A DNA stretch of 64,000 nucleotides, taken from positions 1,506-65,505 of the forward strand of contig JBJHCE010000003.1 of NCBI GenBank assembly GCA_050485865.1. The letters are read 5' to 3'. The stretch comes from Gemmatimonadales bacterium. GTDB taxonomy: Bacteria; Gemmatimonadota; Gemmatimonadetes; Longimicrobiales; Gaopeijiaceae. This document shows positions 1 through 64,000 of the stretch, piece by piece. Position numbers and translations under genes: made by a program. The notes beneath the pieces were generated by a model that saw nothing but the letters and a program-made list of their open reading frames with translations, was not told where the DNA came from and did no database searches. Each line of letters starts with the position of its first letter. Position 1 is the stretch's first letter.

Positions 1-902
1 CCTTCATCGAGAACGCACGGGAGCGGGGGGACCTCTTCATCGTCCAGCCGTGGGAGGAGTACTCGGAGGCGAACCACGAGACGTGGGCGAGCCTGTATAC
101 CCGGATGCAGGACCGCTGGGAGCGGTATGCGAACCACCGGTTCCTGCAGGGAATCGAGGCCCTCGCCCTGCCGTCGGACCGGGTGCCGCGCCTCGAAGAG
201 GTCAACCAGTTCCTGGCGCCCCTCACCGGGTTCGTCGCGAAGCCGGTGGCCGGGTACGTCCCCGCCTACCTCTTCTTCGACTGCCTGCACCGTCGGGAGT
301 TTCCGACCACGATCACCGTGCGGGACGGCCGGACGCCGGACTACCTCCCGGAGCCCGACATCTTCCACGACATCGCCGGGCACGTTCCCATGCACACCGA
401 CCCGGCCTTCGCCGATACCCTCGTCAAGTTCGGCGAGGTATCGAAGTTCGCCGTGCGGCGCCTGGTGGAGTCCGGGTTCGAGGGAGCGGACCTCCGGGCC
501 CGCCTGGCCTCGAACATGCGGGCCATGGCGCGCTTCTTCTGGTTCACCATCGAGTTCGGTCTGATGAAGGACCACACCCCGGGCGCGGGACCGAACGACC
601 TGCGTGTCTACGGGTCCGGGCTCCTCAGCTCCTTCGGCGAGATCGCCCACTGCATCGAGAGCCCCGACGTGCAGCGCTTCCCGTTCCAGCTGGAATGGGT
701 CGTGAACCAGGCCTTCGAGATCCACCACTACCAGCCACTGCTGTTCGTGGTGGAGGACTTCGATCACCTGTTCGCCGAGGTGAAGCGACTGGAGGAGTGG
801 ATCGCCGAGGGGCGGCTCGACAACGTCGCCCCCTGCGAGCCCGAGATCACCCAGGACGAGATCGAGGTCTCGCTCGAGGCGGCCCGGGCAGCCCTGGCCT
901 GA
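1..902 (+). CDS. phhA: Phenylalanine-4-hydroxylase (aromatic amino-acid hydroxylase), 5-prime end cut by window edge
   Basis: The frame is open from nt 3 (FIENARERGDLFIVQPWEEY...), so the track ATG at 105 is internal. The iron-ligand region PDIFHDIAGHVPMH and the core FWFTIEFGL are typical of bacterial PAH. Confidence 0.9.
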   Translation, partial: FIENARERGDLFIVQPWEEYSEANHETWASLYTRMQDRWERYANHRFLQGIEALALPSDRVPRLEEVNQFLAPLTGFVAKPVAGYVPAYLFFDCLHRREFPTTITVRDGRTPDYLPEPDIFHDIAGHVPMHTDPAFADTLVKFGEVSKFAVRRLVESGFEGADLRARLASNMRAMARFFWFTIEFGLMKDHTPGAGPNDLRVYGSGLLSSFGEIAHCIESPDVQRFPFQLEWVVNQAFEIHHYQPLLFVVEDFDHLFAEVKRLEEWIAEGRLDNVAPCEPEITQDEIEVSLEAARAALA

Positions 903-1136
903 CCCCCGGCCCCGGGGACCGTCCCCCCGATCCGCTCGGGTGGCGGAGTCCGGACCGAACGCGCCTTCCCGAACACGGTTGTTGCCGTTCGGCGAGGTCC
1001 GCCGTATTCTGCGGCGGGCACGGACCGTGCCTGCGCCGATCTTGCGGGGGCGCCCTCATCCCGCGGTTCACATGGCGGCCGAGCGGAGCGGACCTCCCGG
1101 TTCCCGACGCCGCCGAGGAAGTTCAGGGAGTACGGT

Positions 1137-1346
1137 ATGCGTACGACTGGGATCGTGAAGTGGTTCAACGACAGCAAGGGCTTCGGGTTCATCACCCCCG
1201 AAGACGGATCCAAGGACTGCTTCGTGCACCACAGCTCCATCCAGGGCAGCGGCTTCAAGTCTCTCGCCGAGGGCGCCCGCGTCGAGTTCGACGTGGTCCA
1301 GGGCCAGAAGGGTCCCGCGGCCGAGAACGTGGTGCAGCTCGACTGA
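1137..1346 (+). CDS. cspA: Cold-shock protein (CspA family)
   Basis: 69 aa. Carries the KGFGFI (RNP1) and CFVHHSSI (RNP2-like) motifs. A GGGAG Shine-Dalgarno lies about 6 nt upstream, and there is a 235-nt non-coding leader upstream. Confidence 0.95.
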
Positions 1347-1389
1347 GCCTTCCCCTCCGGGACGCCGGAGTCTCCATTTCCACGCGGCT

Positions 1390-1407
1390 CCCCGGCCCAG
1401 GCCGGGG
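1390..1407 (+). terminator. GC hairpin downstream of csp (possible intrinsic terminator without U-tract)
   Basis: CCCCGGCC-ca-GGCCGGGG perfect inverted repeat about 44 nt after the csp stop. No T-run follows it. Confidence 0.25.
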
Positions 1408-1419
1408 GGCCGCTGTGCC

Positions 1420-2157
1420 TTGATCCCACCTCCCGCCTGGACCATGATCGCCGACCTCCCCCCCGATCCGGATCACGACGCTCCCGGGGTCAACGTGCTC
1501 GGATCCACCGGGCTCGTGGGATCCGCGGTCGTGGACCTCCTTCTCCGGCACCCCACCGGCCCCACGGTGCGGGTCTTCCAGCGGCGGTCCACCGGCACTC
1601 GGGTCGGTGACCGGGCCACCGAGGAGCACCTCGTGGACTTCGACCGCCCGGAGGGGTGGGTCCATCGGATCCGGGGGCGCGCCCTCGTGTCTGCCCTCGG
1701 CACCACGCGGAAGGTGGCGGGGAGCCAGGCGGCCCAGAGGAAGGTGGACCTGGACTACCCGCTCGCGGCCTGCCGGGCCGCCGCGGACCAGGGCGTGGGA
1801 ACCCTCGTCCTCGTATCGGCCATGGGGGCAAACCCCCGGGCGCGGGCGTTCTACCCGAGGCTGAAGGGGGAGCTGGAGGAGGAGGTCCGGGCCCTTCCCT
1901 TCTCCGCAGTCCACATCCTCCGCCCCGGGATCCTCGACGGCGAGCGCACCGAGTCCCGTCCCATGGAACGCCTCGGGATCCTCCTGGCCCGGGGTGCGGC
2001 CCGCCTCGGGGCCCCCGCGGCGCTCCGCCCGGTCCCGGCGGTGACCGTCGCCCGGGCGGCCGTCCGCCTCGCCCTCGCACCGCCCCCACCTCCCGGAAAG
2101 ACCTCCGTGCAGGTCCACGAGCAGAGGGACCTCTTCCGCATCGGAGCCCCGGAATGA
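1420..2157 (+). CDS. NAD(P)H-binding atypical SDR / NmrA-HTATIP2-like oxidoreductase
   Basis: N-terminal Rossmann motif GSTGLVGSAVV. ATG 1444 is an alternative start. The stop overlaps the next start (ATGA at 2154-2157). Confidence 0.7.
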   Translation: MIPPPAWTMIADLPPDPDHDAPGVNVLGSTGLVGSAVVDLLLRHPTGPTVRVFQRRSTGTRVGDRATEEHLVDFDRPEGWVHRIRGRALVSALGTTRKVAGSQAAQRKVDLDYPLAACRAAADQGVGTLVLVSAMGANPRARAFYPRLKGELEEEVRALPFSAVHILRPGILDGERTESRPMERLGILLARGAARLGAPAALRPVPAVTVARAAVRLALAPPPPPGKTSVQVHEQRDLFRIGAPE

Positions 2158-2828
2158 CCCCCGAGGCGGGCGTCGAGCGGGGGCCCGAGGATCCGTGGAG
2201 CTCCTCCGACGACGAGACGGTCTGGCCCGAGGCCACCCTCCGGCTGGCCAGGGACCCCCGGTTCGGACCCCTCGTGCGCCGGGCAGGCCCCGTCCGGCTC
2301 CCGCCCCCCGACCCGTGGCCCTTCGAGGCCCTCGCCCGGGCCATCGTCTTCCAGCAGCTTGCCGGAAAGGCCGCGGCCACGATCTGGGGGCGCGTACGGG
2401 CGCTCCTCCCGGGTGAGGTCACGCCCGCAGCCTTCGAGGCGCTCCCCGACGAGGCGCTCCGCGGTGCCGGGCTCTCCCGGCCGAAGTGCGCGGCGATCCG
2501 CGATCTCTCGCACCGCGTGGCCCGGGGCGAGCTCTCCCTCGAGGAACTCCCGGAGCGCTCCGATTCCGAGGTTCTGGAGGCTCTCACCCGGGTCCGGGGG
2601 ATCGGCCCATGGACGGCCCAGATGCACCTCATCTTCCAGCTCCGGCGCCCCGATGTCTGGCCCGTCGGCGACCTGGGGGTACGCACCGGATGGGCCCGGA
2701 TCCACGGACTCGACGCCACCCCGGACGCTCGCGCCCTCGACCCTGCCGCCGACCCCCACCGCCCCTGGCGGAGCGCCGTGGCCTGGTACTGCTGGCGCGT
2801 GGTGGACCTGGGGATGGAGGTGCCCTGA
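2154..2828 (+). CDS. alkA: DNA-3-methyladenine glycosylase II (HhH-GPD family)
   Basis: Helix-hairpin-helix LTRVRGIGPWTAQMHLIF and catalytic Asp context WPVGDLGVR. The start is set at the ATG overlapping the upstream stop. The track ORF from 1656 is an R/P/G-rich over-extension. Confidence 0.85.
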   Translation: MTPEAGVERGPEDPWSSSDDETVWPEATLRLARDPRFGPLVRRAGPVRLPPPDPWPFEALARAIVFQQLAGKAAATIWGRVRALLPGEVTPAAFEALPDEALRGAGLSRPKCAAIRDLSHRVARGELSLEELPERSDSEVLEALTRVRGIGPWTAQMHLIFQLRRPDVWPVGDLGVRTGWARIHGLDATPDARALDPAADPHRPWRSAVAWYCWRVVDLGMEVP

Positions 2829-2844
2829 CCCCCGCTCCACCGGA

Positions 2845-3009
2845 CTAGTGTGGTGTCGCCGAAGTCCTGTGGCAGTCGAGCGCCGCTGCATCCGCTCCAG
2901 CGTCGTTGCACCTCCTCGGCGTAGCGCTGCTATGCCTCGTCGGTGCGCCTAGCTGGAGCGGCGCTTCGTCTCTCTTGGTGCTCACAGGACTCCCGCGGCA
3001 CCACACTAG
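2845..3009. repeat. Nested imperfect inverted repeat (~165 bp) at a convergent gene junction
   Basis: Outer arms are CTAGTGTGGTG...AGTCCTGTG (2845-2871) versus CACAGGACT...CACCACACTAG (2983-3009). Inner complementary pairs are AGCGCCGCT/AGCGGCGCT and CCGCTCCAGC/GCTGGAGCGG. The interior is less GC-rich than the flanks. Confidence 0.6.
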
Positions 3010-3818
3010 CCGCCGCCGAGTCCCACCACCTCGCTCCTCCGCTCCAGCAGGATCACGTCCCTCCACCGACCGCGGAGCTCCCCGATCCGCTCGCGCCGCC
3101 CCACCTCCCGAAAGCCCGCCTTCCGGTGCAGGGCGAGGCTCGCCTCGTTCTCGGGGAAGATCCCGGCCTGGAGCGTCCAGAGCCCCGCGGCCTCGCTCGC
3201 CTGCACGAGTGTGGCCAGGAGGGCCCGCCCCACCCCTCGCCCCCGGGCCCCCTCGGCCACGTACACGCTCACCTCGGCCACCCCCCCGTAAACACAACGC
3301 CCGGAGACCGGCGCGAGGGCGCCCCACCCCACGATCACCCCCCCGATCCGCGCCGCCACCCGCCCTTCGGCCAGGTGCCCGGCATCCCACGCCGCCCACG
3401 GCGGAACCTCGGTCTCGAAGGTGGCGTTCCCTCCCGCGATGCCCTGGGCCAGGATCCGCGCCACCCCCGGCCAGTCCCCCGCCCGGAGGGCATCGACCCG
3501 GAGCTCCACCGGGAGGGGATCCCCGTCGAGGGCAAGGACCCGGTCCAGCCGCACCGGGTGGGGGGCGACACCTCCGAGCGTTTCGAGGCGCAGGTACTCA
3601 ACACCTTCGTGAGTATACACATCGATGATTCGCCCACGCGCCTCCCGCACCGCCCCGTCCTCGTCCAGCACCGCGAGCTCCACCACCCGCCGAAGCGTCG
3701 ATGCCGCCAGGAACCGGTCGTGCACCCCGCAGTCGATGGGGCGGTACGGAGCGTCCCCTGGCGCCTCCCTCGGAGCCCCGCCCGCGGCCCCGCCGGGAGC
3801 CGGCTCCTCCCCGGTCAT
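3006..3818 (-). CDS. Fusion protein: Rof (Rho-antagonist YaeO-like) domain + phosphinothricin/methionine-sulfoximine N-acetyltransferase (GNAT)
   Basis: The N-terminal YRPIDCGVHDRFLAAS...VEYLRLE...VRLDRV parallels E. coli Rof (YQPINCDDYDNLELAC...VEYLVVE...LRLDKI). The C-terminal half has GNATFETEVP...EVSVYVAEGARGRGVGRALL...NEASLALHRKAGF. The start ATG 3818 overlaps the upstream stop (ATGA). Confidence 0.8.
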   Translation of the reverse strand: MTGEEPAPGGAAGGAPREAPGDAPYRPIDCGVHDRFLAASTLRRVVELAVLDEDGAVREARGRIIDVYTHEGVEYLRLETLGGVAPHPVRLDRVLALDGDPLPVELRVDALRAGDWPGVARILAQGIAGGNATFETEVPPWAAWDAGHLAEGRVAARIGGVIVGWGALAPVSGRCVYGGVAEVSVYVAEGARGRGVGRALLATLVQASEAAGLWTLQAGIFPENEASLALHRKAGFREVGRRERIGELRGRWRDVILLERRSEVVGLGGG

Positions 3819-4630
3819 CGGGGTACGAACCGGACTTCGAACATCGTGGGCCACCGCTTCCCGGTCAGGAAGAAGGTGTCGGTCTCGGGGTTCCAGGCGA
3901 TCCCGTTCAGCACCGCCTCCGGGTCCACCGGCCGCCCGCTCCGGGGGTTCAGCGGCGTCGCATCGATCTCTGCCACCACCTCCCCCGTGGCCTTCCGGAT
4001 CCGCACGATCCGGTCGGTCTGGAAGACGTTCCCGTAGATGTAGTCCCCGACGCAGGCCAGCTCGTTCACCTCGTAGAGGGGCCGGTCCGCCAGGGTCACG
4101 GGAACCCGCTCCAGGACCTCGAAGGTCTCCGGGTCGCGCCGCACGAGAAGCGATCCGCCCGTCGTCATCCAGAGCGAGGTCCCGTCGTGGCAGAGCCCCC
4201 AGCCGTTCCCCGCGTACTCGATCCGGTCCAGGACCTCGAAGGTCGCCCGGTCGTAGACCCAGGCCACCCCCTCCTGCCAGGTGAGCTGGATCAGCCGGTC
4301 GCCCACGAGGGCGAGCCCCTCGCCGAAGTACGCCTCCGGAAGGGCGTGGCTCCTCAGGACCGTCCCCGTCTCCGGGTCCACCTCGCGAAGCGTCGAACCC
4401 CCGTAGGTCCCGGTACTCTCGTAGAAGAGCCCATCGTGGAGGAGGAGCCCCTGCGTGTAGGCCCCCGGATCGTGGGGAAGGACCCGGAGGATCTCAACCG
4501 TCTCCCGGGGCACCCCGGAGTCACACGCCGCGACCCCGACCCCGACTGAAACCGCCATCGCCATCGCGGCGGCCCGTGCGACGCCGCCCCGTCCCCCCTT
4601 CCCCCGCCCCTTCCTTGGCCCGTCGATCAC
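3815..4630 (-). CDS. Glutaminyl-peptide cyclotransferase (bacterial/plant beta-propeller type), lipoprotein
   Basis: YTQGLLLHDGLFYESTGTYGGSTLREVD...LTWQEG..WGLCHDG...NGIAW..FFLTGKRWP. The signal ends in lipobox VGVAAC. The GTG at 4630 overlaps the upstream stop (GTGA). ATG 4564 is an alternative start. Confidence 0.85.
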   Translation of the reverse strand: MIDGPRKGRGKGGRGGVARAAAMAMAVSVGVGVAACDSGVPRETVEILRVLPHDPGAYTQGLLLHDGLFYESTGTYGGSTLREVDPETGTVLRSHALPEAYFGEGLALVGDRLIQLTWQEGVAWVYDRATFEVLDRIEYAGNGWGLCHDGTSLWMTTGGSLLVRRDPETFEVLERVPVTLADRPLYEVNELACVGDYIYGNVFQTDRIVRIRKATGEVVAEIDATPLNPRSGRPVDPEAVLNGIAWNPETDTFFLTGKRWPTMFEVRFVPR

Positions 4631-5169
4631 CGGTTCCCCTCGCCTGTTGTCTGGTCTCCCTCGTCCACGATTCCCCCTTCCGGGCGCTCCCATTCGCCGA
4701 GGGCACAGCTCTGCATGGTGGTCTCCCCCCACCGCCCCCGGACCCAGCTCCCGGACCGCCACGAGATCACCGCCGCCGGGAGCCCCTCGGCCCCGGGAGG
4801 CGCGACCCGCACCGCCCCCTGGAGCACCGGACGCCCCCCCGGTCTCGCGGCTGCCCGCCCCCCCCGAAGCGCCTCCGGTAGTCCGGCCTCGAAGGCCATC
4901 GTCAGCGTCCCGTCTCCGGTCTCGTCCAGACGAAGCACCCCCACCCGGGCCTCGGCGTGGCTCGGATGGTCCAGGAGCACCCGGTCGAGCGCTTCCACCC
5001 CGTCGGGCCACGCCCCCGTCCGCACCCGGTACTCCCGGGCCGCCGCCGCCCACACCCCGAGAAGCTCCTCTGCCCCGGACACGAGGTCGTCGCTCGCCGG
5101 AGGCGGGCCACACGCCGCCATGAGCCCGGCGAGGAGCGCCAGGAGCAGCCGCCTCCCCGGGTCACCCAT
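4627..5169 (-). CDS. Hypothetical lipoprotein
   Basis: MGDPGRRLLLALLAGLMAAC lipobox. I recognise no other domain. The start was chosen at the signal peptide (the track ORF begins at 5361). Confidence 0.5.
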   Translation of the reverse strand: MGDPGRRLLLALLAGLMAACGPPPASDDLVSGAEELLGVWAAAAREYRVRTGAWPDGVEALDRVLLDHPSHAEARVGVLRLDETGDGTLTMAFEAGLPEALRGGRAAARPGGRPVLQGAVRVAPPGAEGLPAAVISWRSGSWVRGRWGETTMQSCALGEWERPEGGIVDEGDQTTGEGNR

Positions 5170-5435
5170 CGGTCGGGGGACCACCGGTGGCGGACGGGAG
5201 CGCCTGGCTTCCATGGGGATCGGACCCGGGGTTCGGGAAGGAGGCCCACGCGGGGCCGGAAGGGTCCAACCTACCCCGGGGGCCCCACCCCGATCAACCG
5301 GGGCCGCCCGCCCCGCCGGGGGTGGGCACCAGGGGCGGCTCCCCGCGCCCGAACTGGACACCGCCGCCCGGATCCCGTAGATCGAAGGGCCGATCCCCCC
5401 GCATCCACCCCGAGAACAACCCCGACGGAGCCCTC

Positions 5436-6824
5436 ATGCCCTTCGCCGTCCGACGCTGCATGCACCCCGGCCTCCCCCTCTTTGTCACGGCGTTCCTTTT
5501 CTGGGGATGCGACGCGCCCGCCGATCCGGAGCCACGGGCCCCGGGCGATTCCGCCGCCGAGGCCGATCCGGGGCCCCCGGAGATCGACGCGCGCTACCGG
5601 ACCGAGGTCGAGGCGCTGATGGAGAACCCGCGGGTGGGCGCTGCCATGGCCTACCTGGAAGCCATCGAGGAGCGGTCGCTGGGGGAGCTCGTGACCCTCA
5701 CCGAGATCCCTGCGCCCCCCTTCATGGAGGAAGAGCGGGCCCGGGCCTACGCCGAGATGCTCCGGGCCGCCGGCGCGGACTCGGTCTGGATCGACGGGAT
5801 CGGGAACGTGCTGGCGCTCCGGCGGGGGACGGCAGGCGACCGGACGGTGGCGGTGGATGCGCACCTGGACACGGTCTTCCCCCTCGAGACCGACGTGACG
5901 GTGCGGTTCCGGGGCGACACCCTCCACGCGCCCGGGGTGGGAGACGACACCCGGGGACTCATCGTGGTCAGGAACGTCCTCGAGGCCATGGTGGCGGAGG
6001 ATCTGAGGACCGAGGCCGACCTTCTCTTCATCGGCACGGTGGGCGAGGAGGGGCTCGGGGACCTCCGCGGGGTCAAGTACCTCTTCGGGGAGGACGGCGT
6101 GGGCGAGGAGGGGATCCGGATCGACGCCTTCATCGCCGTGGACGGGGGCGACGAAACCCGGGTGATGAACCAGGGGGTGGGGTCGCACCGCTACCGGGTC
6201 ACCTTCGAGGGCCCCGGGGGGCACTCGTGGGGTGCCTTCGGGCTCGTGAACCCCCACAACGCGCTCGCCGCCGCGATCACCCACTTCCTTCCCGGCGCCG
6301 ACGCCCACACGGCGAGCGGACCCCGAACGAGCTACAACATCGGGCGGATCGGCGGGGGGACGTCGGTGAACTCGATCCCCTTCGAGTCGTGGATGGAGGT
6401 GGACATGCGCTCCCTCGATCCGGCTTCGCTCCAGGCGCTGGACGACCTGTTCCAGGATGCGGTGCGTCGGGGGCTCGACGACGAGAACGCCCTGAGGCGG
6501 CGGGGGGCCGAGCTCACCGTGGATGTGGACATGGTGGGGAACCGGCCGGCGGGGACGATGGACCCGGCGAGCACACCCCTGGTGCAGCGGGCGCTGGCGG
6601 TGGTGGCGCGGCATGGCGGGGCGCCCTCGGTGGGGAGCGGGTCGACGAACGCAAACACCCCGATCTCCCTCGGGATTCCGGCGATCACGATCGGCCGCGG
6701 GGGGCGGGGGGGGAACGCCCACGCCCTCGACGAGTGGTGGCTTCCGGTGGACGCACACCTGGCCGCGCAGAATGCGCTCCTGGTCACCCTCGCGGAGGGC
6801 GGGTTTCCGGCCGGAGGCGGGTGA
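5436..6824 (+). CDS. M20-family metallopeptidase (peptidase T / tripeptidase-like), secreted
   Basis: Motifs VAVDAHLDTVF, APGVGDDTRG, GTVGEEGLGDLRG and the dimerisation-domain pattern. The start is at the ATG preceding the hydrophobic leader LPLFVTAFLFWGC. Confidence 0.8.
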   Translation: MPFAVRRCMHPGLPLFVTAFLFWGCDAPADPEPRAPGDSAAEADPGPPEIDARYRTEVEALMENPRVGAAMAYLEAIEERSLGELVTLTEIPAPPFMEEERARAYAEMLRAAGADSVWIDGIGNVLALRRGTAGDRTVAVDAHLDTVFPLETDVTVRFRGDTLHAPGVGDDTRGLIVVRNVLEAMVAEDLRTEADLLFIGTVGEEGLGDLRGVKYLFGEDGVGEEGIRIDAFIAVDGGDETRVMNQGVGSHRYRVTFEGPGGHSWGAFGLVNPHNALAAAITHFLPGADAHTASGPRTSYNIGRIGGGTSVNSIPFESWMEVDMRSLDPASLQALDDLFQDAVRRGLDDENALRRRGAELTVDVDMVGNRPAGTMDPASTPLVQRALAVVARHGGAPSVGSGSTNANTPISLGIPAITIGRGGRGGNAHALDEWWLPVDAHLAAQNALLVTLAEGGFPAGGG

Positions 6825-6836
6825 CCGGGGCGGCGG

Positions 6837-7475
6837 TCAGTCCACCGTGCGCACGCCGTCCAGGCGAACGGGCTGGACGAGCTCCACCGGGGCCGGGTAC
6901 TCCAGGTTCGGGAGCCAGCGGTACCAGAGTGCGCCGGCCGCGGCGACGATGGCGGCGTCCGCACAGGGGTCCCCGGTGCTCTCTTCGAGCTCGGGGGCGG
7001 AAGCGTGGCCGGTGATCCCGACCCGGAGGCGCACCGCTCCGTCCCGGGGGCCGGAGCCGGGAAGGAAGGCGTCGGCGCAGAGGAGCTCCACCTGGAGGCT
7101 CCCGAGGGTCACGCCCTCGTGGTCCAGGAACCGCTCCGCGGGCTGGGTCCGGTAGCTTCCGTCGGCGACCCGGATCGAGGGGGGACCGAAGTGGAGGTCT
7201 ACCTCGACCCCCCCGAGCACGAGGCTTCGGACGGCGGCGTCCCCGAAGTGCGGGTCCGAGGCCACCGAGAACTGGAATCGGGGCGCGAGAATGAAGAAGG
7301 CCGCGTGGGCGAGCAGCGCGATTCCCACCGAGGCCTGGACGATCCTCCGGTCCCTGGCCCGCTGTGCGCGGCGGCGGCGTTCGCGGATCACTTCCGGGGG
7401 GTCGCGGGTGGGCTCGACCCCCGGGGTCTCTTGCCCCCGCTTCGGGGGCTGCCCGGCAGGCGGGGGACCGGTCAT
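6837..7475 (-). CDS. Hypothetical membrane-anchored protein
   Basis: Basic N terminus, one TM (IVQASVGIALLAHAAFFILA) and a soluble C-terminal domain. The start overlaps the upstream stop (ATGA at 7472-7475). Confidence 0.55.
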   Translation of the reverse strand: MTGPPPAGQPPKRGQETPGVEPTRDPPEVIRERRRRAQRARDRRIVQASVGIALLAHAAFFILAPRFQFSVASDPHFGDAAVRSLVLGGVEVDLHFGPPSIRVADGSYRTQPAERFLDHEGVTLGSLQVELLCADAFLPGSGPRDGAVRLRVGITGHASAPELEESTGDPCADAAIVAAAGALWYRWLPNLEYPAPVELVQPVRLDGVRTVD

Positions 7476-8176
7476 CCGGACGCGGCGGCGGTGGCTGCGG
7501 CGACGGCGGCCACCACCGCGGCCTGGGTGGCGGCCACGGCGGCCCGGGTTGCCTCCGAGATCGGCACCCCCTCGAGTTCGCGGACCTCCTTCAGGCGCGC
7601 CCGGCGGGCGCGAAGGTACCTTCGATCGAAGACGTGGCGGAGAATCCCGCCTGCGTCGGCGAGGGCCAGCACCGAGGGGAGGCGGGGGTCTTCCGTGTCT
7701 GCGCCGTCGAGAACCCGGTGGAGGCCCTCCACGAGACGGGCCTCCGGGTCCGCGTCCACGGTGGGGTAGCGGACCCGCCGGAAGAGCCCGAGGACCCGGC
7801 CCTCGACGCGCTCCAGGAGGCCCCGTTCCACCACCTGCTCGGCGGCGCGGTGGCGGAACCCGCGCTCCGTGGCGAGGCGACCCACCCAGGTGGCGACGGT
7901 GCCCCGCCTGGGCGCGTGGTGGATCCGTTCCAGCGCTCCGTCGAGGAGGGGATCGCCGGTGGGCGAGGGATCGTGGACCTCGAGGAGCTGACGGCCGAAC
8001 CGCCCCGGGACCACGGTGAGGCGCTCTTCCAGGACGAGCTCGGTGATCACGGCGCCTGCGATGGCGTGGGAATGCATGGAGGAATGGAAGGTCCCCTTCT
8101 CGTCATGGACGGCGAGGAGAACCACCGCCTCGTACATGCGGAGGGGCGAGGGCCCTGCCGGGCGCCCGGGGCTCAC
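7472..8176 (-). CDS. GPP34/GOLPH3-family protein
   Basis: The pattern LLAVHDEKG......AIAGAVITELVLEERL....G..LLD is characteristic of bacterial GPP34-domain proteins. It is translationally coupled on both sides. Confidence 0.65.
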   Translation of the reverse strand: MSPGRPAGPSPLRMYEAVVLLAVHDEKGTFHSSMHSHAIAGAVITELVLEERLTVVPGRFGRQLLEVHDPSPTGDPLLDGALERIHHAPRRGTVATWVGRLATERGFRHRAAEQVVERGLLERVEGRVLGLFRRVRYPTVDADPEARLVEGLHRVLDGADTEDPRLPSVLALADAGGILRHVFDRRYLRARRARLKEVRELEGVPISEATRAAVAATQAAVVAAVAAATAAASG

Positions 8177-9150
8177 CCTGCACTCCCGGGTCCGAGGAGC
8201 CAGTCCACCACCGAGTCCATCACGTACCCCACGATCAGGGTATGTCCCTGCGCCTCCTCGACCCGGTACTCCACCCTCCGCCCGGCGCCTTCCGCGGCCT
8301 GGACCGCAGCCCCGATCCGCGCAGGCGGGATGATGGGATCGAGCCCCCCGGCGATCACGAGAAGGGGTGGAAGCCCTGTACCGGAAGCCGCCTCACCCCC
8401 GCCGCAGACCCCGGCAAGACATGCCACCGAGGCGATCCGGTCCGGGCTGCGGAGCGCCATGGACCAGGCCGCCGCCGCCCCCATCGAGTGACCGAGCAGG
8501 TGGACCCGCCTCCGGTCCACGCGGTGGGACGTCTCGACGAAGGCAAGGATCCGCTCGAGGGCCTCGGGGTCCGCGGCAGCGGCGGGCGTGGTGGGGGAGA
8601 CGAGCACGAAGCCCCGTTCCTCGGCCAGGGCGGCAAGGCGCCCCGCGCCGTAGGCCTCGACGAACATGTGCTCGTTCCCGCCGGCACCGTGGAGGGCCAC
8701 GATCACCGGGAGAGGGTCCGGACCCGGGTTTGCCGGGCCATGGACGCGGACCCGGATGGGCCCGCGGGAGCCTTCCACCACCTGTCCGCGCTCGGCGATC
8801 GCTCCCGAAGCGGCCCTTGCCTCCGCAACCTGGGCCTGCCGGCGGTCCGCGTCGGGCTCGATCCGGGCCACCAGGGCGTCCATGGCGGCCACCACCGGGT
8901 CCACCTGGCCCGCGAAGAAGAGGAAGGTGGCCTGGTCGAAGGCCCGGTTGAGCTCTGCCCACGCCTCCGGGGCCGGGGGACGGTCCCGGATCGCGAACTC
9001 CACACGGAGGAGCGCCTCGGCGAGGGCGGGGTCCGGGGCCGCGCCCGTCATGACCTGGGCATGAAGCCGGGGCGTTTCCGCAACGGACGCAGGGAGGAGT
9101 GCGACGAGGATCGCGAGCAACCGGAGGAGCGTGCGGAGGGATCGGGTCAA
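8173..9150 (-). CDS. Secreted alpha/beta hydrolase (esterase/dienelactone-hydrolase-like)
   Basis: Signal peptide, then VIVALHGAGGNEHMF, nucleophile elbow GHSMGA and a C-terminal GH motif (EAQGHTL). Confidence 0.75.
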   Translation of the reverse strand: MTRSLRTLLRLLAILVALLPASVAETPRLHAQVMTGAAPDPALAEALLRVEFAIRDRPPAPEAWAELNRAFDQATFLFFAGQVDPVVAAMDALVARIEPDADRRQAQVAEARAASGAIAERGQVVEGSRGPIRVRVHGPANPGPDPLPVIVALHGAGGNEHMFVEAYGAGRLAALAEERGFVLVSPTTPAAAADPEALERILAFVETSHRVDRRRVHLLGHSMGAAAAWSMALRSPDRIASVACLAGVCGGGEAASGTGLPPLLVIAGGLDPIIPPARIGAAVQAAEGAGRRVEYRVEEAQGHTLIVGYVMDSVVDWLLGPGSAG

Positions 9151-9321
9151 GAGAGGCGTCCTTGCGGGCAGGCGGGGCGGGGCTTCGGGATTCGATACTC
9201 CGCATTACCCCGCACGGATCCAGGGATCCCCGTCCCACCCCCACCCGGAGCCGCGGTTTCGTTATCTTCCCCGGTCACCCCGAACCGGGGCCTTTCCACG
9301 CCATGCCGCCCGACCGAGCCC

Positions 9322-10614
9322 ATGACCCGTACGACCCAGGACCCTTCCGCGTCTGCTTCCTTCGAATCGCTGGGGCTCTCCCCCGAGCTCCTTCGCGCCG
9401 TCCAGGACATGGGATTCACCGAGCCCACGCCGATCCAGCGGCAGGCCGTCCCCCCCGGACTCGCCGGACGGGACCTCCTGGGGTGCGCCATGACCGGAAG
9501 CGGGAAGACCGCCGCATTCCTCCTCCCGGTCCTTCAGCGGCTGAGCGGGAAGCCCCGGGGGACCACGCGCGCCCTGGTCCTGACCCCCACGCGCGAACTC
9601 GCCGCCCAGGTGGAGGAAGAGCGCCGGGCCCTCTCGAAGTACCTGAAGGTCTCCGGGGCGGCCATCTTCGGCGGCGTTGCCATGGGTCCCCAGGAGGACG
9701 CCCTCCGCCGGGGCGTCGACGTACTCGTGGCAACACCGGGGCGCCTCCTCGATCACCTCCAGTACGACTACGCAACCCTCGACGGGATCGAGGTCCTCAT
9801 CCTGGACGAGGCGGACCGGATGCTCGACATGGGGTTCCTCCCGGACATTCGCCGGGTGCTGGGCCAGCTCCCCAGGGGTCCCCGGCAGACGCTCTTCTTC
9901 TCGGCCACGATGCCCCGCCCCATCGTGGAACTCTCCCGCGAACTCCTGAAGGACCCGGTCCGGATCGACGTGGAGCGGAAGCAGGCCCCGGCCACGGGGA
10001 TCACGCAGGCGCTCTGGCCCGTGCCGGCGCACCTCAAGCCCGCTCTCCTCATCGAGCTCCTCAACCGGGACGAGATCGGAAACGTGATCGTGTTCTGCCG
10101 CACGAAGCACCGGGCAAACCGGCTCTTCGAGAAGCTCGAGAAGGCGGGGATCCCGGCGGCCCGGATCCACGGAAACCGGAGCCAGGCCCAGCGCACGAAG
10201 GCCCTCGAGGGCTTCAGGAGCGGGGCGTTCCGCGTGCTCTGCGCCACCGACATCGTGGCCCGGGGAATCGACGTGGAGGCGCTCGACCACGTGGTGAACT
10301 TCGACGTTCCCGCCCAGCCCGAGGACTACATCCACCGGGTGGGGAGGACCGCCCGGGCCGGTGCCACCGGAGAGGCGTATACCCTCGTGAGCCCCGAGGA
10401 GGAGAGCGAGGTGCGGGCCATCGAGCGGGCCGTCGGAAGGAGCGTCCCCCGGAGGCGCCTCGAGGGCTTCGATTACTCGGCCCAGCCGGCGGACCGCTTC
10501 GAGGTCCCGGTGCAGGAGCGGATCGCCGCGCTCCGGGAGCAGCGCAGGAAGGACCGGGAGCGAAAGAAGGCCCGGGAGGAGCGGCGGCAGCAGGGGGGCG
10601 GTGGGCGCCGCTGA
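9322..10614 (+). CDS. rhlE: DEAD-box ATP-dependent RNA helicase (RhlE-like)
   Basis: Q motif FTEPTPIQ, Walker A AMTGSGKT, PTRELA, DEAD (LDEADRM), SAT, HGNRSQAQR and HRVGRTARAG, plus a basic tail. The track ORF start (8242) is a 360-codon over-extension antisense to the hydrolase gene. Confidence 0.95.
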   Translation: MTRTTQDPSASASFESLGLSPELLRAVQDMGFTEPTPIQRQAVPPGLAGRDLLGCAMTGSGKTAAFLLPVLQRLSGKPRGTTRALVLTPTRELAAQVEEERRALSKYLKVSGAAIFGGVAMGPQEDALRRGVDVLVATPGRLLDHLQYDYATLDGIEVLILDEADRMLDMGFLPDIRRVLGQLPRGPRQTLFFSATMPRPIVELSRELLKDPVRIDVERKQAPATGITQALWPVPAHLKPALLIELLNRDEIGNVIVFCRTKHRANRLFEKLEKAGIPAARIHGNRSQAQRTKALEGFRSGAFRVLCATDIVARGIDVEALDHVVNFDVPAQPEDYIHRVGRTARAGATGEAYTLVSPEEESEVRAIERAVGRSVPRRRLEGFDYSAQPADRFEVPVQERIAALREQRRKDRERKKAREERRQQGGGGRR

Positions 10615-10617
10615 GCC

Positions 10618-11040
10618 TCACCCCCCGGGGCCGTAGGTGTGGCCGTCCCACCTCCAGCTGGCCTGACCGTTCAGCCTGAGGTTCCGCCACCCACCCGTGG
10701 AGCCGGTCTCGAGTTCGGTCATCCAGACCCCGGGCACCCGGAAGACCTCGCCCCAGGTCCCGTCCTCCCCCTTGCGGAGGATGAACAGGCAGGGTGCTTC
10801 GCCGCCGCAATGGAAGACACTCTCGAGGGCGCCCAGGATCTCCGGGGCGCCGTCGTCGTCCAGGTCCGCGAAGGCGGCGGAAAGGGACAGGTGGGCCCCC
10901 GCTTCCCGGGCCTCGGTGAAGGCAGCTGTCAGGGCCTTCGTGGCCTCCTCCACGGCCCGGGCATCGGAGAGGGCAACCTGCGCGGGCAGGGGGAGGCCCC
11001 ACGCCACCGCCGCGGCGAAGATCAGGATGGTCCGCATCAT
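10618..11040 (-). CDS. Small secreted hypothetical protein
   Basis: Signal peptide MMRTILIFAAAVAWGLPLPAQ. The start overlaps the upstream stop (ATGA at 11037-11040). Confidence 0.6.
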   Translation of the reverse strand: MMRTILIFAAAVAWGLPLPAQVALSDARAVEEATKALTAAFTEAREAGAHLSLSAAFADLDDDGAPEILGALESVFHCGGEAPCLFILRKGEDGTWGEVFRVPGVWMTELETGSTGGWRNLRLNGQASWRWDGHTYGPGG

Positions 11041-12560
11041 CCCTCCGAAGGTTGGACGTTCGCGTTCAGCCGGAACAGGTTCTTCGGGTCGTATCGATCC
11101 TTCACCCGCACGAGCCGCGCCAGGTTCTCCCGGTAGTTGGCCTGGACCTGGGCCTGCGAGTGGGTGGGCTCAAGGTCGTTCACGTAGAAGCCGTAGGTGA
11201 AGGGGTCGATGGCCTCCCAGTAGTTCCGGGCCCACGCCCGGTGCCCGGACCCGTCCGTACCATGCGGATAGCTCGTGATGCAGAGGAGGTTTCCGAGCAC
11301 GTCGCGCTGGGAAAAGGCGGTGGCGCTCGTGGGAACGCGGGCGATCGCACCTCCGGACTGCTGGGCGAAGAGCACGGTGACCCGCCCCGGGTGCGGCTCG
11401 AGCCCCTCGGCGGCGATCCGGGCGAGCTCCGGGGGGAGGGCGTTGATGAACCCACCCTTGAGGTACTGCCCCATGGCCCGGGGGTCGGCGATGTCGCCCG
11501 AGCGCTGCACGTCCTGGTAGTCTGCCCGCGCCACCGTGTCCACCATGGGGGGGCCCAGGCGGTCGAGGGGGCGGAGGGCACGTTCCGCCTCGGACACGGG
11601 GCCCGAGAAGCAGGTTCCGAAGCCTGCGACGCCGGGCTCGCCCCCCGGCGGATGCACGATGACCGGGTCGATCTGGAGGGTCTCGGGCGCCTCGGGTGCC
11701 ATCTCACCCCAGAGCTCGAGGACCTCGCGGGCGCGGGCCACCGGCCAGTAGCGGTCGCCGGCCACCACCTGGCGGTCGAAGGGGTGGAGCTGGAACTCGA
11801 AGCCCGTGACGACGCCGAAGTTCCCGCCCCCGCCCCGGACCCCCCAGAAGAGATCGGGCTCTTCCTCGGCGCTCGCGTGGCGAAGGACCCCGTCGGCGGT
11901 GACCACGTCCACCGAAACCAGGCTGTCAATGGAGAGTCCGAACCTTCGGCCCAGGCGCCCGAACCCCCCTCCGGTCACGAGCCCGCCGGCCCCCGTGTGC
12001 GACACGGTTCCGAGGGGAACGGCGAGGCCGTGGGCGAGGCACTCGTGGTCCACGGCACCGAGGAGGGATCCCCCGCTCACCCAGGCGCGCCTCCGACGCG
12101 GATCCACCCGGACGGCCCGATAGGCCGAGAGATCCAGCACCATTCCCAGGTCGCAGGTGGACTGCCCCGAGGGACTGTGCCCCCCGCACTTCACGGCCAG
12201 GAGGAGTCCGCCCTGGTCCCGGGCGAAGTCCACGGCCCGCTGGATGTCGACGGCGCCCGTGGGCTGGACCACGAGGGCCGGGCGGCGGTCGAAGTCGGGG
12301 TTCAGGACCCGCCGCGCGTCGTCGTACCCATCGGCGCCGGCCAGGAGAAGGCGTCCGCGGAGGGCCCGGTCGAGCTCCGCCACGTCCGCCGCCCGGAGCA
12401 CGATCTCCCGGCCGTCGCCGGTGATCGCCGGAATGTCGTCGTGGCGGCCGGGCGAACGCCTCGGGCGAAAGGGGGGAGGCGCGGCGTGGAGCCCGGCAGG
12501 GGGAAGGCCGAGAAGGGCGAGGCCGGCCAGGGTCGACCGCAGGAAACTCCGACGCTTCAT
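11037..12560 (-). CDS. FAD-linked oxidase (PCMH/BBE-type) with twin-arginine signal
   Basis: Tat motif KRRSFLRS. FAD-binding PCMH region (VVQPTGAVDIQRAVDFA...AVKCGGHSPSG). C-terminal BBE-like YRENLARLVRVKDRYDPKNLFRLNANV. Confidence 0.85.
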   Translation of the reverse strand: MKRRSFLRSTLAGLALLGLPPAGLHAAPPPFRPRRSPGRHDDIPAITGDGREIVLRAADVAELDRALRGRLLLAGADGYDDARRVLNPDFDRRPALVVQPTGAVDIQRAVDFARDQGGLLLAVKCGGHSPSGQSTCDLGMVLDLSAYRAVRVDPRRRRAWVSGGSLLGAVDHECLAHGLAVPLGTVSHTGAGGLVTGGGFGRLGRRFGLSIDSLVSVDVVTADGVLRHASAEEEPDLFWGVRGGGGNFGVVTGFEFQLHPFDRQVVAGDRYWPVARAREVLELWGEMAPEAPETLQIDPVIVHPPGGEPGVAGFGTCFSGPVSEAERALRPLDRLGPPMVDTVARADYQDVQRSGDIADPRAMGQYLKGGFINALPPELARIAAEGLEPHPGRVTVLFAQQSGGAIARVPTSATAFSQRDVLGNLLCITSYPHGTDGSGHRAWARNYWEAIDPFTYGFYVNDLEPTHSQAQVQANYRENLARLVRVKDRYDPKNLFRLNANVQPSEG

Positions 12561-12718
12561 GGGACACCTCCGGAGGGAGGGTCAGGTAGATGCGCACGGC
12601 GGGGGCCCGGGGTGCACGTGAAGCCACACACCGGGTAACGCTACTCCGGGCGGCAGCAACGCACCAACTAGTCGTTCGCACCGGTCCTGCCTCCGGAGAT
12701 GGGTTGCCCCCGGCTTCG

Positions 12719-13564
12719 TCAGGGCACCAGGTCGCGGAGGGACAGCAGGGTCGTGAGGAGGCGCCGCAGAGGCCCGGTGGGGGCGAGGAGTTCGTCCGGG
12801 GGGGCCGCCGGGATCCGGGTCCGGAGTGCGGCGCACCCGGCATCGCCGTCGCCGGCCCGGTGCCAGCAAGCGTTCGCCTCGATGCTGCCCCCGTCCCCGG
12901 GATCGAGGGCAAGACGGAGCCAGGACGCGGTCTCGACCTGGGCCCGGGCGGCCTCCGGGGCGACGAGAAGGACGAGGCCGTGCCCCGCCGCCTCCTGGAT
13001 CAGCGCCTTCACCCGGTCCCGGTCGAGGCGGGGGTCGCCGAGCTCGAGGACCACGGGAACCCTGGGAGGCGGGAGGAGCGGGTCGGCACCCCGGGGCGCC
13101 GCGACCACGTCCCCTGCCGACACGGAGACCGTGACCCCGGGGAGAAGGGACCCGATGTCGTGGGCCCCCACCGGGGATCCGACCCGCCCCCGGAACTCCA
13201 CCCACGCCGAGTCGCCGGGGAGAAGGGTCCGGGCCCCGGGGGCACACCGACGCTCGACCCCGTCGATCCGGAGGGATCCGTCGTACTCTGTGGCGCACGG
13301 ATCCTCGGCGAGTTCGACGGGCTCCGCACCCGGGTTCCAGACGCTCCAGCGCAGGATCACCATGCCCCCGGGCGCCGGCGGAACCGGCCGAACGGAGCGA
13401 AGGTGCACCAGGCCGTCCGGGGTACGCGTCACCCGGTGGAGCGAATCGTCCGCCCCGCCCGCTCCCGTGGGTCCCTGGGCCCCGCCGGCGGCGGCGAGGG
13501 GACCCAGGGCGCACAGGAGGGCCGTGGAAAAGACGGCGGCGCGGAGCATTCCGAAAGGGGCCAT
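12719..13564 (-). CDS. Secreted hypothetical protein
   Basis: Signal peptide MAPFGMLRAAVFSTALLCALGPLAAAG and a balanced amino-acid composition, unlike the two competing frames over the same DNA. Confidence 0.55.
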   Translation of the reverse strand: MAPFGMLRAAVFSTALLCALGPLAAAGGAQGPTGAGGADDSLHRVTRTPDGLVHLRSVRPVPPAPGGMVILRWSVWNPGAEPVELAEDPCATEYDGSLRIDGVERRCAPGARTLLPGDSAWVEFRGRVGSPVGAHDIGSLLPGVTVSVSAGDVVAAPRGADPLLPPPRVPVVLELGDPRLDRDRVKALIQEAAGHGLVLLVAPEAARAQVETASWLRLALDPGDGGSIEANACWHRAGDGDAGCAALRTRIPAAPPDELLAPTGPLRRLLTTLLSLRDLVP

Positions 13565-13673
13565 GCGGCGTCGGGTCGAAGGGCGGGCCCGGGGGCGAGG
13601 CGGACCCTTCCAAGGTATGCCCCCCGCCCCCGCCCCGAAACCGCCTTCCTTCGAACGGAGGGCCGGCCGCGCG

Positions 13674-14915
13674 TCAGAGGCCGTGCATCGTGAACCGCCG
13701 GGCGAGCACGTGCCGGGCCGGGGAGGCGAGGAGCCCGCGCACGAGCGCCACGCGGAGCGGATGGAGGATGCGGAGGGGGGGTCGCCCCCCGAGGCGCATG
13801 TTCTGCTCCGCGCGTGCCGCCGCTCCCTCGGCCCGGCGGCGGGCCTCACGCTCCCAGCGGGGGAAGACGGCCTCGGGAGCGGCGTCCCCTGCGAGCACCC
13901 CTGCCGCCTCGCGAACCGCCGCCCCGGCGTTCAGCCATCCCACGTTCATCCCCTGTCCACCGATGGGGCTCACCACGTGGGCCGCGTCGCCAAGGAGGAG
14001 CACCCTTCCCTTCCGCAGGGAGCCCGCGAGGCCCCGTTCGGCGTGGAAGCGCGACGCATTCAGGCAGGCCCCCGGATCGAGGCGCACCCCCGCCCGCCGC
14101 CGCACGCCGTCGGCGACGATGCCCGGGATCTCGAGGCGCTCCGGGTCCCCCGGCAGCCCGCCGGCGGAAGGAAGCTCCACGACCCACCGCCGAAGCCCCG
14201 GCCCCGCCGGAAAGGACTCCACGAGCCCCTCCGGATGGAGGTGGATCCCCGCCTCCGAGGGGGTGAACCCACACCCCTCCGCCGGGAAGTCTCCCATGAC
14301 CCAGCTCCCCGGGTAGCGGTGTTCGTGAAACGGAATCCCCAGGGCCCCGCGGACCCGGCTTCTCCTCCCGTCGGCGGCGAGGACCAGGGGGGCGCGCCGG
14401 AGCTCCTCCCGCCCCGCGCGACGAACCCTGAGAACCACCCCGTCCGCTCCCGCGCCGCCCCCGTCATCCTCAACACCCAGGACCTCCGATCCCCACCCGA
14501 GGCTCCCCGGGGCCCGGGCCTGGAGCGCCTCGGCGAGGAGTTCCTCGGTGCGCCACTGTGGAAGGGTGAGTACGAAGTCGAAGGGATGCGGAAGACCCCG
14601 GAAGTCCAGGACCCCGAGGCGGGCGCCCCCCTTCCCCACCGCGTACCCCCGGCGGATCGGCGTACCCTCCCGGAGGAGCGCCGCCACGAGCGACGTCCCG
14701 TCCGCAACCGGCGCGTCGATCCCGGAAAGGAGCCGGAGTGCCGGCGGATGGATCCCGAGGGCCCGGGTTCGCCGGTCCCGCCGGCCCCCGGGGTCCCGCT
14801 CCAGGACCCGCACGGGCACCCCCTTCGCCACCAGGAGGAGTGCCGTCACGAGCCCCACCGGTCCCCCTCCCACCACCAGGACCTCCCGGTCCCGGACTCC
14901 TCTTCCAGGGGCCAT
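13674..14915 (-). CDS. FAD-dependent aromatic monooxygenase (SrsC-like hydroxylase)
   Basis: GxGxxG dinucleotide fold VLVVGGGPVGLVTALLL, ADG motif LVLAADGRRSRVR, and LLGDAAHVVSPIGGQGMN. The start shares one nucleotide with the upstream stop (TGATG at 14913-14917). Confidence 0.85.
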   Translation of the reverse strand: MAPGRGVRDREVLVVGGGPVGLVTALLLVAKGVPVRVLERDPGGRRDRRTRALGIHPPALRLLSGIDAPVADGTSLVAALLREGTPIRRGYAVGKGGARLGVLDFRGLPHPFDFVLTLPQWRTEELLAEALQARAPGSLGWGSEVLGVEDDGGGAGADGVVLRVRRAGREELRRAPLVLAADGRRSRVRGALGIPFHEHRYPGSWVMGDFPAEGCGFTPSEAGIHLHPEGLVESFPAGPGLRRWVVELPSAGGLPGDPERLEIPGIVADGVRRRAGVRLDPGACLNASRFHAERGLAGSLRKGRVLLLGDAAHVVSPIGGQGMNVGWLNAGAAVREAAGVLAGDAAPEAVFPRWEREARRRAEGAAARAEQNMRLGGRPPLRILHPLRVALVRGLLASPARHVLARRFTMHGL

Positions 14916-15652
14916 CACCCTTCCTCCCGGTCGAAGGTGGCGAGGAGGCGGAAGGGCACGCCCCTCCGCACCCGCCACCGAGGCGGTGCGAGGGCTGCGA
15001 GCTCGGGAGCGGTGAAGCTCCTCCGGATCGATACGAGGCCGTCGGCCCGGATATAGGAATCCCGGAAGAACGGTGCGGTCACGGCTCCGAACAGGAGGAA
15101 CGCCCCCCGGGACCGCCGGATGTCACTTACCAGGGCCCGCCGCGTGGCGAGGCGCCCCAGCATGTCCATGAAGTCGGGCACCGCGGCATCCTCCAGGTGG
15201 TGTAGGACGTGGTTCGAAAGGGCGAGATCGAACCTCGCGCCCCGGTCCGCCAGCTCCTCCCCCCGAGCCACTTCGAACCGGAGCGATCCCCCTTCGGCGC
15301 CTCCCCCCCCACGGGCAAACGCGATGGCCCGGGGATCCGGATCGACCCCGAGCACCCGGACCGCCACGCCCGCCCGATTCGCCCTCCAGAGAAGATCCCG
15401 CGCCAGGTCGCCGCCCCCGCACCCCACGTCCACCACCTCGAGGGGGCGGCCCCGGGGCTCCGCCTCCCGCGCCAGCGGAAGGACGAAGCGCCGGAAGAGC
15501 CGGCCGGCACCCGAGATCCACCGGTTCACGATCGCGAAGTCCCGGTAGGTGGCCCGGAGCCGGTCCGGGTCGCAGTCCGGTCGATCCATCCACTCCACCA
15601 GATCCGGTGCCCGCCGGCGGAACCCGCCACCGGCGATGCCTCCCGCGGTCAT
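14915..15652 (-). CDS. SAM-dependent methyltransferase (SrsB-like position)
   Basis: Motif I VVDVGCGGGDLA and post-I LGVDPD. The ATG 15652 overlaps the PKS stop (ATGA at 15649-15652). Confidence 0.8.
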   Translation of the reverse strand: MTAGGIAGGGFRRRAPDLVEWMDRPDCDPDRLRATYRDFAIVNRWISGAGRLFRRFVLPLAREAEPRGRPLEVVDVGCGGGDLARDLLWRANRAGVAVRVLGVDPDPRAIAFARGGGGAEGGSLRFEVARGEELADRGARFDLALSNHVLHHLEDAAVPDFMDMLGRLATRRALVSDIRRSRGAFLLFGAVTAPFFRDSYIRADGLVSIRRSFTAPELAALAPPRWRVRRGVPFRLLATFDREEG

Positions 15653-16800
15653 CCGGGCCTGTCCTCGCCCTCGCCCCGACCCTCGGCGGAATCCCGAACG
15701 CGGAACAGGCCGGACTCGAGGGTGAGCCCCGGACCGAAGGCCATGGCGAGAACGCGGTCCCCCGGGGCCGCCTCCCCCCTGAGGATCGCGTCGAGAACGA
15801 AGAGCACCGTCGCACTGCTCATGTTCCCGTAGCGTCGAAGCACCTCCCGGGACGCCGCCAGCGCCGCTCCGGAAAGGCCCATGGCCTCCTCCACCCGGTC
15901 CAGGATCGCCCGCCCCCCGGGGTGCACCGCCCACCACCGGACCTCGTCGGGCGCGAGCCTCTCGGGTGCAAGGACCCGCTCCACCAGCGGCCCCACGCCC
16001 CGGCCCACGAGCTCCGGCACGTAGCTTGACAGGCGCATGCGAAACCCCCGGTCCCCGATCGTCCAGGCCATGTCCCCCTCCCCCTCGGGCGCCAGGGTCC
16101 CCCGAAGCGCCTCGAGCTCGAGCACCGGGCCCGGGCCCCGGGGCGCCCGGGCACTCACCACCACACCCGCCCCACCGTCGGCGAAGATCGCCCCCGCCAC
16201 CAGGTCGTCCGTGTCCGCCGTGAACTGGAGGTGCAGGGTGCAGAGCTCCACCGAAAGCACGAGGACGACGGCCTCCGGGTCGGACCGGCAGAACGCCTGG
16301 GCCAGCCGGAGTCCCTGGAAGGCGGCATAGCACCCCATGAAGCCCACGTGCACCCGTACCGTGGAGCCCGGAAGACCCAGCGCGCGGACCACATCGTAGT
16401 CGGGCCCCGGCGCATAGAACCCGGTGCAGGACAACGTGATGACATGGGTGACCTCATCCGCCGCGAAAGACCCCTCCCCACCCACGAGCCCCTCCGCGAG
16501 CTTCACGAAGAGCTTCCGCGCCTCCCGGGCGTAGACGGCGTTTCGCGCCCCCGTTCCCGGGGTCGGGAGGCGACCGCCCTCCGCGTCGAAGAAGAGCCGG
16601 TCGCGCTCCCCTTCACCGAAGTCATCCACCACCGAATGCCGCCCCTCGATCCCCGAGTTCCGGTAGAGGCTCCGGATCATCCGCCGAACGGCCGGACGCC
16701 CCTCCACGTGCGCCTCCATCAGGGCGCCGGCCTCGTCCTGCGTGTACCGGGTCGGGGGTACGGCGGTGGCGAACCGATGGAGGAGGAGGGGGCGCGGCAT
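15649..16800 (-). CDS. Type III polyketide synthase (chalcone/stilbene synthase superfamily)
   Basis: The Cys-His-Asn triad contexts are present: ITLSCTGFYAPG, WAVHPGGRAILD and YGNMSSATVLF. Confidence 0.9.
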   Translation of the reverse strand: MPRPLLLHRFATAVPPTRYTQDEAGALMEAHVEGRPAVRRMIRSLYRNSGIEGRHSVVDDFGEGERDRLFFDAEGGRLPTPGTGARNAVYAREARKLFVKLAEGLVGGEGSFAADEVTHVITLSCTGFYAPGPDYDVVRALGLPGSTVRVHVGFMGCYAAFQGLRLAQAFCRSDPEAVVLVLSVELCTLHLQFTADTDDLVAGAIFADGGAGVVVSARAPRGPGPVLELEALRGTLAPEGEGDMAWTIGDRGFRMRLSSYVPELVGRGVGPLVERVLAPERLAPDEVRWWAVHPGGRAILDRVEEAMGLSGAALAASREVLRRYGNMSSATVLFVLDAILRGEAAPGDRVLAMAFGPGLTLESGLFRVRDSAEGRGEGEDRPG

Positions 16801-16840
16801 GGGCGGGGCCGAAATGGCTGCAGGAAGGGTGTAAAGGGCC

Positions 16841-16853
16841 TCACCCTACCCTT
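16841..16853 (-). promoter_or_regulatory. Shared 13-mer AAGGGTAGGGTGA (minus strand) containing a TANNNT-type hexamer, upstream of the PKS operon
   Basis: An identical 13-mer recurs at 47318-47330 in the same orientation and at a similar distance (41 versus 47 nt) from a minus-strand start codon. Confidence 0.3.
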
Positions 16854-16985
16854 GTCCCCGAATCCGGGTCCCGCTCCTCCCGGAACCGGAACCTCCCGTG
16901 CCGCTTGCTCCTCCGACCCCCTCCGGGGCATCTTGCCGCACGGGAGCCCTCCCCCCGCCCGACCCCCACCAACCGGAGGTCCGCC

Positions 16986-17207
16986 ATGTCCCTCTTCGGA
17001 TTTCACCGCTTCCTGATCGCGGTGGCCGTGGTTTTCTGCCTGGGGTTCGCCGCCACCCAGGCACTCGGACTCGGGGGCGTCGCCCGGGCGCCCTGGGTCG
17101 CCGTGGTCTTCGCGGCCCTCGGGCTGGGGCTCCTCCTCTATTTCTTCCGGATGCGGCGGGTGCTGGGCTACCCCGCGGACCGGGAAGACGGGAAGCGCCC
17201 GGCGTAG
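16986..17207 (+). CDS. Small two-TM membrane protein
   Basis: 73 aa with two hydrophobic helices (FLIAVAVVFCLGFAATQAL and WVAVVFAALGLGLLLYFF). It is the only plus-strand gene between two minus-strand operons. Confidence 0.5.
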   Translation: MSLFGFHRFLIAVAVVFCLGFAATQALGLGGVARAPWVAVVFAALGLGLLLYFFRMRRVLGYPADREDGKRPA

Positions 17208-17238
17208 ACCCGGGCGTCCCCGCGCCCCTTGGAAGGAC

Positions 17239-18195
17239 TCACCCGGTCTTGTCGAACGGGTCCGCCGCCAGCGCTTCCCTGAGCCGGGGGTGCCTTTTCC
17301 AGAGGTACCAACCCATCCCGACCACGGCGAGGAGGTTCCCCACCGCAATGGACCACCAGGCCAGGGGCCCGAGGAGGAACTCGGCGACCACGGCCAGGAT
17401 CGCGAGGAAGAAGGCCTCGAAGGCCACGAAGAGGAGGACCGCTCCCAGGAGGAGGGGCGGCGTCTTCTCCGACTGCCACACGATGGCCGAGGCAAGGATT
17501 CCCACCGCGAGAAACGCCCCCACGTGGAGGACCGTGTAGCCGAGGACCGTCCACGCCGTCACCTCCACGGCATCGACGCTCGACACGCCGAGAAAGACGG
17601 CGGAGCCGAGGGCCCCCGGGGTGAAGAAGAGCTCCCCCCGCACCGCGTCGAAGAGGAAGAACCAGAAGGCCACGATCCCGGCGCCCACGAGCCCGGCCGT
17701 GACCCCTTCCCGGACGATGCGGTGGTCGGCCATGGCCTCCCACCAGGTCACCGGCCGTGCCTCCCCCGTCAGGTGCAGGTACCCCATGAGCGATACGCCG
17801 GCAATGAGGTTCCCCGCCATGACCTCGAGCCACCCGAGCTCTGCCGCCACGTCCATGCCGGTGACGTAGACCGAGAGGTAGAAGACCGCATCGAAGAGGA
17901 TGAACCCGAGGACGAGGCCGATGAGCACCCCAGGCGCCACCTCGAGCTTCCGCACGAGCCACGTCGCCCCGACCCCAACCACGATCCAGGCCGCGTAGTG
18001 GACGAGGGTGTAGAAGCCGATGGGGATGGCCCCCCGGGCCAGGTCCTCCACCCCCAGGAGGGAGTGGGCCAGGAGGGCCGGGGTCCGGAAGGGCTCCCCC
18101 CGGGCCGCATCCACGAGGAGGAACCAGAGGGCCATGGCGGTGGCACCCACGGCCCCGGCCACTGCTCCACGCACCCACAGCTTCGATTCGTTCAT
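17239..18195 (-). CDS. Eight-TM membrane protein with internal 4+4 TM duplication (unknown family)
   Basis: The two halves align (WFLLVDAARGEPFRTPALLAHSLLGV versus WFFLFDAVRGELFFTPGALGSAVFLGV; YTLVHYAAW versus YTVLHVGAF). The start overlaps the upstream stop (ATGA at 18192-18195). Confidence 0.7.
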   Translation of the reverse strand: MNESKLWVRGAVAGAVGATAMALWFLLVDAARGEPFRTPALLAHSLLGVEDLARGAIPIGFYTLVHYAAWIVVGVGATWLVRKLEVAPGVLIGLVLGFILFDAVFYLSVYVTGMDVAAELGWLEVMAGNLIAGVSLMGYLHLTGEARPVTWWEAMADHRIVREGVTAGLVGAGIVAFWFFLFDAVRGELFFTPGALGSAVFLGVSSVDAVEVTAWTVLGYTVLHVGAFLAVGILASAIVWQSEKTPPLLLGAVLLFVAFEAFFLAILAVVAEFLLGPLAWWSIAVGNLLAVVGMGWYLWKRHPRLREALAADPFDKTG

Positions 18196-18383
18196 GGTCC
18201 GTCTCCCGGCGATGCGGACCCCGGCAAGGACGGTTCCGCCGCCCCGGTGTCCTGGTGGCCGTTCGCCTCCCGCCAGCGGAGGTACACGAGGATCCCGATC
18301 CCCAGGGTGAGGAGAATGGGGACCGAGGCCACGAGGACCCCGCCCCAGAACATCCCCAGCATCAGCCCGTCGTGGTGGTCCAC
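18192..18383 (-). CDS. 63-aa single-TM protein at the tail of the cox operon
   Basis: TM segment GMFWGGVLVASVPILLTLGIGILVYL. It lies 9 nt after the CoxIV stop and is coupled to the next gene. Confidence 0.5.
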   Translation of the reverse strand: MDHHDGLMLGMFWGGVLVASVPILLTLGIGILVYLRWREANGHQDTGAAEPSLPGSASPGDGP

Positions 18384-18392
18384 CGGGTCACC

Positions 18393-18713
18393 TCACCGGA
18401 ACTCCTGGATCACGACCAGGATCAGGATCGCGATCAGGGGAAGGGGGATCGCCGCGAGGATCCACACCCGTCGCTCCTCGAAGCGGAGGTGCATGTAGTA
18501 GAGGGCCACGAGAAGGGCGCTCACGAGGGAGATCGCGACGAGAAGGGTGATGGAAAGCCACTTGGGCATCCCGATGAGGGAGACCCCCACCTTCGCGAAC
18601 ATGAGGACGGCGAGGACCCCCCAGATCATCATGTAGGGTGGAGGGGCGTGCGCCGGGGCCGGGGGGGCTCCCCCCTCCCCTCCTCCCGTGGACGGTTCGG
18701 CGTGCTGCATCAC
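18393..18713 (-). CDS. ctaF: Cytochrome c oxidase subunit IV (prokaryotic COX4-type)
   Basis: About 100 aa with three hydrophobic helices. Its position directly after subunit III and the pattern Y..IW..L..LT..EV-like fit this family. Confidence 0.7.
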   Translation of the reverse strand: MMQHAEPSTGGGEGGAPPAPAHAPPPYMMIWGVLAVLMFAKVGVSLIGMPKWLSITLLVAISLVSALLVALYYMHLRFEERRVWILAAIPLPLIAILILVVIQEFR

Positions 18714-18720
18714 ATCCCCC

Positions 18721-19347
18721 CTAGATCAGGTAGACGATGGTGAAGAGGACGATCCAGACCAGGTCCACGAAGTGCCAGTAGAGACCCATGGCCTCGACGC
18801 CTCCAAGGCGTTTCGAGGTGAAGTCGCCGCGGCGGGCCCTCAGGTAGATCCATACGAGGCAGAGGACCCCGATGGATACGTGGAGCCCGTGGAACCCGGT
18901 CATCAGGTAGAAGGTCGAGCCGTAGAGGGGCCCACCCGCGGCGGCGAAGGCGGCGGCGTTCGGGACGAAGCCGTCGTGGACCAGGTGGATGTACTCGTAG
19001 ACCTGCACGCCCACGAAGAAGCTTCCCAGGAGGATCGTGGCGAGGAGCCACCGCTGGAGCCCCTTCTGGTCGTCGTGCTCGATGGCGGCGAAGGCCTTCA
19101 CCATCGTGACCGAGGAGCAGATCAGGATGAAGGTGTTGAAGGCGGTGAGGGGGACGTTCAGCACCTCGCCGGGGGCGGCGAAGTGGTCCGGGTGGGCAAA
19201 GCGCAGGATGATGTACGCCCCGATCAGCGAGGTGAAGAACATCACCTCCGAGAGGAGGAACACCCACATTCCGAGCTTCGCGTTGTACATGTCGAGGCCC
19301 CGTTCGGGGCGGCGGCCCCCGATCGGGAGGACGGCGGCGTGGCTCAT
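18721..19347 (-). CDS. ctaE: Cytochrome c oxidase subunit III
   Basis: LGMWVFLLSEVMFFTSLIGAY, YLMTGFHGLHVSIGV and YWHFVDLVWIVLF. ATG 19347 overlaps the CoxI stop (ATGA). Confidence 0.9.
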   Translation of the reverse strand: MSHAAVLPIGGRRPERGLDMYNAKLGMWVFLLSEVMFFTSLIGAYIILRFAHPDHFAAPGEVLNVPLTAFNTFILICSSVTMVKAFAAIEHDDQKGLQRWLLATILLGSFFVGVQVYEYIHLVHDGFVPNAAAFAAAGGPLYGSTFYLMTGFHGLHVSIGVLCLVWIYLRARRGDFTSKRLGGVEAMGLYWHFVDLVWIVLFTIVYLI

Positions 19348-21179
19348 GGCGCACCTCCGGGGGCTCCGGCGGGGGCCGGTTCGGGTGGGGGCGGGGGTGG
19401 GCCGCCCGATGCGGGTCCCGGCGGGCCCTCGCGGACGGCCTCCGGGGGCTCGTCCTGGGGGAAGAAGTCCAGGGCGCGGCCGGGCACGCTGTACTCGTAC
19501 GGCCCGCGGTGGACGAGGGGCCAGGTGGGGAAGTTTCCGTGCGGCGGAGGCGAGGGCACCGTCCACTCCAGGGAGTTCGCCCGCCAGGGGTTCGCCTCGG
19601 CCTTCTTCCCCCACCACATCGACAGGAGGAAGTTCGCCGCGAAGATGAGCTGCACGGCGAAGAGGGCGAAGACCGCGTTCGAAATGAAGACGTTCGTTCC
19701 CTGCAGGGGAGCGAGGAAGTCGTACTGGGTCGTGTCGTAGAGGCGGCGCATCATCCCCTGGAGCCCGAGCGAGTGCATCGGGAAGAACACCAGGTTGTAG
19801 AGGACGAAGGTGGCGAAGAAATGCACGTATCCCCAGGTCCGGTTCATCATCCGCCCGAACATCTTCGGGTACCAGTAGATGATCCCGGCGAAGATCGCGA
19901 AGAGGCTCCCGCCGAAAAGGACGTAGTGGATGTGCGCGACGATGAAGTACGTGTCGTGGATGTGGATGTCCACGGGGCTCGACGCCATGAAAATCCCCGA
20001 GAGTCCCCCGATGATGAAGAGGGACACGAAGGCCGCCGCGTGGAGGAAGGGGACGTGGAAATGGATGCTCCCCTTCCAGAGGGTGCCGAGCCAGTTGAAC
20101 ACCTTGATCGCCGAGGGGACCGCGATCACGAGCGTCGTCACCATGAAGGTGGTGCCGAGCATCGGGTTCATCCCGCTCATGAACATGTGGTGTCCCCACA
20201 CGATCCAGCCGAGGAAGGCAATGGCGATGATCGCGAGCACCATGGCGTGGTAGCCGAAGATCGGCTTCCGGGCACCGTTTGCGAGGACCTCCGAGACGAT
20301 CCCGAAGGCCGGGAGGATCAGGATGTAGACCTCCGGGTGGCCGAAGAACCAGAAGAGGTGCTGCCAGAGCAGGGGCTCACCCCCGTGCTCCGGAAGGAAG
20401 AAGGTGGTCCCGAGGGTCTGGTCCGTGAGGAGCATGATGAGCGCCCCCGCCAGGATGGGCATGGCGAGGAGCGCCAGAATCGCGGTGACGAAGAGGGCCC
20501 AGACGGTGAGAGGGAGCCGGAACCAGGTCATTCCCGGGGCACGCATGCTCACGACCGTGGTGATGTAGTTCACCGCTCCCGTGATCGAGCTGAAGCCCAG
20601 GATGAAGAGGGACAGGAGCCAGAGCTGCTGCCCAAGGTAGACCCCGGTGTACTCCCCCGATGCCGAGAGGGGGGCGTAGGCGGTCCATCCGGCACCCGCC
20701 GCTCCGCCCTCCACCAGGAAGCTCGCGAGCATGATGAATCCTGCCGGTACCGCAAGCCAGAACGAGAGCGCGTTCAGCTTCGGGAAGGCCATGTCCGGCG
20801 CCCCGATCTGGAGCGGGATCAGGAGGTTCCCGAAGACCCCCACCAGGAGGGGCATGATCGCGAAGAAGATCATGAAGGTCCCGTGCATGGTCACGAGACT
20901 GTTGTAGAACTCGGGGAGGATGATGCCGCCGGGCGCCATCGTGTCGGGGAGCCCGCCTCCTCCCGGAAGCGGCTGTCCGGGAAAGGCCAGCTGCCACCGC
21001 ATGATCACCGCCAGGAGCCCGCCCAGGAGGAGGAATACGAGGCTCATGACCAGGAACTGCTTCGCGATCATCTTGTGATCGGTGGAGAAGATGTAGGTCC
21101 GGATGAAGCCCGGCTCGTGGTGCCCTTCTCCGGCGAACCCCCCGATGTACCAGTCGGAGGCGGGTTTCGTGGCGCTCAT
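19344..21179 (-). CDS. ctaD: Cytochrome c oxidase subunit I (A-family haem-copper oxidase)
   Basis: STDHKMIAKQF, WFFGHPEVYILILPAFG (CuB His/Tyr region), GHHMF, and HDTYFIVAHIHYVLFGG (haem a/a3 His). It has a proline-rich C-terminal tail. ATG 21179 overlaps the CoxII stop. Confidence 0.95.
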   Translation of the reverse strand: MSATKPASDWYIGGFAGEGHHEPGFIRTYIFSTDHKMIAKQFLVMSLVFLLLGGLLAVIMRWQLAFPGQPLPGGGGLPDTMAPGGIILPEFYNSLVTMHGTFMIFFAIMPLLVGVFGNLLIPLQIGAPDMAFPKLNALSFWLAVPAGFIMLASFLVEGGAAGAGWTAYAPLSASGEYTGVYLGQQLWLLSLFILGFSSITGAVNYITTVVSMRAPGMTWFRLPLTVWALFVTAILALLAMPILAGALIMLLTDQTLGTTFFLPEHGGEPLLWQHLFWFFGHPEVYILILPAFGIVSEVLANGARKPIFGYHAMVLAIIAIAFLGWIVWGHHMFMSGMNPMLGTTFMVTTLVIAVPSAIKVFNWLGTLWKGSIHFHVPFLHAAAFVSLFIIGGLSGIFMASSPVDIHIHDTYFIVAHIHYVLFGGSLFAIFAGIIYWYPKMFGRMMNRTWGYVHFFATFVLYNLVFFPMHSLGLQGMMRRLYDTTQYDFLAPLQGTNVFISNAVFALFAVQLIFAANFLLSMWWGKKAEANPWRANSLEWTVPSPPPHGNFPTWPLVHRGPYEYSVPGRALDFFPQDEPPEAVREGPPGPASGGPPPPPPEPAPAGAPGGAP

Positions 21180-21913
21180 CGGCCTTCCTCGGCGTCGGGT
21201 TCGGGTGCGGGTTCGGAAGGCGCCTGGGCGCGCTGCCCACGGGCCTCCTCGCGGGCTGCGATCCGCTCCGCCTCCCATGCGGCGAAGTCGGCCTCGGACA
21301 GGGCGATCACCCGGCCGTCCATCCGGAAGTGTCCGACCCCGCAGAGTTCGGCGCACCCGAGGGAGTAGTCGCCCGCTTCGGTGACCTCGAACCAGATCGG
21401 GATCGTCATTCCGGGGACCGCGTCCTGTTTCACCCGGAAGGCGGGAACGAAGAAGGAGTGGATCACGTCGGCCGCGGTGAGGTGCACGACGACGGGGCGG
21501 TTCACCGGCACGTGGACCCGGTTCAGGAGGGTGAAGTCGGCATCGGTCCCGAACACCCCGTCACCTCCGGCGTAGCGCGCCTCCCATTCGAACTGCCGGG
21601 CCTCCACGTGGATCTCGTAGGCCCCGTCGGGAAAGCGGGCCGGGTCCTTCACCTCGTCCCAGACGCTCTTGCTCATGAGGCCGAGGGCCACGACGATCAC
21701 GAAGGGAACCGCGGTCCAGGCGATCTCGGCCTTCGTGCTCCCGTGGATGTAGGCCGCCGGCACCCCCTCGCGTCTCCTGTAGCGGAAGAGGAACCAGAAG
21801 AGGAGAAACTGGGTCAGGAGGAACACGACCCCGGTGATCACGAGGATCAGGTAGTACAGCCGGTCGATGTCGGCGGCGTAGGTGGTCACCGCCGTGGGAA
21901 GGGTCCAGTCCAT
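21176..21913 (-). CDS. ctaC: Cytochrome c oxidase subunit II (CuA; no fused cytochrome c domain)
   Basis: Two N-terminal TM helices. CuA ligands are in DVIHSFFVPAFRVKQD and CAELCGVGHFRM. There is no CxxCH anywhere in the protein. Confidence 0.9.
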   Translation of the reverse strand: MDWTLPTAVTTYAADIDRLYYLILVITGVVFLLTQFLLFWFLFRYRRREGVPAAYIHGSTKAEIAWTAVPFVIVVALGLMSKSVWDEVKDPARFPDGAYEIHVEARQFEWEARYAGGDGVFGTDADFTLLNRVHVPVNRPVVVHLTAADVIHSFFVPAFRVKQDAVPGMTIPIWFEVTEAGDYSLGCAELCGVGHFRMDGRVIALSEADFAAWEAERIAAREEARGQRAQAPSEPAPEPDAEEGR

Positions 21914-21917
21914 CCGG

Positions 21918-22691
21918 TTACGCTCCGGCCCGGAAGGTGAAGGAAACCGAGGCCGTCTCGCCGGTGGTCACCGTGACCCGGGCTTCCTGCGTGCCCAGGT
22001 CCGGGTGCCAGGCTTCGAGGAGGTACTCTCCGGGGGGGAGCCGGGCCAGGTTGAAGGTTCCCGCCTCTCCGGTCACCGCGTGGTAGGGGTGGGGGAGGAT
22101 GCCCAGGTAGGCGCCCATCCACCCGTGAACGTCGCAGCGCAGCGGGATCATCACCTCCGGGAGGGGGAAGGTCCGATCCGTGTCCATGTTGACCGGCTGG
22201 CTCACGTTGAAGCCCCGGTTCGTGCTCGGCGTGGCGTTGATGTTGTGCATGAGTCCGTCGGAGTTCCGGAGCGTCACCGTCTGGTTCGTCATCGCTCCCG
22301 CTACCCGTGGGACGTACCGGCACGCCACCTGGTCGATGAGGACGGCCTCGGCGGGGACGGGGAATTCCATTCCCTCGAGCCCCTCCTTCACGTAGACGAA
22401 GACGTCGGCCAGGTGACCGCCACGGACCTTCACGTTCTCCCGGACGGGGGGTTCGTCGTAGCGCTCGAAGCAGGCGCGCTCGCTCTCCATGTCGATGGGC
22501 TCGGGCGCAGGCGGAGTCCCCTCGAACATGACCATGCCGGAGACCGAACCGGCGGTGGCCACGTCGAAGGGCATCTCGGTGACCTGCCGGGCTGCGGGCG
22601 CGGCGTCGTCCCCGCCTCCGCAGGCGGCGACTCCGAGGGCCAGGGCGAGGGCGGCGAAGGGGAGCGTGCAGCGGTGGGTCAGGGTGTTCAT
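21918..22691 (-). CDS. Cupredoxin-like lipoprotein with C-terminal carboxypeptidase-regulatory-like beta-sandwich
   Basis: Lipobox LALGVAAC. A type-1 copper-like ligand set is present: H in DGLMHNINA plus C-x2-H-x2-M in RCDVHGWM. The C-terminal GTFNLARLPPGEYLLEAW is CarboxypepD_reg-like. Confidence 0.6.
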   Translation of the reverse strand: MNTLTHRCTLPFAALALALGVAACGGGDDAAPAARQVTEMPFDVATAGSVSGMVMFEGTPPAPEPIDMESERACFERYDEPPVRENVKVRGGHLADVFVYVKEGLEGMEFPVPAEAVLIDQVACRYVPRVAGAMTNQTVTLRNSDGLMHNINATPSTNRGFNVSQPVNMDTDRTFPLPEVMIPLRCDVHGWMGAYLGILPHPYHAVTGEAGTFNLARLPPGEYLLEAWHPDLGTQEARVTVTTGETASVSFTFRAGA

Positions 22692-24313
22692 GGGTCCTCC
22701 GGGGTCGGAGTTGGGGTGATGCGTTCACGTCGCTGGGCCCGGGCCACCACGAGGAGGCCGAGCCCGCCGGTGAGAACCATCGCGAGGAGGGGAGCCACGA
22801 AGACCGTGGGCGGGGTCTCGGGCTCCAGGTGGATGAAGAACCAGGAGCTGATGGAGCCCCGGGTCCCGTCCTCCCCGTTGTCACCGTCCCAGGCCTGGAA
22901 GGCGATGGGGATCGAGACCCCCTCCACGAAGGTGAGATCGGCGTCGGGATCCGCGGGCTCGAGGGGGCGACGAAGGAGGAGCTCCCATCGGCCGTCATCC
23001 CAGCGGGCCTCGGCAGAGATCCCGGCGCCGGGAATGTCCTGGACGTCGCGGACCCCCCGGGCCCGGGCCCGGACGGCGGTCCCGGGGCGATCGCTGGACC
23101 ACTGCCAGAGGAGGACCGGACTGCGGGCATCGCCCTTCAGGAAGTACGGCCGGTCCATACCCCGGGGGAGTTCAAGGGGGAGCTGAACGGTGATCCGGTC
23201 CGGCCGGGGGCCGGGCTCCGGGGGTTCGCCGTCGTGGGGCTCCATGACCTCGAGGACCCGGGCCTGGAAGTCTGCCCAGAGCGGGTCCGGGCTCCGGGAC
23301 CGATCGTGCCAGGCCAGGTGGAGAACGAGCTCGGCCCCGTCGTGGAAACCCCGGACCTCCACCGCGTTGATCGAGGGATCGAACCAGCGGGGCGCCACGA
23401 TGATCTGGGCCACGAGGGGAATGTGGAACGCCTCGGCCTCGCCCCATCGCGGATCGTCGAGCCCGGTGGGGAGAGTTCCGCCGTCGAGGCGGGGAATCCG
23501 GATCACCTCCCGGATCCGGGGCTCCCGCTCCGGCGAGAGGCTCCGGACGTAGTGGGCAAGGCTCCAGAGTTCGTCGGCGGTGACCACCCCCGCGTCCACG
23601 AGATCGGCGGACGAGGGCATCGGGGTCCCGTCGAGCCCGGTGAGGATCCGCCGGTGGATGTCCTCCACCGAACCCCCTCCGTCGAACCTCCAGTTCCTGG
23701 TGAGGTCAGCGGCGCGAATCGGATAACCCCAGTCATCTTCCAGGGTGGGCGCACTCGACCCGGCACCCCGCCCGGAGTCACCGTGGCACTGCCAGCACTC
23801 GATTCGCTGGAAGACCTCCCGACCCTCGGCGATCCGCTCGGCACTCGCCCTGGGCGCCCGACCGAAGGGGAGGGGGTCGGGCTGCCCGAAGGTCTCGAAC
23901 CCCGGGTAGAAGGTCTTCAGGTACGCCACGAGGGCGTCCCGGTCCCGGCGGGAGAGGTGACGCTCCCACCCGGGCATGGAGGTCCCGGGCATCCCCTTGT
24001 CGATGACGCGCAGGATGTCTGCGTCGGTGGGAAGCTCCCCCCCGGCGGTGGTCCGGACCTGGTAGACCCCCCGGGTGAAGTCCCTCGGGCGGGGAAGCAT
24101 GGTGCCCGCAGCCGGGCCCAGACCGTCGCCCTCGGCCCCGTGGCACGAGGCACACCATCGGTCGTAGAGCTCCCGCCCCCGGTCCAGGTCCTGGGCCTCG
24201 GCCCCTCCCGCCCCGGCGGCGGCCGCGGCCAGGAACCCCGCGCAGGCCAGGCGGCGGCCGGCGGCCGCAGGGATCCGCCACCTGGAAATGGACCCGCCCC
24301 TCCGCATCTCCAT
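22688..24313 (-). CDS. Di-haem cytochrome c fused to an EB_dh-type (ethylbenzene dehydrogenase gamma-like) haem-b domain, C-terminal TM anchor
   Basis: Two CxxCH motifs (CASCH, CWQCH). The distal domain has LHLAWHD...VQLP...GM..PYF...LWQW...W.LLLRRPL...IAFQAWDGDNGE..G..SISSW. TM VFVAPLLAMVLTGGLGLLVVA. The ATG shares one nucleotide with the upstream stop (TGATG at 24311-24315). Confidence 0.7.
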   Translation of the reverse strand: MEMRRGGSISRWRIPAAAGRRLACAGFLAAAAAGAGGAEAQDLDRGRELYDRWCASCHGAEGDGLGPAAGTMLPRPRDFTRGVYQVRTTAGGELPTDADILRVIDKGMPGTSMPGWERHLSRRDRDALVAYLKTFYPGFETFGQPDPLPFGRAPRASAERIAEGREVFQRIECWQCHGDSGRGAGSSAPTLEDDWGYPIRAADLTRNWRFDGGGSVEDIHRRILTGLDGTPMPSSADLVDAGVVTADELWSLAHYVRSLSPEREPRIREVIRIPRLDGGTLPTGLDDPRWGEAEAFHIPLVAQIIVAPRWFDPSINAVEVRGFHDGAELVLHLAWHDRSRSPDPLWADFQARVLEVMEPHDGEPPEPGPRPDRITVQLPLELPRGMDRPYFLKGDARSPVLLWQWSSDRPGTAVRARARGVRDVQDIPGAGISAEARWDDGRWELLLRRPLEPADPDADLTFVEGVSIPIAFQAWDGDNGEDGTRGSISSWFFIHLEPETPPTVFVAPLLAMVLTGGLGLLVVARAQRRERITPTPTPEDP

Positions 24314-25113
24314 CAGTGCTCCTCCCAGGTACGGGGCGAGAGCCCTGCCTGGCGGTAGAGGAAGAGGGTCACCGCCCAGATCTCGTCGGCGGTCATGAAG
24401 TCCTCCCAGGCGGGCATGGCCGAGTTCCAGGGGGCACCCTCCCGGGGAAGGCCGGCCCCTCCCTTCGCGATCCGCCAGAAGACGTAACTCTCGGTGAGCT
24501 GGGCGATCGTTCCTCCGCCGCGGAGGGGGAGGGGCGCGGGGTTGAAGCCGTGGGCGTAGTGACCCTGCCCGTCCAGGTAGTCGCCGTGGCAGGGCATGCA
24601 GTTCCGCGTGTAGAGGGCGAGCCCCTCGGCGTAGGCCTCGTCCTCCCGCCCCGAGCCGCGTATGGGGTTCTCGAGCCCGTCCAGGCGGATCGTCTCGCCG
24701 CGGAAGGTGATCTGGGTGGGAGGCGCGGGGTGGACGGACCTGAGCCCCGCGGGGGCCGAGACCTTGGGGCGGACCGTGTCGTAGGTCATGAAGCCCACGA
24801 GGAGGGGGAGGGCCACCAGGACCGCGAGGCGCACCCGACGCCGCTCCGGAAGGATCAGGGTCTCCCGGATGGGGCGCTTGAAGGCCTTCCACCGGTCCTC
24901 GTTGTCACTCACCCAGACGAGCACCCCGAGGAGGACGGAAAGCATGTACTGGATCACCACGCTCCGGGGGACCGGTGCGCTCGAAACCCCGACGAGGGGG
25001 GGGAGGTACGGGATCCCCCAGCGGACCAGGGCGTAGGCGAGGAGAAGGACCGCTGCGCCCTGGGCGAAGGGGGTCCGGGGCCAGAGGCGGAAGCGCCGCG
25101 CCGGGGCGTTCAC
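24313..25113 (-). CDS. Membrane-anchored mono-haem cytochrome c (three N-terminal TM helices)
   Basis: Single CMPCH, with the distal Met candidate in NSAMPAW. The GTG start overlaps the upstream stop (GTGA at 25110-25113). Confidence 0.8.
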   Translation of the reverse strand: MNAPARRFRLWPRTPFAQGAAVLLLAYALVRWGIPYLPPLVGVSSAPVPRSVVIQYMLSVLLGVLVWVSDNEDRWKAFKRPIRETLILPERRRVRLAVLVALPLLVGFMTYDTVRPKVSAPAGLRSVHPAPPTQITFRGETIRLDGLENPIRGSGREDEAYAEGLALYTRNCMPCHGDYLDGQGHYAHGFNPAPLPLRGGGTIAQLTESYVFWRIAKGGAGLPREGAPWNSAMPAWEDFMTADEIWAVTLFLYRQAGLSPRTWEEH

Positions 25114-25907
25114 CGGAGCCCCGCCAGGTAGCGCACCACGGCCTCGAGCTGGGCCGCGGTGAGGCGCTCACCGAAGTAGGTGGGCATCACCCCCACGAGC
25201 TCCTCGTACCCCGGGGACACCACGGCCGGGGGGTCGAGGATCGCGCGGCGGAGTTCCTCGGGGGTGCGGCGGGCCCCGATCCCGTCCAGGGCCGGGCCGA
25301 GCGCGGTCCCCTCCCCTGCCAGCACGTGGCACATCACGCACTGCTCCCGTACGAAGGTCTCCGGGTCGTCGGCGCCGGCGATGCCGACGGCTCCGGGCGC
25401 TCCGGCGGCGGGGACGCCGGGGCTCGCATCGGTGTCGGGAATGTCCGCTGCCGTCACGGTGATCTCCCCCCCGAGGCTTTCCAGGTAGGCCACGAGGGCC
25501 CAGATCTGCGCCGGGGCCATGGTCCGGTCGGCAGGGGGCATGATCGGCTCGTACCCCGGGACCATGTGCTCCTGCGGGCGCACAAGCGCCTGGTAGAGGA
25601 ACTCCTTGCACGACATTCCCGGGACCCGGTCGCCGCAGCGGGCCCCGATGGGTCCCTCCCCACGGAAGTCGGTGGAGAGGTTCGGCCCCCGGGCTCCGGG
25701 CGACTCGGCGTGGCAGGCCAGGCATCCGCCGCCCCCCCGGTAGAGGGCGGCCCCGGCTTCGGCCAGCTCCTCCGGGGTCACGTCGGCGCCGAAGGCCACG
25801 TCCAGGGGCACCTCCGACTCCACCTGCGGGATCACGTTCGCCACCAGGGTGAAGAGGATGATGGTCCCGGCCACGACCCCCGCCACCTTGAAATCCACCG
25901 CCGACAT
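25110..25907 (-). CDS. Membrane-anchored di-haem cytochrome c
   Basis: N-terminal TM VAGVVAGTIILFTLVANVI. Two CxxCH motifs (CLACH, CVMCH). The ATG abuts the stop of the CydA-like gene (TGA|ATG). Confidence 0.85.
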   Translation of the reverse strand: MSAVDFKVAGVVAGTIILFTLVANVIPQVESEVPLDVAFGADVTPEELAEAGAALYRGGGGCLACHAESPGARGPNLSTDFRGEGPIGARCGDRVPGMSCKEFLYQALVRPQEHMVPGYEPIMPPADRTMAPAQIWALVAYLESLGGEITVTAADIPDTDASPGVPAAGAPGAVGIAGADDPETFVREQCVMCHVLAGEGTALGPALDGIGARRTPEELRRAILDPPAVVSPGYEELVGVMPTYFGERLTAAQLEAVVRYLAGLR

Positions 25908-27716
25908 TCAGGCCTCCCGGGGGTTCGGATGGAGGGGCGCGGTCGAGGGGGCCGCCGCGGGCTGGGGCTTCACGATCATCCCCCCGATCCAGAAGACGAA
26001 GGAGATCATTCCGAGGAAGATCAGGACGCAGGCGCTGATCACGATGGCCGCGTATCCGAGCGCCGGGGTCGCCGCGTGGGGCGAGGTGTCGCGCATCACC
26101 TCCCAGATGTGCCAGTGCTGGCGAATCCCGCTTCGGGCGAACCCCATGAGCCCCATGAGCCAGGTGAAGGTCACGACCAGCACGAAGAGGGCGTACTGGG
26201 CGCGCTCGGGCATCTCTCCCCAGCGGATCGCCCCCCGGGATTCGGCCTTCCGGGTCAGGAGGAGGTCCAGGACGACCACGGCCACGATGGAGCCCAGCAC
26301 CCAGAGCACCTGGTAGACCGAGAATCCGATCCGGACAATGGCCTCGACGAAGTAGCCGTAGACCCCGTAGAAGAGGACGACGGCAGCACAGATCGCGAGC
26401 ACGATCCCCTGGGCGATCGTCCCCTCCCGGGCCCACGACACGGTGGGAATCTTGTTCGCCCGGCGGTACATCAGGAAGGACAGGAAGGTGGTGAGGATCA
26501 TGAGGTTCACCGCCGTGTTCTTGGCACTCATGACCCCGAGCACCCCCAGGAAGGGGTGGTGCGTCCCCCCCATGGCGGCGAGCTCCTCCCGGTCCGCGAT
26601 CATGGAGTGGGGGGTGGCCCACACGATGAAGCCCACCACGAGGACGGCGAGCATGTACTTCGTGTACGGAGCGAACCGCTCTCCTCCGGGGATGCGACCG
26701 AGGCCGATCCAGAGGTAGTAGTTGCCCGCGAGGAAGAGGATCCCGATCAGGAAGGCCTGCACGATCCAGAGCCAGCTCATGAAGCCGCCCATCATCGTGA
26801 CGCCCATCTGCTGGTTGTACTCGTAGATCTCCCGCCCCAGCCAGTAGCCCGCGAAGGGGAGCACGAGGAAGACCGCGATGGCGATGAGGTTCCCCACGTA
26901 CGCCATCCAGTCGTAGTGGGCGCGCTCCTCCGGGGTCTTCGCCTTGAGGAATCGGTACGCCGCGTAGGCCGCCACCACCGCCCCACCGAACACGGCGTTC
27001 GCGATGAGCCGGTGGATGTTGATGGGCATCCAGGTGGCGTTCGCGAAGGCGCTCCAGAAGAGCACCTCCCGGGGGGAGGTGTCGGGGGTCACGTACCCCG
27101 GGGGGCTCATCATGTAGGTGAGCCAGGAGTTCGCGATGAACATCACGATCGTGCCCCAGATGTTCAGGAGGATCCCGAGCCCCCAGTGTCCGATCTTGGC
27201 CCGACCGGCCTTCCACCGGTCCCACGTGTAGTAGTAGGTGTAGAGGGTGGCCGTCTCGAAGAAGAAGAGACCGGCGTAGAAGTACATGGAGTAGCCGAAG
27301 ATCTCGGCCAGGTATCCCCAGAGCGTGGGGTAGAGGGTCACGAGGAGGAAGAGGAGGAGCCCGCCCCAGAGGGCCGTGGCGCTGTAGGCCACGAGGAGGA
27401 GGCGGGTGAATTCCCGGGCGAGCCGGTCGTACTTCTCGTCCTTCCCCCAGATCGCGATCGCCTCGGCGATCACCGCGAACATCGGCACCCCGAGCACGAA
27501 GGCGGCGAACATGAGGTGCACCTGCGCCGCCACCCACACGGCGATCCGGCTCCCCACCAGGGGAAAGTCCCGCCCGTACTCCGCCACCCGGTACTGGTAC
27601 TGGAAGCCCTGGGCGGCGAGGGGCTCGGCAAGGATCACCACGAGGGCCACCCCGGCGGCGAGGGCCGCGAGCGCCCACGCGATCCGGGCCTTCCCGCCCT
27701 GGCTCCGGCCCGTCAT
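25908..27716 (-). CDS. CydA-like protein (cytochrome bd subunit I superfamily), extended to about 13-14 hydrophobic segments, no CydB partner
   Basis: Aligns to the E. coli CydA N-terminal half: AAQVHLMF (His19 context), FFFETATL (FFLESTF), TWDRW (GWDR), IGHWGL (His126 context), ANSWLTYMMSP (ANGWMQNP) and NIHRLIANAVFGG (His186 context). ATG 27716 overlaps the radical-SAM stop. Confidence 0.8.
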   Translation of the reverse strand: MTGRSQGGKARIAWALAALAAGVALVVILAEPLAAQGFQYQYRVAEYGRDFPLVGSRIAVWVAAQVHLMFAAFVLGVPMFAVIAEAIAIWGKDEKYDRLAREFTRLLLVAYSATALWGGLLLFLLVTLYPTLWGYLAEIFGYSMYFYAGLFFFETATLYTYYYTWDRWKAGRAKIGHWGLGILLNIWGTIVMFIANSWLTYMMSPPGYVTPDTSPREVLFWSAFANATWMPINIHRLIANAVFGGAVVAAYAAYRFLKAKTPEERAHYDWMAYVGNLIAIAVFLVLPFAGYWLGREIYEYNQQMGVTMMGGFMSWLWIVQAFLIGILFLAGNYYLWIGLGRIPGGERFAPYTKYMLAVLVVGFIVWATPHSMIADREELAAMGGTHHPFLGVLGVMSAKNTAVNLMILTTFLSFLMYRRANKIPTVSWAREGTIAQGIVLAICAAVVLFYGVYGYFVEAIVRIGFSVYQVLWVLGSIVAVVVLDLLLTRKAESRGAIRWGEMPERAQYALFVLVVTFTWLMGLMGFARSGIRQHWHIWEVMRDTSPHAATPALGYAAIVISACVLIFLGMISFVFWIGGMIVKPQPAAAPSTAPLHPNPREA

Positions 27717-29053
27717 GCCTTCCCTCCCCGCCCGAGGAAGAAGGGGAGCCGCTTCGAGAAGTCCACCGGCATCTCCTCCCGGACCCGGGCCATCAGCGCC
27801 TCGTCCACGACCGCCACCCCCCGGTCCCGGGCAAAGCGCTCCACCCGGTCCACCACCACCCCCCGGACGAAGCTCGGAATCCGCTCCACCCGGGCCCGGG
27901 CGCCTTCGGTCCAGGGGAGTGCCGGCTCGGGGATCGAGGCCCCGTAGGTGACCGACGCGCGCGGGCGGACAAGGGGCTCGTCCCCGTCCGGCTCGTACGC
28001 GCACGAGAGGTCCGGCCCGAGGAGGTCGCCGGTCTCGGCAAAGGCCCGGGCGCGACACCCCCCGCACACCTCCCGGTACGCGCACCGCCCGCACTTTCCG
28101 CCGGGCGTTCCTTCACGAAGGGCCTGGAACACCGCGGAAGTGCGCCAGATCTCGCCGAAGGAGGCCTCCGCCAGGTCCCCCGCCTCCACCGGGGAGTAGG
28201 GACAGGGCGTCACCTTCCCCTCGGGAGTGATGCGGCAGTACTGGAGCCCGCAGGGACACCGGGTCCGGTAGTTCAGGAGGGGGGAGTCCGGCTCCCCGGC
28301 GTGGGCGAGGCGCATGAGCTGCGGCTGGCACTTCGAGCGAACCAGCATCCGGCCCCGGAAGCGGGCCTCGAGGGCCAGGAGCTCCTCCAGGACCTCCTCG
28401 TTCTCCGCGGGGGAGAGCCCCTGCATCCCCGACCCCCGCCCGGTGGGAACGAGGAAATAGAGGTTGAAGGCCACGGCACCCATTTCGGCGGCCCAGGCCA
28501 CGAGTCCCGGGAGCTCGTCCCGGTTTCCCCGGGTGAGGCTCGTCTGCACGATGAAGTCGAGGCCGTGGCGCCCGAGTCGCTCCACCGCGGCAAGGGTATC
28601 GGAGAGGGCGCCCGAGCCGTGGCGAAAGCGGTCGTGGTACGCGGGGCGGAGCGAGTCCACGCTCACCGCCACGCCCTGCACCCCCGCTTCCATGAGCGAC
28701 CGGATCCGGGTGTCCGTGAGACGCGTTCCGTTCGTACCCACCACCACCGTGGCGCCCCCTTCCGTGGCCCGGGAGGCGAGAAGCTCCAGGTCGTCGCGAA
28801 GGAGGGGCTCCCCGCCGGAGAGGATCAGCATCGGCGCGGGGCTCACCTCCAGGATCTCTCCGAGGATGCGGAGGCATCGGTCCGTCGGGAGCTCGTCGGC
28901 CGCGGCGTGCCAGGACCCGGCCGCGATGTAGCAGTGGGCGCACGCCAGGTTGCAACGCTTCGTCAGGTTCCAGGCCACCACGTGGGGAACGGGCGGGGCA
29001 GGCTCCGACACCGGCGTGGACGGCGCTTCGTCGAGCGCCCGGGCGAGGCTCAC
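27713..29053 (-). CDS. Radical SAM/SPASM enzyme of the NirJ/AhbC/AhbD (tetrapyrrole side-chain) type with a C-terminal PCP_red-like domain
   Basis: CNLACAHCY (CxxxCxxC), SGGEPLL, NLYFLVPTGRG, and a Cys-rich tail CPCGLQYC...PCPY...GKCGRCAYREVCGGCRARA. The C terminus is LPWTEGARARVERIPSFVRGVVVDRVERFARDRG. The GTG start overlaps the upstream stop (GTGA at 29050-29053). Confidence 0.8.
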   Translation of the reverse strand: MSLARALDEAPSTPVSEPAPPVPHVVAWNLTKRCNLACAHCYIAAGSWHAAADELPTDRCLRILGEILEVSPAPMLILSGGEPLLRDDLELLASRATEGGATVVVGTNGTRLTDTRIRSLMEAGVQGVAVSVDSLRPAYHDRFRHGSGALSDTLAAVERLGRHGLDFIVQTSLTRGNRDELPGLVAWAAEMGAVAFNLYFLVPTGRGSGMQGLSPAENEEVLEELLALEARFRGRMLVRSKCQPQLMRLAHAGEPDSPLLNYRTRCPCGLQYCRITPEGKVTPCPYSPVEAGDLAEASFGEIWRTSAVFQALREGTPGGKCGRCAYREVCGGCRARAFAETGDLLGPDLSCAYEPDGDEPLVRPRASVTYGASIPEPALPWTEGARARVERIPSFVRGVVVDRVERFARDRGVAVVDEALMARVREEMPVDFSKRLPFFLGRGGKA

Positions 29054-31035
29054 GCCTCCTCCTCCATGAATCGTTCCACCGCCGCCCTTGCCTCGGCGGG
29101 TGTCGCCGTCTTCATGTCCACCGGGCACTTCTCGACCTGGGCCTCGACATCGCGGATCGGACACCGGGTGACCCCCTGGGCCTTCGCCTCCTCGATGAAT
29201 TTCCTCATCTCGGGCGAGAGCCCGTCCACCCCCTCGGCCGCGGCCTTGAGCTGCTTCGTCTGGAGCTCGCGGAACATGACGAGCATGGTGTCCATGTCGA
29301 ACTCGTCGGCCTCGATCATGGCCTGCTTGTTCTCGTCCATGACCCGGGTCGTGACCCGCCAGAGGTCGTGTTCCTTCGCGAAGCGCTCCACGGTGTTGCG
29401 GGCCAGGGGGCGCGCGATCAGGGGCACGGCCCGAAGGCGTTCGAAGGCTTCCGCGGTCCAGACCACCGGGTCGGTGGCGGTACGCTCCCGGGACTGGCTA
29501 TGCCCCGTGTAGGGGCACGCCACGGTCACCGTGGGGACCTCGGGCTCGGGGTCCGCGTCCACCCCTTCCACCACGGTCCGCCGCATCGCCTCCTCCGCCT
29601 TCACCTCGGCCAGGGCAAGCTCTTCGGCGGTCCCGATCCCCATGATCATCTGCATGTGGGTGGGAAGGAGCTTCCGGATCGCCTCGTCGAGGCGGTCGCC
29701 GGTCACGGTGGGAAGCGCATGTCCCCCGTTCCCGTACTCCTCGAGGACGAACTCCTCCACCGCCTTCCGGGCGATCCCCAGGGCGAAGGGCGGCACCCGG
29801 AGGATCCGCACCTCGGCGTCGGGGGCCCACTCGAGCCCCTGTTCCCCGTCTTCCTCGATCCAGGGGATCTCGTCGGGGCGGACGTCGGTGGTCCCCACGA
29901 GGAGCACGTTCGCAGGCGTGAGGCGGCAGAGGTTCTCGGCCTGGGAACCCAGATCGGTGCCGTCGATCCGGTGCCCCCCGTGCCGCGCCATCACGACGAG
30001 CGAGGGGTCGAGCTCCTCCACCCACTGGAGGATGCACTGGAAGGGCTTCCCGATCAGGATCTGGGTCTCCACCTCCACGTCGGGGAACTCGGAGGCCATG
30101 ACCTGCGCCCGCTTGAGGTTCGCCTGGCAGAGCTTCAGGAGCCCCTTGTCGATGATGTTGTTGTGAAGGGCTTCCTGCTCCTCGAACTTGAAGACCTTCG
30201 CGGCCTGCGCCGAGAGCACGTCCTTGATGTTGCCGAAGACGACGTGGTGATACTCCACGTCGAAGGCGGAGCAGACGTGGAGCTTCGCCCCGAACTCCCG
30301 GGCGAGTTCGAGGGCCACCCGCATCGCCTTGTACGCGTAGGAGGAGCCGTCCACGCATACGATCCAGGATCCGCCCTCGAGCGGTCGGTCGTTCCGGACG
30401 ATCAGGGTGTCCCGTTCGACCTTCCGGATGACCCGGGCGGTGACGCCCCCGAGCTGTGAGAGGGGCTGGAGGCCGATTCCGTGGGCGCCGATGCAGAGGA
30501 GGTCGTATTCACGACCGCTCTCGCCCGCGAGCTTCTCGTCCTGCTCCTCGTCCTCGGCCACGATCCGTCCGTCCGCCCCGAGGCGAACGTCGCTCCGGAC
30601 CGTCGTACCCCCGTCGTACTTGTCGGCGATGTTGGGATCGAAGCCGATGAGACTGGGAAGGCGCCCCGCTCCCCGGTTCGCCTCACGGATGATCTCCTCG
30701 TAGTTGATTCCCTCGAGGAGCTGCCGTGCAAGGGGGACTCCGGCCTCCCGGCACCGCCGTTCCGTCTGGTCCAGGAAGGAGTCCGAGATGAGCTGGAGCC
30801 CCTTCTCGATCAGCTTGTCGTGGACCTTCCGCTGCCGCCGGATCTCTTCCGGGGTCTGGAACTGTGCAGGGAGACCGGTTTCGAGCTGCCGGAACCGGAC
30901 GTCGTGAAGCCGGGCGGCGTAGACGTGGTTTCCGGTGATCCGGCCGTCGGACCTGCGGCAGAGCTCCACCGCACGGTTCACGGCCCAGCTGGAATGGTCG
31001 GAGTTGTCGACCGGAACGAGGACTTCGCGGTACAT
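29050..31035 (-). CDS. Tandem universal-stress-protein (USP) domains fused to two PCP_red-like domains
   Basis: USP-1 is MYREVLVPVDNSDHS...LLCIGAHG...VIRKVERDTLIV. USP-2 is WIVCVDGSSYAYKA...VVMARHGGH...GSQAENLCRLTPANVLLV. These are followed by EWAPDAEVRILRVPPFALGIARKAVEEFVLEE and VVWTAEAFERLRAVPLIARPLARNTVERFAKEHD. A GAGG Shine-Dalgarno precedes ATG 31035. Confidence 0.8.
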   Translation of the reverse strand: MYREVLVPVDNSDHSSWAVNRAVELCRRSDGRITGNHVYAARLHDVRFRQLETGLPAQFQTPEEIRRQRKVHDKLIEKGLQLISDSFLDQTERRCREAGVPLARQLLEGINYEEIIREANRGAGRLPSLIGFDPNIADKYDGGTTVRSDVRLGADGRIVAEDEEQDEKLAGESGREYDLLCIGAHGIGLQPLSQLGGVTARVIRKVERDTLIVRNDRPLEGGSWIVCVDGSSYAYKAMRVALELAREFGAKLHVCSAFDVEYHHVVFGNIKDVLSAQAAKVFKFEEQEALHNNIIDKGLLKLCQANLKRAQVMASEFPDVEVETQILIGKPFQCILQWVEELDPSLVVMARHGGHRIDGTDLGSQAENLCRLTPANVLLVGTTDVRPDEIPWIEEDGEQGLEWAPDAEVRILRVPPFALGIARKAVEEFVLEEYGNGGHALPTVTGDRLDEAIRKLLPTHMQMIMGIGTAEELALAEVKAEEAMRRTVVEGVDADPEPEVPTVTVACPYTGHSQSRERTATDPVVWTAEAFERLRAVPLIARPLARNTVERFAKEHDLWRVTTRVMDENKQAMIEADEFDMDTMLVMFRELQTKQLKAAAEGVDGLSPEMRKFIEEAKAQGVTRCPIRDVEAQVEKCPVDMKTATPAEARAAVERFMEEEA

Positions 31036-31418
31036 CGGCACCTCGGGCCTTGAGCCTGAGCACCCCCGCAACCGGCCCCAGGGCGGGCAGGGGCCCAGGA
31101 TCTGGGCCATACCCGTCCTCAGGAGCCCCGGGACAAGCCCGGGGACCCACGCTCCGCCCTCGGCGGAGCACGGACGCTGCGACCGGCACGAAGGGGACGG
31201 GACGTTCCCGCCCACTCACGCTCAAACCGGGCATCCACGCGTTGTGCTCGCTTCTGCCCGACGACCGCCTCCCTCCGGGAGGGGGCGGACCGTGACCGAG
31301 GTTTGCTGTTGTCGCTTCGGGAGGGGGCCCTGTCTGCAGGTCGTGCGAGGCACATCGTGCCGGGACCCGCGGGCTGCACCCGTCCCCGGGGACCGTCCCC
31401 GGGGTGTGCGACGACGCC

Positions 31419-31448
31419 AACATAGAGGACCCTTTCCGGGGATGTCAA
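31419..31448 (-). promoter_or_regulatory. Sigma-70-like promoter candidate TTGACA-N18-TATGTT
   Basis: Minus-strand TTGACA (31448-31443), an 18-nt spacer and TATGTT (31424-31419), inside a locally AT-enriched patch. It would give a ~375-nt leader before the USP gene start at 31035. Confidence 0.4.
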
Positions 31449-31479
31449 CGGAAATGTTCTTTTCCGCTCCATGCGCGGT

Positions 31480-32223
31480 TCATCCGCGGAGTCCCGCGAC
31501 CCGTCCCACGAGCCCTCGAGCCGCCAGGAGGGAGATCCCCGCCAGGAGCAGGGTGGAGAGTGCGGGGCCGAACCAGTGGACGAGGGCCGCCGCCCCTGGA
31601 ACGGTCCCGGTGGCGCCTGGCGGCCCGCTCGCCACCCGGAGGAGCTCCCGATGAAGGGGGCCGAAGGGAAGGAGCGCCTCGAACCGGGCTCCCCAGCCCC
31701 CGGCCTGCGCCGTGCGGAACACGCCGGACCCGTGGAGGAGGAAGAGGGTGGCCACCGCGGCGAAGAGGGCGCCCTCCGCCATGGACCGCGCGGCGGAGGC
31801 GACCCACAGTCCCACGAGGTTCGCCGCCGCGAGGGCAAGGGCGAGGGTCGCGGCAAGGACCAGGAAGTCGCGGGCTCCGCCACCCGACAGGGCCACGATC
31901 AGGATCACCGATGGCGAGAGCTGGACCAGGTCCACCCCCACCTGGGCCGCGGTCCGCTCGACCACGAACCGGCCCGGCGGAAGCCCGGTCATGACGACCC
32001 TGCCCAGGAAGCCCGATTCAGCATCCCGGAGCACCGGGATCGCGGAACCCATGGTTCCGAAGAGGACGAAGAGCACGGCGTAGACCGCTGCCGCGTGGAA
32101 CGCAGGTGCCGCACCGAGCGCCAGCGGAACCACGAGAAGAAGGGGCACGCCGACGTTCAGGGCGAAGAGGCGCTTCCGCCGAAGCGAAAGGCGCCACTCG
32201 AGCCGTGCCAGGGCGCCCCTCAC
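31480..32223 (-). CDS. ABC-2-type transporter permease
   Basis: About 6 hydrophobic helices. The GTG start overlaps the ATPase stop (GTGA at 32220-32223). Confidence 0.65.
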   Translation of the reverse strand: MRGALARLEWRLSLRRKRLFALNVGVPLLLVVPLALGAAPAFHAAAVYAVLFVLFGTMGSAIPVLRDAESGFLGRVVMTGLPPGRFVVERTAAQVGVDLVQLSPSVILIVALSGGGARDFLVLAATLALALAAANLVGLWVASAARSMAEGALFAAVATLFLLHGSGVFRTAQAGGWGARFEALLPFGPLHRELLRVASGPPGATGTVPGAAALVHWFGPALSTLLLAGISLLAARGLVGRVAGLRG

Positions 32224-33230
32224 GGTGCCCCTCCCCCCGCCCCGTGCCCGTCCTCCGTCGGATCCGGCGACCCACGGCCCGGCACCGGTCCGGTGACCCC
32301 GGTCATATCCTCCAGGACCGCCTCCAGCCCTGCCTCCCGGACCCGGACCTCGGCCACGGCGACCCCGGACTCGAGCAGCCGTGCCAGGAGTCCCGGGAGG
32401 ACGGTCTCGAGGGGAACGCCGCCGGGGTCGGTCCGGAACTCCAGGGATCCGTCGGCTCGCCTTTTCTCGAGGGTGACCCCGGGAAGGTCGATTCCGCGCT
32501 CCCACCCCGGCTCCTCCACCCCCTCGGCAAGGGTCACGAAGACCCGGGTGCGACCGTGCATCCTCTCGAGGAGTCCCGAAGGCGGTGCGTCCGCCAGGAC
32601 CCGCCCCCGGTGCAGGACCACGACCCGGTCGAACCCCGGTGCCAGTCGAGCCAGGTCATGCGTCGCCACCACGATCGCCGTCCCCGCCCCGGCTTCCTCC
32701 CGCGCCGCTTCCTCCAGGGCCGTCACCCCCGAGTGGTCGAGCCCTACCGTGGGCTCGTCCAGCACCAGGAGGCCCGCCGCGCTCCCGAAGGCCTCGGCAA
32801 GGACGAGGCGCCGCCGCATTCCGGAGGAGTACGACTCCACCGACCGGTCCGCCACATCGGACAGCCCGAAGGCGTCGATCCAGCGTTCGACGTGCCCCGG
32901 ACCTCTCCCCCGGAACGCCTGGAAGGCCCCGAGGTGCTCCCGCCCCGTGAGGGCGCCTGCGAAGACCGGTACGTCGGGAGCCATGGCGATCCGGCGGCGC
33001 AGCGCCGGGAGCTCGGAGCCTCGCGGCGGCCTGGACGCCCCGAACCACCGGATCTCCCCGCCCGTGGGCGAGAGCGCGGTGGCAAGAAGGCGGAGGAGGG
33101 TCGACTTCCCGGCGCCATTCACCCCGACCACGGCCACCCGTTCTCCCGCCGCCACCCCCAGATCGATCCCCTCCACCCCGGCCTCCCCCCCGGGCCACCG
33201 CAGCGCAAGGTCTCGGGCCTGGACGACCAC
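32220..33230 (-). CDS. ABC transporter ATP-binding protein (ABC-2/DrrA-like with C-terminal extension)
   Basis: Walker A GVNGAGKST, signature YSSGMRRRL, Walker B LLVLDEPTVGLD and H-loop ATHD. The GTG start abuts the upstream TAG stop. Confidence 0.9.
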   Translation of the reverse strand: MVVQARDLALRWPGGEAGVEGIDLGVAAGERVAVVGVNGAGKSTLLRLLATALSPTGGEIRWFGASRPPRGSELPALRRRIAMAPDVPVFAGALTGREHLGAFQAFRGRGPGHVERWIDAFGLSDVADRSVESYSSGMRRRLVLAEAFGSAAGLLVLDEPTVGLDHSGVTALEEAAREEAGAGTAIVVATHDLARLAPGFDRVVVLHRGRVLADAPPSGLLERMHGRTRVFVTLAEGVEEPGWERGIDLPGVTLEKRRADGSLEFRTDPGGVPLETVLPGLLARLLESGVAVAEVRVREAGLEAVLEDMTGVTGPVPGRGSPDPTEDGHGAGGGAP

Positions 33231-33677
33231 CTACATGCCTTCCAGGCCCAGGTCGGTCCGGGCCCGATCCATGACCTCCGGCGAGATCGTCCCGATCCCA
33301 TGCTCCCGGGCGTAGTCGGTGTAGATCCGCTTCACCATTCCGCGAACGAACCCCGGCACCCCCTGGAGGCGGAGCACCGCCTCCTCCGTCCAGATCACCG
33401 GGATCGGCGTCGTCGGAGCCGACGTGTCGACGAAGGCATCACTCCGCCCGCCATCGAGGGAGCCGCGCACCGTTTCGAAGGGCTGGGCAGGGACCTCCCT
33501 CCCGCCGACCTTCACCCCCATGGTGCTCACGAGCTGGGTCTCCATCGGGTTCGTGAGCAGCGCCATTTCCCTTGCACACCCGGGGCACCGGAAGAGGGTG
33601 GCCATCGTCCCGTCGCCGGGGAGGCGCCGCTCGGCGTAGGCCATGACCTGGTCGCAGGGGATGCAGAGGAATTTCAT
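33231..33677 (-). CDS. Zn-ribbon + PCP_red-like domain protein
   Basis: N-terminal CIPC...CPGC ribbon. The C-terminal domain is VIWTEEAVLRLQGVPGFVRGMVKRIYTDYAREHG. The ATG overlaps the Mrp stop (ATGA at 33674-33677). Confidence 0.7.
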   Translation of the reverse strand: MKFLCIPCDQVMAYAERRLPGDGTMATLFRCPGCAREMALLTNPMETQLVSTMGVKVGGREVPAQPFETVRGSLDGGRSDAFVDTSAPTTPIPVIWTEEAVLRLQGVPGFVRGMVKRIYTDYAREHGIGTISPEVMDRARTDLGLEGM

Positions 33678-34609
33678 GGTCCCTTCTCCTCGCCACCCGG
33701 CGCCGGGGGCGAGGCACCGACTCCAGGGTCCGTTCCTCCGTCGCCGGCCGCCCCCAGCGCGGCCAGGAGCTTCGCTGCAAGGCCCTCGAAGCGGGTCGAG
33801 TCCGGAGCCCCTGCATCGGTGCTGGAGCCGGCACCGGGGTCCAGGGGAATGGATGCCCAGAGGGGGAGGCCGTAGCGAAGGCGAAGGCCTTCTCCCCCTT
33901 CGCCGGGGAAGAGGGCGTGGATCTCCCCGCATCCGGGACAGCGGAACCCGTCCATGTTCGACACGAGTCCCGTGATCGGGACGCCCGCCTCGACCACGAG
34001 CCGGAGCGAGCGGGCCACGACCGCCTCGGAGAGCGTCCCCGGCGTCGTCACCACCACCGCGGCGTGAAGCCCGGGAACGAGCTCAAGGAGCCTTGCGATC
34101 TTGTCCGTTCCGGGCGGAACGTCCACGAGCAGCAGGTCCAGCTCGCCCCACGCCACGTCCCCCAGGAACTCACGGAGGGCCGAGGTCTCGACCGTGCTCT
34201 GCCACAGGTGCCCATGGCCCCCGGGTCCCCGCCAGCGAAGGGGAGCATCGTCCCCTCCCTGGAGAAGCTCCATCGAGATGACCCGGACCCCGGATGCGCC
34301 CGTGGCGGGCTCGATCCCGCCCGAGCCCTCCCCGAGCCTCGCCTCCCGTACCCCGAGCATCCGCGCCATGGAAGGGCCGTTCAGGTCCGCATCCACCACC
34401 CCCACCCGCTTCCCCGCCCCGCCAAGCGCCGACGCGAGTCCCGCGGTCACGAAGCTTTTCCCGACCCCCCCCTTCCCACTCACGATGGCCACGATCGCCC
34501 CGACCCGGGCGAGCCGGCCGGCCAGGCGGGCGTGCTGGTCCAGCACCTGCTCGAGGAGCCCGGAGCCGGTCTCGTGCTCCACCTCGTTGTACGTCCGGAA
34601 CGGGCGCAT
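33674..34609 (-). CDS. Mrp/NBP35/ApbC-family Fe-S cluster carrier ATPase
   Basis: Deviant Walker A SGKGGVGKS, DADLNGPS, and the CPGC cluster-bridging motif (FRCPGCGEIH). Confidence 0.9.
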   Translation of the reverse strand: MRPFRTYNEVEHETGSGLLEQVLDQHARLAGRLARVGAIVAIVSGKGGVGKSFVTAGLASALGGAGKRVGVVDADLNGPSMARMLGVREARLGEGSGGIEPATGASGVRVISMELLQGGDDAPLRWRGPGGHGHLWQSTVETSALREFLGDVAWGELDLLLVDVPPGTDKIARLLELVPGLHAAVVVTTPGTLSEAVVARSLRLVVEAGVPITGLVSNMDGFRCPGCGEIHALFPGEGGEGLRLRYGLPLWASIPLDPGAGSSTDAGAPDSTRFEGLAAKLLAALGAAGDGGTDPGVGASPPAPGGEEKGP

Positions 34610-34623
34610 CCGGAACCCCCGGG

Positions 34624-34869
34624 TCAGGGTGCGAGGAGACGGCCTTCGCCGTCGTGCAGGGTGATGGCGTCGACCGGGCAACTCCGGCACACCCGAACGA
34701 GGGCGTCGCGATCCAGCGCTCCGATCCCATCCCGGAAGACCGCGATCCCGTCGGCGTCGAGGGCAAAGGCCCCGGGCGCCGCATCGAGGCAGTCTCCGAA
34801 CCCGACGCAGATCTGCCGATCGATCCGGGCAACGAGGGCCCCGATCCTGCGCTCCTCGATTCCTTCCAC
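34624..34869 (-). CDS. Small ferredoxin (single cluster, probably 3Fe-4S type)
   Basis: 81 aa. CVGFGDC (C-x2-F-x2-C, middle ligand missing) and a distal CP (CRSCPVDAI), resembling the Fer4_13/15 family. Confidence 0.75.
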   Translation of the reverse strand: MEGIEERRIGALVARIDRQICVGFGDCLDAAPGAFALDADGIAVFRDGIGALDRDALVRVCRSCPVDAITLHDGEGRLLAP

Positions 34870-35032
34870 GGGCGGCTCCCGAAGCGGGTTGGCGACGAAG
34901 GGGGAAGCCCGTTCTCGAGGGCCCCGGACCCAACCTGCGCAGGAGCCGTGCGCTCAGGCAAGAGACGTGTTCGCCGCGCTTCGAGCGTATTCACGGTGGC
35001 GCAGGGGCGCTGTTGCCCCCAGAATCCGCTTC

Positions 35033-35698
35033 ATGAGCGTTCTCGAAGTGCCCCGTTCCCGTCCCCGGAAAGGGGTGGTCGCCGGCGTCGCCCTGGGCGT
35101 CGGAGCCCTGGCCGTGGCCTTCGTGGGCTTCTCCCTGGCGCGTCCAACCCCGGAGACCTTCCTCCCCTCCCCGACGGTGCCCCTTCCGGCCCCGCCGCTC
35201 CAGCCGGGGCAGCACAGCCTCACCGTCGACGCCTCGGACCCGGACCGATGGGTGCACGTCTCGCTCCGGCACGGAACGGTGGTGGAACGGCCGGCACCCC
35301 TCGACTGGGACCTGGCGTTCAGGCGGTTCCAGGTCATCGTGAACGGCGGCGAGGGATTCGCCGGAAGGGCGGCCATGACCTTGCTTGATGCACCGGGGCT
35401 CGAGGGGATCGAAGCCGATGCGCTCGCGCGGGTCCCGCCCGACCACTTCGTCCAGACCCGTGTCCGGAGCGACTCCACCCTCGCGGAGCTTCCCCGGTGG
35501 TACGACTACTCCTTCCTGTCGCACCTCCTCACCCCCCGCCCGGGCGTGTACGCGGTTCGCCTGGCCGACGGAGGGCACGCCCTCCTCGAATACCGTGGGT
35601 ACTACTGCCCGGGACCGACCCCCGGATGCGTCACCTTCCGCTTCCTCCTCCCGGAGGAGGGGGAGGCAAGGGATCCGGCTCCGCCTCCACCTCCGTGA
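35033..35698 (+). CDS. Membrane-anchored HmuY-like domain protein (tentative)
   Basis: N-terminal TM VVAGVALGVGALAVAFVGF. The signature DWDLAFRRFQVIVNGG is one I associate with the HmuY family. The track ORF start (33917) is an antisense over-extension. Confidence 0.5.
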   Translation: MSVLEVPRSRPRKGVVAGVALGVGALAVAFVGFSLARPTPETFLPSPTVPLPAPPLQPGQHSLTVDASDPDRWVHVSLRHGTVVERPAPLDWDLAFRRFQVIVNGGEGFAGRAAMTLLDAPGLEGIEADALARVPPDHFVQTRVRSDSTLAELPRWYDYSFLSHLLTPRPGVYAVRLADGGHALLEYRGYYCPGPTPGCVTFRFLLPEEGEARDPAPPPPP

Positions 35699-38345
35699 CA
35701 TCCCCGAGGGGGAGGGAAACCCGGGTCCGCACCAGGAGCCGGTCGCTCCGGGTGGCGGGATTCGGCATCAGCCCGGGCGGGCGCCGGAAGGCCTCCGCGC
35801 CGAGGATCCGTGCCGGGTCCAGGTGCTCCTCCAGGATCACGAACTCCAGCGCCTCGAGCCCTTCGGGGACCTCCACGTCGAGGAGGAGCGCTCCCTCCCG
35901 GCTCCCCGCCGCCGGATACCCCTGGTGAATGACCCGGGTCACCGGGCGGCGTGCTCCCACCGCCCCGGTGGGCCCGGTGGGTACGGCCTCCCCGGCCACC
36001 GCAACCACCCGCGGGCCACCGTCCTCGGGGTGGTCCAGGACCAGGTGGACGAATCCGCCTCCGATCCCCCCTTCCACCGCCACCCGCACCACCCGGGCGA
36101 GGGAGCCCGCCACCTCCCCTTCCACCCGGACCTGGGTCGCGGGGAGCTCGGGGATCGGAACCGGGCGCTCCACGTACCCATCGGACAGGGAGAAACGCCC
36201 CGCCCCCTCCGAGGACGCGAAGGGCCCGTGCAGTTCGGCCATGGCCTCGAACCCGGAATCCTCACGGCTGAGCCGCAGGGCGAGGTCCTCCTCCCGGTCC
36301 ACCGCGTAGAGAAGGGTGGACCGGAGGGGCCGCTCGGGGCCCGGGCCTCCGAGAAGGAGCCCGCCGGCGAAGAGGGCCCCGGACACGACGAAGGCCACCC
36401 CGGGTGCCCACCACCGGTTCGGCTCCCCGGCCCCGTCCAGCGCAGGCAGGAGGGCGGCAAACCCCACCGCCGAGAGGAAGGCAAGGCCGATCCAGGCCCG
36501 GAGGCTCAAGGCCACCCATAGCCCCTCCACGAGGGGCACGACGATGGCGAGGGCCGGGAGGGCGGCCGCGAGGAGGAGAATCCGTGCCCAGACCGGGAGC
36601 GGGGCACGGGTTCCTCCCCCGAAGAGGGACGCCGCTGCGACCCCCACGACCGCGGCCAGCGCCGGAATCTTGAAATCGAGGCTCATGAGGGGGGCGACAA
36701 GAGCCGTGGCGAGCGCAAGCCCCACGGGGAGGACCGCGGCCCCTGCGGCGAGGGGAGCGAGGGGAAACCACCTTCGCATCACCCCGAGGAGGGCAAGGAA
36801 CACGCCGGCCCACGCGGCAAGGAGGGCGGCCATGTACCATCCCTCCCCGTAGACCACCGGCGTCATCGTCCCGAACTCGGGGTGAAAGCGGGGAAGTACC
36901 CGCAGGAGCCCCCAGGCGGAAAGGGCGAAGAGCCCGAAGGAGGCGAGGACGAGCCCGGACCCCGCCACCACGCCGCCCAACCCCGCCCGCCTTCCCGACC
37001 CACCGCCGGCGCCCCTCCGGAGGACGAGGGCCGCTGCAAGCCCCCAGAGGAGGAGGACACCCAGGGCAACCGGGACCGCGAAGCCCACCGGGTACCCGAT
37101 CCACCCCACCACCACCGGGGCCACGTACACCCGGTCGGGGGCGTTCACCTGGGCCAGGTCCTCGTCGCCCAGCGCCCGGGTGATGGCCAGAAGGCGGGTT
37201 CCCATGTGCTGGATCGAGCGTTCCGACACGTTCTCGGGACGATCGGTGGGCTGGTGGTAGGTCCAGGCCCCGTCGATCCCCGAGAAGTTCAGCCCCTGAA
37301 CCCCCGCCTCCCGGAAGGGGGTGAAGTCGGTGTCATTCGGCAGCCTCCGGTAGACCTCCACCGAGGTCGAGCCGGGTACCGGTCGAGGATCCACCCGACG
37401 CACCACGTCGAGGATCCACCCGTTCTCCGCCCCGGTCTCGAAGAGGTACACGGGGCCGCTCCCCCCGCGCATCTCGGCATTGAGCACGACGCGGACCTCG
37501 TCCATCCAGGGGTGCGCATCGACGAACGCCCGGGCCCCGAGGAGCCCCACCTCCTCGGCATCGGTGAGAAGGAGGATCACGTCGTTTTCCGGGCGCCCCC
37601 CGGCCAGGAGCGACCGGGCCACCTCCAGGATCGCCACCACCCCCACCCCGTCGTCGCCGGCGCCCCACGACAGGATGCCCGCGTCGTAGTGGGCAACGAG
37701 GAGGATCGCCCCCGAGGGGTTCGTCCCGGGGATCCGGGCCAGGAGGTTCCGTACCGTCACCGCGTGGACGCTCCCGGAGGCGGCCTCCGCCCCCGTGCCG
37801 GCGCCCCCCCCGCGCCGGAGCGAGACCGTGGTCTGCACGTGCGGATCGAGCCCCAGCTCGTGGAGCCGCCGGAAGAGGAGCTCCCGCGCCCGGTCATGCT
37901 CCGGCGCCCCCACCGGCCGGGGCCCCCGGGCGAGCTCCACCAGATCATTCATGGCCCGGGCCGAGGAAAACGCCGTGTCCGGAGCGTTCGCCGGGACCGG
38001 CGCCGGCAGCGCCCGGTACCCGCTCGCCCCCCACCCGCCCGCGAGGAGAATGACCACGGTCAGAAGCCCCACCGCCCAGGACCCCCGGGGCGGTCCGGAG
38101 CCGGGGGGCGCCGGCCGTCCCCTCCTCCCTCCCGACGACGGCGGGGGTGGTGGCGGTGGCGGAGCCACCGCGGTGGGGCCGGCAGGCCTCCGCCCCGGAG
38201 GCGCCCCCTTCCCCTCCCCCTCGAGCTCCCGCAGGAGCTCCTCCTCGTCGAGCCCGGCGATCCCGAGCTCCTCATCACTCGGAAGCTCCGGGAGGTCAGG
38301 AAAGCGGTCGTCGTCTCGGTCCACCCGGTCCCCCCCGTTGGTCAC
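35631..38345 (-). CDS. M28-family metallopeptidase fused to a polytopic membrane domain and large C-terminal domain (ERMP1/Pff1-like architecture)
   Basis: Acidic, proline-rich N terminus and a TM helix. M28 core ILLVAHYDAG...GAGDDGVGVV...LLLTDAEEVGLLGA...WTYHQPTD, then about 8 hydrophobic helices. The GTG start overlaps the upstream stop (GTGA at 38342-38345). Confidence 0.75.
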   Translation of the reverse strand: MTNGGDRVDRDDDRFPDLPELPSDEELGIAGLDEEELLRELEGEGKGAPPGRRPAGPTAVAPPPPPPPPSSGGRRGRPAPPGSGPPRGSWAVGLLTVVILLAGGWGASGYRALPAPVPANAPDTAFSSARAMNDLVELARGPRPVGAPEHDRARELLFRRLHELGLDPHVQTTVSLRRGGGAGTGAEAASGSVHAVTVRNLLARIPGTNPSGAILLVAHYDAGILSWGAGDDGVGVVAILEVARSLLAGGRPENDVILLLTDAEEVGLLGARAFVDAHPWMDEVRVVLNAEMRGGSGPVYLFETGAENGWILDVVRRVDPRPVPGSTSVEVYRRLPNDTDFTPFREAGVQGLNFSGIDGAWTYHQPTDRPENVSERSIQHMGTRLLAITRALGDEDLAQVNAPDRVYVAPVVVGWIGYPVGFAVPVALGVLLLWGLAAALVLRRGAGGGSGRRAGLGGVVAGSGLVLASFGLFALSAWGLLRVLPRFHPEFGTMTPVVYGEGWYMAALLAAWAGVFLALLGVMRRWFPLAPLAAGAAVLPVGLALATALVAPLMSLDFKIPALAAVVGVAAASLFGGGTRAPLPVWARILLLAAALPALAIVVPLVEGLWVALSLRAWIGLAFLSAVGFAALLPALDGAGEPNRWWAPGVAFVVSGALFAGGLLLGGPGPERPLRSTLLYAVDREEDLALRLSREDSGFEAMAELHGPFASSEGAGRFSLSDGYVERPVPIPELPATQVRVEGEVAGSLARVVRVAVEGGIGGGFVHLVLDHPEDGGPRVVAVAGEAVPTGPTGAVGARRPVTRVIHQGYPAAGSREGALLLDVEVPEGLEALEFVILEEHLDPARILGAEAFRRPPGLMPNPATRSDRLLVRTRVSLPLGDVTEVEAEPDPLPPPPPGGGSGR

Positions 38346-39130
38346 GTCCCCTCTGGTCCCACCCCCTGGCCCCCGGGCTTCCCCCCGCCGGCCAGGTACT
38401 CGGCAAAGGCGTCGGGGAGGGTGCTTCGACGGATCCCGTCCATGGCCCGCTCGAGGTCGTACTCGACCCGCACCACCTCCACCTCCGCCTCGCCCCCACC
38501 AAGCTGGAGGATCACGTACCCGGCGCGCCAGTCCCCATCCTTCGGTCGCCCCACCGAACCGGTGTTCACGAAGTGCACCCCGTCCACCACCCGGTGCCAG
38601 GGAAGGTGCGTGTGCCCGAAGGCCACCACGTCGCCGGCGCGCACCCCCGCCCGCTCGCCCATCTTCCGGCAGAAGTCGTCGGAGCGGTCCTCGGTCCAGT
38701 AGAGGGTGTTGAGGGTCGGCGCCCCGTGCACGAGGACGAGGGTGGGCCCGGCCTGGTGCCCCCCCAGGGGCCTCAGGTCCATCCGGAAGGGGAGCGCCCC
38801 GAGCCACGCCTTCGAGGCCCCGGAGGTGTGCTCCACCGTCCAGGCGTACGAGAGGTGGGAGAGCTCCTCCTGCCTCGGGTCCTCGTAGCGGCACCCGCAG
38901 TGCTTGTACCCGGTGGCCGTGGTCGAGTCGTAGTTCCCCGCCACGCCGGGGATTCCCTCCTCCCGGAGCCGCGCCACCACCTCGTTGGGCCAGGGGGCGT
39001 ACCCCACCAGGTCCCCCAGGTGGTAGACCGCGTCCACCCCACCCCGGGCCGCCCGCCCCGAAAGGTCTTCGAGCACGGCCTCGAGCGCCGGGAGGTTCGC
39101 ATGAATGTCGGAAATGAGGGCGATGCGCAT
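38342..39130 (-). CDS. Metallophosphoesterase (YfcE/MJ0936-like)
   Basis: MRIALISDIHAN, HLGDLVGY, GNYD and FGHTHLPW motifs. Confidence 0.85.
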   Translation of the reverse strand: MRIALISDIHANLPALEAVLEDLSGRAARGGVDAVYHLGDLVGYAPWPNEVVARLREEGIPGVAGNYDSTTATGYKHCGCRYEDPRQEELSHLSYAWTVEHTSGASKAWLGALPFRMDLRPLGGHQAGPTLVLVHGAPTLNTLYWTEDRSDDFCRKMGERAGVRAGDVVAFGHTHLPWHRVVDGVHFVNTGSVGRPKDGDWRAGYVILQLGGGEAEVEVVRVEYDLERAMDGIRRSTLPDAFAEYLAGGGKPGGQGVGPEGT

Positions 39131-39182
39131 GGGAAAAGGCTCCGGTCGGCTGGGTCGAAGGGTCAGGGGCGCGTGCGGGGCG

Positions 39183-40310
39183 TCAGCCCGTTCCCGGGGC
39201 GGAGACCGCCGCATCCCCCGAAGGAAGCGCCCCGTCCTCGGCAGGGAAGTGCTCACGGGTCCGGTTCGCCACCCCCACCAGGAAGAGCATGACCGGGACC
39301 TCCACGAGCACCCCCACCACGGTGGCGAGCGCCGCCCCGGAGTTCAGCCCGAAGAGGACGATCGCCGCCGCCACCGCGAGCTCGAAGAAGTTCGAAGCCC
39401 CGATGAGCGCCGCCGGGGCCGCCACCGAGTGCTTCACCCGCCAGAGGCGCGCCCACCCGTACGCCACCGCGAAGATGAAGAGGGTCTGGATCGTGAGGGG
39501 CACCGCGATCAGCCCGATGTGGAGCGGGTTTGCGAGGATCGTCTCTCCCTGGAAGGAGAAGAGGAGGACGAGGGTGAGGAGGAGCCCCACCATGGGGAAG
39601 GGCGCGATCCGCGCGAGGAACACCTTCCCGAACCATTCGATGCCCCGCGTCCGCACGATCCACTGCCGCACGATCACCCCCGCCGCCAGCGGGATCACGA
39701 TGTAGAGGAGGACCGAGAGGAACACCGTGTCGTACGGCACCGTGATGTCGCCGAGCCCCAGGAGGAGGAGCACGATGGGCGCAAAGGCGAAGAGCATGAT
39801 CACGTCGTTCAGCGCCACCTGGACGAGGGTATACGCCGCATCTCCCCTGGTCAGGTAGCTCCACACGAAGACCATGGCAGTGCACGGCGCCGCCCCCAGG
39901 AGGATCGCCCCGGCCACGTACTCCCGCGCGAGCCCCGCCTCGATGAAGGGCGCGAAGATCACCTGGAGGAAGAGCCAGGCGAAGAGGAACATCGTGAAGG
40001 GCTTGACGAGCCAGTTCACGACCAGGGTGATCGTGATCCCCCGGGGCTGGCGGCGCACCTCGAGGAGGCTCCCGAAGTCGATCTGCACCATCATCGGGAA
40101 GATCATGGCCCAGATGAGGAGCGCCACCGGGAGGTTCACCTCCGCCACCGTGTACCGCGCGAGCGTCTCCGGGACCGCGGGGACGAAGTGCCCGATCGCC
40201 ACCCCGGCCGCGATGCAGAGGGCGACCCAGACGGTCAGGTACCGCCCGAAGAGGTCGAGACCCTTGCCTTCGGGCTCCGGCGGGCGGGGGTCCGAGGAGA
40301 TGCTCTTCAT
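39183..40310 (-). CDS. acr3: Arsenite efflux transporter ACR3
   Basis: [25 protein letters not shown] and [13 protein letters not shown] (conserved Cys) motifs with about 10 TM helices. The ATG overlaps the arsR stop (ATGA at 40307-40310). Confidence 0.9.
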
Positions 40311-40684
40311 CGGGATGCGAACGAGCCGGCCGGAACCGGGCGGGGGGGAATGGAGGCGGGGCTCTCCCCGGAGAGGCGGGCCAGGAGGCCCCCGACCCGG
40401 GCGAGGGCCCTCCGGTCGGCGCAGTAGCTGACCCGGGGGCCCTCCACCTCGCCCCGGACGAGCCCCGCCTCGCGAAGGACCTTCAGGTGCTGGGAGACGG
40501 TGGACTGGGCGAGGGGGAGATGGTCCACGATGGCACCGGCGAAGCATTCCTCCTGCTCCAGGAGGAAGCGGAGGATCCGTACCCGGGCGGGGTGCCCCAG
40601 GGCCTGGGCGAGCCGGGCGAGCTCCTCGTCGGGGTCGGCAAGGGGCGGGACGGGAGTTCCGGGGGGGCAGCTGCGGGGGGTCAT
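40307..40684 (-). CDS. arsR: ArsR/SmtB-family transcriptional repressor
   Basis: wHTH region [15 protein letters not shown]...[14 protein letters not shown]. An upstream ATG at 40747 would add an R/P-rich 21-aa extension, so the start is uncertain. Confidence 0.8.
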
Positions 40685-40807
40685 GGGCCTCGTGGGTGGC
40701 GGTTCGCGGGAGGGCGCGGGGCGCGTCCGTGCGCGTTCATCGGCCATCTACGATAACCGAACGTGCGCCGCTCCGGGAGGCGGTCCGGGGGCCCCGGGTC
40801 CCGCCGT

Positions 40808-43096
40808 TCAGAAGGGCCGGGCACGACCCCGGCCGAGGGAGAGCGGCGGGTGCGAGATGATGAGCACCGGGCACGGGCTCTCCCGGACCATCCGGGCCAG
40901 GAGTTCCCCCATCCGGCTCCGCCCGCCACGGGGCCGCGTGATCCCGAGTACCAGGAGGTCGAAGGTGCGGGCGCGCTCCACGATGGCGCCGATGGCGTCT
41001 GGGGCCCGAACCACCTCGGCGTCGCCCCGCCCCCGGGCCTCGTCCCGGACGTAGGTGGCCAGTGCGCTCCGGGCCCGGTCCTCGGCCGCGATCGTGGCCT
41101 CCGGGGCGAGGATGTGGAGGAAGGCCAGGTGCTCGACCCCCTTCCGCGACAGCGTCCCGATGACCCGGGCCCGGAGGAGGTCGTGGTCGTTGTGGCCGCT
41201 CAGCGGAATGAGCACCCGGCGTACACCGTCCAGGTCGAAGGCCTCCCCGGCGTGGAGGAGGGCCACATCGCAGGGAAGCCGCTCGATGAGGCGATCGATG
41301 GGGTGCTCCGGGGTTCCGGCGGCTTCCGCGGCCCGCTCCCCCCCGGGGGCCTGGGCGAGCCCCAGGAGGACGCTCTTCACCTCCTCCTCGCGGGTGACCC
41401 GGGCGATCTCCGCCCAGGGGTTCTCGGCCACCGTGAGGAGGAGCTCGGTCTCGATCCCCTCCCGGCGGGTCCGGATGAGGGCATTCGAGAGGGCCGCGCC
41501 CCCGTCCTCCATGGCCTTCCGGACCCGGGCCTCCTCCGTGTCCTTCCCCGCCACCACCACCTGGTGGAGGAGGATGCGCCCCGTTCCGGTAGGGGCCAGC
41601 GCGCTCGCCACCGAGGCGAGCCCCCCGGCGCGGGACGGGTTCGCCAGGGGCACGAGGACGGTACTCCGGCTTCCCCGGAAGCGCGGCACCAGGGGGTCGC
41701 CTCCGGCCACCGCCGCATCCAGCGCCTCGGCGCGGCTCGACAGGAACCCGGCGTAGACGAAGGTCCCCACCGCCATCCAGACGAGGAGGAGGAGCCCCGC
41801 CGCCGGCACCGTGGCAAGCTGGAAGACCACGAGGAGCCCGCAGGCGGCGGCACCCACTGCGGGGACCAGGGGAAAGAGGGGGGCCGCGAAGGCCCACGAG
41901 ACCCGCCCCCCGGCCCGCTTCCGCACCTGCCACGCGCTCACGTGGGTGATCCCGAAGGTCACGAGAAAGATGAGGGAAGCCGCGGCGCCGGCCGCCGCCA
42001 GGTCGGGCACCACGAGGATCAGGAGCCCGGCACTCCCGCACACGAAGGCAATGGCCGCCACTGGCGCCCCGGTGGTACGGTGCGCCTGCTCCAGGACCCG
42101 GGGGAGGGTGCGGTGCCGTGCCATGGCGAGGGCCACGCGCGATCCCGCCAGGAGGTTCGCCCGCAGCGCGGTCAGGGTCGAGAGGATCGCCGCCACCACC
42201 ACGAGCCAGAAGCCGAAGGCCCCCAGGTACGACGAGGCCGCCACCGCGAAGAGCGTTTCCGGGTAGGCCCGGGCCACCTCCGCCGGCGAGGTGGCCCCGG
42301 CCGGAAGCCCCACGGTGGTCACCACGAGGAGGAGGGGGAGGTAGATGGCAAGGGCGAGCCCGAGGCTCGCGAACATGGCCCGGGGAACGGTCTTCCGGGG
42401 ATCCTTCACCTCGCCCGCCACTCCGGCAATGAGCTCGAAGCCCTGCATCGTGATGAAGGTGAAACCCATGGCCGCGAGGACCCCCGCGAACCCGGTCTCA
42501 AGGAAGGGCGACAGGGGTGCCAGGGCCTCCGACGGACCCCGCTGGACGATGGCGGCGAGCCCGGCGGCGATCAGGATCCCGAAGACCGCGAGTTTCCCCA
42601 CGTTCTCGAGCTGCCCGCCCGAGGGGGAGCCCTTGAGGAGCAGGGCGCCGTAGACCCCGGTGGCCGCGAGGGCAAGGAGGAGCATCAGGGCCCGGGCGGA
42701 GCCGCTCCCCGGGGCGACGAGATGGGCGAGGCCGCCGGGCACGAGGGGCTCGAGGGCGGCCACCGCGTAGGCCGCGAAGCCCAGCGCGTACAGCACCGCC
42801 GCCACCACGTGAGCGAAGGTCATGACCCATCCGACCCCGAAGGCGGCGCGCACCGAGAAGGCCCGGCGGGCGTAGACGTACTGTCCGCCGTTTTCCGGGA
42901 AGGTGGTGGCGAGCTCGGCAAAGGCGAGGGCCGTGAGAAAGGCCACGACCCCGTTCAGCGCGAAGGCCAGGATGGCGGCGGGGCCCGCCTCCGCCACCGC
43001 CACGCCTCCGAGCACGAAGACACCGCCCCCCACGATGGCGGCCACGCCGATGCCCGTGGCGCCGACGAAGCCGATGGAGCGTCCGCCGGAGGGGAT
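40808..43096 (-). CDS. APC-family amino-acid/polyamine permease fused to tandem C-terminal USP domains; start codon uncertain
   Basis: TM1 motif RSIGFVGATGIGVAAIVGGGVFVLGG, about 12 TM helices, then two USP-like domains (TVLVPLANP..., VLIPLSGHN...PCPVLII). The track start (GTG 43045) falls inside TM1. See the finding on an ATC codon with a GGAGAG Shine-Dalgarno at 43096. Confidence 0.7.
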   Translation of the reverse strand: MPSGGRSIGFVGATGIGVAAIVGGGVFVLGGVAVAEAGPAAILAFALNGVVAFLTALAFAELATTFPENGGQYVYARRAFSVRAAFGVGWVMTFAHVVAAVLYALGFAAYAVAALEPLVPGGLAHLVAPGSGSARALMLLLALAATGVYGALLLKGSPSGGQLENVGKLAVFGILIAAGLAAIVQRGPSEALAPLSPFLETGFAGVLAAMGFTFITMQGFELIAGVAGEVKDPRKTVPRAMFASLGLALAIYLPLLLVVTTVGLPAGATSPAEVARAYPETLFAVAASSYLGAFGFWLVVVAAILSTLTALRANLLAGSRVALAMARHRTLPRVLEQAHRTTGAPVAAIAFVCGSAGLLILVVPDLAAAGAAASLIFLVTFGITHVSAWQVRKRAGGRVSWAFAAPLFPLVPAVGAAACGLLVVFQLATVPAAGLLLLVWMAVGTFVYAGFLSSRAEALDAAVAGGDPLVPRFRGSRSTVLVPLANPSRAGGLASVASALAPTGTGRILLHQVVVAGKDTEEARVRKAMEDGGAALSNALIRTRREGIETELLLTVAENPWAEIARVTREEEVKSVLLGLAQAPGGERAAEAAGTPEHPIDRLIERLPCDVALLHAGEAFDLDGVRRVLIPLSGHNDHDLLRARVIGTLSRKGVEHLAFLHILAPEATIAAEDRARSALATYVRDEARGRGDAEVVRAPDAIGAIVERARTFDLLVLGITRPRGGRSRMGELLARMVRESPCPVLIISHPPLSLGRGRARPF

Positions 43097-43224
43097 GTAA
43101 GTCTCTCCGGAATCAGAACCTGGGTCGGTGGCTATGAGGTGCTGCCTGAAGTTCGGAGGGGGTGGGGTCCGCCGGGGGGCCGGCCGGCAATATGGCCCCC
43201 CGGCCCCCCGCCCTCAACCCGGCG

Positions 43225-44202
43225 TCAGGGCCCCCCGCGGAAGGCCCCCGGAAGCTGGACCCCCTTCACCACCGCGCGGATCGCCTCCATGGCCTGCCGC
43301 TCCACCGGCCCCAGGTCGGCGAGCATCCGGTCCGCCACGCGCTCCCACCCTTCCCGGTCTCCGGTGCGCGCTGCGGCATCGAGCTCGGCGGCTGCGGCAT
43401 CGAAGCGCTCCATACGGGCCGCCAGCACCTCGCGGGCCTGACCCCGGAGCTGGAAGATCGCCGCTCCCCCGCCCCGCGGGGCCTCGGGCTCGGTGAGCTG
43501 GTTCACGAGGGAGAAGGTCGAGGCCACCCGCTCGAGGCGCTCCACCGCGTCATCTCCGTCGATCCAGCAGGCGTCCGGAGGGGTGATCCCGCGCCCCATG
43601 AGCGGAAGGAAGAAGTTGTTGCCGGCAAAGGGCCCGTACGGCGATGGGATGAGCCACACGTGGAGCATGTGGAGCGTCTGCCCGGCTCCCCCGAGCTCCG
43701 GGTGATCGTGCCAGGCGGCGAGCTCGCTCTCGAAGGCCCGGGGCATTTCCGCGTCCACCGGACCCACGAAGGCATAGGCCATCCCCACGAGGCGCTCCTC
43801 GCCATCCACCGGCGCGAACATCAGGTGATCGGGCTCTTCCAGCCGGATCCCGGCCCGCATCCGCCCGGCATGGATCCAGTGCACCCCCATGGTCGGGATG
43901 TTTCCGAACTGGGGCCGGAAGCCGGCCCGGGCGGCGGCCTCAGGGGTCGAGAACGCCGCCACTCCCTCCTCCAGGCGAAGGATCATGGAGCGGTCCCGCT
44001 CGGAGAGCCCGCTCCAGGGCGGCGCCGCGAGGGTCGTGCACTCGACCGGGCCCCCGTGGTGGTGGGCGTGGGCGTCACCGTGGCCCTGGTGGTCGTGGTG
44101 GCCATGGTCCTGGGCCCTGGCATCCACGGCCACGAGGAGGCCGAGGGCGCCCACGGCCAGGGCCGCCAGCACAGGGGAACTCCGGTGGGTCCGCATCGAC
44201 AT
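43225..44202 (-). CDS. Secreted His-rich protein, paralogue of the 56148-56789 product
   Basis: Signal peptide followed by QDHGHHDHQGHGDAHAHHHGG. It shares the blocks MGVHWIH, EPDHLMFAP..GEERLVGMAYAF and LHMLHVWL with the other ORF. Confidence 0.65.
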   Translation of the reverse strand: MSMRTHRSSPVLAALAVGALGLLVAVDARAQDHGHHDHQGHGDAHAHHHGGPVECTTLAAPPWSGLSERDRSMILRLEEGVAAFSTPEAAARAGFRPQFGNIPTMGVHWIHAGRMRAGIRLEEPDHLMFAPVDGEERLVGMAYAFVGPVDAEMPRAFESELAAWHDHPELGGAGQTLHMLHVWLIPSPYGPFAGNNFFLPLMGRGITPPDACWIDGDDAVERLERVASTFSLVNQLTEPEAPRGGGAAIFQLRGQAREVLAARMERFDAAAAELDAAARTGDREGWERVADRMLADLGPVERQAMEAIRAVVKGVQLPGAFRGGP

Positions 44203-44360
44203 CGACTCCTGGTTCAGGGAACGACATGGGTCGTCACGGGGACGACTGGCGGCGAATCTTCGTTAGAAGGCGCATCCGCGCGACGAAATCCTTGCCCTGT
44301 TCGGCGGTCGGGCACACCGTAGGGCACGCACGGCTCGTTCCCCCATCCGGATTGATCCCC

Positions 44361-44633
44361 ATGAAGCGATTCCTCATCGAGCGCAACATTCCCGGCGCCG
44401 GGAGCATGACCCCCGAACAGCTCCGCGCCGCCTCGCAGAAGTCCTGCTCCGTCCTCCTCGGCCTGGGTCCCCAGGTCCAGTGGGTCCAGAGCTACGTGAG
44501 CGGCGACCACATCCACTGCGTCTACCTGGCCGAGACCGAGGATCTGGTCCATGAGCACGCCCGGCAGTCGGGGTTCCCCGCCGACCGGGTCATCGAGATC
44601 TCGACGGTCATCGACCCGACGACGGCCAACTGA
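44361..44633 (+). CDS. DUF4242-like small protein
   Basis: 90 aa, MKRFLIERNIPGAGSMTPEQL....S........VQW..SYV..D...CVY.A pattern. The start is at the internal ATG preceded by a non-coding-looking sequence. Confidence 0.6.
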   Translation: MKRFLIERNIPGAGSMTPEQLRAASQKSCSVLLGLGPQVQWVQSYVSGDHIHCVYLAETEDLVHEHARQSGFPADRVIEISTVIDPTTAN

Positions 44634-46002
44634 GGGCCACCGCACCCAGGGGTTCCGGGGTCGCCTCCCCCTCGGGGGGGATCGCCTCCGCGCCCCTTTC
44701 CTCCCGTTCCGGTTCCGGGGCGGGCCAGGGTACCGACGTGCCCTCGTAGACCGAGGTCTCGAAGGGCACCGCGTGGAGCACGACGGCAGGCCCGGACAGC
44801 GCCCCCCGTTCGATCACCAGCGCGAACCCCCCGTAGAGGTCCACGAGGGTCGCGCCCGCAGGAAGGGCAAGGACGCCGAGCTGGACTCCGCCGGGGTCGA
44901 AGACGTCCCAACGCTCCCCGCCACGGAGGGCCCCCCGGCGAAGGGCCGCGAAGCTCCCGTCGGCGAAGACCTGAACCCCCACCCAGGGAGAGACCCACTC
45001 CGGAATGGGAACCGAGGCCAGGTGGGCCCGAACCCCCTCGACCACCATCTCGGGGTGATCCCCGGACGCGAGCACGGCCTCCAGGTCACTTCTCCGGGCA
45101 CGCCGGGCCGGAAGGTTCGCCTCCACGCGGAAGGAGGTGCCGCCGTCGTCCACCACCCTGAACCCCGGGAGCCCGGTGGGGTCCGTCCCCACCACCCGTG
45201 CCCCCCGGTACCCGACCCGTGCGCCCTCGAGGAGCGGCACCACGAGGCTCATCCCACCCTCGAACAGGAAGACAGCTCCCTGGTCCTCGAAGACCAGGCG
45301 GGGCTCCCCCGCCGGGCCGTCGAACGCCCAGACCCGCGTCGTGTCCTGGACGAATCGGACCCCGTCGGCCCGGGGGGGACCCAACCGGGGAAGATGCGCG
45401 CGGAAGCTCCCGTCAGGAGAGAGGTCGCGGACCCCGGGTGAAAGGGGGAACCCCTCGCCGAAGGGGACCACCCGGAGGAGGCTGCCCGACGGGTCGAACA
45501 CCGTGAAACGGCGCCGCCGCACGTCCCACACCCAGAGCCGGTCCCCCTCATCCATTCCCACGGGGGCCGCATCCACGAACTCCCCGGGGCCCTCGCCGTG
45601 CCCACCCACCGTGTAGAGGTGCCGCCCGTCGCGGGCCCGGAAGATCCGGACCTCGTTCGCGAGCCCCTCGCCCACGATCACGAAGGCGCTCCGCTCCACC
45701 CCGTCGGGGCGCCGGCGCCCGGGTTCAAAGCGCGCCGACGACACCTGCCCGAAGAAGTCCGGGGCCGCCGGATCCTCGCTTCCGACCCGGATGTGCTCGG
45801 TCTCCGCACCCAGCACGACCTCGACGAACTCCGGCGCCGGCGCCCGGTTCCGGACCACGCGAAGCCCGTCCTCGTCCGTCACGAGGAGGTGCGGTTCGTC
45901 GAGGAGGACCTCGACGTGCCCCGGCCCACCCTCAGCTTTGGAGCAGCCGGAAAGGGCGAGAGCAACGGCAACCAGGACGCGGGAAGCGCGCGCAGCACTC
46001 AT
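44608..46002 (-). CDS. Lipoprotein, probable 6-bladed beta-propeller
   Basis: Lipobox LALSGC and repeated blade-like segments (IFRARDGRHLYTVGGHGEGPGEF, RLWVWD, FTVFDPSG). A 26-bp convergent overlap with the DUF4242 gene. Confidence 0.6.
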   Translation of the reverse strand: MSAARASRVLVAVALALSGCSKAEGGPGHVEVLLDEPHLLVTDEDGLRVVRNRAPAPEFVEVVLGAETEHIRVGSEDPAAPDFFGQVSSARFEPGRRRPDGVERSAFVIVGEGLANEVRIFRARDGRHLYTVGGHGEGPGEFVDAAPVGMDEGDRLWVWDVRRRRFTVFDPSGSLLRVVPFGEGFPLSPGVRDLSPDGSFRAHLPRLGPPRADGVRFVQDTTRVWAFDGPAGEPRLVFEDQGAVFLFEGGMSLVVPLLEGARVGYRGARVVGTDPTGLPGFRVVDDGGTSFRVEANLPARRARRSDLEAVLASGDHPEMVVEGVRAHLASVPIPEWVSPWVGVQVFADGSFAALRRGALRGGERWDVFDPGGVQLGVLALPAGATLVDLYGGFALVIERGALSGPAVVLHAVPFETSVYEGTSVPWPAPEPEREERGAEAIPPEGEATPEPLGAVALSWPSSGR

Positions 46003-46078
46003 CGGGCGACCTCGGGCGTTCGGGGAGGGGGCCGGAGGTGGCCCCGGAGCGGCCCATCCGGGCCGCCCCCGATTCTGA

Positions 46079-46732
46079 TTAAGCCCGCCCCCCGCCCTTC
46101 GCAAGCCCCTCCCCCGGGAGCGCGTCCCGGCCCGGAAGCCCGAAATGCCCCGCGATCACCGCCGCCGCCTCCCCGGGCTCGAGCTCGGTGTTGTCCAGCA
46201 CGAGGTGGTCCTGCCAGGGGAACTCCCCCGGGCGCGACCGGAACCGGTGACGCCGCTCCGCCTCCAGGAGTCGCCCCTCCGACGCCTCCACGTCGCGCTT
46301 GGATGCCTTCTCCCGAAGCCGCAGCTCCGTCCGGTTCCGGACGAGGCGCGTCTCGAGATCCGCCTCGAGCTCCACGAACACCGCCCGCCCCCCGCGGCCC
46401 GTGAAGAGCCCCACCAGTTCCCCCAGGAAGCCCCCGTCGCCCGGGGCGTCGAAGTCCCAGACCCAGGTAAAGACGAGTCCCGGGATCCCCGCCCGCGCCG
46501 CCTCGTCGATGACCGCCCGCCGGAACCCCCGCACGAGCCGCACGAAGGGGTCCGACCCGAAGGGGAAGATCCCGAGCACCGGCTCGATGGCCATGTGGTT
46601 GTGGAAGAGGGGAAATCCCGTCCGCTCCGAAAGCGCCATCCCCGTCGCCATCTTCCCCACCGCAGGGGGCCCCAGGAGCACCACGAGGGTCCCGGCGCGC
46701 TCCTCCTCCGCCCCGGGAGCGCCCCCGCTCAT
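46079..46732 (-). CDS. P-loop kinase/AAA_33-like ATPase
   Basis: Walker A LLGPPAVGKMATG. The ATG overlaps the upstream stop (ATGA at 46729-46732). Confidence 0.6.
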   Translation of the reverse strand: MSGGAPGAEEERAGTLVVLLGPPAVGKMATGMALSERTGFPLFHNHMAIEPVLGIFPFGSDPFVRLVRGFRRAVIDEAARAGIPGLVFTWVWDFDAPGDGGFLGELVGLFTGRGGRAVFVELEADLETRLVRNRTELRLREKASKRDVEASEGRLLEAERRHRFRSRPGEFPWQDHLVLDNTELEPGEAAAVIAGHFGLPGRDALPGEGLAKGGGRA

Positions 46733-47271
46733 GGTCCCCCGCCTCCTTCATCGCTGCTCACCGCGTAGAGCGCGAGCTCCCACGCCCCCCCCTCCGCCCC
46801 CCCTTCCGCCCCCCCCGCCCGGCGCCACACCGCGGCATACTTCCCGGCATACCGCACCGGCCCCCCGGGCCCCGCGAAGGTGTTCACCGTCGTCCCCACC
46901 CCCCACGCAAGATCCCCCGAGGCGCTGCGCTCGAGGGGCCCCGGCTCGGCCTCCGACCCCTCGAGAAACCGGAAGAGGTTCCCGTAGAAGCCCCGGAGCG
47001 CCTCCCTCCCCCGCAGTTCCGGCATCCCTGCCACCTGGAGCACCGCGTCGGGAGCGAAGACCGCCGCCACCCGGTCGGCGTCGCGGGCGGCCATGGCGGC
47101 CAGGAACTCGGCCTGTCTCGCCTCGAGTCCCTCGCCCCCTTCCGGCTCCCCCGACCGCGAAACCACCGCTCCCACCACGAGCGAGCCCGCCACCAGCCCG
47201 GCCACGCACATTCCGCGCACGAGCCCCATGGACAGGCCCCCGGTCCGCAGGCGGGAGGGGAAGGTGGTCAT
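46729..47271 (-). CDS. NTF2-like (SnoaL/DUF4440) protein with N-terminal anchor
   Basis: Hydrophobic leader, then FLAAMAARDADRVAAVFAPDAVL...GREALRGFY...KYAAVWRR, typical of SnoaL-like folds. Confidence 0.6.
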   Translation of the reverse strand: MTTFPSRLRTGGLSMGLVRGMCVAGLVAGSLVVGAVVSRSGEPEGGEGLEARQAEFLAAMAARDADRVAAVFAPDAVLQVAGMPELRGREALRGFYGNLFRFLEGSEAEPGPLERSASGDLAWGVGTTVNTFAGPGGPVRYAGKYAAVWRRAGGAEGGAEGGAWELALYAVSSDEGGGGP

Positions 47272-47317
47272 CGGGATCTCTCCGGTGGGGGTCGGGGGGC
47301 GCCATCCTCGGGCCCCT

Positions 47318-47330
47318 TCACCCTACCCTT
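47318..47330 (-). promoter_or_regulatory. Second copy of the 13-mer AAGGGTAGGGTGA (minus strand)
   Basis: Exact match to 16841-16853. It lies 47 nt upstream of the minus-strand start at 47271. Confidence 0.3.
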
Positions 47331-47410
47331 CTCCCCTCCCCGCCGCCAGCCACCCCGGTCCCGGGTACCGCCCCGGGCCCGCACCTCCGCATCCCCGATC
47401 GGGAATTTCC

Positions 47411-47440
47411 TTGACGGGAGCCCTCCGCGCCCGGTACGCT
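47411..47440 (+). promoter_or_regulatory. Promoter candidate TTGACG-N18-TACGCT upstream of the S9 peptidase gene
   Basis: Preceded by the AT-richer GGGAATTTCC. The -10 fits TANNNT. About 55 nt upstream of ATG 47497. Confidence 0.3.
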
Positions 47441-47496
47441 GCCGGGATTCCTCACCCCCTCCAGCTCCACCGACCCACAGACCCACCGGAGGCAGC

Positions 47497-50376
47497 ATGC
47501 GACTCCGTGTCCCCCGCCGGCGAGGCGCCCCCCGGGCCTCGCACCCCGTCCTGGCCCTCGGCCTCCTCCTCTTCCTCGCCCCTGCGCTCGCCCTCGAGGG
47601 GCAGCAGAAGCGGGCGCTGGACCACGAAGACTACGACCGGTGGAACCGGATCCAGCAGGAGTCGATCTCGCCCGACGGAACATGGCTCCAGTACCGTCTC
47701 GTTCCCGGTTTCGGAGATGCGACCCTGGTCGTCAGGTCGGTGGGGTCGGAGCGCACCCTGGAGATCGAGCGGGGCCGCGATGCCCGCTTCACGCGCGATT
47801 CGCGCTACCTCGTCTTCCGCATCGATCCGACGCAGGCCGCGCGCGACGAGGCCCGCGACAACCGGAACACCCCGGCGCCGCTGGATTCCCTCGGTGTGCT
47901 GGACCTCGCGAGCGGCGAGATCACCCGCACACCCCGGCTCCGCGGTTTCACCCTTCCCTCCGAATCCACCGCCTGGGTGGTGGTGCAGCGCGAGGCGGAG
48001 CGGGAGCGGCCGGCAGAGGAACCCGGGGAACCCGAGGAGGAAGAGGCGGGCCCCACCCGGGACCGTCCCGCCGGGCACCCCCTCCACTACATGAATCTCG
48101 CCACCGGCGAGGAGCGGGTCTTTCCCGGGGTCACCGCCTTCCAGGTGAACGACGACGGGACCCGGGTGGTCTTCGCCCAGACGGCCCGGAACGGCAGGGA
48201 CGACGGGGTCTACCTGGCCGAGGCCGGGTCCGACGCGGTCCGGACCCTCATGGCGGGGGAGGGGCTCTACGTGCGCCTCACCCTGGACCGGGAGCAGGGG
48301 CAGGTGGCCTTCCTCTCGAACACCGAGACCTGGGCGGGCGACGACCCGGAGCATGCCCTCTACCTGGCGCCGCTTGCGGGCGGCGGGGAGGCGCGGAAGG
48401 TGGCGGGCACGGGCTCACCCGGAGTCCCCGAGGGCTGGATCGTGAGCGACAACACGGGGGTGACCTTCTCCCACTCGGGCGAGCGCCTCTTCTTCGGGAC
48501 CATGCCCCGCCCCGCCCCCGAGCCCGAGGAGAAGGACCCGATGCTCGAGGCGGTGACGGTGGACATCTGGTCCTGGCACGACGACTTCCTCCAGCCTCAC
48601 CAGCTCCAGGCGCTGAACCAGGAGCGGCGGCGCACCTACGAGGCGGTGGCCCACCTCGGGAGCGGCCGGATCGTGCAGCTCGAGGACCCGACCCTTCTCT
48701 CGGTTTCGGTGGCGGACCGGCGTGACGCCGCCGTGGCCCTGGGGCAGGACGAGCTCCCGTACCGGCAGCGGGTGTCCTGGGACACGCGCTTCGTGGACCT
48801 GTACCTGGTGGACGTGAACACCGGCGCCCGGGAGCTCCTCGTGGAGGAGATCCGGAACTCGGGCTCCATGTCGCCCACAGGCCGTTACGTGACCTGGTGG
48901 GACGGGGTCGCCCTCGGGTGGATGGTCATGGACCTGGACACGCGGAGCGTGGTGAACGCCACCGCACGGATCCCGGTTCCGGTGCACAACGAGCTCGACG
49001 ACCGGCCGGGGCCCAAGGGCTCGGCGGGCACGGCGGGGTGGACCTCGGATGACCGCCACCTGGTTGTGCAGGACGCCCACGACCTCTGGCTCGTGGATCC
49101 CACCGGCCGGGAGGCCCCCCGCAACCTGACCCAGGGGTACGGGCGGGCGAACGACCTCCGCCTCCGGATCGTGCGCATGGGATGGGACGACCCGGCCATC
49201 CCCCTCGACGAGGAGATCATGCTCTCGGCCTTCGACCGGCGGACCAAGGCCGACGGGTACTACCGGGTCCGCTTCGACCGGAACGAGGCGCCCCGCCGGG
49301 TGGTCATGGAGGACCGCTCCTTCTCGACACCGCAGAAGGCGGAGGACGCCGACGTCTACCTCTTCACCCAGCGCACCTTCCAGGACTTCCCCGATCTCTG
49401 GGTGTCGAACACGGACTTCGGCGAGCGCCGCCGGATGAGCCACGCGAACCCACAGCAGGCCGAAATCAACTGGGGGACGGCGGAGCTCATGGAGTGGACC
49501 TCCGCCGACGGCGAGCTCCTCCAGGGGATCCTCTACAAGCCCGAGAACTTCGACGCGTCCGAGGAGTGGCCCATGATGGTCTACTTCTACGAGCGCTCCT
49601 CCGACGGACTCCACAGCTACTTCATCCCCGGCACCGGAACCTCGATCAACCGGAGCTTCTACGTGAGCCGGGGCTACCTCCTCTTCGTCCCTGACATTCC
49701 GTACAAGGAGGGGTACCCGGGCGAGAGCGCCATGAACGCCATCATTCCCGGCATCACCGCCATCGCGGACCGGGGGTATGTGGACCGGGCCCGGATCGGG
49801 GTGCAGGGGCACTCGTGGGGCGGCTACCAGATTGCCTACATGGTGACCCGCACGAACATCTTCGCCGCCGCCGAGGCGGGGGCGCCGGTCACGAACATGA
49901 CGAGCGCGTACGGGGGAATCCGGTGGGAGAGTGGCCGGGTGCGTCAGATGCAGTACGAGACGGGGCAGTCCCGGATCGGGGCGACCCTCTGGGACGCCCA
50001 GCACCGCTACATCGAGAACTCGCCCCTCTTCTCGGCCTACAAGGTGGACACCCCCCTCCTCATGCTCCACAACGACCGCGACGGCGCGGTGCCCTGGGAG
50101 GAGGGGATCCAGTTCTTCGTGGCGCTCCGGCGCCTGGGCAAGCCCGTCTGGCTCGTGAACTACAACGGCCAGGGGCACGGGGTGAGCGGCCGGTATCCCC
50201 AGCTCGACTGGACGATCCGGATGCAGCAGTTCTTCGACCACTACCTCCTCGATGCCCCGCCCCCGGTCTGGCTCGTGAACGGGGTACCGGCGCTCGCCAA
50301 GGGGCAGACGCTGGGGCTCGACCTCGTGGAGACCCCGGTGAGCGTGGACCAGGGAGGCGGCGGCGGAGGCGACTGA
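47497..50376 (+). CDS. S9-family serine peptidase (prolyl oligopeptidase/DPP-like) with long N-terminal propeller region
   Basis: Signal peptide, nucleophile elbow GVQGHSWGGY, and downstream LMLHNDRDGAVP and GQGHG (Asp/His region). Confidence 0.85.
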   Translation: MRLRVPRRRGAPRASHPVLALGLLLFLAPALALEGQQKRALDHEDYDRWNRIQQESISPDGTWLQYRLVPGFGDATLVVRSVGSERTLEIERGRDARFTRDSRYLVFRIDPTQAARDEARDNRNTPAPLDSLGVLDLASGEITRTPRLRGFTLPSESTAWVVVQREAERERPAEEPGEPEEEEAGPTRDRPAGHPLHYMNLATGEERVFPGVTAFQVNDDGTRVVFAQTARNGRDDGVYLAEAGSDAVRTLMAGEGLYVRLTLDREQGQVAFLSNTETWAGDDPEHALYLAPLAGGGEARKVAGTGSPGVPEGWIVSDNTGVTFSHSGERLFFGTMPRPAPEPEEKDPMLEAVTVDIWSWHDDFLQPHQLQALNQERRRTYEAVAHLGSGRIVQLEDPTLLSVSVADRRDAAVALGQDELPYRQRVSWDTRFVDLYLVDVNTGARELLVEEIRNSGSMSPTGRYVTWWDGVALGWMVMDLDTRSVVNATARIPVPVHNELDDRPGPKGSAGTAGWTSDDRHLVVQDAHDLWLVDPTGREAPRNLTQGYGRANDLRLRIVRMGWDDPAIPLDEEIMLSAFDRRTKADGYYRVRFDRNEAPRRVVMEDRSFSTPQKAEDADVYLFTQRTFQDFPDLWVSNTDFGERRRMSHANPQQAEINWGTAELMEWTSADGELLQGILYKPENFDASEEWPMMVYFYERSSDGLHSYFIPGTGTSINRSFYVSRGYLLFVPDIPYKEGYPGESAMNAIIPGITAIADRGYVDRARIGVQGHSWGGYQIAYMVTRTNIFAAAEAGAPVTNMTSAYGGIRWESGRVRQMQYETGQSRIGATLWDAQHRYIENSPLFSAYKVDTPLLMLHNDRDGAVPWEEGIQFFVALRRLGKPVWLVNYNGQGHGVSGRYPQLDWTIRMQQFFDHYLLDAPPPVWLVNGVPALAKGQTLGLDLVETPVSVDQGGGGGGD

Positions 50377-50443
50377 CACCCGCCGGACCGGTCCCGGGGG
50401 AGGGGGGGCGCGACGCGCCCCCCCTCCCCCTTTCGTTCCTCCG

Positions 50444-51127
50444 CTAACGGGTCCCGTAGATTCGCCGCATGTCGGGGCGCTCGGTGGCCAGGTAGTGGAC
50501 CCAGATGTAGAGGTGGTTGAAGAGTGCCGCAGCCGCCCCCGCCACCGAGCCCAGGGCCAGCGCGGGCACCCAGAGCGCGAGGAACCCGAACACGTACATC
50601 GCGTTCGGGGTGTACCGGAAGATCCCCTCGCGGACCAGGGGGAGGTCCCGCCAGGCCGGGTCGAAGTGGTCGGCCCCCATGGCCCGCCGGAAGCCGAAGT
50701 GGCGGTGTACCGAGTGGAAGAGCCACCCCGCGGGGATCGCGGCCGCAAGCGCAAGCCCCCAGAGGAGCCAGGTGGGCGCCGCGAGGGTGCCGGCGTTCGC
50801 CACCGAAAGGGCCAGGATGCTCACCACCCGGCCGATCCCGAAGACCGCGAACCCCGCCGCGTAAACCCCGAAGGCGCGTGCCCCGAGTACCCGCGAGAGC
50901 GCCCCGGCGTGAAGCTCGACCCGCCAGCAGAACGCCACGAAGGCCTGGTGCGCCACCGGGACCGCCACCGCTGCGGCGAACCACCACCCCGCGCCGATCC
51001 CGAAGAGCGCGCCTTCGCGGACCGCCCCGAACCCCCCGACGTATCCCGCCGCGCCCGCGAAAAGGGCGAAACCGGCCAGGTGGATCCCCTGCCCCTCGAA
51101 GAGCCGCCGCCGGAGGGGGGCGCTCAC
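50444..51127 (-). CDS. Membrane methyltransferase of the PEMT/ICMT superfamily
   Basis: About 5 TM helices and C-terminal GIFRYTPNAMYVFGFLALW (the G.Y..vRnPmY-type motif). The GTG start overlaps the upstream stop (GTGA at 51124-51127). Confidence 0.65.
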   Translation of the reverse strand: MSAPLRRRLFEGQGIHLAGFALFAGAAGYVGGFGAVREGALFGIGAGWWFAAAVAVPVAHQAFVAFCWRVELHAGALSRVLGARAFGVYAAGFAVFGIGRVVSILALSVANAGTLAAPTWLLWGLALAAAIPAGWLFHSVHRHFGFRRAMGADHFDPAWRDLPLVREGIFRYTPNAMYVFGFLALWVPALALGSVAGAAAALFNHLYIWVHYLATERPDMRRIYGTR

Positions 51128-51588
51128 CCCTCCGCTTCCAGGTGCTCCGCCAGCGCGTCGAGGTCCTTCGCGCACGCCTTCCGGTAGGGGATCACCATCA
51201 GGCGGCCGAGGAACCCCGGAATCCCGCCGAGCCCCCGGATCTCGCCCACGAGGGCCACGTCGGTGCCTCGCTCGGTGGGCTCCAGGCGGTACTCGAAGAG
51301 GAATTCACCCCGCCCGCTCGACCCTTTGCTCCCGTCGACCCGCAGGCCCAGCACCCGGGGCCGCTCGAAGGTCACGACCTCGAACTCCTCGGTGGCCTCG
51401 GACCCGAACATCTTCCGGGTCTCTCGCCAGCGGGACCCTGCACACACCGGCCCATCGTCCAGGAGCTTCATCGCGACGAGCCCTGGCATCCAGGCCCCGG
51501 CTCCCTCGAGATCGACCATCGCATCGAAGACCCGCTCCGGGGGCGCCTCGATCTCGCGCGACACGTCGAATCGCACCGCCATCCGCAC
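51124..51588 (-). CDS. SRPBCC (START/polyketide cyclase-like) protein
   Basis: 154 aa. The opening I.AP.ERVFDAMVDLEGAGAWMPG and alternating beta-strand pattern are typical of the SRPBCC superfamily. Confidence 0.7.
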   Translation of the reverse strand: MRMAVRFDVSREIEAPPERVFDAMVDLEGAGAWMPGLVAMKLLDDGPVCAGSRWRETRKMFGSEATEEFEVVTFERPRVLGLRVDGSKGSSGRGEFLFEYRLEPTERGTDVALVGEIRGLGGIPGFLGRLMVIPYRKACAKDLDALAEHLEAEG

Positions 51589-51760
51589 CTCCCGCTGAGG
51601 GTGACTGTCCCGGGATCAGGCCACCGGTAGCGCGACAAGATGGCTCCGAACCCCCACCGAGCGCCAGCGGCACCCGCGCCCCTCGACATCATGGCGGGAG
51701 TCCCCACCCGGCAGTACCCTTCCCTCCTTGCCGGTCCCCCCGAATCCCGGAGCCGCCCCC

Positions 51761-52384
51761 ATGCGCGAACTCGCATCCCCTCCCGTGAGCGGTCCCCGCC
51801 ACACCGCCCCCCGGGCCCGCCTCGCGGGCGCCCTCCTCCCCCTCCTCGTCCTTGCCGCCGGATGCGAGGCCGGGGCGCCCGCGGACGCCGGCCGCGCCGC
51901 CCCGGCCACCCCCGCCGCATCCCAGGAAACGGACCTTCGGGTAGCCCAGGCGATCGAGGTGGCCGAAGACTTCCTCCGCGCCCTTTCCGCCCGGGACGGA
52001 GCCTGGCTCGAGCGGCTCTCCCTTCCCGGCGGGTCGGTGCACGCGGTGACCCTCGAGGGCGACGGCGGCCTCCGGGGGATCTCCTCCCGCCCCATCGAGA
52101 ACGACGTGGTCTCGATTCCCCGGAACCCGAACGCCCTCTTCGAGCGGATGTGGGAGCCTGTGGCCATGGTCCACGAGCGGATCGCCATGGTCTGGACGCC
52201 CTACGACTTCTGGGTGAACGGGGCGTGGAGCCACTGCGGGATCGACATCTTCACCCTGGTGGACACGGAAGACGGCTGGCGGATCAGCTCCATCACCTAC
52301 ACGGTGGAGCGGGAGGGCTGCCCGGAGTCGCCCCTTCCGCCTCCGACGTCGGAGGAGCTGGGGGTGGCACCGGACGAGGGCTAG
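51761..52384 (+). CDS. NTF2-like lipoprotein
   Basis: Lipobox LVLAAGC and an NTF2/DUF4440-like body (AEDFLRALSARDGAWLERL...WTPYDFWVNGAWSHCGIDIFTLV..EDGWRI). Confidence 0.55.
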   Translation: MRELASPPVSGPRHTAPRARLAGALLPLLVLAAGCEAGAPADAGRAAPATPAASQETDLRVAQAIEVAEDFLRALSARDGAWLERLSLPGGSVHAVTLEGDGGLRGISSRPIENDVVSIPRNPNALFERMWEPVAMVHERIAMVWTPYDFWVNGAWSHCGIDIFTLVDTEDGWRISSITYTVEREGCPESPLPPPTSEELGVAPDEG

Positions 52385-52427
52385 ACCGCCCCGGGCGCCC
52401 CCCCACGCACGGTTTGGCCCGTGCGCG

Positions 52428-55376
52428 TCACCCCCCGGCCCCCTCCACCCGGGCGAGCCCCTCCTCCGCCATCCGGATGTTGATCCGGTCCTTCGTGAAC
52501 CCCCCGAAGCTCGCCCACCCCCGGTCCGCGGCCCGCCGGTAGTGGGTGGCCGCGTGCTCGTGCTCCCCCAGGAGCTCGAAGGCGCGCGCCCGGAGGAGTT
52601 CGTCGAAGGTCCGCCACCCAAGGGCCATCACCCCCGACGGAAACGCCCCCTCGAGAGACGCGAGGGCGGCGGCCCCGTCGCCCGCCATCACGCGCCGCCC
52701 GGCCTCGAGGAGCATGTCCCCCCCGTGCGCCAGCATGTGCGTCGGATCCGGGTGCGGCGGGTAGGCCGCCCCCACCGCATCCACCAGGTCCTCCCACCCC
52801 CGGAGCGCCGCATGGAGCTGGAGGTTCACGCGGTGGATCGTCCGGTCGGGCTCCCCGAAGGCGTCGGGCCGGATCGCCGCAATCGCCTCCTGGAAGCGCT
52901 CCCGGCCCCGGGCCGTGTCCCCCACCCTGAGGTCCGCCTCGGCCAGCGACTGGAAGACGCTCGTGGCGTTCCGGTAGCGCCCCGTGGCCAGGTACACCTC
53001 GAGCGCACCTTCCAGCGCCGGGACCGCCCGCTCCACGTCGCCCGCGAGGACGTCCAGGCTCCCGCAGACCTCCCGGTCATCGGCCTGGGGCTCCGGCGGG
53101 AAGCCTGCGGCGTAGAGCGCATCGCACGCCGCCACCACCCCCGCCCGGTCCCCGAGCCAGAAGGCCCGCGCCACCTGCCACCGGGCGTGGTGGGGCGCGA
53201 AGGCCTCCCCCTGGGCCAGCGCCATGAGCGCATCGCCCCGCTCCATGTCGCCGAGCACCAGCGTCAGCACCGAAGCCGCCCTCAGCGTCCTCCGTCGCTC
53301 CGGGTCGAGCTCCAGCGCCTTTTCGAACGCCTCGAGCCCCCCCTCCGGGTCGAAGAGCCAGGAAGTCCGGTTGTTCCCCAGGTTCGCCCACGCGATGAAC
53401 TCGTCGGGAAAGCGCCCCACGATCCGCCGGTAGAGCTCCTCGGCCCGGTGCGCGTCGTACTCCACCTCCGAGGCCCGCGCCGCCTCCACGAGCCACCGCT
53501 CCCGGTCGGGGAGCCGCCCCCGGTGGAGCCAGGCCTGCTCCAGGTGGTGCGCGGTGCGCTCGAAGCGAAGCGTGTTCACCCCCGCCGCCGCCGCAAGCCG
53601 GTGCGCCATGGCGAACTCCGGATCCACCTCGATGGCCGCCTCGAGCCAGCGGAGCCCCTCCTCCGGGTCATCCTCCATGGTCCGTTCCCCCCGGGCGTAG
53701 TAGCGGAGCGCCTCGAGCGACGGCGTCGTCACCTCGGGGAGGGGCCGGCTCTCCGCCAGCGACTCCGCCGATTCCCCGAGCCGCCCCCGCACCTCGCGCG
53801 AAAGCCGCTCCACCGCGCCCAGGAGCCCCCGCTCCCCCGCCGAGGTCCGTACCGCGAAGAGCTCCTCTCCCGACCCGGGGTCGATCCCCCGTGCCCCCAG
53901 CACGTAGCGCGTTCCCACCCGGGCCACCGTGGTCTCGATCACCGCCCCTGCTCCGGCCCGCTCCGCCACCTCCCGGGCCACCGCCCCCTCCACCGGGGTA
54001 TCCACCGGCGTCCCCATCCGCTGGAGCACCCCCTCCACCCGCGCCCGGGGCACCACCCGCACGAACCCCGTCTGCTGGAGGTCCACGACCAGCGCCTCCC
54101 GGGTGGCGAGCGCCAGGTCGCCCACCTCCCCCGCCCCGCCGAAGTCGCTCACCACGACCTCTCCCCGGGGTGCGAAGGCCCCCCCTGCCGACCCCCGCGC
54201 CTCGAGGACCCGGGGCGCCTGCCGGGCCAGGAGCACACCGCCCACCACGAGGAGGATGAGGAGAACGAGGGCCCCGCCTGCCAGCACCATCGTTCGTTTT
54301 CCGGGATGCGACGCCCCGGGCCCCGGCCCGACGGGGCCGGCATGGGGGCGCCCCTGGGCCCGGAGCTCCGCCTCCACCGCGCGGGCGCTCGGGGGGCGCC
54401 CGTCCGGATCGGGGTCCAGGAGGCGGGCCACGAGCCCCGAGAGCGCCGGCGGCACCCCGGGGCGGAGGCCCGCCACCGCGGGGGGCGGACCCTTCGCGAT
54501 GGCGACCGCCAGGGTCCTCCGGTCCCGTCCCTCGAAGGGCCTCCGCCCGGCCAGGAGCTCGTGGAGGACGACGCCGAGGGCCCAGAGGTCGCTCCGGGGG
54601 TCCGGGGCCCGCCCCGCGAGCTGCTCGGGGCTCAGGTAGGCCGGGGTGCCGGAGGCGGGTGCAGGTTCCGCCGCCCCGACCCCGAGGGCGCGCGCCACCC
54701 CGAAGTCCACGATCTTCACCCGGTCCGCGGCATCGAAGACGAGGTTCTCGGGCTTCACGTCCAGGTGGAGGATCCCGGCCTCGTGGGCCGCGGCGAGCGC
54801 CGAGGCCACCTCGGCCCCGATCCGGACGGCCTCCTCCACCGTGAGCGGGCCGTCCCGGAGCCGGTCCCGCAGGGTTCCTCCCGGGTAGCTCGCCATGGCC
54901 AGGAAGGTGCGCCCGTCGGGGGTCTCGCCCACCTCGTAGACGGTGCCGATTCCCGGGTGGTCGAGGGCCGAGGCGGCCCGGGCCTCGTCCAGGAGGCGCC
55001 CCCCCCTCCTGGGACCCCGGGGGAGCAGCTTCACGGCGACAGCGCGGTCCAGGACCGGGTCCCGGGCCAGGTAGACCGATCCCATCCCCCCCGAGCCGAG
55101 GCGCCCCTCGATCCGGTAGCGCCCCACCGTGTCCCCGGGCACGGGGCCGGGAAGCTCCAGGAGCTCCGCCCCCTTCCCCGCCTCGAGGGCCGCCCCGAGC
55201 AGGCTCAGGCGGTCGGCGCCCCGCTCCACCACCTCGTGGGCGGCGAGGAGGGCGCGGAGCCGCTCCCGGAGCACCGGGTCATCGGGAAGGGCCCTCGCGA
55301 CGAAGGCATCGCGCGCGCCGGCCGGAAGCTCGAGGGCCTCGGCAAAGAGGGCCGAGAGGCGGTCCGCGTCGCTCAC
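52428..55376 (-). CDS. Ser/Thr protein kinase (non-RD) with TM helix and periplasmic TPR-rich sensor region
   Basis: GSGGMGSVY, AVKLL, HLDVKPENL (Leu replaces the RD arginine), DFGVA and GTPAYLSPE. TM MVLAGGALVLLILLVVGGVLLA. The GTG start overlaps the sigma-factor stop (GTGA at 55373-55376). Confidence 0.85.
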   Translation of the reverse strand: MSDADRLSALFAEALELPAGARDAFVARALPDDPVLRERLRALLAAHEVVERGADRLSLLGAALEAGKGAELLELPGPVPGDTVGRYRIEGRLGSGGMGSVYLARDPVLDRAVAVKLLPRGPRRGGRLLDEARAASALDHPGIGTVYEVGETPDGRTFLAMASYPGGTLRDRLRDGPLTVEEAVRIGAEVASALAAAHEAGILHLDVKPENLVFDAADRVKIVDFGVARALGVGAAEPAPASGTPAYLSPEQLAGRAPDPRSDLWALGVVLHELLAGRRPFEGRDRRTLAVAIAKGPPPAVAGLRPGVPPALSGLVARLLDPDPDGRPPSARAVEAELRAQGRPHAGPVGPGPGASHPGKRTMVLAGGALVLLILLVVGGVLLARQAPRVLEARGSAGGAFAPRGEVVVSDFGGAGEVGDLALATREALVVDLQQTGFVRVVPRARVEGVLQRMGTPVDTPVEGAVAREVAERAGAGAVIETTVARVGTRYVLGARGIDPGSGEELFAVRTSAGERGLLGAVERLSREVRGRLGESAESLAESRPLPEVTTPSLEALRYYARGERTMEDDPEEGLRWLEAAIEVDPEFAMAHRLAAAAGVNTLRFERTAHHLEQAWLHRGRLPDRERWLVEAARASEVEYDAHRAEELYRRIVGRFPDEFIAWANLGNNRTSWLFDPEGGLEAFEKALELDPERRRTLRAASVLTLVLGDMERGDALMALAQGEAFAPHHARWQVARAFWLGDRAGVVAACDALYAAGFPPEPQADDREVCGSLDVLAGDVERAVPALEGALEVYLATGRYRNATSVFQSLAEADLRVGDTARGRERFQEAIAAIRPDAFGEPDRTIHRVNLQLHAALRGWEDLVDAVGAAYPPHPDPTHMLAHGGDMLLEAGRRVMAGDGAAALASLEGAFPSGVMALGWRTFDELLRARAFELLGEHEHAATHYRRAADRGWASFGGFTKDRINIRMAEEGLARVEGAGG

Positions 55377-55912
55377 TCCCGCACCTCCCCGGGTCCGCCC
55401 CCGCCGAGCGCCTCGTGGAGCCAGGCCCGGGCCAGGGCCCAGTCCCCCTTCACGGTACGGGGCGAAACCCCGAGCGTCTCGGCCGTTTCCTCGACCCCGA
55501 GCCCCCCGAAAAACCGGAGTTCCACCACCTGGGCCAGGCGGGGATGCTCCTTTTCGAGGGCGCCCAGGGCCCGGTCCAGGTCCAGGAGCTCGGCGGCGCA
55601 CGCCTCCGCCGGAAGGGTCACGTCCGACAGGGTCACCTGCACCGGGTCGCCGCCGCGCTTGAGGGCGCCCCGGGCCCGGGCCGCATCCACGAGGACGCGC
55701 CGCATGGCCCGGGCCGCGGCCCCGAAGAAGTAGGCGCGCTCCCGCGACACGATCCCCGGATCGCCGGCCAGCCGGAGCCAGGCCTCGTGGACGAGCTCCG
55801 TGGTGTGCAGGGTCGGGTTCCCGCCCTCCCGGGAGCGGTGCCGGTGGGCGAGGGCCCTCAGTTCGTCGTAGAGGAGGTCGACGGCCGGGCCGTCGGGACC
55901 TTCGGTGTGCAT
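55373..55912 (-). CDS. ECF sigma factor of the kinase-associated type (TIGR02999-like)
   Basis: LLYDELRALAHRHRSREGGNPTLHTTELVHEAWLRL opening and region 4 LRFFGGLGVEETAETLGVSPRTVKGDW. Confidence 0.8.
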   Translation of the reverse strand: MHTEGPDGPAVDLLYDELRALAHRHRSREGGNPTLHTTELVHEAWLRLAGDPGIVSRERAYFFGAAARAMRRVLVDAARARGALKRGGDPVQVTLSDVTLPAEACAAELLDLDRALGALEKEHPRLAQVVELRFFGGLGVEETAETLGVSPRTVKGDWALARAWLHEALGGGGPGEVRE

Positions 55913-56147
55913 CGTGCCTCCGGCGGGTTCGGCCCCAGGGCAGGATCGGGGGTCGGCGCAGGGTAGCCCTCCGGGTGGGGTCGAGCAAGCGCGGAGCACG
56001 GCCCGGGAGGGGGGCGTTGCCCCTCCTTCCCGATTCTTCCGCATGAGGGGATGAGAGGCACCCCGTGCCACCCCGGACGCGGAGGGGAGGATCTCCGACC
56101 CCACCCTCCACCCAACCCCACCCCGCACCCGAACGGAGGATGCACCC

Positions 56148-56789
56148 GTGAAGAACCGCCGCCCCACCCTCACCCGACTCGCCGCCGCCGGCCTCGCCCT
56201 GGCCCTTTCCGCCGCCACCGTGGCCTGCCACGGCACCCCGGTGGACCAGGAGGGCGCCCTCCTCCACGCGACCGCGGCAGACCACGCCGCCCACGCCGCC
56301 CAGACCGGTGTCCGCGGTCCCCAGGGCCCGAACGCGAGCGCCCCCGACCTTGCCCGGATCCGCGCCGCCACCGCCCTGTACCAGCAGTTCGACCGCGCCG
56401 TGGCCGACGGGTTCATCGACCCAAGCGAGGAACTGGAGTGCGTGGCCCACCCCGAGCTCGGTGCCATGGGGATCCACTTCGTGAACTTCGAGCGCTACGG
56501 CACCCCCACCGTGGATCCCTCCCGCCCCGAGATCCTCCTCTACGAGCCCGGCGAGAACGGACGGATGCGCCTCGTGGGCGTCGAGTTCGCCGTGAACGCC
56601 GAGGCCTGGTACGCCGCGGGGAACACCGCCCCTCCCTCGGTGGCCGGGGTCGACTACGACCCGCCGAACCCCGAGGCCGGAAACCCCCTGGTGCAGAGCT
56701 CCTACACCCTCCATGTCTGGACCTGGCTCGACAACCCGAGCGGAATGTTCTTCCCCTTCAACCCCAGGGTGCGCTGCCCTGCACACTGA
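56148..56789 (+). CDS. Secreted lipoprotein, paralogue of the 43225-44202 product
   Basis: GTG start and lipobox SAATVAC. Shared blocks are MGIHFVN, RPEILLYEPGENGRMRLVGVEFAV and YTLHVWTWLDNPSGMF. Confidence 0.65.
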   Translation: MKNRRPTLTRLAAAGLALALSAATVACHGTPVDQEGALLHATAADHAAHAAQTGVRGPQGPNASAPDLARIRAATALYQQFDRAVADGFIDPSEELECVAHPELGAMGIHFVNFERYGTPTVDPSRPEILLYEPGENGRMRLVGVEFAVNAEAWYAAGNTAPPSVAGVDYDPPNPEAGNPLVQSSYTLHVWTWLDNPSGMFFPFNPRVRCPAH

Positions 56790-56851
56790 CCCGCCCCCGG
56801 TGCGGCGCTCCCCGGCTCACCCCGCCCGGGGGCGCCCGCCGGGCCCCCGCG

Positions 56852-57685
56852 TCACCCCACCGTGGCCACCGTCATCCGGTAGCGGTTCTCCACCGCCGCC
56901 GTGCCGTCGGTGGCCCGGTTGTAGCGGCTGAAGATGTCGTGGAGCTCGGCGGCAAGCTCCGCCCGGGCCCCTTCGTCGAGTCGCCCCGCCGTGCGCACCG
57001 CGGGGCCGAAGAAGGTGAGAAAGACCTCCACCGCGTGCTCCACCGACCGGAAGTACTGGACCGACACCCGCTCCTCGCTTCGGATCGCGGTGGTCCCGCC
57101 CCCGAGGAGTGCCTCGAGCCCCTCGTCGGTCCCCCACCGGAGGGGCGACGAGAGCCCCGGGGGCGGAGGCGCGTACCGGGCGTTCAGTCTGAAGAAGTCG
57201 CCGCTCCACCCTTCGCCGATGGGCGAGGCGAGCCCGATCGTTCCCCCGGGGCGACATACCCGAAGCATCTCCGCCGCCGCCCGCTCCTGGTCCGGCACGA
57301 AGTGCACCCCGTAGATCGAGAGCACCTGGTCGAAGTGGTTCGCATCCCAGGGCAGGTCCTGGGCATCTCCCACCCGGAAGTCCACCTGGAACCCCCAGGC
57401 GGCAGCCCGCCGCCGCGCCCGCTCGATGAGGGCGGGCACGTAGTCGATCCCCGACACGTCGCAGTACCGCCGCGCCGCCACGAGGGCCGCGGTCCCGCTT
57501 CCGCAGGCCACGTCCAGGACCCGCGCCCCGGCGTGGGGATCCACGGTGCGCACCAGGTCCTCGCCCATCCAGGCGTTCTGACGGGAGATCTCGTGGAAAT
57601 CCCCGGTGGCCCAGGTCTCCTGCTGGGTCCGGGTGATGCGGGCGAAATCGACGGGGGGCTCGGGTGCGGCGGACGGATCGTTCAT
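56852..57685 (-). CDS. Class I SAM-dependent methyltransferase
   Basis: Motif I VLDVACGSGTAA and post-I GIDY, then RVCRPGGTI. The start is set at MNDPS (57685). Confidence 0.8.
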   Translation of the reverse strand: MNDPSAAPEPPVDFARITRTQQETWATGDFHEISRQNAWMGEDLVRTVDPHAGARVLDVACGSGTAALVAARRYCDVSGIDYVPALIERARRRAAAWGFQVDFRVGDAQDLPWDANHFDQVLSIYGVHFVPDQERAAAEMLRVCRPGGTIGLASPIGEGWSGDFFRLNARYAPPPPGLSSPLRWGTDEGLEALLGGGTTAIRSEERVSVQYFRSVEHAVEVFLTFFGPAVRTAGRLDEGARAELAAELHDIFSRYNRATDGTAAVENRYRMTVATVG

Positions 57686-57772
57686 CGGGCTGCTCCACTC
57701 CTGCGCTCGGGGAACCTCGGGCGTCCCTTGCAGGTGGCCCACCCCCACCCCCCCGCGCAACCTGTGCCATCA

Positions 57773-57792
57773 TGTAGTCACATGTTACTACA
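57773..57792. promoter_or_regulatory. 20-bp AT-rich near-perfect palindrome TGTAGTCACATGTTACTACA (operator-like)
   Basis: 18 of 20 positions are self-complementary around a central ACATGT. It sits in the most AT-rich patch of this intergenic region, about 90 nt upstream of the methyltransferase start and 27 nt after the upstream stop. Confidence 0.45.
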
Positions 57793-57818
57793 ATTCCGCT
57801 GCACCTTCCCCTCCCCCG

Positions 57819-58472
57819 TTACCGCACCCGCACCGCCATTCCGAACTGCACCCGGGTGAAGGAGACCTTCCCGCAGTGCGCCCAGGTGTCCATGACGCAC
57901 CCCTCGTATTCGACCCCGAAGCGCCGCACCGTGAGGCTCATCCGTGCCCGCGAACCCGGTACCTCGGACTCCTCGATCAGGTAGAACCAGCTCCCGGTGG
58001 ACACCGGCCCCCGGGACGCATCGAGCGGTTCCTCGACCCGCCCGCTGCTCTTCCCCTCCTGGCTCACCTCGAAGCGGTGCCGCGCGAACCCGTACCCTGC
58101 ACCCACCCGGAGCCCGAAGACCGCCGGCGTCACGAGCACCGGCGCCACCTCGAAGCTCGTCCCCAGGCTCCGGCGCACCACCCGCTCCTGCACGCACTCC
58201 AGCGCCTCCGGCCAGTAGAGGGCGCAGGTGGCCGCCGCCTCGCTGGACCGTCCCCACTCCCGCGCCGCACTCGCCTGGACCCGGAAGTAGGGTGCCAGGG
58301 CCCGCACCGGGTGCACCGAGATCCACCCCTCGACCCCGGGCCCCCCGGGCATGGTCTGGAGGCTCGATTCACCCCGGAAGACCCCGAGCCCCAGCTCCTG
58401 CGCCTCCGCACCGTCCGGCACGCCGGCGGCGGCAACCGCGAGGCAGGCGACGAGGGCCGGAAGAATGCGCAT
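57819..58472 (-). CDS. Secreted hypothetical protein (possible small beta-barrel)
   Basis: Signal peptide MRILPALVACLAVAAAGVPDGAEAQ and alternating hydrophobic strands. The upstream ATG at 58514 is an alternative start. Confidence 0.5.
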   Translation of the reverse strand: MRILPALVACLAVAAAGVPDGAEAQELGLGVFRGESSLQTMPGGPGVEGWISVHPVRALAPYFRVQASAAREWGRSSEAAATCALYWPEALECVQERVVRRSLGTSFEVAPVLVTPAVFGLRVGAGYGFARHRFEVSQEGKSSGRVEEPLDASRGPVSTGSWFYLIEESEVPGSRARMSLTVRRFGVEYEGCVMDTWAHCGKVSFTRVQFGMAVRVR

Positions 58473-58661
58473 CCCGGCATGGGCAGGGCGTTTCCTTCGG
58501 GAGATGCGGGACATGGCGGGCGGGGGTTCGGGGTCCGGATACCCGCGGGCGCCAGGCGGCGCGTGCGGGAGCTGCTCCCGATGTGAACGAGCGAAGGGTC
58601 CGGAACGAGACGTCGCCCGCCCTGCGCCCGCCTTCCCGCGGGGCGGGAGTCCCCGGGCCCG

Positions 58662-59369
58662 CTACTCGCCGAGGAGCGCTTCCACCTCCCGGTGGGCGTC
58701 GAGCTCCCGGAGGCGCTCCTGGACCCGGGTCAGTGCCTCGCGGAGCCGCCCCTGGTCCGCGGAGACGACCCCCTCGAAGAGCTCGGCGGCGGTGTCCAGG
58801 GCCTCGTCCATTCGCGCGTCGAGGCGGGTCTCGAGGGCGTCGGCCCGGGCCCGCCTGCGCTCGGCGCCAGGGCCGTCGGCACGGGCGGTGCGAAGGAGGC
58901 GGACCACCTCCAGGTCGCGGGCGGTGCCGTGCATCAGCTCCAGGAGCTCCTCGGCGGCCGTGGTGGCGTGGGTCCCGGCCCCGGCGTGGGCGAGGATCCT
59001 CCCCACCAGGGCCTCGGCGGCGGGAAGGCGGGGATCGAGGGCGGCGCCGGGGCCCTCCGCTCCGTCGGCTCCCATGACCGGTGCCCCCAAGGCCGCGAGC
59101 GGTACCCGCCCCGTCTCCTCCCATTCCTCCACCAGGGCCCGGGCCCGGCGCACCCGGGCCGACGGCGGGTAGATCCATGCCACCCCGAAGGGGAGGAGCC
59201 CCACCGCGAAGATCGGAAGCCCCGCCGGAACCCCGAGCGCACTCAGGGCAAGGACCCCGAGGGTGAGTCCGCCCACCCCGAGCCCCAGCTTCTGCCGGAA
59301 CCGGTGGACCACCCCTTCCGCCTCCTCCACCACGGCGGGGAGGCTCGACTCCGAGTCAGGTCGGGCCAT
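58662..59369 (-). CDS. Two-TM membrane protein with coiled-coil C-terminal domain
   Basis: TM helices LGLGVGGLTLGVLALSALGV and IFAVGLLPFGVAWIY, with a heptad-like tail (LREALTRVQERLRELDAHREVE). It overlaps the upstream gene by 14 nt. Confidence 0.5.
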   Translation of the reverse strand: MARPDSESSLPAVVEEAEGVVHRFRQKLGLGVGGLTLGVLALSALGVPAGLPIFAVGLLPFGVAWIYPPSARVRRARALVEEWEETGRVPLAALGAPVMGADGAEGPGAALDPRLPAAEALVGRILAHAGAGTHATTAAEELLELMHGTARDLEVVRLLRTARADGPGAERRRARADALETRLDARMDEALDTAAELFEGVVSADQGRLREALTRVQERLRELDAHREVEALLGE

Positions 59370-59727
59370 GGTCGGCTCGTACCGGCTCGGCCCGGGGAGC
59401 CCGCCCCGCCCTTTCGAGCGCCCGGGCCTGCCGCTCGAGTCCCTCCTCAACCCGGAGCCGCTCCGCCGCGGTGGTGCGGTCCACGTGGCCCAGAAAGCGC
59501 TCGATCAGGTCCCCGCTCCCCGTGACCCCGGCGCGAACGCTCCGCATCCCCGCGAAAAGGACGGGGACGAGGCCGATCACCACGACCACGAAGGGGCCGA
59601 GGCCCTCGTCCAGCCGGTTCAGGCTCCACACGAGGGTGAGGGCCGCCAGCGCGAGGGCGGCCACCCCGACGGGGACCGCGGTGCCACGAACGAGGAGCTG
59701 GACGGGGTGTGCGGGTGCCGAGGGCAT
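59356..59727 (-). CDS. Two-TM membrane protein
   Basis: TM helices AVPVGVAALALAALTLVW and FVVVVIGLVPVLFAG. The start was chosen at MPSAPAH (the track ORF starts at 59793). Confidence 0.45.
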   Translation of the reverse strand: MPSAPAHPVQLLVRGTAVPVGVAALALAALTLVWSLNRLDEGLGPFVVVVIGLVPVLFAGMRSVRAGVTGSGDLIERFLGHVDRTTAAERLRVEEGLERQARALERAGRAPRAEPVRADHGPT

Positions 59728-59794
59728 GGGGGTCGGGTGCACCGGGGTGGGGGCGGCGGAGGAGCGGGGGCGCGGAGGGGGCGTTCGCGGCAAC

Positions 59795-60613
59795 CTAGGT
59801 GGGGCGGGGGCCGGGGTCCAGTGTCGGATCGGGTTCAGCGCCCGGGGCGCGGGGAGGGGCGCCGAGGCTCCGGGGACCCAGGTACGCGCGGCGGAAACCG
59901 TGGTGGAGGCGGGCCTCGTCGGGGGTACCGAGCCAGTGGCTCGTCCCGGCGGTGACCCAGATCACGAGGTCCGACACGGAGAAGACGTCGTCCACGTCGT
60001 GCCCGGAGGTCACGACGGCGCACCCCGAGTCCCGGAGGCGCCCGAGGGCGTGCGCCACGAGGGGGCGGTCCTTCGGGGCCACCCCGGCAAAGGGCTCGTC
60101 CACGAGGAGGCAGGCGGGGGCCCGGACGAGGGCGAGGGCCAGCGAGGCGCGCTGCCGTTCGCCCCCGGACATCCGGGGCGGGCGGTGGTCGAGGAGGGGG
60201 CCCAGGGCCAGGGTCTCCACCGTCTCCTCGACGCGCTCGGCCCCTCCGTGGGCCCTGACGAGGGCGGCGAGGTGCTCGCGGAGGGTGAAGAGACGAGTGA
60301 GGGCAGACCCCTGGGCGCCGTACATGAGCCCGGAACGGGCGAGGCGGGCCAGCGACGGGCGCTCCTGGTAGACCCCCCGCCAGGCGACGCGGCCGTAGTC
60401 CGGGCGGAGGAGTCCCGCGGCGATGCGGAAGAGGGTGGTCTTCCCTGCCCCGTTCCGGCCCATGAGGGCGGTGATGCGACCCGGGGTGGCGTGGAAGGCG
60501 GCGGACTTGAGGACGGTATTCCTGCCGAAGGACTTGCCGATGCCATCGGCCTCGAGGACCGGGGCGAGGTCCGGGGCCGGGACCGGGGCGGGGGCGGATC
60601 CGGGCGCCGTCAC
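59795..60613 (-). CDS. ABC transporter ATP-binding protein (LptB/LivF-like)
   Basis: Walker A GRNGAGKTT, signature MSGGERQR, Walker B LLVDEPFAGV and H-loop SGHD. The ATG overlaps the upstream stop (ATGA at 60610-60613). Confidence 0.85.
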   Translation of the reverse strand: MTAPGSAPAPVPAPDLAPVLEADGIGKSFGRNTVLKSAAFHATPGRITALMGRNGAGKTTLFRIAAGLLRPDYGRVAWRGVYQERPSLARLARSGLMYGAQGSALTRLFTLREHLAALVRAHGGAERVEETVETLALGPLLDHRPPRMSGGERQRASLALALVRAPACLLVDEPFAGVAPKDRPLVAHALGRLRDSGCAVVTSGHDVDDVFSVSDLVIWVTAGTSHWLGTPDEARLHHGFRRAYLGPRSLGAPPRAPGAEPDPTLDPGPRPT

Positions 60614-60894
60614 CGGAAGAGGAGCTCGAGGAGGAGGGGGAGCGGGAGGGCGGCGAGGGCGATTCCGCGCCTGGGGATCCCCAGGTTGCCGAGAAAGACG
60701 TCCTCGCCCCGCCTTCGGGCGTCGAGGACGATGGTGGCCACCACGACGAGGAGGACCGCGGCGGCTTCGAGCGCCGACACCCGGACGAGCCCCGCCACCG
60801 CGAGGACCGCCCGGAGCCCCACCCAGACGACGAGCCCGCGGAGGAGGTAGCTCCTCCGGATGCGGGGGAGGCGGAAGATCCGGAGCGCGTGCAT
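60610..60894 (-). CDS. Small three-helix membrane protein
   Basis: 94 aa. Hydrophobic segments LLRGLVVWVGLRAVLAVAGLV, AAAVLLVVVATIVL and GIALAALPLPLLLELLF. Confidence 0.45.
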   Translation of the reverse strand: MHALRIFRLPRIRRSYLLRGLVVWVGLRAVLAVAGLVRVSALEAAAVLLVVVATIVLDARRRGEDVFLGNLGIPRRGIALAALPLPLLLELLFR

Positions 60895-60936
60895 GCGGCG
60901 GGTGGGGGTGCAGGTGCGGGTTGCGGGTGGGCCGGG

Positions 60937-61488
60937 TCAGACCCGGACCAGGCAGCGGAAGCCCCGGGCCGCGTAGTACGAGTCGGCGCCGTTGTGGTAG
61001 ATCCAGGTGCGACCGAAGCGGTGGTCGCCGAAGACCGCGCCCCCCCGCGCGCGGACGTCGTCCGGGGTGCGGAGCCAGCTCGAGGTCTTCGTGTCCACCG
61101 GGCCCAGCGACTGCAGGTAGTGGTACTCCTCCTCGGTGAGGAGGGCGGCACCCATGCGGCGGGCCTCCTCCTCGGCACTCCCCTCGGGGGGGAACTTCTT
61201 CCGCGCGAGGCGCGCCTCCTCATCGTAGCAGAGGCTCCGGCGCCCCGCCGGGGTCTCCCGGGCACAGTCCACGAACACGAAGGCGCCGGTCGCGGCGTCG
61301 ATTCCGACCACGTCGGGCTCCCCCCCCGTCTCCTCCAGCGCCTCCAGGGTGCGGAGTTTTCCGGGGTCCGCTTCGAGCCGTGCCCGGACGTTGGCCCAGT
61401 CGAGCCCGGGGTGGCGGTGGGCGTTTGCGCGAAAGCGGGCCTCGAGGGTCTCGAGAATCGCGGGGGGCGCGGAGGGGGCTGGGGTCAT
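60937..61488 (-). CDS. DUF4256-like protein
   Basis: L..LE.RF..N..RH.G..W..V...L......L..L..ME.TGGEPDVVG and the C-terminal NGA.SYY..RGFR pattern. The track ORF is over-extended to 62094. Confidence 0.65.
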   Translation of the reverse strand: MTPAPSAPPAILETLEARFRANAHRHPGLDWANVRARLEADPGKLRTLEALEETGGEPDVVGIDAATGAFVFVDCARETPAGRRSLCYDEEARLARKKFPPEGSAEEEARRMGAALLTEEEYHYLQSLGPVDTKTSSWLRTPDDVRARGGAVFGDHRFGRTWIYHNGADSYYAARGFRCLVRV

Positions 61489-61678
61489 GTGCGGGTGGGT
61501 GCGGGGTCGAGGAATTGCGGTGGATTCGGTGGGAACCGGGGGCGCCAACGTAGGGGGTGGAGGGGCAGGACCGACAGGGGTGCGCCCGCCGCCCCGTGAA
61601 TCCTTTTCGGAATGCACCCGTAGGAGGGAGAACACCGAGTTTCCGAATCCTTGCGCTCCACCGGAGTTCATTTCCCCG

Positions 61679-63160
61679 ATGCGAACCCTTATCGCGGTAC
61701 CTGTGGCGGCCGCGCTCCTTCTCTCCCTCGCGCATGCCGGCGAGACGCGGGCAGCCACCGTGCACCCCCACCCCGATCTGACCCGGGTCACTTCCGATAC
61801 CGCCTCCCTGCCGGGAAGCTGGCAGGGAACCCTTTCGATCGGGGGAACGTCGCTGCGCCTGGTCCTCCACCTCGTTCGGGGCGACGACGGAGCCCTCTCC
61901 GCCACCCTCGACTCTCCCGACCAGGGGGCGCGGGGGATCCCCGCCGGCTCGGTGCGGTTCGCCGAGGGGCTCCTGACGGTGGAGATTCCGGCCGTGGGCG
62001 CGCGCCTCGAGGCCGAGCCCGTGGACCGGGACCACATGAGCGCCCGGTTCCACCAGGGGACCTCGGACTTCCCCCTCGAGCTCGTTCGGGTCACGGGTGA
62101 CCTGGCCCCCGCACGGCCCCAGAACCCCGAACCTCCCTTTCCCTACCATGCGGAAGACGTGGAGTACCCGAACCCGGGAGCGGGCATCACCCTGGCCGGG
62201 ACCCTGACGGTGCCGGAAGGGGCGGGCCCCTTTCCCGCCGTGGCGCTCATTTCGGGGTCCGGGGCGCAGGACCGGAACTCCGAGGTCTTCGAGCACAAGC
62301 TCTTCCTGGTCCTTGCCGACCACCTGACCCGTCGCGGGATCGCCGTGCTCCGGTCCGATGACCGGGGGGTGGGGGCGTCGGGAGGGGACTTCGCCTCGGC
62401 CACGTCGGCGGATTTCGCCACCGATGCCGCGGCGGCGGTGGCGTACCTCCGCACCCGCCCCGAGGTGGACGCCTCCGCCGTGGGCCTCGTCGGGATGAGC
62501 GAGGGAGGGCTCATTGCCCCCCTGGTCGCCGTGGAGCACGGCGGGGTGGACTTCCTCGTGCTGATGGCGGGGCCCGGAGTGAACGGAGGCGAGGTCGTGC
62601 TCCGGCAATCCGAGCTCATCTCCCGTGCGAACGGAATCCCGGAAGAGACGATCGCCCGGAACCTTGCACAGACGGGCGAACTCTTCCGGATCCTTCGCGA
62701 GGAGGAGGACGCGGCGGTCCGGAACGAGCGCCTCGCCGCGGCCCTTCGGGCCACCTTCGAGGGGCTGACCCCGGAGGAGCGCGCTGGAACCGGGATCCCC
62801 GCCGGACAGGAGGAAGCCTGGGTCCAGCAGCAGGTGGCCCAGCTCGGAAGCCCCTGGTTCCGGTACTTCCTTCTCCACGAGCCCGAGCCGGTGCTCCGGC
62901 AGGTGCAGGTGCCCGTGCTCGCGCTGAACGGCTCGCTGGACCTCCAGGTCGAGACGGCGCAGAACCTTCCGGTGATCGGGCGGGCGCTCCGCGAGGGTGG
63001 AAACCCGGACTTCACCACCGAGGAGCTCGAGGGGCTGAACCACCTCTTCCAGACGGCCCGGACGGGGAGCCCCGTGGAGTACGGCCAGATCGAGGAGACC
63101 ATGTCGCCCCGGGCCATGGAGCGGGTGGCGGCGTGGATCCTCGAGCGGTTCGGCAGGTAG
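61679..63160 (+). CDS. Secreted alpha/beta hydrolase
   Basis: Signal peptide, ISGSGAQDRN, nucleophile elbow GMSEGG, and LNGSLDLQV plus GLNHLF (Asp/His region). Confidence 0.8.
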   Translation: MRTLIAVPVAAALLLSLAHAGETRAATVHPHPDLTRVTSDTASLPGSWQGTLSIGGTSLRLVLHLVRGDDGALSATLDSPDQGARGIPAGSVRFAEGLLTVEIPAVGARLEAEPVDRDHMSARFHQGTSDFPLELVRVTGDLAPARPQNPEPPFPYHAEDVEYPNPGAGITLAGTLTVPEGAGPFPAVALISGSGAQDRNSEVFEHKLFLVLADHLTRRGIAVLRSDDRGVGASGGDFASATSADFATDAAAAVAYLRTRPEVDASAVGLVGMSEGGLIAPLVAVEHGGVDFLVLMAGPGVNGGEVVLRQSELISRANGIPEETIARNLAQTGELFRILREEEDAAVRNERLAAALRATFEGLTPEERAGTGIPAGQEEAWVQQQVAQLGSPWFRYFLLHEPEPVLRQVQVPVLALNGSLDLQVETAQNLPVIGRALREGGNPDFTTEELEGLNHLFQTARTGSPVEYGQIEETMSPRAMERVAAWILERFGR

Positions 63161-63175
63161 GGGCGGAGCCCTCGG

Positions 63176-63970
63176 CTACCCGGCCACGAGGGCGAAGTGG
63201 AGGCCGACGGGGTCGCGGACCGCGGCGTAGCTGACCGCTCCCTCGCTTCCCCGGGCCACTTTCACGACACTCCCCCCCTCTTCCTCGACCCGGCGGAGGC
63301 TCTCGGACAGGTCCGCCACCGTCAGGTAGAGGAGCCAGACCGGGGGGAGCCCGGTGTTCGCGCCCCGGGCGTGGCAGACGCCGCCCACGGCGTTTCCGTG
63401 TTCGCCCAGCATGGCGTAGTCGGCGTAGCCCTCGTCCCCGTCGGTCATCTCGACCTCGTGGACCGTCGACCCCACCACCGAGCGGTAGAAATCCCGGGTC
63501 CGGTCGGCGTCGGGTACGGTGAGGTCAAGCCAGCCGATCCGGCCCACCGGGGTGTCCGGGGCGGGCGCCCCGGGGCCCCCCACCGGAATCGCCTCTGCAG
63601 GCACCACCGGTATGAGTCCGAAAGCCGCCCCGTTCGGGTCCTGGAGCACCGCCCACTGGCTTCGCCCCTCGTCGTCCTTCGCGTGCGTGAGGACCGCGGC
63701 GCCGAGCGCTTCGGCCCGCTCCACGCTCGCCGCCACGTCCGCCACCTGGACGTGGGGCATCCACTGCCGCGGAAGCCCTGCGTACTCGGGGGAATCGGCG
63801 CCGAGCCCGATGATGGGGAGGCCCAGGTTGTTCATCAGGTCCTCCCGCCAGAGCGGGGCCTCGCCGGTGGAGAGGACCCGGGCGTAGAAGCGGACCTCCG
63901 CCTCGTGGTCCGGAACGGCCACGTCTGCGCTCAGCACGGCGCCGACCCCCGGAAGGAACGGCGCGGTCAT
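63176..63970 (-). CDS. VOC-family (glyoxalase/bleomycin-resistance-like) two-domain protein
   Basis: Two repeats of the beta-alpha-beta-beta-beta module (FYARVL...W.PHVQV.D and FYRSVVG....V.LYLTV.DL). Confidence 0.7.
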   Translation of the reverse strand: MTAPFLPGVGAVLSADVAVPDHEAEVRFYARVLSTGEAPLWREDLMNNLGLPIIGLGADSPEYAGLPRQWMPHVQVADVAASVERAEALGAAVLTHAKDDEGRSQWAVLQDPNGAAFGLIPVVPAEAIPVGGPGAPAPDTPVGRIGWLDLTVPDADRTRDFYRSVVGSTVHEVEMTDGDEGYADYAMLGEHGNAVGGVCHARGANTGLPPVWLLYLTVADLSESLRRVEEEGGSVVKVARGSEGAVSYAAVRDPVGLHFALVAG

Positions 63971-64000
63971 GATCCGCCCTCCGGCTGCGCTCTCGGTTCG

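Follow-up and report, generated by a model that had tools for sequence, protein, structure and literature searches.

Position and Content of the Gene Train

Does a long row of tightly packed respiratory genes form one operon whose products are made in fixed stoichiometry, or do unrelated genes simply lie side by side? This question is raised by a minus-strand train of 18 same-strand genes (17.6 kb, positions 17239-34869) within the window, the 64,000-nucleotide stretch of Gemmatimonadales DNA analyzed here. An earlier note had described the train as a respiratory supra-operon. The genes and their boundaries are as follows (Pfam matches unless stated otherwise).

35051..35698 (+), divergent flanking gene that marks the train's upstream boundary: membrane-anchored protein of the HmuY family (haem-binding type)
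34624..34869 (-), gene 1: 81-aa single-cluster 4Fe-4S ferredoxin, Fer4_15 (E 8e-9)
33674..34609 (-), gene 2: Mrp/NBP35/ApbC-type Fe-S cluster carrier ATPase, ParA/NUBPL PF10609 (E 7e-61)
33231..33677 (-), gene 3: 148 aa, N-terminal CxxC...CxxC ribbon and C-terminal PCP_red (E 1e-13)
32220..33230 (-), gene 4: ABC transporter ATPase, variable accessory, ABC_tran (E 3e-26)
31480..32223 (-), gene 5: ABC-2 type permease, variable accessory, ABC2_membrane (E 4e-8)
31036..31479 (-): 444-bp non-coding break, sigma-70-like promoter and ~380-nt structured leader
29050..31035 (-), gene 6: 661-aa cytoplasmic protein, Usp-Usp plus two PCP_red-like segments, Usp (E 1e-32), PCP_red (E 2e-13)
27713..29053 (-), gene 7: AhbD/NirJ2-like radical SAM/SPASM enzyme fused to PCP_red, Radical_SAM, SPASM, PCP_red
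25908..27716 (-), gene 8: CydA-like membrane haem protein of the OR-N2 "bd-like" type, Cyt_bd_oxida_I (E 7e-23)
25110..25907 (-), gene 9: membrane-anchored dihaem cytochrome c, two CxxCH, N-terminal TM, Cytochrom_C
24313..25113 (-), gene 10: monohaem cytochrome c, one CxxCH, three TM, Cytochrome_CBB3
22688..24313 (-), gene 11: dihaem cytochrome c fused to EB_dh (EbdC/NxrC-like haem b), Cytochrome_CBB3 x2, EB_dh (E 1e-15)
21918..22691 (-), gene 12: lipoprotein (lipobox), type-1 cupredoxin and C-terminal CarboxypepD_reg beta-sandwich
21176..21913 (-), gene 13: CoxB with intact CuA site, NCBIfam CoxB (165 bits, above the cut-off), H...CAELCGVGHFRM motif
19344..21179 (-), gene 14: CoxA, A-family haem-copper oxidase subunit I, module-specific paralogue, COX1 (E 8e-150)
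18721..19347 (-), gene 15: CoxC (subunit III), COX3 (E 5e-28)
18393..18713 (-), gene 16: CoxD (subunit IV), COX4_pro, NCBIfam caa3_sub_IV
18192..18383 (-), gene 17: 63-aa single-TM protein
17239..18195 (-), gene 18: 318-aa membrane protein of 8 helices (4+4), AlphaFold pLDDT 83
16986-17207 (+): 73-aa ORF, downstream boundary of the train

A gene caller trained on the whole genome and using codon bias and Shine-Dalgarno signals, returned the same 18 genes, except for the start of cox4, which is uncertain (18713, or 18632 by the gene caller's choice); at 18632, the 7-nt gap before it would become 88 nt. Matches in Pfam or NCBIfam were obtained for 15 of the 18 genes, a GGAG/GAGG/AGGA motif was located 5' of 14 of the 18 starts compared with 49% genome-wide, and seven starts coincided with residue 1 of their orthologues. 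Position 34869 is where the ferredoxin gene starts, and not Mrp, which occupies 33674-34609. Opposite-strand genes bound the block at both ends. The HmuY-family gene scored 37.2 bits in Pfam (cut-off 27, E 4e-9) and had a positive coding score on the plus strand, and 25 of 80 loci have an HmuY homologue next to the cluster.

Gene Overlaps

The earlier note had listed 12 overlapping or abutting junctions, with remaining gaps of 4-14 nt and one of 444 bp. Each string was found on the minus strand where it had been placed, and the other gaps were 14, 444, 4, 7, and 9 nt.

ATGA (-): 33674-33677, 27713-27716, 22688-22691, 21176-21179, 19344-19347, 18192-18195
GTGA (-): 32220-32223, 29050-29053, 25110-25113
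Abutting or other (-): TAG|GTG 33230/33231; TGA|ATG 25907/25908; TGATG 24311-24315

Junctions of 0 nt or less thus made up 12 of 17 at the locus, compared with 30.8% among the genome's 1915 pairs of same-strand neighbours (G+C 72%; binomial P = 9e-4). When only pairs no more than 30 nt apart were considered, 61% of which are at 0 nt or less, P was 0.19. The locus was the top 18-gene window genome-wide (12 such junctions; the best window outside it had nine), and two other loci equalled its run of 10 or more genes separated by no more than 15 nt. The density of gene overlaps is therefore the highest in the genome, yet ordinary for operon-type pairs. The extreme overlap is also a local quirk of this lineage and is not conserved elsewhere: in 35 comparable loci, 0 to 6 of 10 junctions (median 3) were at 0 nt or less, compared with 8 of 10 here. 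The many ATGA and GTGA overlaps probably secure co-translation inside each unit in this lineage; they probably arose from local genome compaction and are not a defining property of the system.

Long coupled operons such as nuo, atp, and the ribosomal protein clusters likewise contain at least 10 same-strand genes with 4-nt or 1-nt overlaps, and comparable long overlapping runs occur in this genome (C1, C7, and C138). Unlike those clusters, the present run is split by a conserved promoter-bearing break, and its products include maturation enzymes rather than solely the subunits of one complex.

Conservation and Distribution in Gemmatimonadota

The overlaps by themselves would suit mere adjacency, in which unrelated respiratory and cofactor genes are crowded into a compact high-G+C genome: the 4-nt overlap is its commonest junction type (23.3% of the 1915 same-strand pairs), most closely spaced pairs overlap or abut, and the extreme tightness is lineage-specific. 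This explanation is highly improbable and is already contradicted by synteny and co-occurrence. A synteny search, the check proposed in the earlier note, showed that genes 6-16 (Usp-PCP_red, radical SAM, CydA-like, three cytochromes c, cupredoxin, and CoxBACD) lie in the same order and on the same strand in all 89 Gemmatimonadota loci (9 + 80; species-level, from at least two orders), as far as the contigs reach. The ferredoxin-Mrp-PCP_red head was located upstream wherever the contig extends to it. Among 41 relatives compared, the same genomes carried the CydA-like, Usp-PCP_red, cytochrome c/EB_dh, and cupredoxin genes together with a cox1 of 69-89% identity. All five markers were present in 10 relatives besides this genome, ~25 genomes had none, and partial sets sat at contig ends. 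The CoxA orthologues of 69-89% identity were restricted to module-bearing relatives, other matches being no more than 51% identical. The genes therefore act together and are not chance neighbours, as the earlier note had argued.

The module was detected in 116 of 400 genomes that were at least 90% complete, with strong dependence on family, and is accessory in Gemmatimonadota. The present genome contains three further COX1 loci, cytochrome b, and a full ACIII. Because ACIII, ChdC, and CtaA are encoded elsewhere in the genome, general quinol oxidation, haem b synthesis, and haem a synthesis do not require the module. Taken as a whole, the train is probably a single optional respiratory module made up of two neighbouring, jointly inherited operons and working in the way outlined below.

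The 444-bp Break and the Two Probable Units

A near-consensus promoter (TTGACA-N18-TATGTT, 31448-31419) was identified in the 444-bp gap and was the sole promoter-like site in 19.5 kb. It is followed by a leader of ~380 nt with a folding z of -4.05; the leader showed no sequence conservation in orthologous gaps and no match in an Rfam search. In 56 loci, the gap before Usp-PCP_red was never 20 nt or less, ranging from 31 to >1000 nt and mostly exceeding 100 nt, and a promoter of the TTGACA-N16-18-TATACT type, matching at least 10 of 12 positions, was present in ~28 of 55 orthologous gaps (about half, not all). Given this spacing and these motifs, the block probably consists of two transcription units with the break at the 444-bp gap, unit 2 starting at its own sigma-70-type promoter. 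Terminator-like sites were detected neither at any junction nor in the stretch from unit 1 to the gap promoter, and transcription of unit 1 may thus continue into unit 2; terminator-like matches overall were not above shuffled controls.

The alternative is a true supra-operon, with one 18-gene mRNA starting upstream of the ferredoxin gene and overlaps that fix subunit ratios by translational coupling. It draws on the shared strand with opposite-strand genes at both ends, on the 12 of 17 junctions that leave no room for signals, and on the missing terminators. We regard it as quite unlikely, given the conserved gap with its promoter in about half of the species and the overlaps that are not conserved; in addition, the ABC pair comes and goes, and gene 18 moves. 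By our own reasoning, 1:1 ratios are implausible for enzymes and chaperones, which account for half of the products, and stoichiometric fixing is unlikely for the radical SAM, Mrp, Usp, and ABC proteins. The supra-operon of the earlier note thus finds support as a functional unit, but not as a single operon.

Unit 1, here comprising the ferredoxin, Mrp, the Zn-ribbon/PCP_red protein, and an ABC-2 exporter pair, would be a cofactor-supply set. In relatives, the ferredoxin gene is kept either before Mrp or after PCP_red. Mrp matched NCBIfam MrpORP with 197 bits, under the equivalog cut-off, and its start corresponds to residue 1 of its orthologues; the Mrp-to-PCP_red junction was 0 nt or less in 81% of 52 loci. 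The ABC ATPase was matched in 16 of the 89 loci compared, and gene 5 overlaps gene 4 wherever it is present.

Usp-PCP_red and Radical SAM Proteins

Unit 2 begins with two cytoplasmic proteins that may handle tetrapyrroles, Usp-Usp-PCP_red, whose start at 31035 is residue 1 in eight relatives, and the AhbD/NirJ-like radical SAM-PCP_red protein. The cluster contains four PCP_red segments, and the other strong one in the genome occurs only in BchB; a tetrapyrrole role for the domain may be proposed by analogy, solely from its place in BchB. The radical SAM enzyme resembles the haem-modifying AhbD/NirJ enzymes in its CxxxCxxC core, SPASM domain, and full-length NirJ2/AhbD match (E 1e-81). It differs from them in scoring about half of the equivalog cut-offs (best NCBIfam matches NirJ2 and AhbD, ~274 bits against 500) and in its extra C-terminal PCP_red domain. 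A second AhbD-like paralogue without PCP_red is encoded elsewhere in the genome, as is ChdC for coproheme decarboxylation. Ferredoxin and Mrp would maintain the three-cluster radical SAM enzyme in a reduced and loaded state, and this enzyme, whose putative target is a haem-type cofactor, would together with the PCP_red proteins finish or deliver that cofactor for the membrane haem proteins.

The OR-N2 Core

Residues 52-259 of the CydA-like protein aligned to CydA (5doq_A), including the haem ligands equivalent to His19 and His186 and the FFFE context of the glutamate, whereas the quinol site (Q-loop) of canonical CydA had no alignment in it. Neither CydB nor a second CydA homologue was found genome-wide. 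Outside the phylum, its nearest relatives are bd-like proteins of Nitrospirota/Nitrospinota; the Nitrospirota proteins are 40-49% identical to it and have homologous partner genes, one of them homologous to gene 10. Gene 11 additionally encodes a C-terminal TM anchor, matches NCBIfam DMSO_red_II_gam, and carries the sole EB_dh domain of the genome.

Judged by sequence, genes 8-11 are the published OR-N2 cluster (Murali, Gennis & Hemp 2021; bioRxiv 10.1101/2021.01.16.426971, supplementary file 1), which has the same order: a CydB-less CydA homologue, then membrane cytochromes c and a cytochrome c/EbdC-like haem b protein. Its counterparts are the Nitrospira "bd-like_3 + alt_NxrC_2 + two cytochromes c" cluster (Mundinger et al. 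2019, PMC6606698) and the TO_1-type cluster of Ca. Manganitrophus. In Gemmatimonadota, the core is always preceded by the ferredoxin-Mrp-PCP_red unit, Usp-PCP_red, and the AhbD-like radical SAM-PCP_red gene, and always followed by the cupredoxin lipoprotein and a complete aa3 oxidase. These extra genes were absent from four Nitrospirota/Nitrospinota contexts (L102-L105), in which the core stood alone or with MrpD-like or Rieske/cytochrome b partners. The linkage of an OR-N2 core to an aa3 oxidase and to tetrapyrrole-type radical-SAM/PCP_red genes is what is new relative to the published cluster.

The core might itself be an O2 reductase that shares cytochrome c or cupredoxin donors with the aa3 oxidase, so that high-affinity and low-affinity branches would be expressed from one promoter. 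The aligned CydA ligands and glutamate context are consistent with such a pair of terminal oxidases; OR-N proteins have been classed as oxygen reductases with cytochrome c as a possible donor (Murali et al., bioRxiv 10.1101/2021.01.16.426971), and Nitrospira, which lacks haem-copper oxidases, is thought to use a bd-like oxidase instead (PMC6606698). However, no OR-N2 protein is known to reduce O2. For the Nitrospira cluster with the same gene content (bd-like_3 + alt_NxrC_2), the proposed role was that of a quinone-pool link and not of an oxidase (PMC6606698), and a self-sufficient oxidase would make the complete aa3 oxidase that always accompanies the core superfluous. A pair of oxidases is therefore rather unlikely.

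That proposed link, made for the homologous Nitrospira/anammox cluster, also points to a more specific form of our preferred explanation, in which the core would be a third type of oxidoreductase between quinol and cytochrome c (or cupredoxin), taking the place of the ACIII or bc1 genes found upstream of cox in other bacteria. ACIII-caa3 and qcrCAB-ctaCDEF operons encode, on one strand, a membrane input complex, c-haems or a small carrier, and an A-family oxidase. The present arrangement of input complex, small carrier, and oxidase without its own cytochrome c resembles these act-cox and qcr-cta operons, in which the input complex is likewise encoded beside its cytochrome c oxidase; here, however, that complex is CydA-like rather than NrfD/Mo-type or Rieske/cytochrome b, and the ACIII of this genome lies elsewhere with no cox genes after it. 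We hold this form to be possible but doubtful, considering the unaligned Q-loop and the complete ACIII and cytochrome b already present, which leave no gap in the chain to fill.

Cupredoxin, aa3 Oxidase, and Tail Genes

In the two-operon module, the direction of electron flow that we infer is entry via the OR-N2 core, passage through five c-haems, haem b, and the cupredoxin to the CuA site of the aa3 oxidase, and then to O2. The remaining parts of unit 2 would thus be a lipoprotein blue-copper carrier and a dedicated aa3-type cytochrome c oxidase, CoxBACD, accompanied by two small or unassigned membrane proteins. The cupredoxin residues H149 and C186-x2-H189-x2-M192 were invariant in 41 orthologues. 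The AlphaFold model of gene 12 (pLDDT 90.9) gave Foldseek matches to amicyanin, pseudoazurin, and plastocyanin with a probability of 1.0 and a TM of about 0.7. This gene lies directly upstream of the CoxB gene, and the CoxB sequence contains no fused cytochrome c domain.

Gene 17 had no match in a family search; by tblastn it was found after cox4 in two of the first nine relatives (L015 and L018), and a called gene in a third relative locus (L017) gave a weak blastp match. Gene 18 had neither a PDB fold match nor a Pfam match, but it is conserved and linked to the cluster, at a position that varies among loci: some have it downstream, others have it on the opposite strand, and in others it precedes the head.

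Gene Train and Packing

The window covers 1506-65505 of contig C3, and its host genome (3.63 Mb in 361 contigs, 97.9% complete, about 72% G+C) was used as a whole to train a gene caller based on codon log-odds, Shine-Dalgarno motifs, and start-codon weights. The caller returned the same 18 minus-strand genes at 17239-34869 that the earlier note had listed. All 12 overlapping or abutting junction strings of that note were present on the minus strand, and the remaining gaps of 14, 444, 4, 7, and 9 nt agreed with its 4-14 nt spacers and single 444-bp gap. The only discrepancy was the start of cox4, for which the caller preferred 18632 over 18713. A GGAG, GAGG, or AGGA motif was detected upstream of 14 of the 18 starts, compared with 49% genome-wide, and in seven genes (ferredoxin, Mrp, PCP_red, Usp-PCP_red, cytochrome c1, CoxB, and CoxC) the start corresponded to residue 1 of the orthologues. 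The train occupies a single strand, with zero opposite-strand genes inside it, and family matches were obtained for 15 of the 18 genes. The genes, numbered in transcription order, and their surroundings are as follows:

35051-35698, plus strand: flanking gene for an HmuY-family (haem-binding type) protein with an N-terminal membrane anchor, divergent from the ferredoxin gene
Gene 1, minus strand: 4Fe-4S ferredoxin
Gene 2, minus strand: Mrp/NBP35 Fe-S carrier
Gene 3, minus strand: Zn-ribbon/PCP_red protein
Genes 4 and 5, minus strand: ABC ATPase and ABC-2 permease, followed by the 444-bp gap (31036-31479)
Gene 6, minus strand: Usp-Usp protein with two PCP_red segments
Gene 7, minus strand: AhbD/NirJ2-like radical SAM/SPASM/PCP_red enzyme
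Gene 8, minus strand: CydA-like protein
Gene 9, minus strand: TM-anchored dihaem cytochrome c
Gene 10, minus strand: 3-TM monohaem cytochrome c
Gene 11, minus strand: dihaem cytochrome c fused to an EB_dh haem b domain
Gene 12, minus strand: lipoprotein, type-1 cupredoxin
Genes 13-16, minus strand: CoxB, CoxA, CoxC, and CoxD
Gene 17, minus strand: 63-aa TM protein
Gene 18, minus strand: 8-helix membrane protein
16986-17207, plus strand: flanking 73-aa ORF, converging on gene 18
13674-16800, minus strand: type III polyketide synthase, methyltransferase, and a third gene, forming a phenolic-lipid-type operon just downstream of the train, with the plus-strand 73-aa ORF between

Among the 1915 same-strand neighbour pairs of this genome, 30.8% were ≤0 nt apart and 23.3% showed a 4-nt overlap; of the pairs ≤30 nt apart, 61% were at ≤0 nt. 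Finding 12 such junctions out of 17 gave P = 9e-4 against all pairs and P = 0.19 against operon-type pairs. The train was the most overlap-rich 18-gene stretch of the assembly (12, versus 9 for the next best elsewhere), and two other loci matched its series of 10 or more genes spaced ≤15 nt apart. Thus, the tight packing is genuine and extreme for this genome, yet the type of junction is normal for a compact high-G+C genome.

Terminal Oxidase, Cupredoxin, and Gene 18

The oxidase subunits matched COX1 (E 8e-150), COX2, COX3, and COX4_pro. CoxB scored above its NCBIfam cut-off, with the CuA motif complete and no cytochrome c domain attached, and the CtaD model gave 641 bits against a cut-off of 671. 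With subunits I-IV and CuA present, genes 13-16 encode an A-family (aa3-type) cytochrome c oxidase. In the gene 12 product, H149, C186, H189, and M192 were invariant in 41 orthologues, and the predicted model (pLDDT 90.9) was matched by Foldseek to amicyanin, pseudoazurin, and plastocyanin with a probability of 1.0. Judged by its His/Cys/His/Met ligands and modelled fold, this protein is a type-1 (blue) cupredoxin.

Gene 18 showed neither a Pfam match nor a PDB fold match, though its model was confident (pLDDT 83). A haem A synthase was considered for this gene and dropped, because CtaA is encoded elsewhere in the genome and each half of the protein contains a single conserved His.

Conserved Order and Co-Occurrence

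The gene order was identical in nine loci of relatives from three families of the same order. A one-genome-per-species scan with an 8-sequence CydA alignment found at least 570 genomes containing a CydA-like relative, and the best 80 loci were all from Gemmatimonadota. In each of these 80, genes 6-16 kept the order and strand of the window over the length covered by the contig, and Mrp, PCP_red, and ferredoxin genes lay directly upstream wherever the contig extended there, with the ferredoxin gene either before Mrp or after PCP_red (order 00-01-02 or 01-02-00). The ABC pair was matched in 16 of 89 loci; elsewhere PCP_red was followed by an ORF of about 130 aa or by the ferredoxin gene. Gene 18 was usually near the cluster, but its place differed between loci: it could follow the cluster, lie on the opposite strand, or precede the head. 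HmuY homologues adjoined the cluster, upstream or downstream, in 25 of the 80 loci.

Co-occurrence was scored in 41 relatives with five markers, namely, the CydA-like protein, Usp-PCP_red, cytochrome c/EB_dh, cupredoxin, and the cox1 orthologue. All five were present together in 10 relatives besides this genome, and approximately 25 of the 41 had none, including two same-genus genomes that are 92-95% complete. The five partial cases were fragmentary or incomplete assemblies. Two of them, G032 (Usp-PCP_red only) and G024 (without Usp or cox), have contigs that end inside the module and were set aside as contig-end artefacts rather than real exceptions. The identity of cox1 was bimodal, at 69-89% in module-bearing genomes and ≤51% everywhere else, indicating that the oxidase is a private paralogue of the module and not the housekeeping enzyme. 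Among 400 Gemmatimonadota genomes at least 90% complete, 116 contained a CydA-like orthologue, with strong contrasts between families (28/30, 4/4, 50/166, 29/72, and 1/95).

Elsewhere, the genome encodes three further COX1 loci, cytochrome b, a complete actABCDEF alternative complex III (ACIII), CtaA, and ChdC. No CydB (PF02322) was found in the cluster or anywhere in the 97.9%-complete genome, which likewise contained no other EB_dh domain. The module is an optional extra outside the core respiratory chain. The shared order and the joint presence and absence bear out the proposal in the earlier note that these genes act together and are not neighbours by chance; they form a co-inherited functional module. 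The actA-F genes are located on contig C2 at 54148-61701 on the minus strand, complete and with no cox genes after them, so that a conventional quinol:cytochrome c step exists besides the module. The housekeeping-type cox1 (47-48% identical to the module CoxA) contained one or two in-frame TGA codons within the matched region in several of the relatives G016, G020, G021, G023, and G024, which may reflect a gene boundary, a frameshift, or recoding.

Two Probable Transcription Units

The block had been described as a supra-operon; a single operon would leave no place for an internal promoter or a conserved non-coding break. The 444-bp gap contained TTGACA-N18-TATGTT at 31448-31419, the only promoter-like site in 19.5 kb. 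Across species, the spacer before Usp-PCP_red was never ≤20 nt (56 loci, minimum 31, mostly >100), whereas the other junctions of the 80 loci had medians of -4 to 42 nt. The best pair of hexamers agreed with the consensus (TTGACA...TATACT or TATAAT) at ≥10 of 12 positions in approximately 28 of the 55 orthologous gaps and usually lay 220-380 nt upstream of the start codon.

The leader at 31036-31412 on the minus strand, approximately 380 nt long, is made up of G+C-rich palindromic hairpins and folded much more stably than shuffled sequences (z = -4.05). However, in an alignment of 16 orthologous leaders, conservation was limited to the promoter hexamers and the ribosome-binding site, and a conserved regulatory RNA was rejected because the sequence was not conserved in the 15 other species. 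A search of Rfam over 16500-36500 at E ≤ 1 returned zero matches, indicating that the leader is not a known riboswitch. Terminator-like hairpins were not enriched, and none was found at any junction; because no such element lies between the ABC-2 gene and the promoter, some read-through from unit 1 (genes 1-5) into unit 2 (genes 6-18) may occur. From the conserved, promoter-bearing break before Usp-PCP_red, we conclude that the block probably comprises two adjacent transcription units. The supra-operon stands as a co-inherited module and, as a transcript, probably gives way to two operons.

Overlaps across Species

The earlier note had also argued from the overlapping junctions that the products are made in fixed stoichiometry. 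In the 35 loci where all eleven genes from Usp-PCP_red to cox4 were contiguous, only 0-6 of the 10 junctions (median 3) were ≤0 nt, compared with 8 of 10 in the window, and the summed spacer over these genes had a median of 329 nt, compared with 11 nt in the window. A same-genus relative was similarly tight. The junctions that overlapped most often were ABC ATPase to permease (100%) and Mrp to PCP_red (81%), followed by cytochrome c2 to cytochrome c/EB_dh (67%) and radical SAM to CydA-like (57%); the junction before cupredoxin was the loosest within unit 2 (median 42 nt, 33% >100 nt). Because the overlaps are not conserved across species, the argument from coupling to fixed stoichiometry does not generalise, and the high density of overlaps is a feature of compaction in this lineage and no demonstration of fixed stoichiometry. 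For the enzymes and chaperones of the block, a fixed stoichiometry is implausible in any case. For annotation, the lesson is that overlap-rich trains, when the genome is high in G+C, support a single operon only weakly.

Relation to bd-Like Complexes

Nitrite oxidisers, manganese oxidisers, and anammox bacteria contain bd-like (OR-N2) complexes in abundance and express them strongly. Such complexes have been known from Nitrospira since 2010; to our knowledge, none has been purified or assigned a reaction. The gene 8 product matched PF01654 (E 7e-23) and kept the N-terminal haem-binding helices. Its alignment to solved CydA was confined to the N-terminal part, with residues 52-259 aligning to 5doq_A and including the positions equivalent to His19, FFFE, and His186. 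A crude hydropathy scan gave about 13-15 segments, compared with the about 14 TM helices that mark OR-N2. Genes 9-11 encode 2, 1, and 2 CxxCH motifs, respectively, and the EB_dh domain (E 1e-15). This composition fits the OR-N2 cydA operons, which, in supplementary file 1 of Murali, Gennis, and Hemp, typically contain several cytochromes c and an EbdC homologue and whose electron donor is given there as unknown.

The closest proteins outside Gemmatimonadota were bd-like proteins of Nitrospirota and Nitrospinota (40-49% identity), which have homologous partner genes. In Nitrospira moscoviensis, Mundinger et al. described a cluster of the same composition, with bd-like_3, two membrane cytochromes c, and alt_NxrC_2; they reported strong transcription of this cluster and its conservation in Nitrospina and anammox bacteria, and they suggested that it is linked to the quinone pool (PMC6606698). 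Yu et al. reported the bd-like clusters TO_1 to TO_4 of Ca. Manganitrophus (PMC9040806). By composition and nearest relatives, genes 8-11 are assigned to this known, uncharacterised kind.

In the Nitrospirota and Nitrospinota contexts that were read, the core or a fused variant stood alone or beside MrpD-like or Rieske/cytochrome b partners, and no cox genes, Usp-PCP_red, or radical SAM-PCP_red gene was found. In contrast, the Gemmatimonadota core is linked in a fixed manner to the cupredoxin, the private aa3 oxidase, and the radical SAM/PCP_red/Mrp/ferredoxin genes. This linkage appears to be new: no paper listed on Gemmatimonadota cytochrome bd or bd-like oxidases described the composite cluster in its title or abstract, and nothing relevant was found on PCP_red/PF08369. 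For annotation, CydA-like genes of this type should not be named "cytochrome bd ubiquinol oxidase subunit I."

At 2394-5482 of locus L104 from Nitrospira sp. Kam-Ns4a, a CarboxypepD_reg-domain protein is encoded just upstream of genes for a cytochrome c and another bd-like CydA, a hint that the partnership with a beta-sandwich lipoprotein may predate the arrangement seen in Gemmatimonadota.

Possible Function of the Module

In Gemmatimonadota, the four-gene core is gained or lost together with the genes for the blue-copper carrier and the private aa3 oxidase and with the tetrapyrrole-type radical SAM/PCP_red set. This fixed context narrows the possible roles of the core to two, namely, supplying electrons to an oxidase or being a partner oxidase itself, and it predicts a special cofactor requirement. 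From gene content and linkage, which are what was observed directly, we infer the whole of the following scheme. Unit 1 would serve the radical SAM enzyme, with ferredoxin as its reductant and Mrp loading its Fe-S clusters; a possible substrate carrier is the small PCP_red protein, and export of the substrate may fall to the optional ABC-2 pair. The CydA-like/cytochrome/EB_dh complex would be the entry point for electrons, which would then pass through the cupredoxin to the CuA site of the aa3 oxidase.

As the main alternative, the core itself would reduce O2 and share its donors with aa3. The logic of the gene set also makes a complex-III-like role attractive, but such a role is not required in this genome, where ACIII is present, and no quinol site could be aligned. 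Returning to electron input through the core, we regard it as possible, though not probable, that the module forms a self-contained supercomplex of a new type. The OR-N2 core would then be the electron-entry enzyme, a third type of quinol (or periplasmic-donor):cytochrome c/cupredoxin oxidoreductase with a fixed connection to its own aa3 oxidase. A specialised haem would have to be made or inserted for the module by the AhbD-like radical SAM/PCP_red/Mrp/ferredoxin pathway dedicated to it. Gemmatimonadota have cultured members and, if the supercomplex exists, would offer a way to settle the function of bd-like complexes.

Possible Tetrapyrrole Link

The gene 7 product was most similar to the haem-modifying enzymes AhbD and NirJ2. 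With TIGR04545 and TIGR04055 it scored 274 bits, below the cut-off of 500 that both models have, and was thus taken as a relative rather than a member of the AhbD/NirJ equivalogs. A general supply of haem b by this enzyme was also dropped, because ChdC is present and the module is absent from approximately 70% of the phylum. Apart from these proteins, the PCP_red domain is known as the C-terminal part of BchB, and BchB carried the only strong PCP_red domain outside the respiratory cluster in this genome. Genes for BchN, BchB, and BchH were located on contig C30 at 7197-13792 on the plus strand, inside a 13-gene same-strand run, and the organism may therefore make bacteriochlorophyll. Taken together, the occurrence of PCP_red in BchB and the presence of these genes fit a tetrapyrrole-binding role for the domain.

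A second AhbD-like radical SAM enzyme, with 309 bits to TIGR04545 and no PCP_red, was found on contig C12 (28956-37958). Its neighbours encode a small protein that is ScdA_N-like by eye, two small TM proteins, one of them with a weak COX1-like match, and a Crp/Fnr-type regulator; a nosZ-nosL-nosD nitrous oxide reductase cluster lies divergent from these genes.

Follow-up and report, generated by a model that had tools for sequence, protein, structure and literature searches.

A predicted operon joining a cytochrome bd-like module, c-type cytochromes and a cupredoxin to an aa3-type oxidase in Gemmatimonadota

The OR-N2 members of the cytochrome bd superfamily are known from genomes, none having been purified, and their operons contain 'multiple cytochromes c and an ebdC homologue', while the OR-N family has been recorded in Gemmatimonadota (Murali, Gennis & Hemp 2021, 10.1101/2021.01.16.426971). 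A bd-like cluster has been described in Nitrospira, Nitrospina and anammox bacteria (Lücker 2010, 2013; Mundinger 2019) and as TO_1 in Ca. Manganitrophus, being the most highly expressed terminal-oxidase cluster of the latter organism. The bd-like family is interpreted by others as an oxygen reductase, and an 'alternative complex III' has already been proposed for the Nitrospira/Nitrospina/anammox cluster. In Acidithiobacillus ferrooxidans, electrons are relayed from Cyt c4 (Cyc1) via AcoP to the aa3 oxidase, the genes of which lie in one operon. Of 326 Gemmatimonadota genomes surveyed, 23% contained petB, <10% ACIII and 74% a caa3-type oxidase, and the authors suggested the existence of unknown complex III modules; cydA was present in 173 of these genomes and cydB in only 95. 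In the first alphabetical part of the lists, petB was absent from 13/16 cydA-only genomes against a background of 77%, showing no enrichment.

The window, i.e. the whole 64-kb stretch of DNA that was analysed, contains the genes listed in Table 1, of which those of the module and the cox cluster have a coding-type GC3 (0.88-0.96). The cytochrome genes follow the CydA-like gene and precede coxBACD, as stated in the preliminary description. The junctions from the Usp gene to coxIV are overlaps of 1-4 nt, direct abutments or gaps of 4-10 nt; e.g. the stop of the radical SAM gene overlaps the CydA-like start (ATGA) and the GTG start of the monohaem cytochrome gene overlaps the stop of the upstream gene. 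Pfam scans of the called genes confirmed the reported absence of a molybdopterin subunit or an Fe-S (NarH-type) oxidoreductase subunit across the 64 kb and revealed no bc1 or ACIII genes there; apart from the radical SAM/SPASM enzyme and a P-loop NTPase of the NUBPL type, no Fe-S-related genes are present. The seven-TM protein, found in most of the Gemmatimonadota loci examined, has no match in Pfam or NCBIfam.

Table 1. Genes of the bd-like module, the cox cluster and the adjoining downstream gene in the window.
Product	Coordinates	Strand	Basis or remark
Usp + PCP_red domain protein, accessory, conserved	29050..31215	-	alternative start 31035
Radical SAM/SPASM enzyme, AhbD/NirJ tetrapyrrole-modifying group, C-terminal PCP_red	27713..29053	-	Pfam
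CydA-like 'cytochrome bd-like' membrane protein, OR-N2 signature	25908..27716	-	Pfam, residue alignment
Dihaem cytochrome c, membrane-anchored (CLACH, CVMCH)	25110..25907	-	motifs, TM prediction
Monohaem cytochrome c, polytopic (CMPCH)	24313..25113	-	motif, 2-3 TM helices
Dihaem c (CASCH, CWQCH) + EB_dh/DOMON-fold + C-terminal TM anchor, 'alternative NxrC-like'	22688..24313	-	
Lipoprotein, amicyanin-type type-1 copper cupredoxin in CarboxypepD_reg-like beta-sandwich	21918..22691	-	
CoxII, CuA site, without cytochrome c domain	21176..21913	-	Pfam, TIGR02866
CoxI, haem-copper oxidase catalytic subunit	19344..21179	-	Pfam COX1 E = 7.9e-150
CoxIII, short form, 208 aa	18721..19347	-	Pfam COX3 E = 4.7e-28
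Prokaryotic CoxIV	18393..18713	-	Pfam COX4_pro E = 2.5e-10
Seven-TM protein, no assigned family	17239..18195	-	often kept downstream of coxIV

The CydA-like protein matches Pfam Cyt_bd_oxida_I (E = 7e-23), contains ~13-14 hydrophobic segments and no Q-loop, is alignable to Geobacillus CydA (5doq_A) across the first helices, and shares 72-92% identity with its homologues. Its residues H67, Y147, E154, H177, H235, S529 and W535 correspond to the OR-N2 row of Table S6 in Murali et al., and by this residue signature and the operon content the gene is assigned to the OR-N2 type. The equivalents of His19 (a ligand of the O2-reducing haem) and His186, as well as the channel residues Glu107 and His126, are conserved, while Tyr and Ser stand where true bd oxidases have Glu99 and Glu445, which argues against canonical bd-type O2 chemistry. 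As the Q-loop and known quinol-binding residues are missing, all loops past H235 being <=30 aa, any quinol oxidation would need a new site; this lack is also noted in the literature on such proteins.

The radical SAM protein carries the Pfam domains Radical_SAM, SPASM and PCP_red, and scores ~274 bits with both TIGR04055 (NirJ2) and TIGR04545 (AhbD), each under the cut-off of 500; its gene occurs in 57/57 loci and, at 40-44% identity, in the further loci L081, L082 and L083. The Usp + PCP_red protein (Pfam Usp, E = 1.3e-32; PCP_red, E = 2.2e-13) is encoded upstream of the module in 55/55 loci that have sufficient flanking sequence and also adjoins distant modules in L083 and L084. These conserved upstream genes were absent from the preliminary account.

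The three consecutive membrane-anchored cytochromes, encoded by abutting genes, contain 2 + 1 + 2 CxxCH motifs, in agreement with the five haem c sites noted before. CLACH and CVMCH are at residues 62 and 190 of the dihaem cytochrome, which has a single N-terminal TM helix; CMPCH is at residue 172 of the monohaem protein; CASCH and CWQCH are at residues 54 and 173 of the EB_dh-fused protein, the C-terminal TM helix of which spans residues 504-522. The CxxCH number is conserved in 70/70, 77/77 and 80/80 orthologues, respectively. ActE-type monohaem subunits are among the weak PDB matches. The proposed EB_dh fold is supported by Pfam EB_dh (E = 1e-15, 58.9 bits; cut-off 33.3), TIGR03477 (E = 2.6e-22) and the PDB profiles 6h5l_B (2.6e-66), 2ivf_C (9e-15) and 7b04_C (1.7e-14), which are also the top Foldseek matches. 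The N-terminal dihaem domain shares 42% identity with Kustc0457, which partners an HAO-like enzyme. The haem b that the preliminary description placed in this domain is unproven, because the canonical ligands are missing: EbdC Met108 aligns with Lys393 and EbdC Lys201 with Gly486, whereas NXR-C has both (Met155 and Lys305). Among 119 clade members, the Met108-equivalent column contains M (66), R (22), Q (11) and K (8), and the Lys201-equivalent column G (99), A (9), S (7) and R (4), but never Lys.

The lipoprotein contains a lipobox (Cys24) and the residues His149, Cys186, His189 and Met192, which are invariant in 32 homologues and form the H...C-x2-H-x2-M ligand set reported earlier. As its only Pfam match is CarboxypepD_reg, the cupredoxin call is based on this ligand set and the predicted fold: the best Foldseek PDB matches of its AlphaFold model (pLDDT 88) are amicyanin, pseudoazurin and plastocyanin (target TM-score ~0.7). 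CoxII matches COX2 and COX2_TM as well as TIGR02866 CoxB above the cut-off (E = 1.1e-48). It has a CuA motif and, as previously noted, no CxxCH, which also holds for 72/72 orthologues, and it thus requires an external electron donor.

The twelve cluster genes were searched in 80 Gemmatimonadota genome loci, the denominators being loci with enough flank. The lipoprotein (76/76, directly after the EB_dh gene), CoxII (72/73), CoxI (64/64) and CydA-like (60/60) genes are kept as neighbours, which bears out the suspected synteny with the CydA-like and cox genes. All eleven genes from Usp-PCP_red to coxBACD are present in 49/80 loci, and their order and strand are constant in every locus with enough flank; the module and coxBACD are thus predicted to form a single, translationally coupled operon that is conserved in Gemmatimonadota. 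The same four-gene core is seen in other lineages without cox genes, so the cox link is lineage-specific, and the cytochromes are best seen as putative periplasm-facing electron-transfer subunits of an OR-N2-type bd-like membrane complex. The 'dedicated electron path' of the preliminary description can therefore be retained as a conserved unit with a plausible relay (AcoP being the precedent), but not as a stand-alone wire.

We infer, with a probability of roughly 0.5, that the bd-like complex, cytochromes, cupredoxin and aa3 oxidase form a single respiratory unit or supercomplex, in which the bd-like part would be the quinol-side donor taking the place of complex III. Electrons would move among the bd-like b-type haems, five c-type haems, type-1 copper and CuA of aa3, a relay from haem c via type-1 copper to CuA being plausible by analogy. 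The likeliest direction would be from menaquinol, oxidized at the bd-like membrane subunit, via haems c, cupredoxin and CuA to O2, while the AhbD/NirJ-like radical SAM and PCP_red proteins probably modify or supply a tetrapyrrole cofactor of the bd-like subunit. If true, this may explain how aa3 is fed in Gemmatimonadota without a standard complex III. Points against this reading are the missing quinol site, the retained His19 equivalent, the cox-free cores of other lineages and the lack of enrichment of petB absence among the cydA-only genomes.

It is possible, but rather doubtful, that the operon encodes two terminal oxidases, the bd-like complex being an O2 reductase that depends on cytochrome c, a role suggested for it in Nitrospira and Ca. 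Manganitrophus, and the cytochromes and cupredoxin a shared input manifold that is supplied by an unrelated donor (bc1, ACIII or a periplasmic dehydrogenase) and feeds either the bd-like site or aa3. The conserved His19/His186 equivalents and Glu107/His126 channel residues, the missing quinol site, the literature view of the family, and the top expression of the compositionally identical TO_1 are all in line with this, but Glu99 and Glu445 are replaced, translationally coupled oxidases of presumably unlike O2 affinity would be unusual in hundreds of species, and the electron source would be unexplained in genomes mostly lacking petB and ACIII. The lipoprotein might instead be a CuA copper chaperone or assembly factor, with the cytochromes serving the bd-like complex only and the cox adjacency being organizational. 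This is very improbable: the gene immediately precedes coxB and many homologues have His-rich C-terminal tails, a metal-handling trait, but the window protein has no such tail, the complete His/Cys/His/Met type-1 set with its amicyanin C-x2-H-x2-M loop is invariant, and the predicted fold resembles that of electron-transfer cupredoxins. The CuA chaperones PCuAC and Sco have unlike folds and motifs.

The alternative-NxrC-like EB_dh subunit might also dock an unlinked periplasmic dehydrogenase, the electrons of which would split between a 'downhill' branch through the cupredoxin to aa3 and an 'uphill' branch through the bd-like protein to the quinone pool. Such a hub would be similar to the branched chain for iron oxidation in A. 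ferrooxidans and to the function suggested for the module in nitrite oxidizers. The location of the module within nxr clusters in NOB and anammox bacteria, where reverse electron transport has been proposed, a Rieske_3/molybdopterin enzyme two genes upstream of the Usp gene in L083, and the likeness to Kustc0457 point this way. However, no candidate dehydrogenase was found in the 64 kb or among the twelve cluster genes searched in the 80 loci, the haem-b ligands taking electrons from the Fe-S subunit in EbdC/NXR-C are missing, and the module is carried by widespread Longimicrobiales of many habitats, which are presumably heterotrophic, making such a hub unlikely.

ACIII of Chloroflexus, Rhodothermus and Flavobacterium is a non-bc1 quinol-oxidizing membrane complex with several c-type haems, which is often encoded beside an A-family oxidase and forms a supercomplex with it; in Chloroflexus, its acceptor is auracyanin, a membrane-tethered blue copper protein. 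The ACIII core consists of NrfD/PsrC-like and Fe-S (ActB) subunits, neither of which is in the window, where the membrane core is a CydA homologue. The AcoP system of A. ferrooxidans compares in arrangement, as a membrane-bound dihaem cytochrome c reduces an anchored cupredoxin that co-purifies with aa3, but it has neither a bd-like protein nor an EB_dh subunit and serves acidophilic Fe(II) oxidation. EbdC and NXR-C, gamma subunits of the type II DMSO reductase family, share the beta-sandwich fold of the EB_dh domain (profile E = 9e-15 and 1.7e-14; Foldseek target TM-scores 0.73 and 0.58, respectively). They bind haem b via Met/Lys and are seated on an Fe-S beta subunit, whereas the window protein, with Gly for Lys and a variable Met position, is without alpha/beta subunits and is fused to a dihaem cytochrome c and a membrane anchor.

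The preliminary description knew of no such arrangement, but a cluster of CydA-like protein, mono- and dihaem cytochromes c, 'alternative NxrC' and cupredoxin has already been described, though biochemically uncharacterized, and equals the OR-N2 operon type. OR-N2 and the window share a CydA-like protein of ~14 TM helices lacking a quinol site, retained His19 and His186, the Glu99 to Tyr and Glu445 to Ser replacements, and an operon that includes an ebdC homologue beside several cytochromes c, while the text and supplements of the OR-N2 paper (10.1101/2021.01.16.426971) mention no adjacent haem-copper oxidase, cupredoxin, or radical SAM/PCP_red genes. No published description was found of the Gemmatimonadota version, with the module joined to coxBACD in one eleven-gene order. 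Its closest counterpart, the Nitrospira/Nitrospina/anammox/TO_1 cluster, likewise encodes a bd-like protein with 14 TM helices, a single monohaem and a single dihaem cytochrome c, cupredoxin-like proteins and an alternative NxrC of ~60 kDa (haem c + EB_dh + anchor), but it is associated with nitrite oxidoreductase genes or chemolithotrophy, whereas no nitrite oxidoreductase accompanies the Gemmatimonadota module and the Met/Lys ligands are lost in the window. Nitrospira is without canonical haem-copper oxidases, in contrast to the strict operonic fusion to coxBACD seen here.

The window has a G+C content of 72% and crowded raw ORF lists, from which codon-position G+C selects one unambiguous minus-strand set of eleven genes, with three cytochromes c and a cupredoxin lipoprotein between a CydA-like (bd-like) gene and the cox genes (see the table). 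Neighbouring genes share 1-4 nt, abut or are separated by gaps of 4-10 nt, which bears out the tight junctions reported in the preliminary description. As it also stated, no molybdopterin or NarH-type Fe-S subunit is detected by Pfam scans of the called genes in the whole 64-kb window; the same scans find no bc1 or ACIII genes there.

Positions of the respiratory gene set and neighbouring features in the window
Feature	Position (nt)	Strand	Remark
ABC-2 pair, ParA/NUBPL-type NTPase, HmuY-like (set)	31480-33230, 33674-34690; 35033-35698	minus; plus	
PCP_red, standing alone	33231-33677	minus	148 aa
Usp + PCP_red	29050-31215	minus	
Radical SAM/SPASM + PCP_red	27713-29053	minus	
CydA-like	25908-27716	minus	
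Dihaem c	25110-25907	minus	
Monohaem c	24313-25113	minus	
Dihaem c + EB_dh (EB protein)	22688-24313	minus	
Lipoprotein	21918-22691	minus	
CoxII	21176-21913	minus	
CoxI	19344-21179	minus	
CoxIII	18721-19347	minus	
CoxIV	18393-18713	minus	
Seven-TM protein	17239-18195	minus	197 nt downstream of coxIV
Type III PKS, SAM methyltransferase, FAD/BBE oxidase (set)	11037-12401, 14915-15652, 15649-16800	minus	

The CydA-like protein (PF01654, E = 7e-23) aligns with Geobacillus CydA (5doq_A) over residues 52-259, the region of the first four, haem-binding helices (E = 7e-11). It keeps the equivalents of His19 (H67), Glu107 (E154), His126 (H177) and His186 (H235), while Glu99 is replaced by tyrosine (Y147) and Glu445 by serine (S529), with a tryptophan six residues on (W535). 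All of these residues are invariant in 24/24 sequences, three of which are 48-51% identical. By residue signature, the protein is assigned to OR-N2, a subfamily of the cytochrome bd superfamily whose row in Table S6 of Murali, Gennis and Hemp lists His19, His186, Glu107 and His126 as kept, Glu99 changed to Tyr, and Glu445 changed to Ser/Ala with Trp; OR-N is recorded in Gemmatimonadota by the same authors. The operon context matches OR-N2 as well, with several cytochromes c, an ebdC homologue and no second cydA. Simple hydropathy, used for TM predictions throughout, gives 13-14 peaks, about 14 TM helices being expected for OR-N2, and reveals no Q-loop, as no hydrophilic loop longer than ~30 aa follows H235. 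The CydA-like protein is the most conserved of the cluster, its homologues being 72-92% identical.

The five CxxCH motifs of the preliminary description are found where it placed them and are backed by Pfam cytochrome c domains, and 70/70, 77/77 and 80/80 orthologues of the dihaem c, the monohaem c and the EB protein, respectively, have the same counts of 2, 1 and 2. According to hydropathy, the dihaem c is anchored by an N-terminal helix and the monohaem c by two to three helices, and the EB protein combines a signal peptide with an anchor at its C terminus. The N-terminal dihaem c domain of the EB protein (residues 38-262) shares 42% identity with Kustc0457 (PDB 6h5l_B; profile E = 2.6e-66), the dihaem partner of an HAO-like octahaem enzyme in Kuenenia and the nearest solved structure to any part of these four proteins. 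As a four-gene core (CydA-like, dihaem c, monohaem c and haem-c/EB_dh) recurs in distant relatives without cox genes, the cytochromes c are assigned to the putative bd-like complex.

The EB protein had been credited with a haem-b domain of the EB_dh type, of which the fold holds and the haem b, in the form proposed, does not. The domain is recognized by Pfam above threshold (E = 1e-15), and a profile of 17 homologues retrieves EbdC (2ivf_C, 9e-15) and Kuenenia NXR-C (7b04_C, 1.7e-14). The AlphaFold model is weak (mean pLDDT 61, ligand loops below 50); with this low-confidence model, Foldseek places the same two structures among its top matches, followed by haem-free CBM9 modules. The haem b ligands of EbdC are Met108 and Lys201. 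Those of Kuenenia NXR-C are Met155 and Lys305, 'as in EBDH', and the numbering of both pairs is reproduced exactly in the alignments used. Haem b, although expected, is not borne out here, as both axial ligands are substituted when the protein is aligned by sequence and by profile with 2ivf_C and 7b04_C, the methionine corresponding to Lys393 and the lysine to Gly486. Among 119 homologues of the Gemmatimonadota clade, the methionine position is mostly M (66), R (22), Q (11) or K (8) and the lysine position by G (99), A (9), S (7) or R (4), with lysine in 0/119, and only 16/150 diverse representatives of the fusion family keep the pair. His324, invariant in the clade, and Met357, present in 108/119 members, could be alternative haem ligands of the domain as judged from the alignments. 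Since the Met/Lys ligands are replaced and the EB_dh/DOMON beta-sandwich fold includes members without a cofactor, the b-haem is counted as unproven, whereas five c-haems and one copper are counted as supported.

The cupredoxin ligand set proposed for the lipoprotein (H149, C186, H189 and M192) is invariant in an alignment of 32 homologues, as is the lipobox Cys24, and the C..H..M residues occur in 26/26 orthologue HSPs with coverage of at least 85%. The spacing C-x2-H-x2-M is that of the amicyanin loop. Pfam and NCBIfam give just a C-terminal CarboxypepD_reg-like domain, and a PDB sequence search is empty; the call is thus settled by ligand invariance and by the predicted fold (AlphaFold pLDDT 88, pTM 0.81), for which Foldseek returns amicyanin, pseudoazurin and plastocyanin as best matches (probability 1.00, target TM-scores 0.57-0.73). 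The assignment as a predicted type-1 copper cupredoxin stands on this modelling. Two further invariant residues, Cys74 and Cys124, may be joined in a disulphide. In most homologues the C terminus is extended by a stretch with a conserved D-P-H-x-H and further histidines (alignment columns 290-356), which the window lipoprotein lacks.

The downstream genes encode CoxI, CoxII with CuA, CoxIII and CoxIV of an oxidase that is A-family (aa3-type) by sequence, with no fused cytochrome c. CoxII has a CuA motif and, as claimed, no CxxCH, both in the window and in 72/72 orthologues. With CuA present and no cytochrome c of its own, the oxidase requires an external donor. At the downstream ends of five related loci (L008, L048, L051, L055 and L058), a second divergent coxIII-coxI(-coxII) of ~30-47% identity lies a few kb away in opposite orientation, so that some carriers have two A-type oxidases side by side.

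A one-genome-per-species scan with the haem-c/EB_dh protein gave 334 relatives, the best 80 of which come from MAGs of Gemmatimonadota, for the most part Longimicrobiales; a few bear the label Gammaproteobacteria. The loci were searched by two peptide patterns, which biases the 80 to close relatives, all relatives being MAGs. Where enough flank is available, order and strand are the same, so that the expected synteny with the CydA-like and cox genes holds: monohaem c (76/76), dihaem c (68/68), CydA-like (60/60), radical SAM (57/57) and Usp-PCP_red (55/55) lie upstream, and the lipoprotein (76/76), CoxII (72/73), CoxI (64/64) and CoxIII (61/61) downstream. All eleven genes are present in 49 of the best 80 loci, and chance adjacency is ruled out by these constant neighbours in Gemmatimonadota. 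The fusion family is large (963 matches at E <= 1e-30 in an exhaustive search of cluster representatives), and five contexts of relatives at 38-41% identity contain the four-gene core without cox genes, which excludes cox adjacency as universal for the module; one of them holds a fragment of a lipoprotein homologue. Since these distant contexts have the core without cox, the coxBACD fusion is read as a Gemmatimonadota trait among the loci seen. One Gemmatimonadota locus (L029:854-3234) has, immediately upstream of the main cluster's Usp gene, a second, diverged pair of monohaem c and haem-c/EB_dh genes (42% and 39% identity), which implies a paralogous second module. In a distant relative (L083:1-2311; 43% EB identity), a Rieske_3/molybdopterin enzyme with an arsenite-oxidase-like domain set is encoded upstream of the Usp/radical SAM/bd-like module, with a HEAT-repeat protein between.

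Upstream of the bd-like gene, PCP_red (PF08369), a domain that forms the C terminus of the protochlorophyllide reductase BchB, occurs in three proteins: fused to a radical SAM/SPASM enzyme of the AhbD/NirJ2-like type, fused to Usp domains, and on its own. The radical SAM-PCP_red and Usp-PCP_red genes are syntenic in Gemmatimonadota loci and also flank the distant modules of L081-L084, one or both kinds being beside the core in 4/5 distant contexts; on this gene neighbourhood, they travel with the bd-like module beyond Gemmatimonadota. The conservation suggests that bd-like complexes have a system of their own for tailoring or delivering a tetrapyrrole and points to an unrecognised cofactor-maturation step for the bd-like protein family; no paper linking 'bd-like' with 'radical SAM' was found in a literature search. 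Interspersed with the small PCP_red gene, immediately upstream of the cluster, are genes for a pair of ABC-2 transporter proteins, a Fe-S P-loop NTPase of the ParA/NUBPL type and an HmuY-like haem-binding protein, which may belong to the same neighbourhood of cofactor handling. On the other side, the seven-TM protein has no Pfam or NCBIfam match, and most related loci keep it in this place, with 49-78% identity. Also downstream of the respiratory operon lie genes for a DpgA-like type III polyketide synthase (E = 7e-40), for an overlapping SAM methyltransferase and, not far off, for an FAD/BBE oxidase, a kind of set that yields phenolic lipids or polyketide quinones; the synthase shows no synteny with the operon across the 80 related loci.

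The tightly coupled translation and the unvarying synteny speak for a single functional unit, and the identities of the parts together with their functional linkage are considered highly probable (about 0.85). The bd-like complex would be the quinol-side donor in place of complex III, and the cupredoxin lipoprotein would be the donor to CuA of the oxidase; this role of the bd-like complex, including the direction of flow, is an even bet. It is favoured by the partial loss of residues of bd-type O2 chemistry (Glu99, Glu445), by the oddity of two oxidases in one coupled operon, and by a survey of 326 Gemmatimonadota genomes (PMC9426454), in which petB (23%) and ACIII (< 10%) are scarce, caa3-type oxidases are common (74%), cydA (173 genomes) exceeds cydB (95), and unknown complex III modules were suspected by the authors. 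It is weakened by the absence of a recognisable quinol site and by a co-occurrence check on the first 25 entries, in alphabetical order, of the genome lists (PMC9426454 supplement), where 13/16 cydA-only genomes lack petB against 77% overall, giving no enrichment for carriers lacking complex III. The retained His19-type ligand also weakens it and would suit a bd-like protein that is itself an O2 reductase, fed by c-type cytochromes through an input common to aa3; set against the altered glutamates, this rival is judged rather unlikely.

A hub for a periplasmic substrate with downhill and uphill branches appears improbable. The molybdopterin alpha and Fe-S beta partners of EB_dh gamma subunits are not found by Pfam within the 64-kb window. 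With its gene directly before coxB, the predicted membrane-tethered type-1 copper protein is the obvious candidate donor to CuA, and a role as chaperone only is very improbable. Returning to the quinol-side donor, its most far-reaching form is tentative and rather unlikely: the OR-N2 module in Gemmatimonadota may be the missing quinol:cytochrome c/cupredoxin oxidoreductase, a third, CydA-based 'complex III' in an obligate supercomplex with aa3 through five c-haems and a blue copper lipoprotein, dependent on a tetrapyrrole tailored by an AhbD/NirJ-like radical SAM enzyme and PCP_red carriers of its own. If the module feeds aa3, it explains the electron supply of the cytochrome c oxidases in a cosmopolitan phylum mostly without bc1 and ACIII; if it does not, this is an unusual case of two oxidases on one haem/copper manifold.

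The preliminary description, accurate overall in its sequence reading, knew of no characterised system with this arrangement, the core of which is in fact already known from the genomes of Nitrospira, Nitrospina, Kuenenia and Ca. Manganitrophus. The paper on OR-N (Murali, Gennis and Hemp) makes no mention of a cupredoxin or an adjacent oxidase. Three features are undescribed in the literature searched: the strict joining of the module to an A-family oxidase within one operon, in a phylum that does not nitrify; the Met/Lys ligand loss; and the conservation of accessory genes for an AhbD/NirJ-like radical SAM enzyme and PCP_red proteins. The EB protein shares the EB_dh fold with the EbdC, NXR-C, SerC and ClrC type, but has neither their Met/Lys pair nor their alpha/beta partners. 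A characterised case of such a relay is that of A. ferrooxidans, in which the dihaem Cyt c4 passes electrons to AcoP, a membrane cupredoxin that is purified together with aa3. The nxr regions of Nitrospira, Nitrospina and Kuenenia have an equal parts list (a bd-like protein of 14 helices, one cytochrome c with a single haem and one with two, an alternative NxrC and cupredoxin-like proteins), and the same list is described for Ca. Manganitrophus TO_1. The role of such 'bd-like oxidases' has been asked about since the first Nitrospira genome, over a decade ago; in nitrite and manganese oxidisers their genes rank with the most strongly expressed, and none of the proteins has been purified. The bd-like cluster of nitrite-oxidising and anammox bacteria is tied to nxr, whereas that of the window, with no molybdopterin or NarH-type genes by Pfam, is linked to neither nxrA nor nxrB. 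The Gemmatimonadota module stands apart from nitrite oxidation and is physically tied to a conventional CuA oxidase, which makes its possible roles narrower and testable and offers a cleaner handle on the bd-like question.

Follow-up and report, generated by a model that had tools for sequence, protein, structure and literature searches.

Relatives of cytochrome bd subunit I (CydA) that are encoded beside cytochromes c, for example in Nitrospira, are known from genome surveys. Lucker et al. (2013; PMC3578206) described a cluster in which a bd-like protein with 14 TM is accompanied by one mono-haem and one di-haem cytochrome c, by an alternative NxrC and by cupredoxin-like proteins. Anammox bacteria, which are strict anaerobes, have kept this cluster too, and a role like that of alternative complex III (ACIII) was proposed for it there. 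Such proteins were filed as OR-N2 by Murali et al. (2021; bioRxiv 10.1101/2021.01.16.426971), who suggested cytochrome c as the electron donor and whose catalogue of the OR-N family already includes Gemmatimonadota. The Nitrospira cluster has been proposed to interact with the quinone pool, and the alternative NxrC-type subunit of nitrite oxidisers to serve as the NXR anchor (Mundinger 2019). In the Manganitrophaceae paper the cassette TO_1 of Ca. Manganitrophus, expressed at the 98th percentile, was read as a terminal oxidase. We take OR-N2 to be the same group as the 'bd-like oxidase' of the NXR-associated cluster of Nitrospira, Nitrospina and Kuenenia, the 'bd-like_3/4' of N. moscoviensis, and TO_1. 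In nitrite and manganese oxidisers these bd-like/OR-N genes rank with the most strongly expressed genes of respiration, and since 2010-2013 two opposite roles have been on offer for them, a terminal oxidase and a quinone-linked analogue of complex III.

The stretch of DNA analysed here (the window, 64,000 nucleotides) encodes a protein of this kind, hereafter ORN. An earlier reading made from the sequence only had pointed to the CydA-only relatives of the surveys, had stated that none has a demonstrated activity, and had offered two possible functions, that of a cytochrome-c-linked reductase and that of a quinol:cytochrome c module. The published record bears this out: the two functions are those set against each other by Mundinger (2019) and the Manganitrophaceae paper, and biochemical data for any OR-N protein were not found in the literature searched, which included these two papers and those of Lucker and Murali. 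The genes around ORN, from the upstream end, are as follows.

34624-34869, minus strand: small [4Fe-4S] ferredoxin (Pfam Fer4_15, Fer4_13); gene order as in related locus L001
33674-34620, minus strand: Mrp/NUBPL-type P-loop Fe-S carrier ATPase (Pfam ParA (NUBPL), E=7e-61); start codon uncertain
33231-33932, minus strand: small PCP_red-domain protein; start codon uncertain
31480-33230, minus strand: ABC-2 type transporter, with ATPase (32220-33230) and permease (~31480-32200); same order in L001
29050-31035, minus strand: protein of 661 aa with Usp domains and two PCP_red matches (Pfam)
27713-29053, minus strand: radical SAM/SPASM enzyme of the NirJ/AhbD clade with a C-terminal PCP_red domain, 446 aa (Pfam Radical_SAM, SPASM, PCP_red)
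25908-27716, minus strand: ORN, predicted CydA-like (OR-N2-type, 'bd-like') membrane haem protein, 602 aa, ATG at 27716
25110-25907, minus strand: membrane-anchored dihaem cytochrome c with CLACH and CVMCH (motif scan, Pfam)
24313-25113, minus strand: monohaem cytochrome c with three TM helices and CMPCH (motif and TM scan, Pfam)
22688-24313, minus strand: cycEB, a dihaem cytochrome c (Pfam Cytochrom_C, two stretches) fused to EB_dh (EbdC/NxrC-like, haem b) and a C-terminal TM anchor
21918-22691, minus strand: predicted type-1 (blue) copper cupredoxin lipoprotein, the cupredoxin followed by a CarboxypepD_reg beta-sandwich (conserved ligands, profile search)
21176-21913, minus strand: CoxB, subunit II of an aa3-type oxidase, with a CuA site (NCBIfam CoxB 165.5 bits, cut-off 147.7 bits)
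18393-21179, minus strand: CoxA (~19344-21179), CoxC (~18721-19347) and CoxD-like subunit IV (18393-18713), from translations; the L001 orthologues carry COX1, COX3 and COX4_pro
17239-18195, minus strand: conserved polytopic membrane protein without a family match, found behind coxD in many Gemmatimonadota loci; membership in the system uncertain

All junctions read between the Usp-PCP_red gene and coxB are overlaps or abutments, or in one case a gap of 4 nt, which indicates a single operon. The Usp-PCP_red and radical-SAM genes share a GTGA overlap, the radical-SAM gene and ORN an ATGA overlap; ORN is joined to the dihaem c gene by TGAATG, the two cytochrome c genes overlap by GTGA, the monohaem c gene and cycEB are joined by TGATG, cycEB and the lipoprotein gene overlap by ATGA, and 4 nt separate the lipoprotein gene from coxB. 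The coupling of ORN to an upstream radical-SAM gene and three downstream c-type cytochromes, as first read, is therefore correct. The extent given for the train was too short: the three cytochromes are there, and beyond them it runs on unbroken into the copper lipoprotein and coxBACD, which had been missed.

By its profile matches ORN is truly related to cytochrome bd subunit I, though it has diverged strongly. The gene call was matched by an identical 602-aa product in the NCBI part of the protein collection; the window has a GC content of about 72%, and the best identity among homologues was 77%, to Longimicrobiales. The Pfam model Cyt_bd_oxida_I (PF01654) matched with 81 bits (E=7e-23), well above its cut-off of 26.2 bits, so that ORN falls within that superfamily, and a single stretch (aa 56-577) covered model positions 2-407 of 418. 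In hhalign, aa 54-262 aligned with residues 6-213 of E. coli CydA (probability 88%, E=3e-6), giving the equivalences H67=H19, E85=E74, Y147=E99, E154=E107, N196=N148 and H235=H186; that of H177 and H126 was seen only in the alignment with Geobacillus CydA. H67, which corresponds to the axial ligand of the active-site haem, is conserved in at least 90%, both equivalents of the b558 ligands are kept (H235 and M396 or M309), and the E99 of CydA is replaced by an invariant tyrosine, Y147. The FFFE and WDR blocks are both found. The earlier alignment of the N-terminal half with CydA, drawn from the contexts of His19, His126 and His186 and from these blocks, thus agrees with both profile methods, for His126 through Geobacillus only. 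The CydA-homologous part consists of the first five helices (TM1-5). Since tblastn with E. coli CydA, CydB and CydX gave no match in the window, the ORN gene included, the homology is visible to profile methods alone. Searches of the PDB by sequence, with ORN alone and with a family profile, found two CydA chains and covered no more than their TM1-5, and a Foldseek search with the ORN model returned CydA chains for all of its top ten matches (E=1e-7 to 1e-4); the PDB holds no structure of the bd-like/OR-N2 family. Among Gemmatimonadota, ORN proteins are 72-92% identical over 600 residues, with many invariant polar residues within the membrane.

The AlphaFold2 model of ORN (pLDDT 82, pTM 0.83) contained 14 long helices, one N-terminal and 13 transmembrane. 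The N-terminal helix ends at a conserved A-x-A|Q site and is probably a cleaved signal peptide. The count of 13-14 hydrophobic segments in the sequence-only reading is consistent with this; its 4-5 extra segments at the C-terminus are not, as the four extra helices form two internal inserted pairs (aa 310-367 and 429-487), the second of which is absent from a 12-TM subfamily of relatives. The Q-loop had been said to be reduced to about a dozen residues, and indeed it is missing, with a TM6-TM7 link of only about 14 residues (aa 295-308); further on, a pair of extra helices with a loop of some 25 residues takes its place. The literal GRQPW motif, too, is missing as reported, but a degenerate remnant survives, which had been overlooked: A-R528-S529-G-I-R532-Q-H-W535-H536-I-W-E539-V-M-R-D543, against AEYGRQPWAIGEVLPT in E. 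coli. R528, S529, R532, H536 and D543 are invariant or nearly so, whereas E539, the equivalent of E445, varies across the wider family. Comparison of the C-terminal half with E. coli CydA, pairwise and by hhalign, gave noise (score 42, against 30 +/- 5.5 for shuffled sequences, with 15 of 300 shuffles as high), and the assignment of RQHW as a GRQPW remnant, not significant in pairwise comparison, is suggested by the motif and its conservation in the family, the full-length Pfam match and the published OR-N2 positions. Alignment thus revealed neither an intact Q-loop nor an intact GRQPW motif.

No cydB- or cydX-like gene had been seen in the gene train, and sequence comparisons that included tblastn with E. 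coli CydB and CydX found none in the whole window. A membrane protein of the window (memX) was considered as a hidden CydB and rejected, as no similarity was found. The twelve window genes used as queries explained all gene slots of the related loci between the Usp-PCP_red gene and coxD, and cydB was never among the partners. ORN therefore lacks the Q-loop, the intact GRQPW with E445 and the E99 of the quinol-oxidising bd families (qOR), and within the window their cognate CydB/CydX, keeping only E107, and with no CxxCH motif and 13-14 helices, as against about 8, it does not belong to the haem-c-fused OR-C proteins either.

The OR-N2 type is a better fit. Its signature (Murali Supplementary Table 6) comprises H19, a tyrosine at E99, E107, Y/Y at F114/F116, H126, H186, M/N at M393, a serine and W441 in a protein of about 14 TM, and is matched in ORN by H67, Y147, E154, Y161/Y163, H177, H235, M396/N400, S529 and W535. 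Spacings are equal or nearly equal to those of the OR-N2 reference TKS59798.1 (W535-H235 = 300), as judged from published positions rather than from an aligned sequence. As in OR-N2 operons, which mostly carry no second CydA-like gene, several cytochromes c and an EbdC homologue are encoded at the locus. A neighbor-joining tree, which held no labelled OR-N1, OR-N2 or NIDE0901 references, placed ORN with cassette-type proteins of NC10, Rokubacteria, Nitrospinae, Ca. Manganitrophaceae and Nitrospira, parted by a long branch from E. coli CydA. The closest Nitrospira relative examined (P0389, of the Kam-Ns4a cassette) is 46.7% identical to ORN, shares all key residues and lies in the same cassette.

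Related loci were scanned with a narrower family alignment (A2). The cassette, made up of ORN, dihaem c, monohaem c, cycEB (dihaem c/EbdC-like haem b) and the type-1 copper lipoprotein, recurs in about nine lineages. The first four genes were found together in all 41 Gemmatimonadota loci with enough downstream sequence, and the same set in NC10, Methylomirabilota, Rokubacteria, Chloroflexota, Myxococcota, Rhodothermales, Fibrobacteria and one deltaproteobacterium. The cassette lies directly upstream of coxBACD: CoxA was encoded downstream of ORN in 39 of the 39 Gemmatimonadota loci reaching at least 7 kb downstream. Cox genes also follow ORN in Chloroflexota, Rokubacteria and Methylomirabilota, and in two Rhodothermales loci (L078, L079) they lie upstream, in a different order. 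This recurrence of the cox association in different orders indicates functional coupling. Where cox is missing (L063, L065, L077) the lipoprotein stays with the cassette, which indicates that the copper protein belongs to it.

The lipoprotein is predicted to be a type-1 copper cupredoxin. H149, C186, H189 and M192, a complete His...Cys-x2-His-x2-Met ligand set, were invariant in 53 orthologues, and a profile of 26 orthologues matched the blue-copper protein 5fc9_A (E=9e-6) and amicyanins in the PDB. Pfam recognised only the C-terminal domain and no cupredoxin even at E<=1, and the single-sequence AlphaFold2 model had a pLDDT of 36. The cycEB product matched the NCBIfam model DMSO_red_II_gam (E=2.5e-22), and a CxxCH scan of CoxB for a fused cytochrome c domain was empty.

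Upstream, the radical-SAM-PCP_red and Usp-PCP_red genes precede the cassette in all 46 sufficiently long Gemmatimonadota loci, and the two accompany each other in six lineages. The radical-SAM protein, of which an identical 446-aa product was found (P0390), scored 273.5 bits with NirJ2 and 272.7 bits with AhbD, below the equivalog cut-offs of 500 bits, and is thus related to these families but not a member of either. It contains CX3CX2C and the SPASM cysteines in common with AhbD (haem b synthase) and NirJ (haem d1 biosynthesis), its best-scoring families, and differs from them in the extra PCP_red domain and in a context without ahb or nir genes. A housekeeping AhbD is unlikely, given the score, the extra domain and the fact that the gene follows ORN, in varying positions, into six lineages; the annotation of cysG in only 7% of Gemmatimonadota genomes, in the accessible part of a survey (PMC9426454), was also used against it. 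The small PCP_red protein had a tblastn match in 59 of the 84 related loci. The ABC-2 transporter may belong to the system, to judge by its position. A 361-aa neighbour of PCP_red in Nitrospira has no counterpart in the window. Radical SAM-PCP_red or Usp-PCP_red genes beside bd-like cassettes were not mentioned in the literature searched. What is new at this locus is the context, namely the cox operon and the maturation-type genes, as the family itself had already been described.

We tentatively favour a quinol:cytochrome c/cupredoxin oxidoreductase that feeds the aa3 oxidase. This reading starts from what was observed of the ORN operon: homology, topology, conservation of ligand residues, cassette make-up, synteny and gene junctions. 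ORN would be the membrane haem subunit of a five-protein complex with the anchored dihaem c, the 3-TM monohaem c, cycEB and the lipid-anchored type-1 copper protein, and would share its transcript with an aa3 oxidase that lacks a cytochrome c domain. The complex would work as an alternative complex III. Its substrate would be menaquinol, oxidised next to the b558-type haem that ORN retains (H235 and M396 or M309), at a site remodelled so that two of the inserted helices, together with a conserved loop on the periplasmic side (T368-P369-H370, E378, H387, K399), may stand in for the Q-loop. From there electrons would travel by way of all five c haems, the haem b and the blue copper, and reach CuA of the aa3 oxidase encoded alongside. 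Dedicated maturation of a tetrapyrrole cofactor for ORN would fall to the radical SAM-PCP_red, Usp-PCP_red and small PCP_red proteins.

Conservation of the cassette across lineages was counted in favour of this reading, as were the single operon, the recurrent association with cox, and a CoxB without haem c next to a cassette whose own carriers comprise five haems c, a haem b and a blue copper protein. The electron carriers of the cassette resemble the output side of ACIII/auracyanin or of b6f/plastocyanin. A role as complex III is suggested by the position of the cassette, in a slot beside oxidase genes otherwise held by ACIII or qcr, and by the apparent absence of complex III from most of the phylum. 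In its accessible part, the survey of 326 Gemmatimonadota genomes (PMC9426454) gives petB in 23%, ACIII in fewer than 10% and caa3-type oxidases in 74%, figures that for bc1 and ACIII are KEGG annotations of MAGs in which ACIII is probably undercounted, and its authors suspected that the phylum has a complex III of a new kind. Conservation of the cluster in strictly anaerobic anammox bacteria (PMC3578206) argues for quinol:cytochrome c activity, as does the CydA fold, natively that of a quinol dehydrogenase, with both b558-ligand equivalents kept. Against a quinol substrate, the known quinol-binding residues of canonical CydA (K252 and E257 of the Q-loop) are all lost. The strong conservation of the O2-site and proton-path equivalents H67, E154, H177, E85 and N196 also counts against it, as a plain quinol:cytochrome c oxidoreductase needs none of them. 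As groups, Rhodothermales, NC10 and Nitrospira possess other complexes III, which also counts against this reading.

The same residues, with the invariant Y147 at the E99 position and H235 and M396/M309 retained, are what a cytochrome c (or cupredoxin):O2 oxidoreductase would require. ORN would in that case have kept the tri-haem chemistry of bd, its b558 fed by the c haems and blue copper instead of quinol and its protons drawn from the cytoplasm by the retained CydA pathway, and would be a second, non-pumping and probably high-affinity terminal oxidase sharing carriers with the co-transcribed aa3. This is possible, if somewhat doubtful. The structural relatives of ORN are solely CydA chains of bd oxidases, a cytochrome c donor was suggested for OR-N2 (Murali et al. 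2021), and an oxidase is the usual reading for the bd-like proteins of Nitrospirales, most of which lack haem-copper oxidases (Mundinger 2019), and for TO_1, whose interpretation also speaks against the quinol:cytochrome c reading. On the other hand, two parallel terminal oxidases within one tightly coupled operon would be unusual, a cassette conserved in strict anaerobes (Lucker 2013, PMC3578206) is hard to reconcile with O2 reduction, and the E445 equivalent varies across the wider family. In addition, no source of electrons for the cytochromes c would be encoded, in a phylum mostly without annotated bc1/ACIII in the accessible survey data (PMC9426454), and measured O2 reduction by any OR-N protein was not found in the literature searched.

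Less probable still is that ORN reduces another oxidant (NO or reactive oxygen and nitrogen species), or is a non-catalytic membrane anchor or electron wire for periplasmic cytochromes. Canonical bd oxidases show side activities with H2O2 and NO, and the hosts of the cassette respire very differently (nitrite oxidisers, anammox bacteria, NC10, heterotrophs); an anchor would recall the role proposed for the alternative NxrC-type subunit in nitrite oxidisers (Mundinger 2019). However, no specific link to N-oxide genes was seen, NXR genes were not found in the window, and the identity among Gemmatimonadota and the invariant intramembrane polar residues exceed what an anchor needs. That ORN is a degenerate or misannotated CydA of an ordinary quinol oxidase, its cydB elsewhere in the genome, is effectively refuted: about 29% of Gemmatimonadota genomes do carry cydB in the accessible survey data (PMC9426454), but ORN has no Q-loop, has four inserted helices and distinct conserved motifs, sits on a long branch away from E. 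coli CydA, keeps constant operon partners across lineages that never include cydB, and has the signature residues of OR-N2 and not those of quinol-oxidising qOR families.

If the quinol:cytochrome c/cupredoxin reading holds, electrons are predicted by the gene arrangement to flow from quinol to ORN, the cytochromes c, the blue copper protein and aa3, a route of interest for the reduction of cytochromes c in a phylum that has many cytochrome c oxidases and few annotated bc1/ACIII. On a bolder and rather speculative view, the cassette would be a third, unrecognised type of quinol:cytochrome c/cupredoxin oxidoreductase, built on a CydA scaffold; it would take the place of the 'missing complex III' in most Gemmatimonadota, and nitrite oxidisers and anammox bacteria would use it in the reverse direction. 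The haem centre of ORN may need a non-standard tetrapyrrole, with the co-transcribed NirJ/AhbD-like radical SAM-PCP_red enzyme as its maker and the other PCP_red proteins as helpers, and a second quinone site, as in a Q-cycle, could be served by the second haem pair and by the cytoplasmic proton path that ORN retains. The Gemmatimonadota version is free of the confounding NXR context, and a single operon sets the cassette between candidate cofactor-maturation genes and a classical aa3 oxidase, making it a good test case for function. Where surveys take K00425 or PF01654 as a mark of 'cytochrome bd oxidase', quinol oxidases are overcounted; in the accessible part of the Gemmatimonadota survey (PMC9426454), 173 of the 326 genomes have an annotated cydA and only 95 a cydB (53% and 29%).

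The described systems most like this one are the OR-N2-type clusters of Nitrospira, Nitrospina and Kuenenia, with which ORN shares about 14 TM, the absence of a Q-loop and of CydB, the retention of H19, E107, H126 and H186, and the change of E99 to tyrosine. The operons of the nitrite oxidisers likewise encode a mono-haem c, a di-haem c, an EbdC/NxrC-like fusion of haem b and cytochrome c, and a cupredoxin-like protein. They differ in host, the window being from a high-GC, heterotroph-type, Gemmatimonadota/Longimicrobiales-like organism and free of NXR genes, and the described systems differ also in context, as here the cassette shares one operon with coxBACD and is preceded by the radical SAM-PCP_red and Usp-PCP_red genes. 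With canonical CydA (E. coli 6RKO, Geobacillus 5DOQ) the homology covers TM1-5, with equivalents of the b558 ligands, the haem d/b595 histidine ligand and E107 kept, whereas ORN lacks the Q-loop and quinol-binding residues and CydB/CydX, has a degenerate GRQPW, four inserted helices and tyrosine for E99, and is partnered by cytochromes c and a copper protein.

ACIII (ActABCDEF) with its adjacent caa3 oxidase and auracyanin is similar in plan: there too the genes of a multihaem-c membrane complex adjoin those of a haem-copper oxidase, the periplasmic side carries about six haems, and the partner is a blue copper protein with a lipid anchor. The two are not homologous: ACIII uses the NrfD-like ActC/F for quinol and the Fe-S protein ActB, while the membrane subunit of the ORN cassette is a haem-bearing CydA relative and the cassette has no Fe-S subunit. 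In the complex III-IV supercomplex operons of the actinobacterial bcc-aa3 and archaeal SoxM types, a membrane-anchored dihaem c (QcrC) or a blue copper protein (sulfocyanin) likewise bridges the quinol module and a co-encoded aa3-type oxidase; the ORN cassette differs from both in having neither a Rieske protein nor cytochrome b, and its putative quinol-oxidising subunit has the CydA fold.

The 602-residue CydA-like membrane haem protein encoded at 25908-27716 on the reverse strand (ORN) belongs to a family that is already known and catalogued, and its surroundings form one long operon. Its reading frame runs from an ATG at 27716 to a stop at 25908, and the gene call agrees with independent annotation, since an identical protein is present in an NCBI-derived collection. 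The G+C content of the window is about 72%. From the Usp-PCP_red gene to coxB, each junction that was read overlaps, abuts or has a 4-nt gap; those linking ORN to the radical-SAM gene upstream and the three cytochromes c downstream, which had been described as translationally coupled, overlap or abut.

Gene order around ORN
1 and 2: 33674-34869, reverse strand, ferredoxin, then Mrp/NUBPL ATPase
3: 33231-33932, reverse strand, small PCP_red protein
4: 31480-33230, reverse strand, ABC-2 transporter
5: 29050-31035, reverse strand, Usp-PCP_red protein
6: 27713-29053, reverse strand, radical SAM/SPASM-PCP_red enzyme
7: 25908-27716, reverse strand, ORN
8: reverse strand, anchored dihaem cytochrome c
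9: reverse strand, monohaem cytochrome c with 3 TM helices
10: reverse strand, C-terminally anchored fusion of a dihaem cytochrome c with an EB_dh (EbdC/NxrC-like haem b) domain
11: 21918-22691, reverse strand, type-1-Cu lipoprotein
12 to 15: reverse strand, CoxB, CoxA, CoxC and a CoxD-like subunit
16: 17239-18195, reverse strand, polytopic membrane protein of 318 aa

ORN, the three cytochromes and the lipoprotein are referred to below as the cassette. CoxB has a CuA site and lacks a cytochrome c domain. Neither cydB nor cydX was detectable in the window, in line with the sequence-only reading, which had seen neither in the gene train, and the scanned rest of the window contained no genes for bc1, ACIII, NXR or CydB. 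No Pfam or NCBIfam model matched the 318-aa polytopic protein, which seems to be internally duplicated; its gene lies 3' of coxD in many Gemmatimonadota loci and elsewhere in others. It was rejected as a CydB relative, having no similarity to CydB. The ferredoxin, the Mrp/NUBPL Fe-S carrier ATPase and the ABC-2 transporter adjoin the Usp-PCP_red gene upstream, in the same order as in one related locus (L001), and may be part of a cofactor-maturation or export set; their wider conservation in tblastn searches of related loci was weaker (Mrp in 7 loci, the ABC ATPase in 13).

Other genes in the window included a type III polyketide synthase of the chalcone/stilbene synthase family (11037-12581), an FAD/BBE-type oxidase (15649-16845), a polyketide-cyclase-like protein (51124-51615) and a UbiE-like methyltransferase (56852-57769), which might belong to a pathway for an alkylresorcinol or a quinone-type lipid. 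The stretches 40808-43213 and 39183-40747 (both reverse strand) hold an amino-acid permease with a Usp domain fused at its C-terminus and, adjoining this fusion, what resemble an ArsR-like regulator and a carrier of the ACR3 arsenite type, as judged from translations alone.

There were 6,298 homologues of ORN at E<1e-5, and the top ones, from Gemmatimonadota and Longimicrobiales MAGs, were 72-92% identical over the whole length. The Pfam model Cyt_bd_oxida_I matched in one stretch (residues 56-577, model positions 2-407 of 418, E=7e-23), and no NCBIfam model matched. When a 110-sequence family alignment was compared with E. coli CydA using hhalign, ORN residues 54-262 were paired with E. coli residues 6-213, equating H67 with H19, E85 with E74, Y147 with E99, E154 with E107, N196 with N148, and H235 with H186; phmmer against the Geobacillus CydA structure added H177 as the counterpart of H126. 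The His19, His126 and His186 contexts and the FFxE and WDR blocks read earlier from the sequence are thus real. In a neighbor-joining tree ORN grouped with cassette-type proteins, far from E. coli CydA. The top ten matches of ORN in a structural search of the PDB were all CydA chains (E=1e-7 to 1e-4, TM-score 0.4-0.57), and the PDB contains no OR-N-type structure.

An AlphaFold2 model built from the family alignment (pLDDT 82, pTM 0.83) had a confident membrane core and 14 long helices. Helix 1 (within residues 1-36) is closed by an A-x-A|Q site conserved across the family, and what the literature counts as the "14th TM helix" is thus probably a cleavable signal peptide, the removal of which would leave 13 TM helices. 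TM6 (...LPFAGYWLG) is joined to TM7 (MGGFMSW...) by some 14 residues and the Q-loop is absent, in agreement with the sequence-only reading. That reading had also placed additional helices after the CydA-like part. Additional helices are indeed present, but they are not a C-terminal extension, because the spacing of conserved residues matches that of the published OR-N2 reference (TKS59798.1) exactly: W535-H235 = 300 = W569-H269, M396/N400 = M430/N434, and S529 = S563. This spacing puts the first inserted helix pair (residues 310-367), together with a conserved periplasmic loop, at the former place of the Q-loop; the second pair (residues 429-487), which the 12-TM subfamily is without, precedes the GRQPW helix. 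The literal GRQPW motif is missing, as had been observed, but a conserved ARSGIRQHWHIWEVMRD matches E. coli AEYGRQPWAIGEVLPT motif for motif, although the two are not significant as a pairwise alignment. R528, S529, R532, H536 and D543 of ORN are invariant or nearly so in the family. With these two corrections, that a GRQPW remnant exists and that the extra helices are internal, the original observation is confirmed.

The lipoprotein at 21918-22691, in which Pfam sees CarboxypepD_reg only, is predicted to carry an unrecognised type-1 copper cupredoxin domain. Residues H149, C186, H189 and M192 (C-x2-H-x2-M, amicyanin-like) are invariant in 53 orthologues, as are C74 and C124. A profile of 26 orthologues matched the blue-copper protein 5fc9_A (E=9e-6) and amicyanins in the PDB; together with the invariant ligand set, this argues for a lipid-anchored type-1 copper protein.

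The distribution of the cassette was examined in 80 related loci, which came from a scan covering a single genome for each species and were then searched by tblastn with the window proteins. Among Gemmatimonadota loci with enough flanking sequence to be counted, the three cytochromes followed ORN in 41/41, the lipoprotein was present in 40/41, CoxA lay downstream in 39/39, and the radical-SAM gene lay upstream in 46/46. The sole Gemmatimonadota locus without the lipoprotein (L035, a MAG) has a much more divergent oxidase after the cassette at 7521-10397 (CoxB 30% and CoxA 47% identity). Beyond this phylum, ORN with the three cytochromes was found in NC10, Methylomirabilota, Rokubacteria, Chloroflexota, Myxococcota, Rhodothermales, Fibrobacteria, and one deltaproteobacterium; Thermoanaerobaculia loci were too short for all three cytochromes. 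The cox genes lie 3' of the cassette in Chloroflexota, Rokubacteria and Methylomirabilota, and 5' in a different order in Rhodothermales. Three loci in which cox is absent keep the type-1 copper gene with the cassette (L063, L065 and L077). In L063, a Myxococcota MAG with no cox within 10 kb, two divergently oriented cassettes (3379-9673, reverse strand, and 9851-16430, forward strand) have one cupredoxin lipoprotein each, a PCP_red protein follows one of them, and a gene for a Cache/HAMP histidine kinase lies close by.

PCP_red domains (PF08369) are found on three clustered proteins (27713-29053, 29050-31035 and 33231-33932, all on the reverse strand), and at least the first two, the radical-SAM and Usp proteins, travel with the cassette in six lineages. 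The two, usually accompanied by the small PCP_red protein, precede the cassette in Gemmatimonadota and NC10 and follow it in Rhodothermales, Myxococcota, Fibrobacteria and the deltaproteobacterium; in Rokubacteria and Chloroflexota the trio did not appear within 10 kb. An ORN relative from Nitrospira sp. Kam-Ns4a (46.7% identity) is first in the same cytochrome cassette, with a paralogue and a small PCP_red protein a few genes upstream and no cox or radical-SAM gene within 10 kb. A small PCP_red protein beside the Nitrospira bd-like genes is encoded at 2825-3286 of L082.

The radical-SAM protein has the CX3CX2C motif, SPASM cysteines, and a C-terminal PCP_red domain. Among NCBIfam models it scored best with NirJ2 and AhbD (about 273 bits, well under the 500-bit cut-offs), and its nearest solved relatives were PqqE and SkfB. 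PCP_red forms the C-terminus of BchB, a subunit of protochlorophyllide reductase, and caps the tetrapyrrole pocket there. From the PCP_red domains, the kinship with NirJ/AhbD, and the co-movement with ORN, we infer that these proteins are a dedicated tetrapyrrole-modifying or -inserting system for ORN. The radical-SAM protein was also considered as a housekeeping AhbD; this it apparently is not, because its domain architecture and context differ and because only 7% of the Gemmatimonadota genomes surveyed in PMC9426454 have an annotated cysG.

As to function, the conservation of ORN and its genomic context diverge. Residues H67, Y147, E154, H177, E85, N196, H235, M309, M396 and H536 are conserved, a pattern that would favour proton-coupled chemistry at a buried haem and hence a cytochrome c:O2 (bd-like) reductase. 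That activity would mean two parallel terminal oxidases in one tight operon, which would be unusual, whereas adjoining complex III and IV genes are common, and we consider it somewhat less likely than the alternative. On the same grounds we tentatively prefer a menaquinol:cytochrome c/cupredoxin oxidoreductase, in which menaquinol would be oxidised at a putative quinol site of the ORN complex and the electrons passed to aa3. The genomic context favours such a complex-III-like role. The aa3 oxidase, which depends on an external donor, is co-translated with the cassette; the pairing with cox recurs in four lineages with differing gene orders; and anammox bacteria, which are strict anaerobes, have the same cassette (Lucker et al. 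2013, PMC3578206). The cassette also contributes five c haems together with one b haem and a blue copper protein, resembling the output side of ACIII/auracyanin. In a survey of 326 Gemmatimonadota genomes (PMC9426454), petB was present in 23%, ACIII in <10% (a KEGG-based, unreliable count), and caa3-type oxidases in 74%. Its supplementary file 4 lists K00425 (cydA) in 173/326 genomes and K00426 (cydB) in only 95, so in about a quarter of them an orphan bd-like gene was probably counted as "cytochrome bd oxidase". The menaquinol-oxidising reading leaves the conserved "proton path" of ORN without account. Other roles for ORN appear quite improbable.

Exactly this cluster was described as common to Kuenenia, Nitrospira and Nitrospina, with an alternative NxrC, mono-haem and di-haem cytochromes c, cupredoxin-like proteins, and a 14-TM "bd-like oxidase" with a CydA-like N-terminal half, helices in place of the Q-loop, and none of the quinol-binding residues (Lucker et al. 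2013, PMC3578206). In N. moscoviensis the bd-like_3 cluster ranks among the 40 genes with the highest transcription, and a role in reverse electron flow was suggested (Mundinger et al. 2019, PMC6606698). The equivalent cassette was named terminal-oxidase complex TO_1 in the Manganitrophaceae paper, and the OR-N family, present in Gemmatimonadota, was formalised by Murali et al. (2021), in which OR-N2 proteins have 14 TM helices, often lack a second CydA, and share their operons with multiple cytochromes c plus an EbdC homologue. None of these four papers mentions the radical-SAM partner or reports an activity of bd-like/OR-N proteins. The earlier mention of CydA-only, cytochrome-c-linked relatives in Nitrospira without demonstrated activity matches Lucker 2013, Mundinger 2019 and Murali 2021, and the two functions first proposed for ORN are supported but not new, being the two standing hypotheses of the field. 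In contrast to the Nitrospira-type clusters, the context of ORN is NXR-free, aa3-fused and radical-SAM-linked, which makes the question of bd-like function experimentally approachable.
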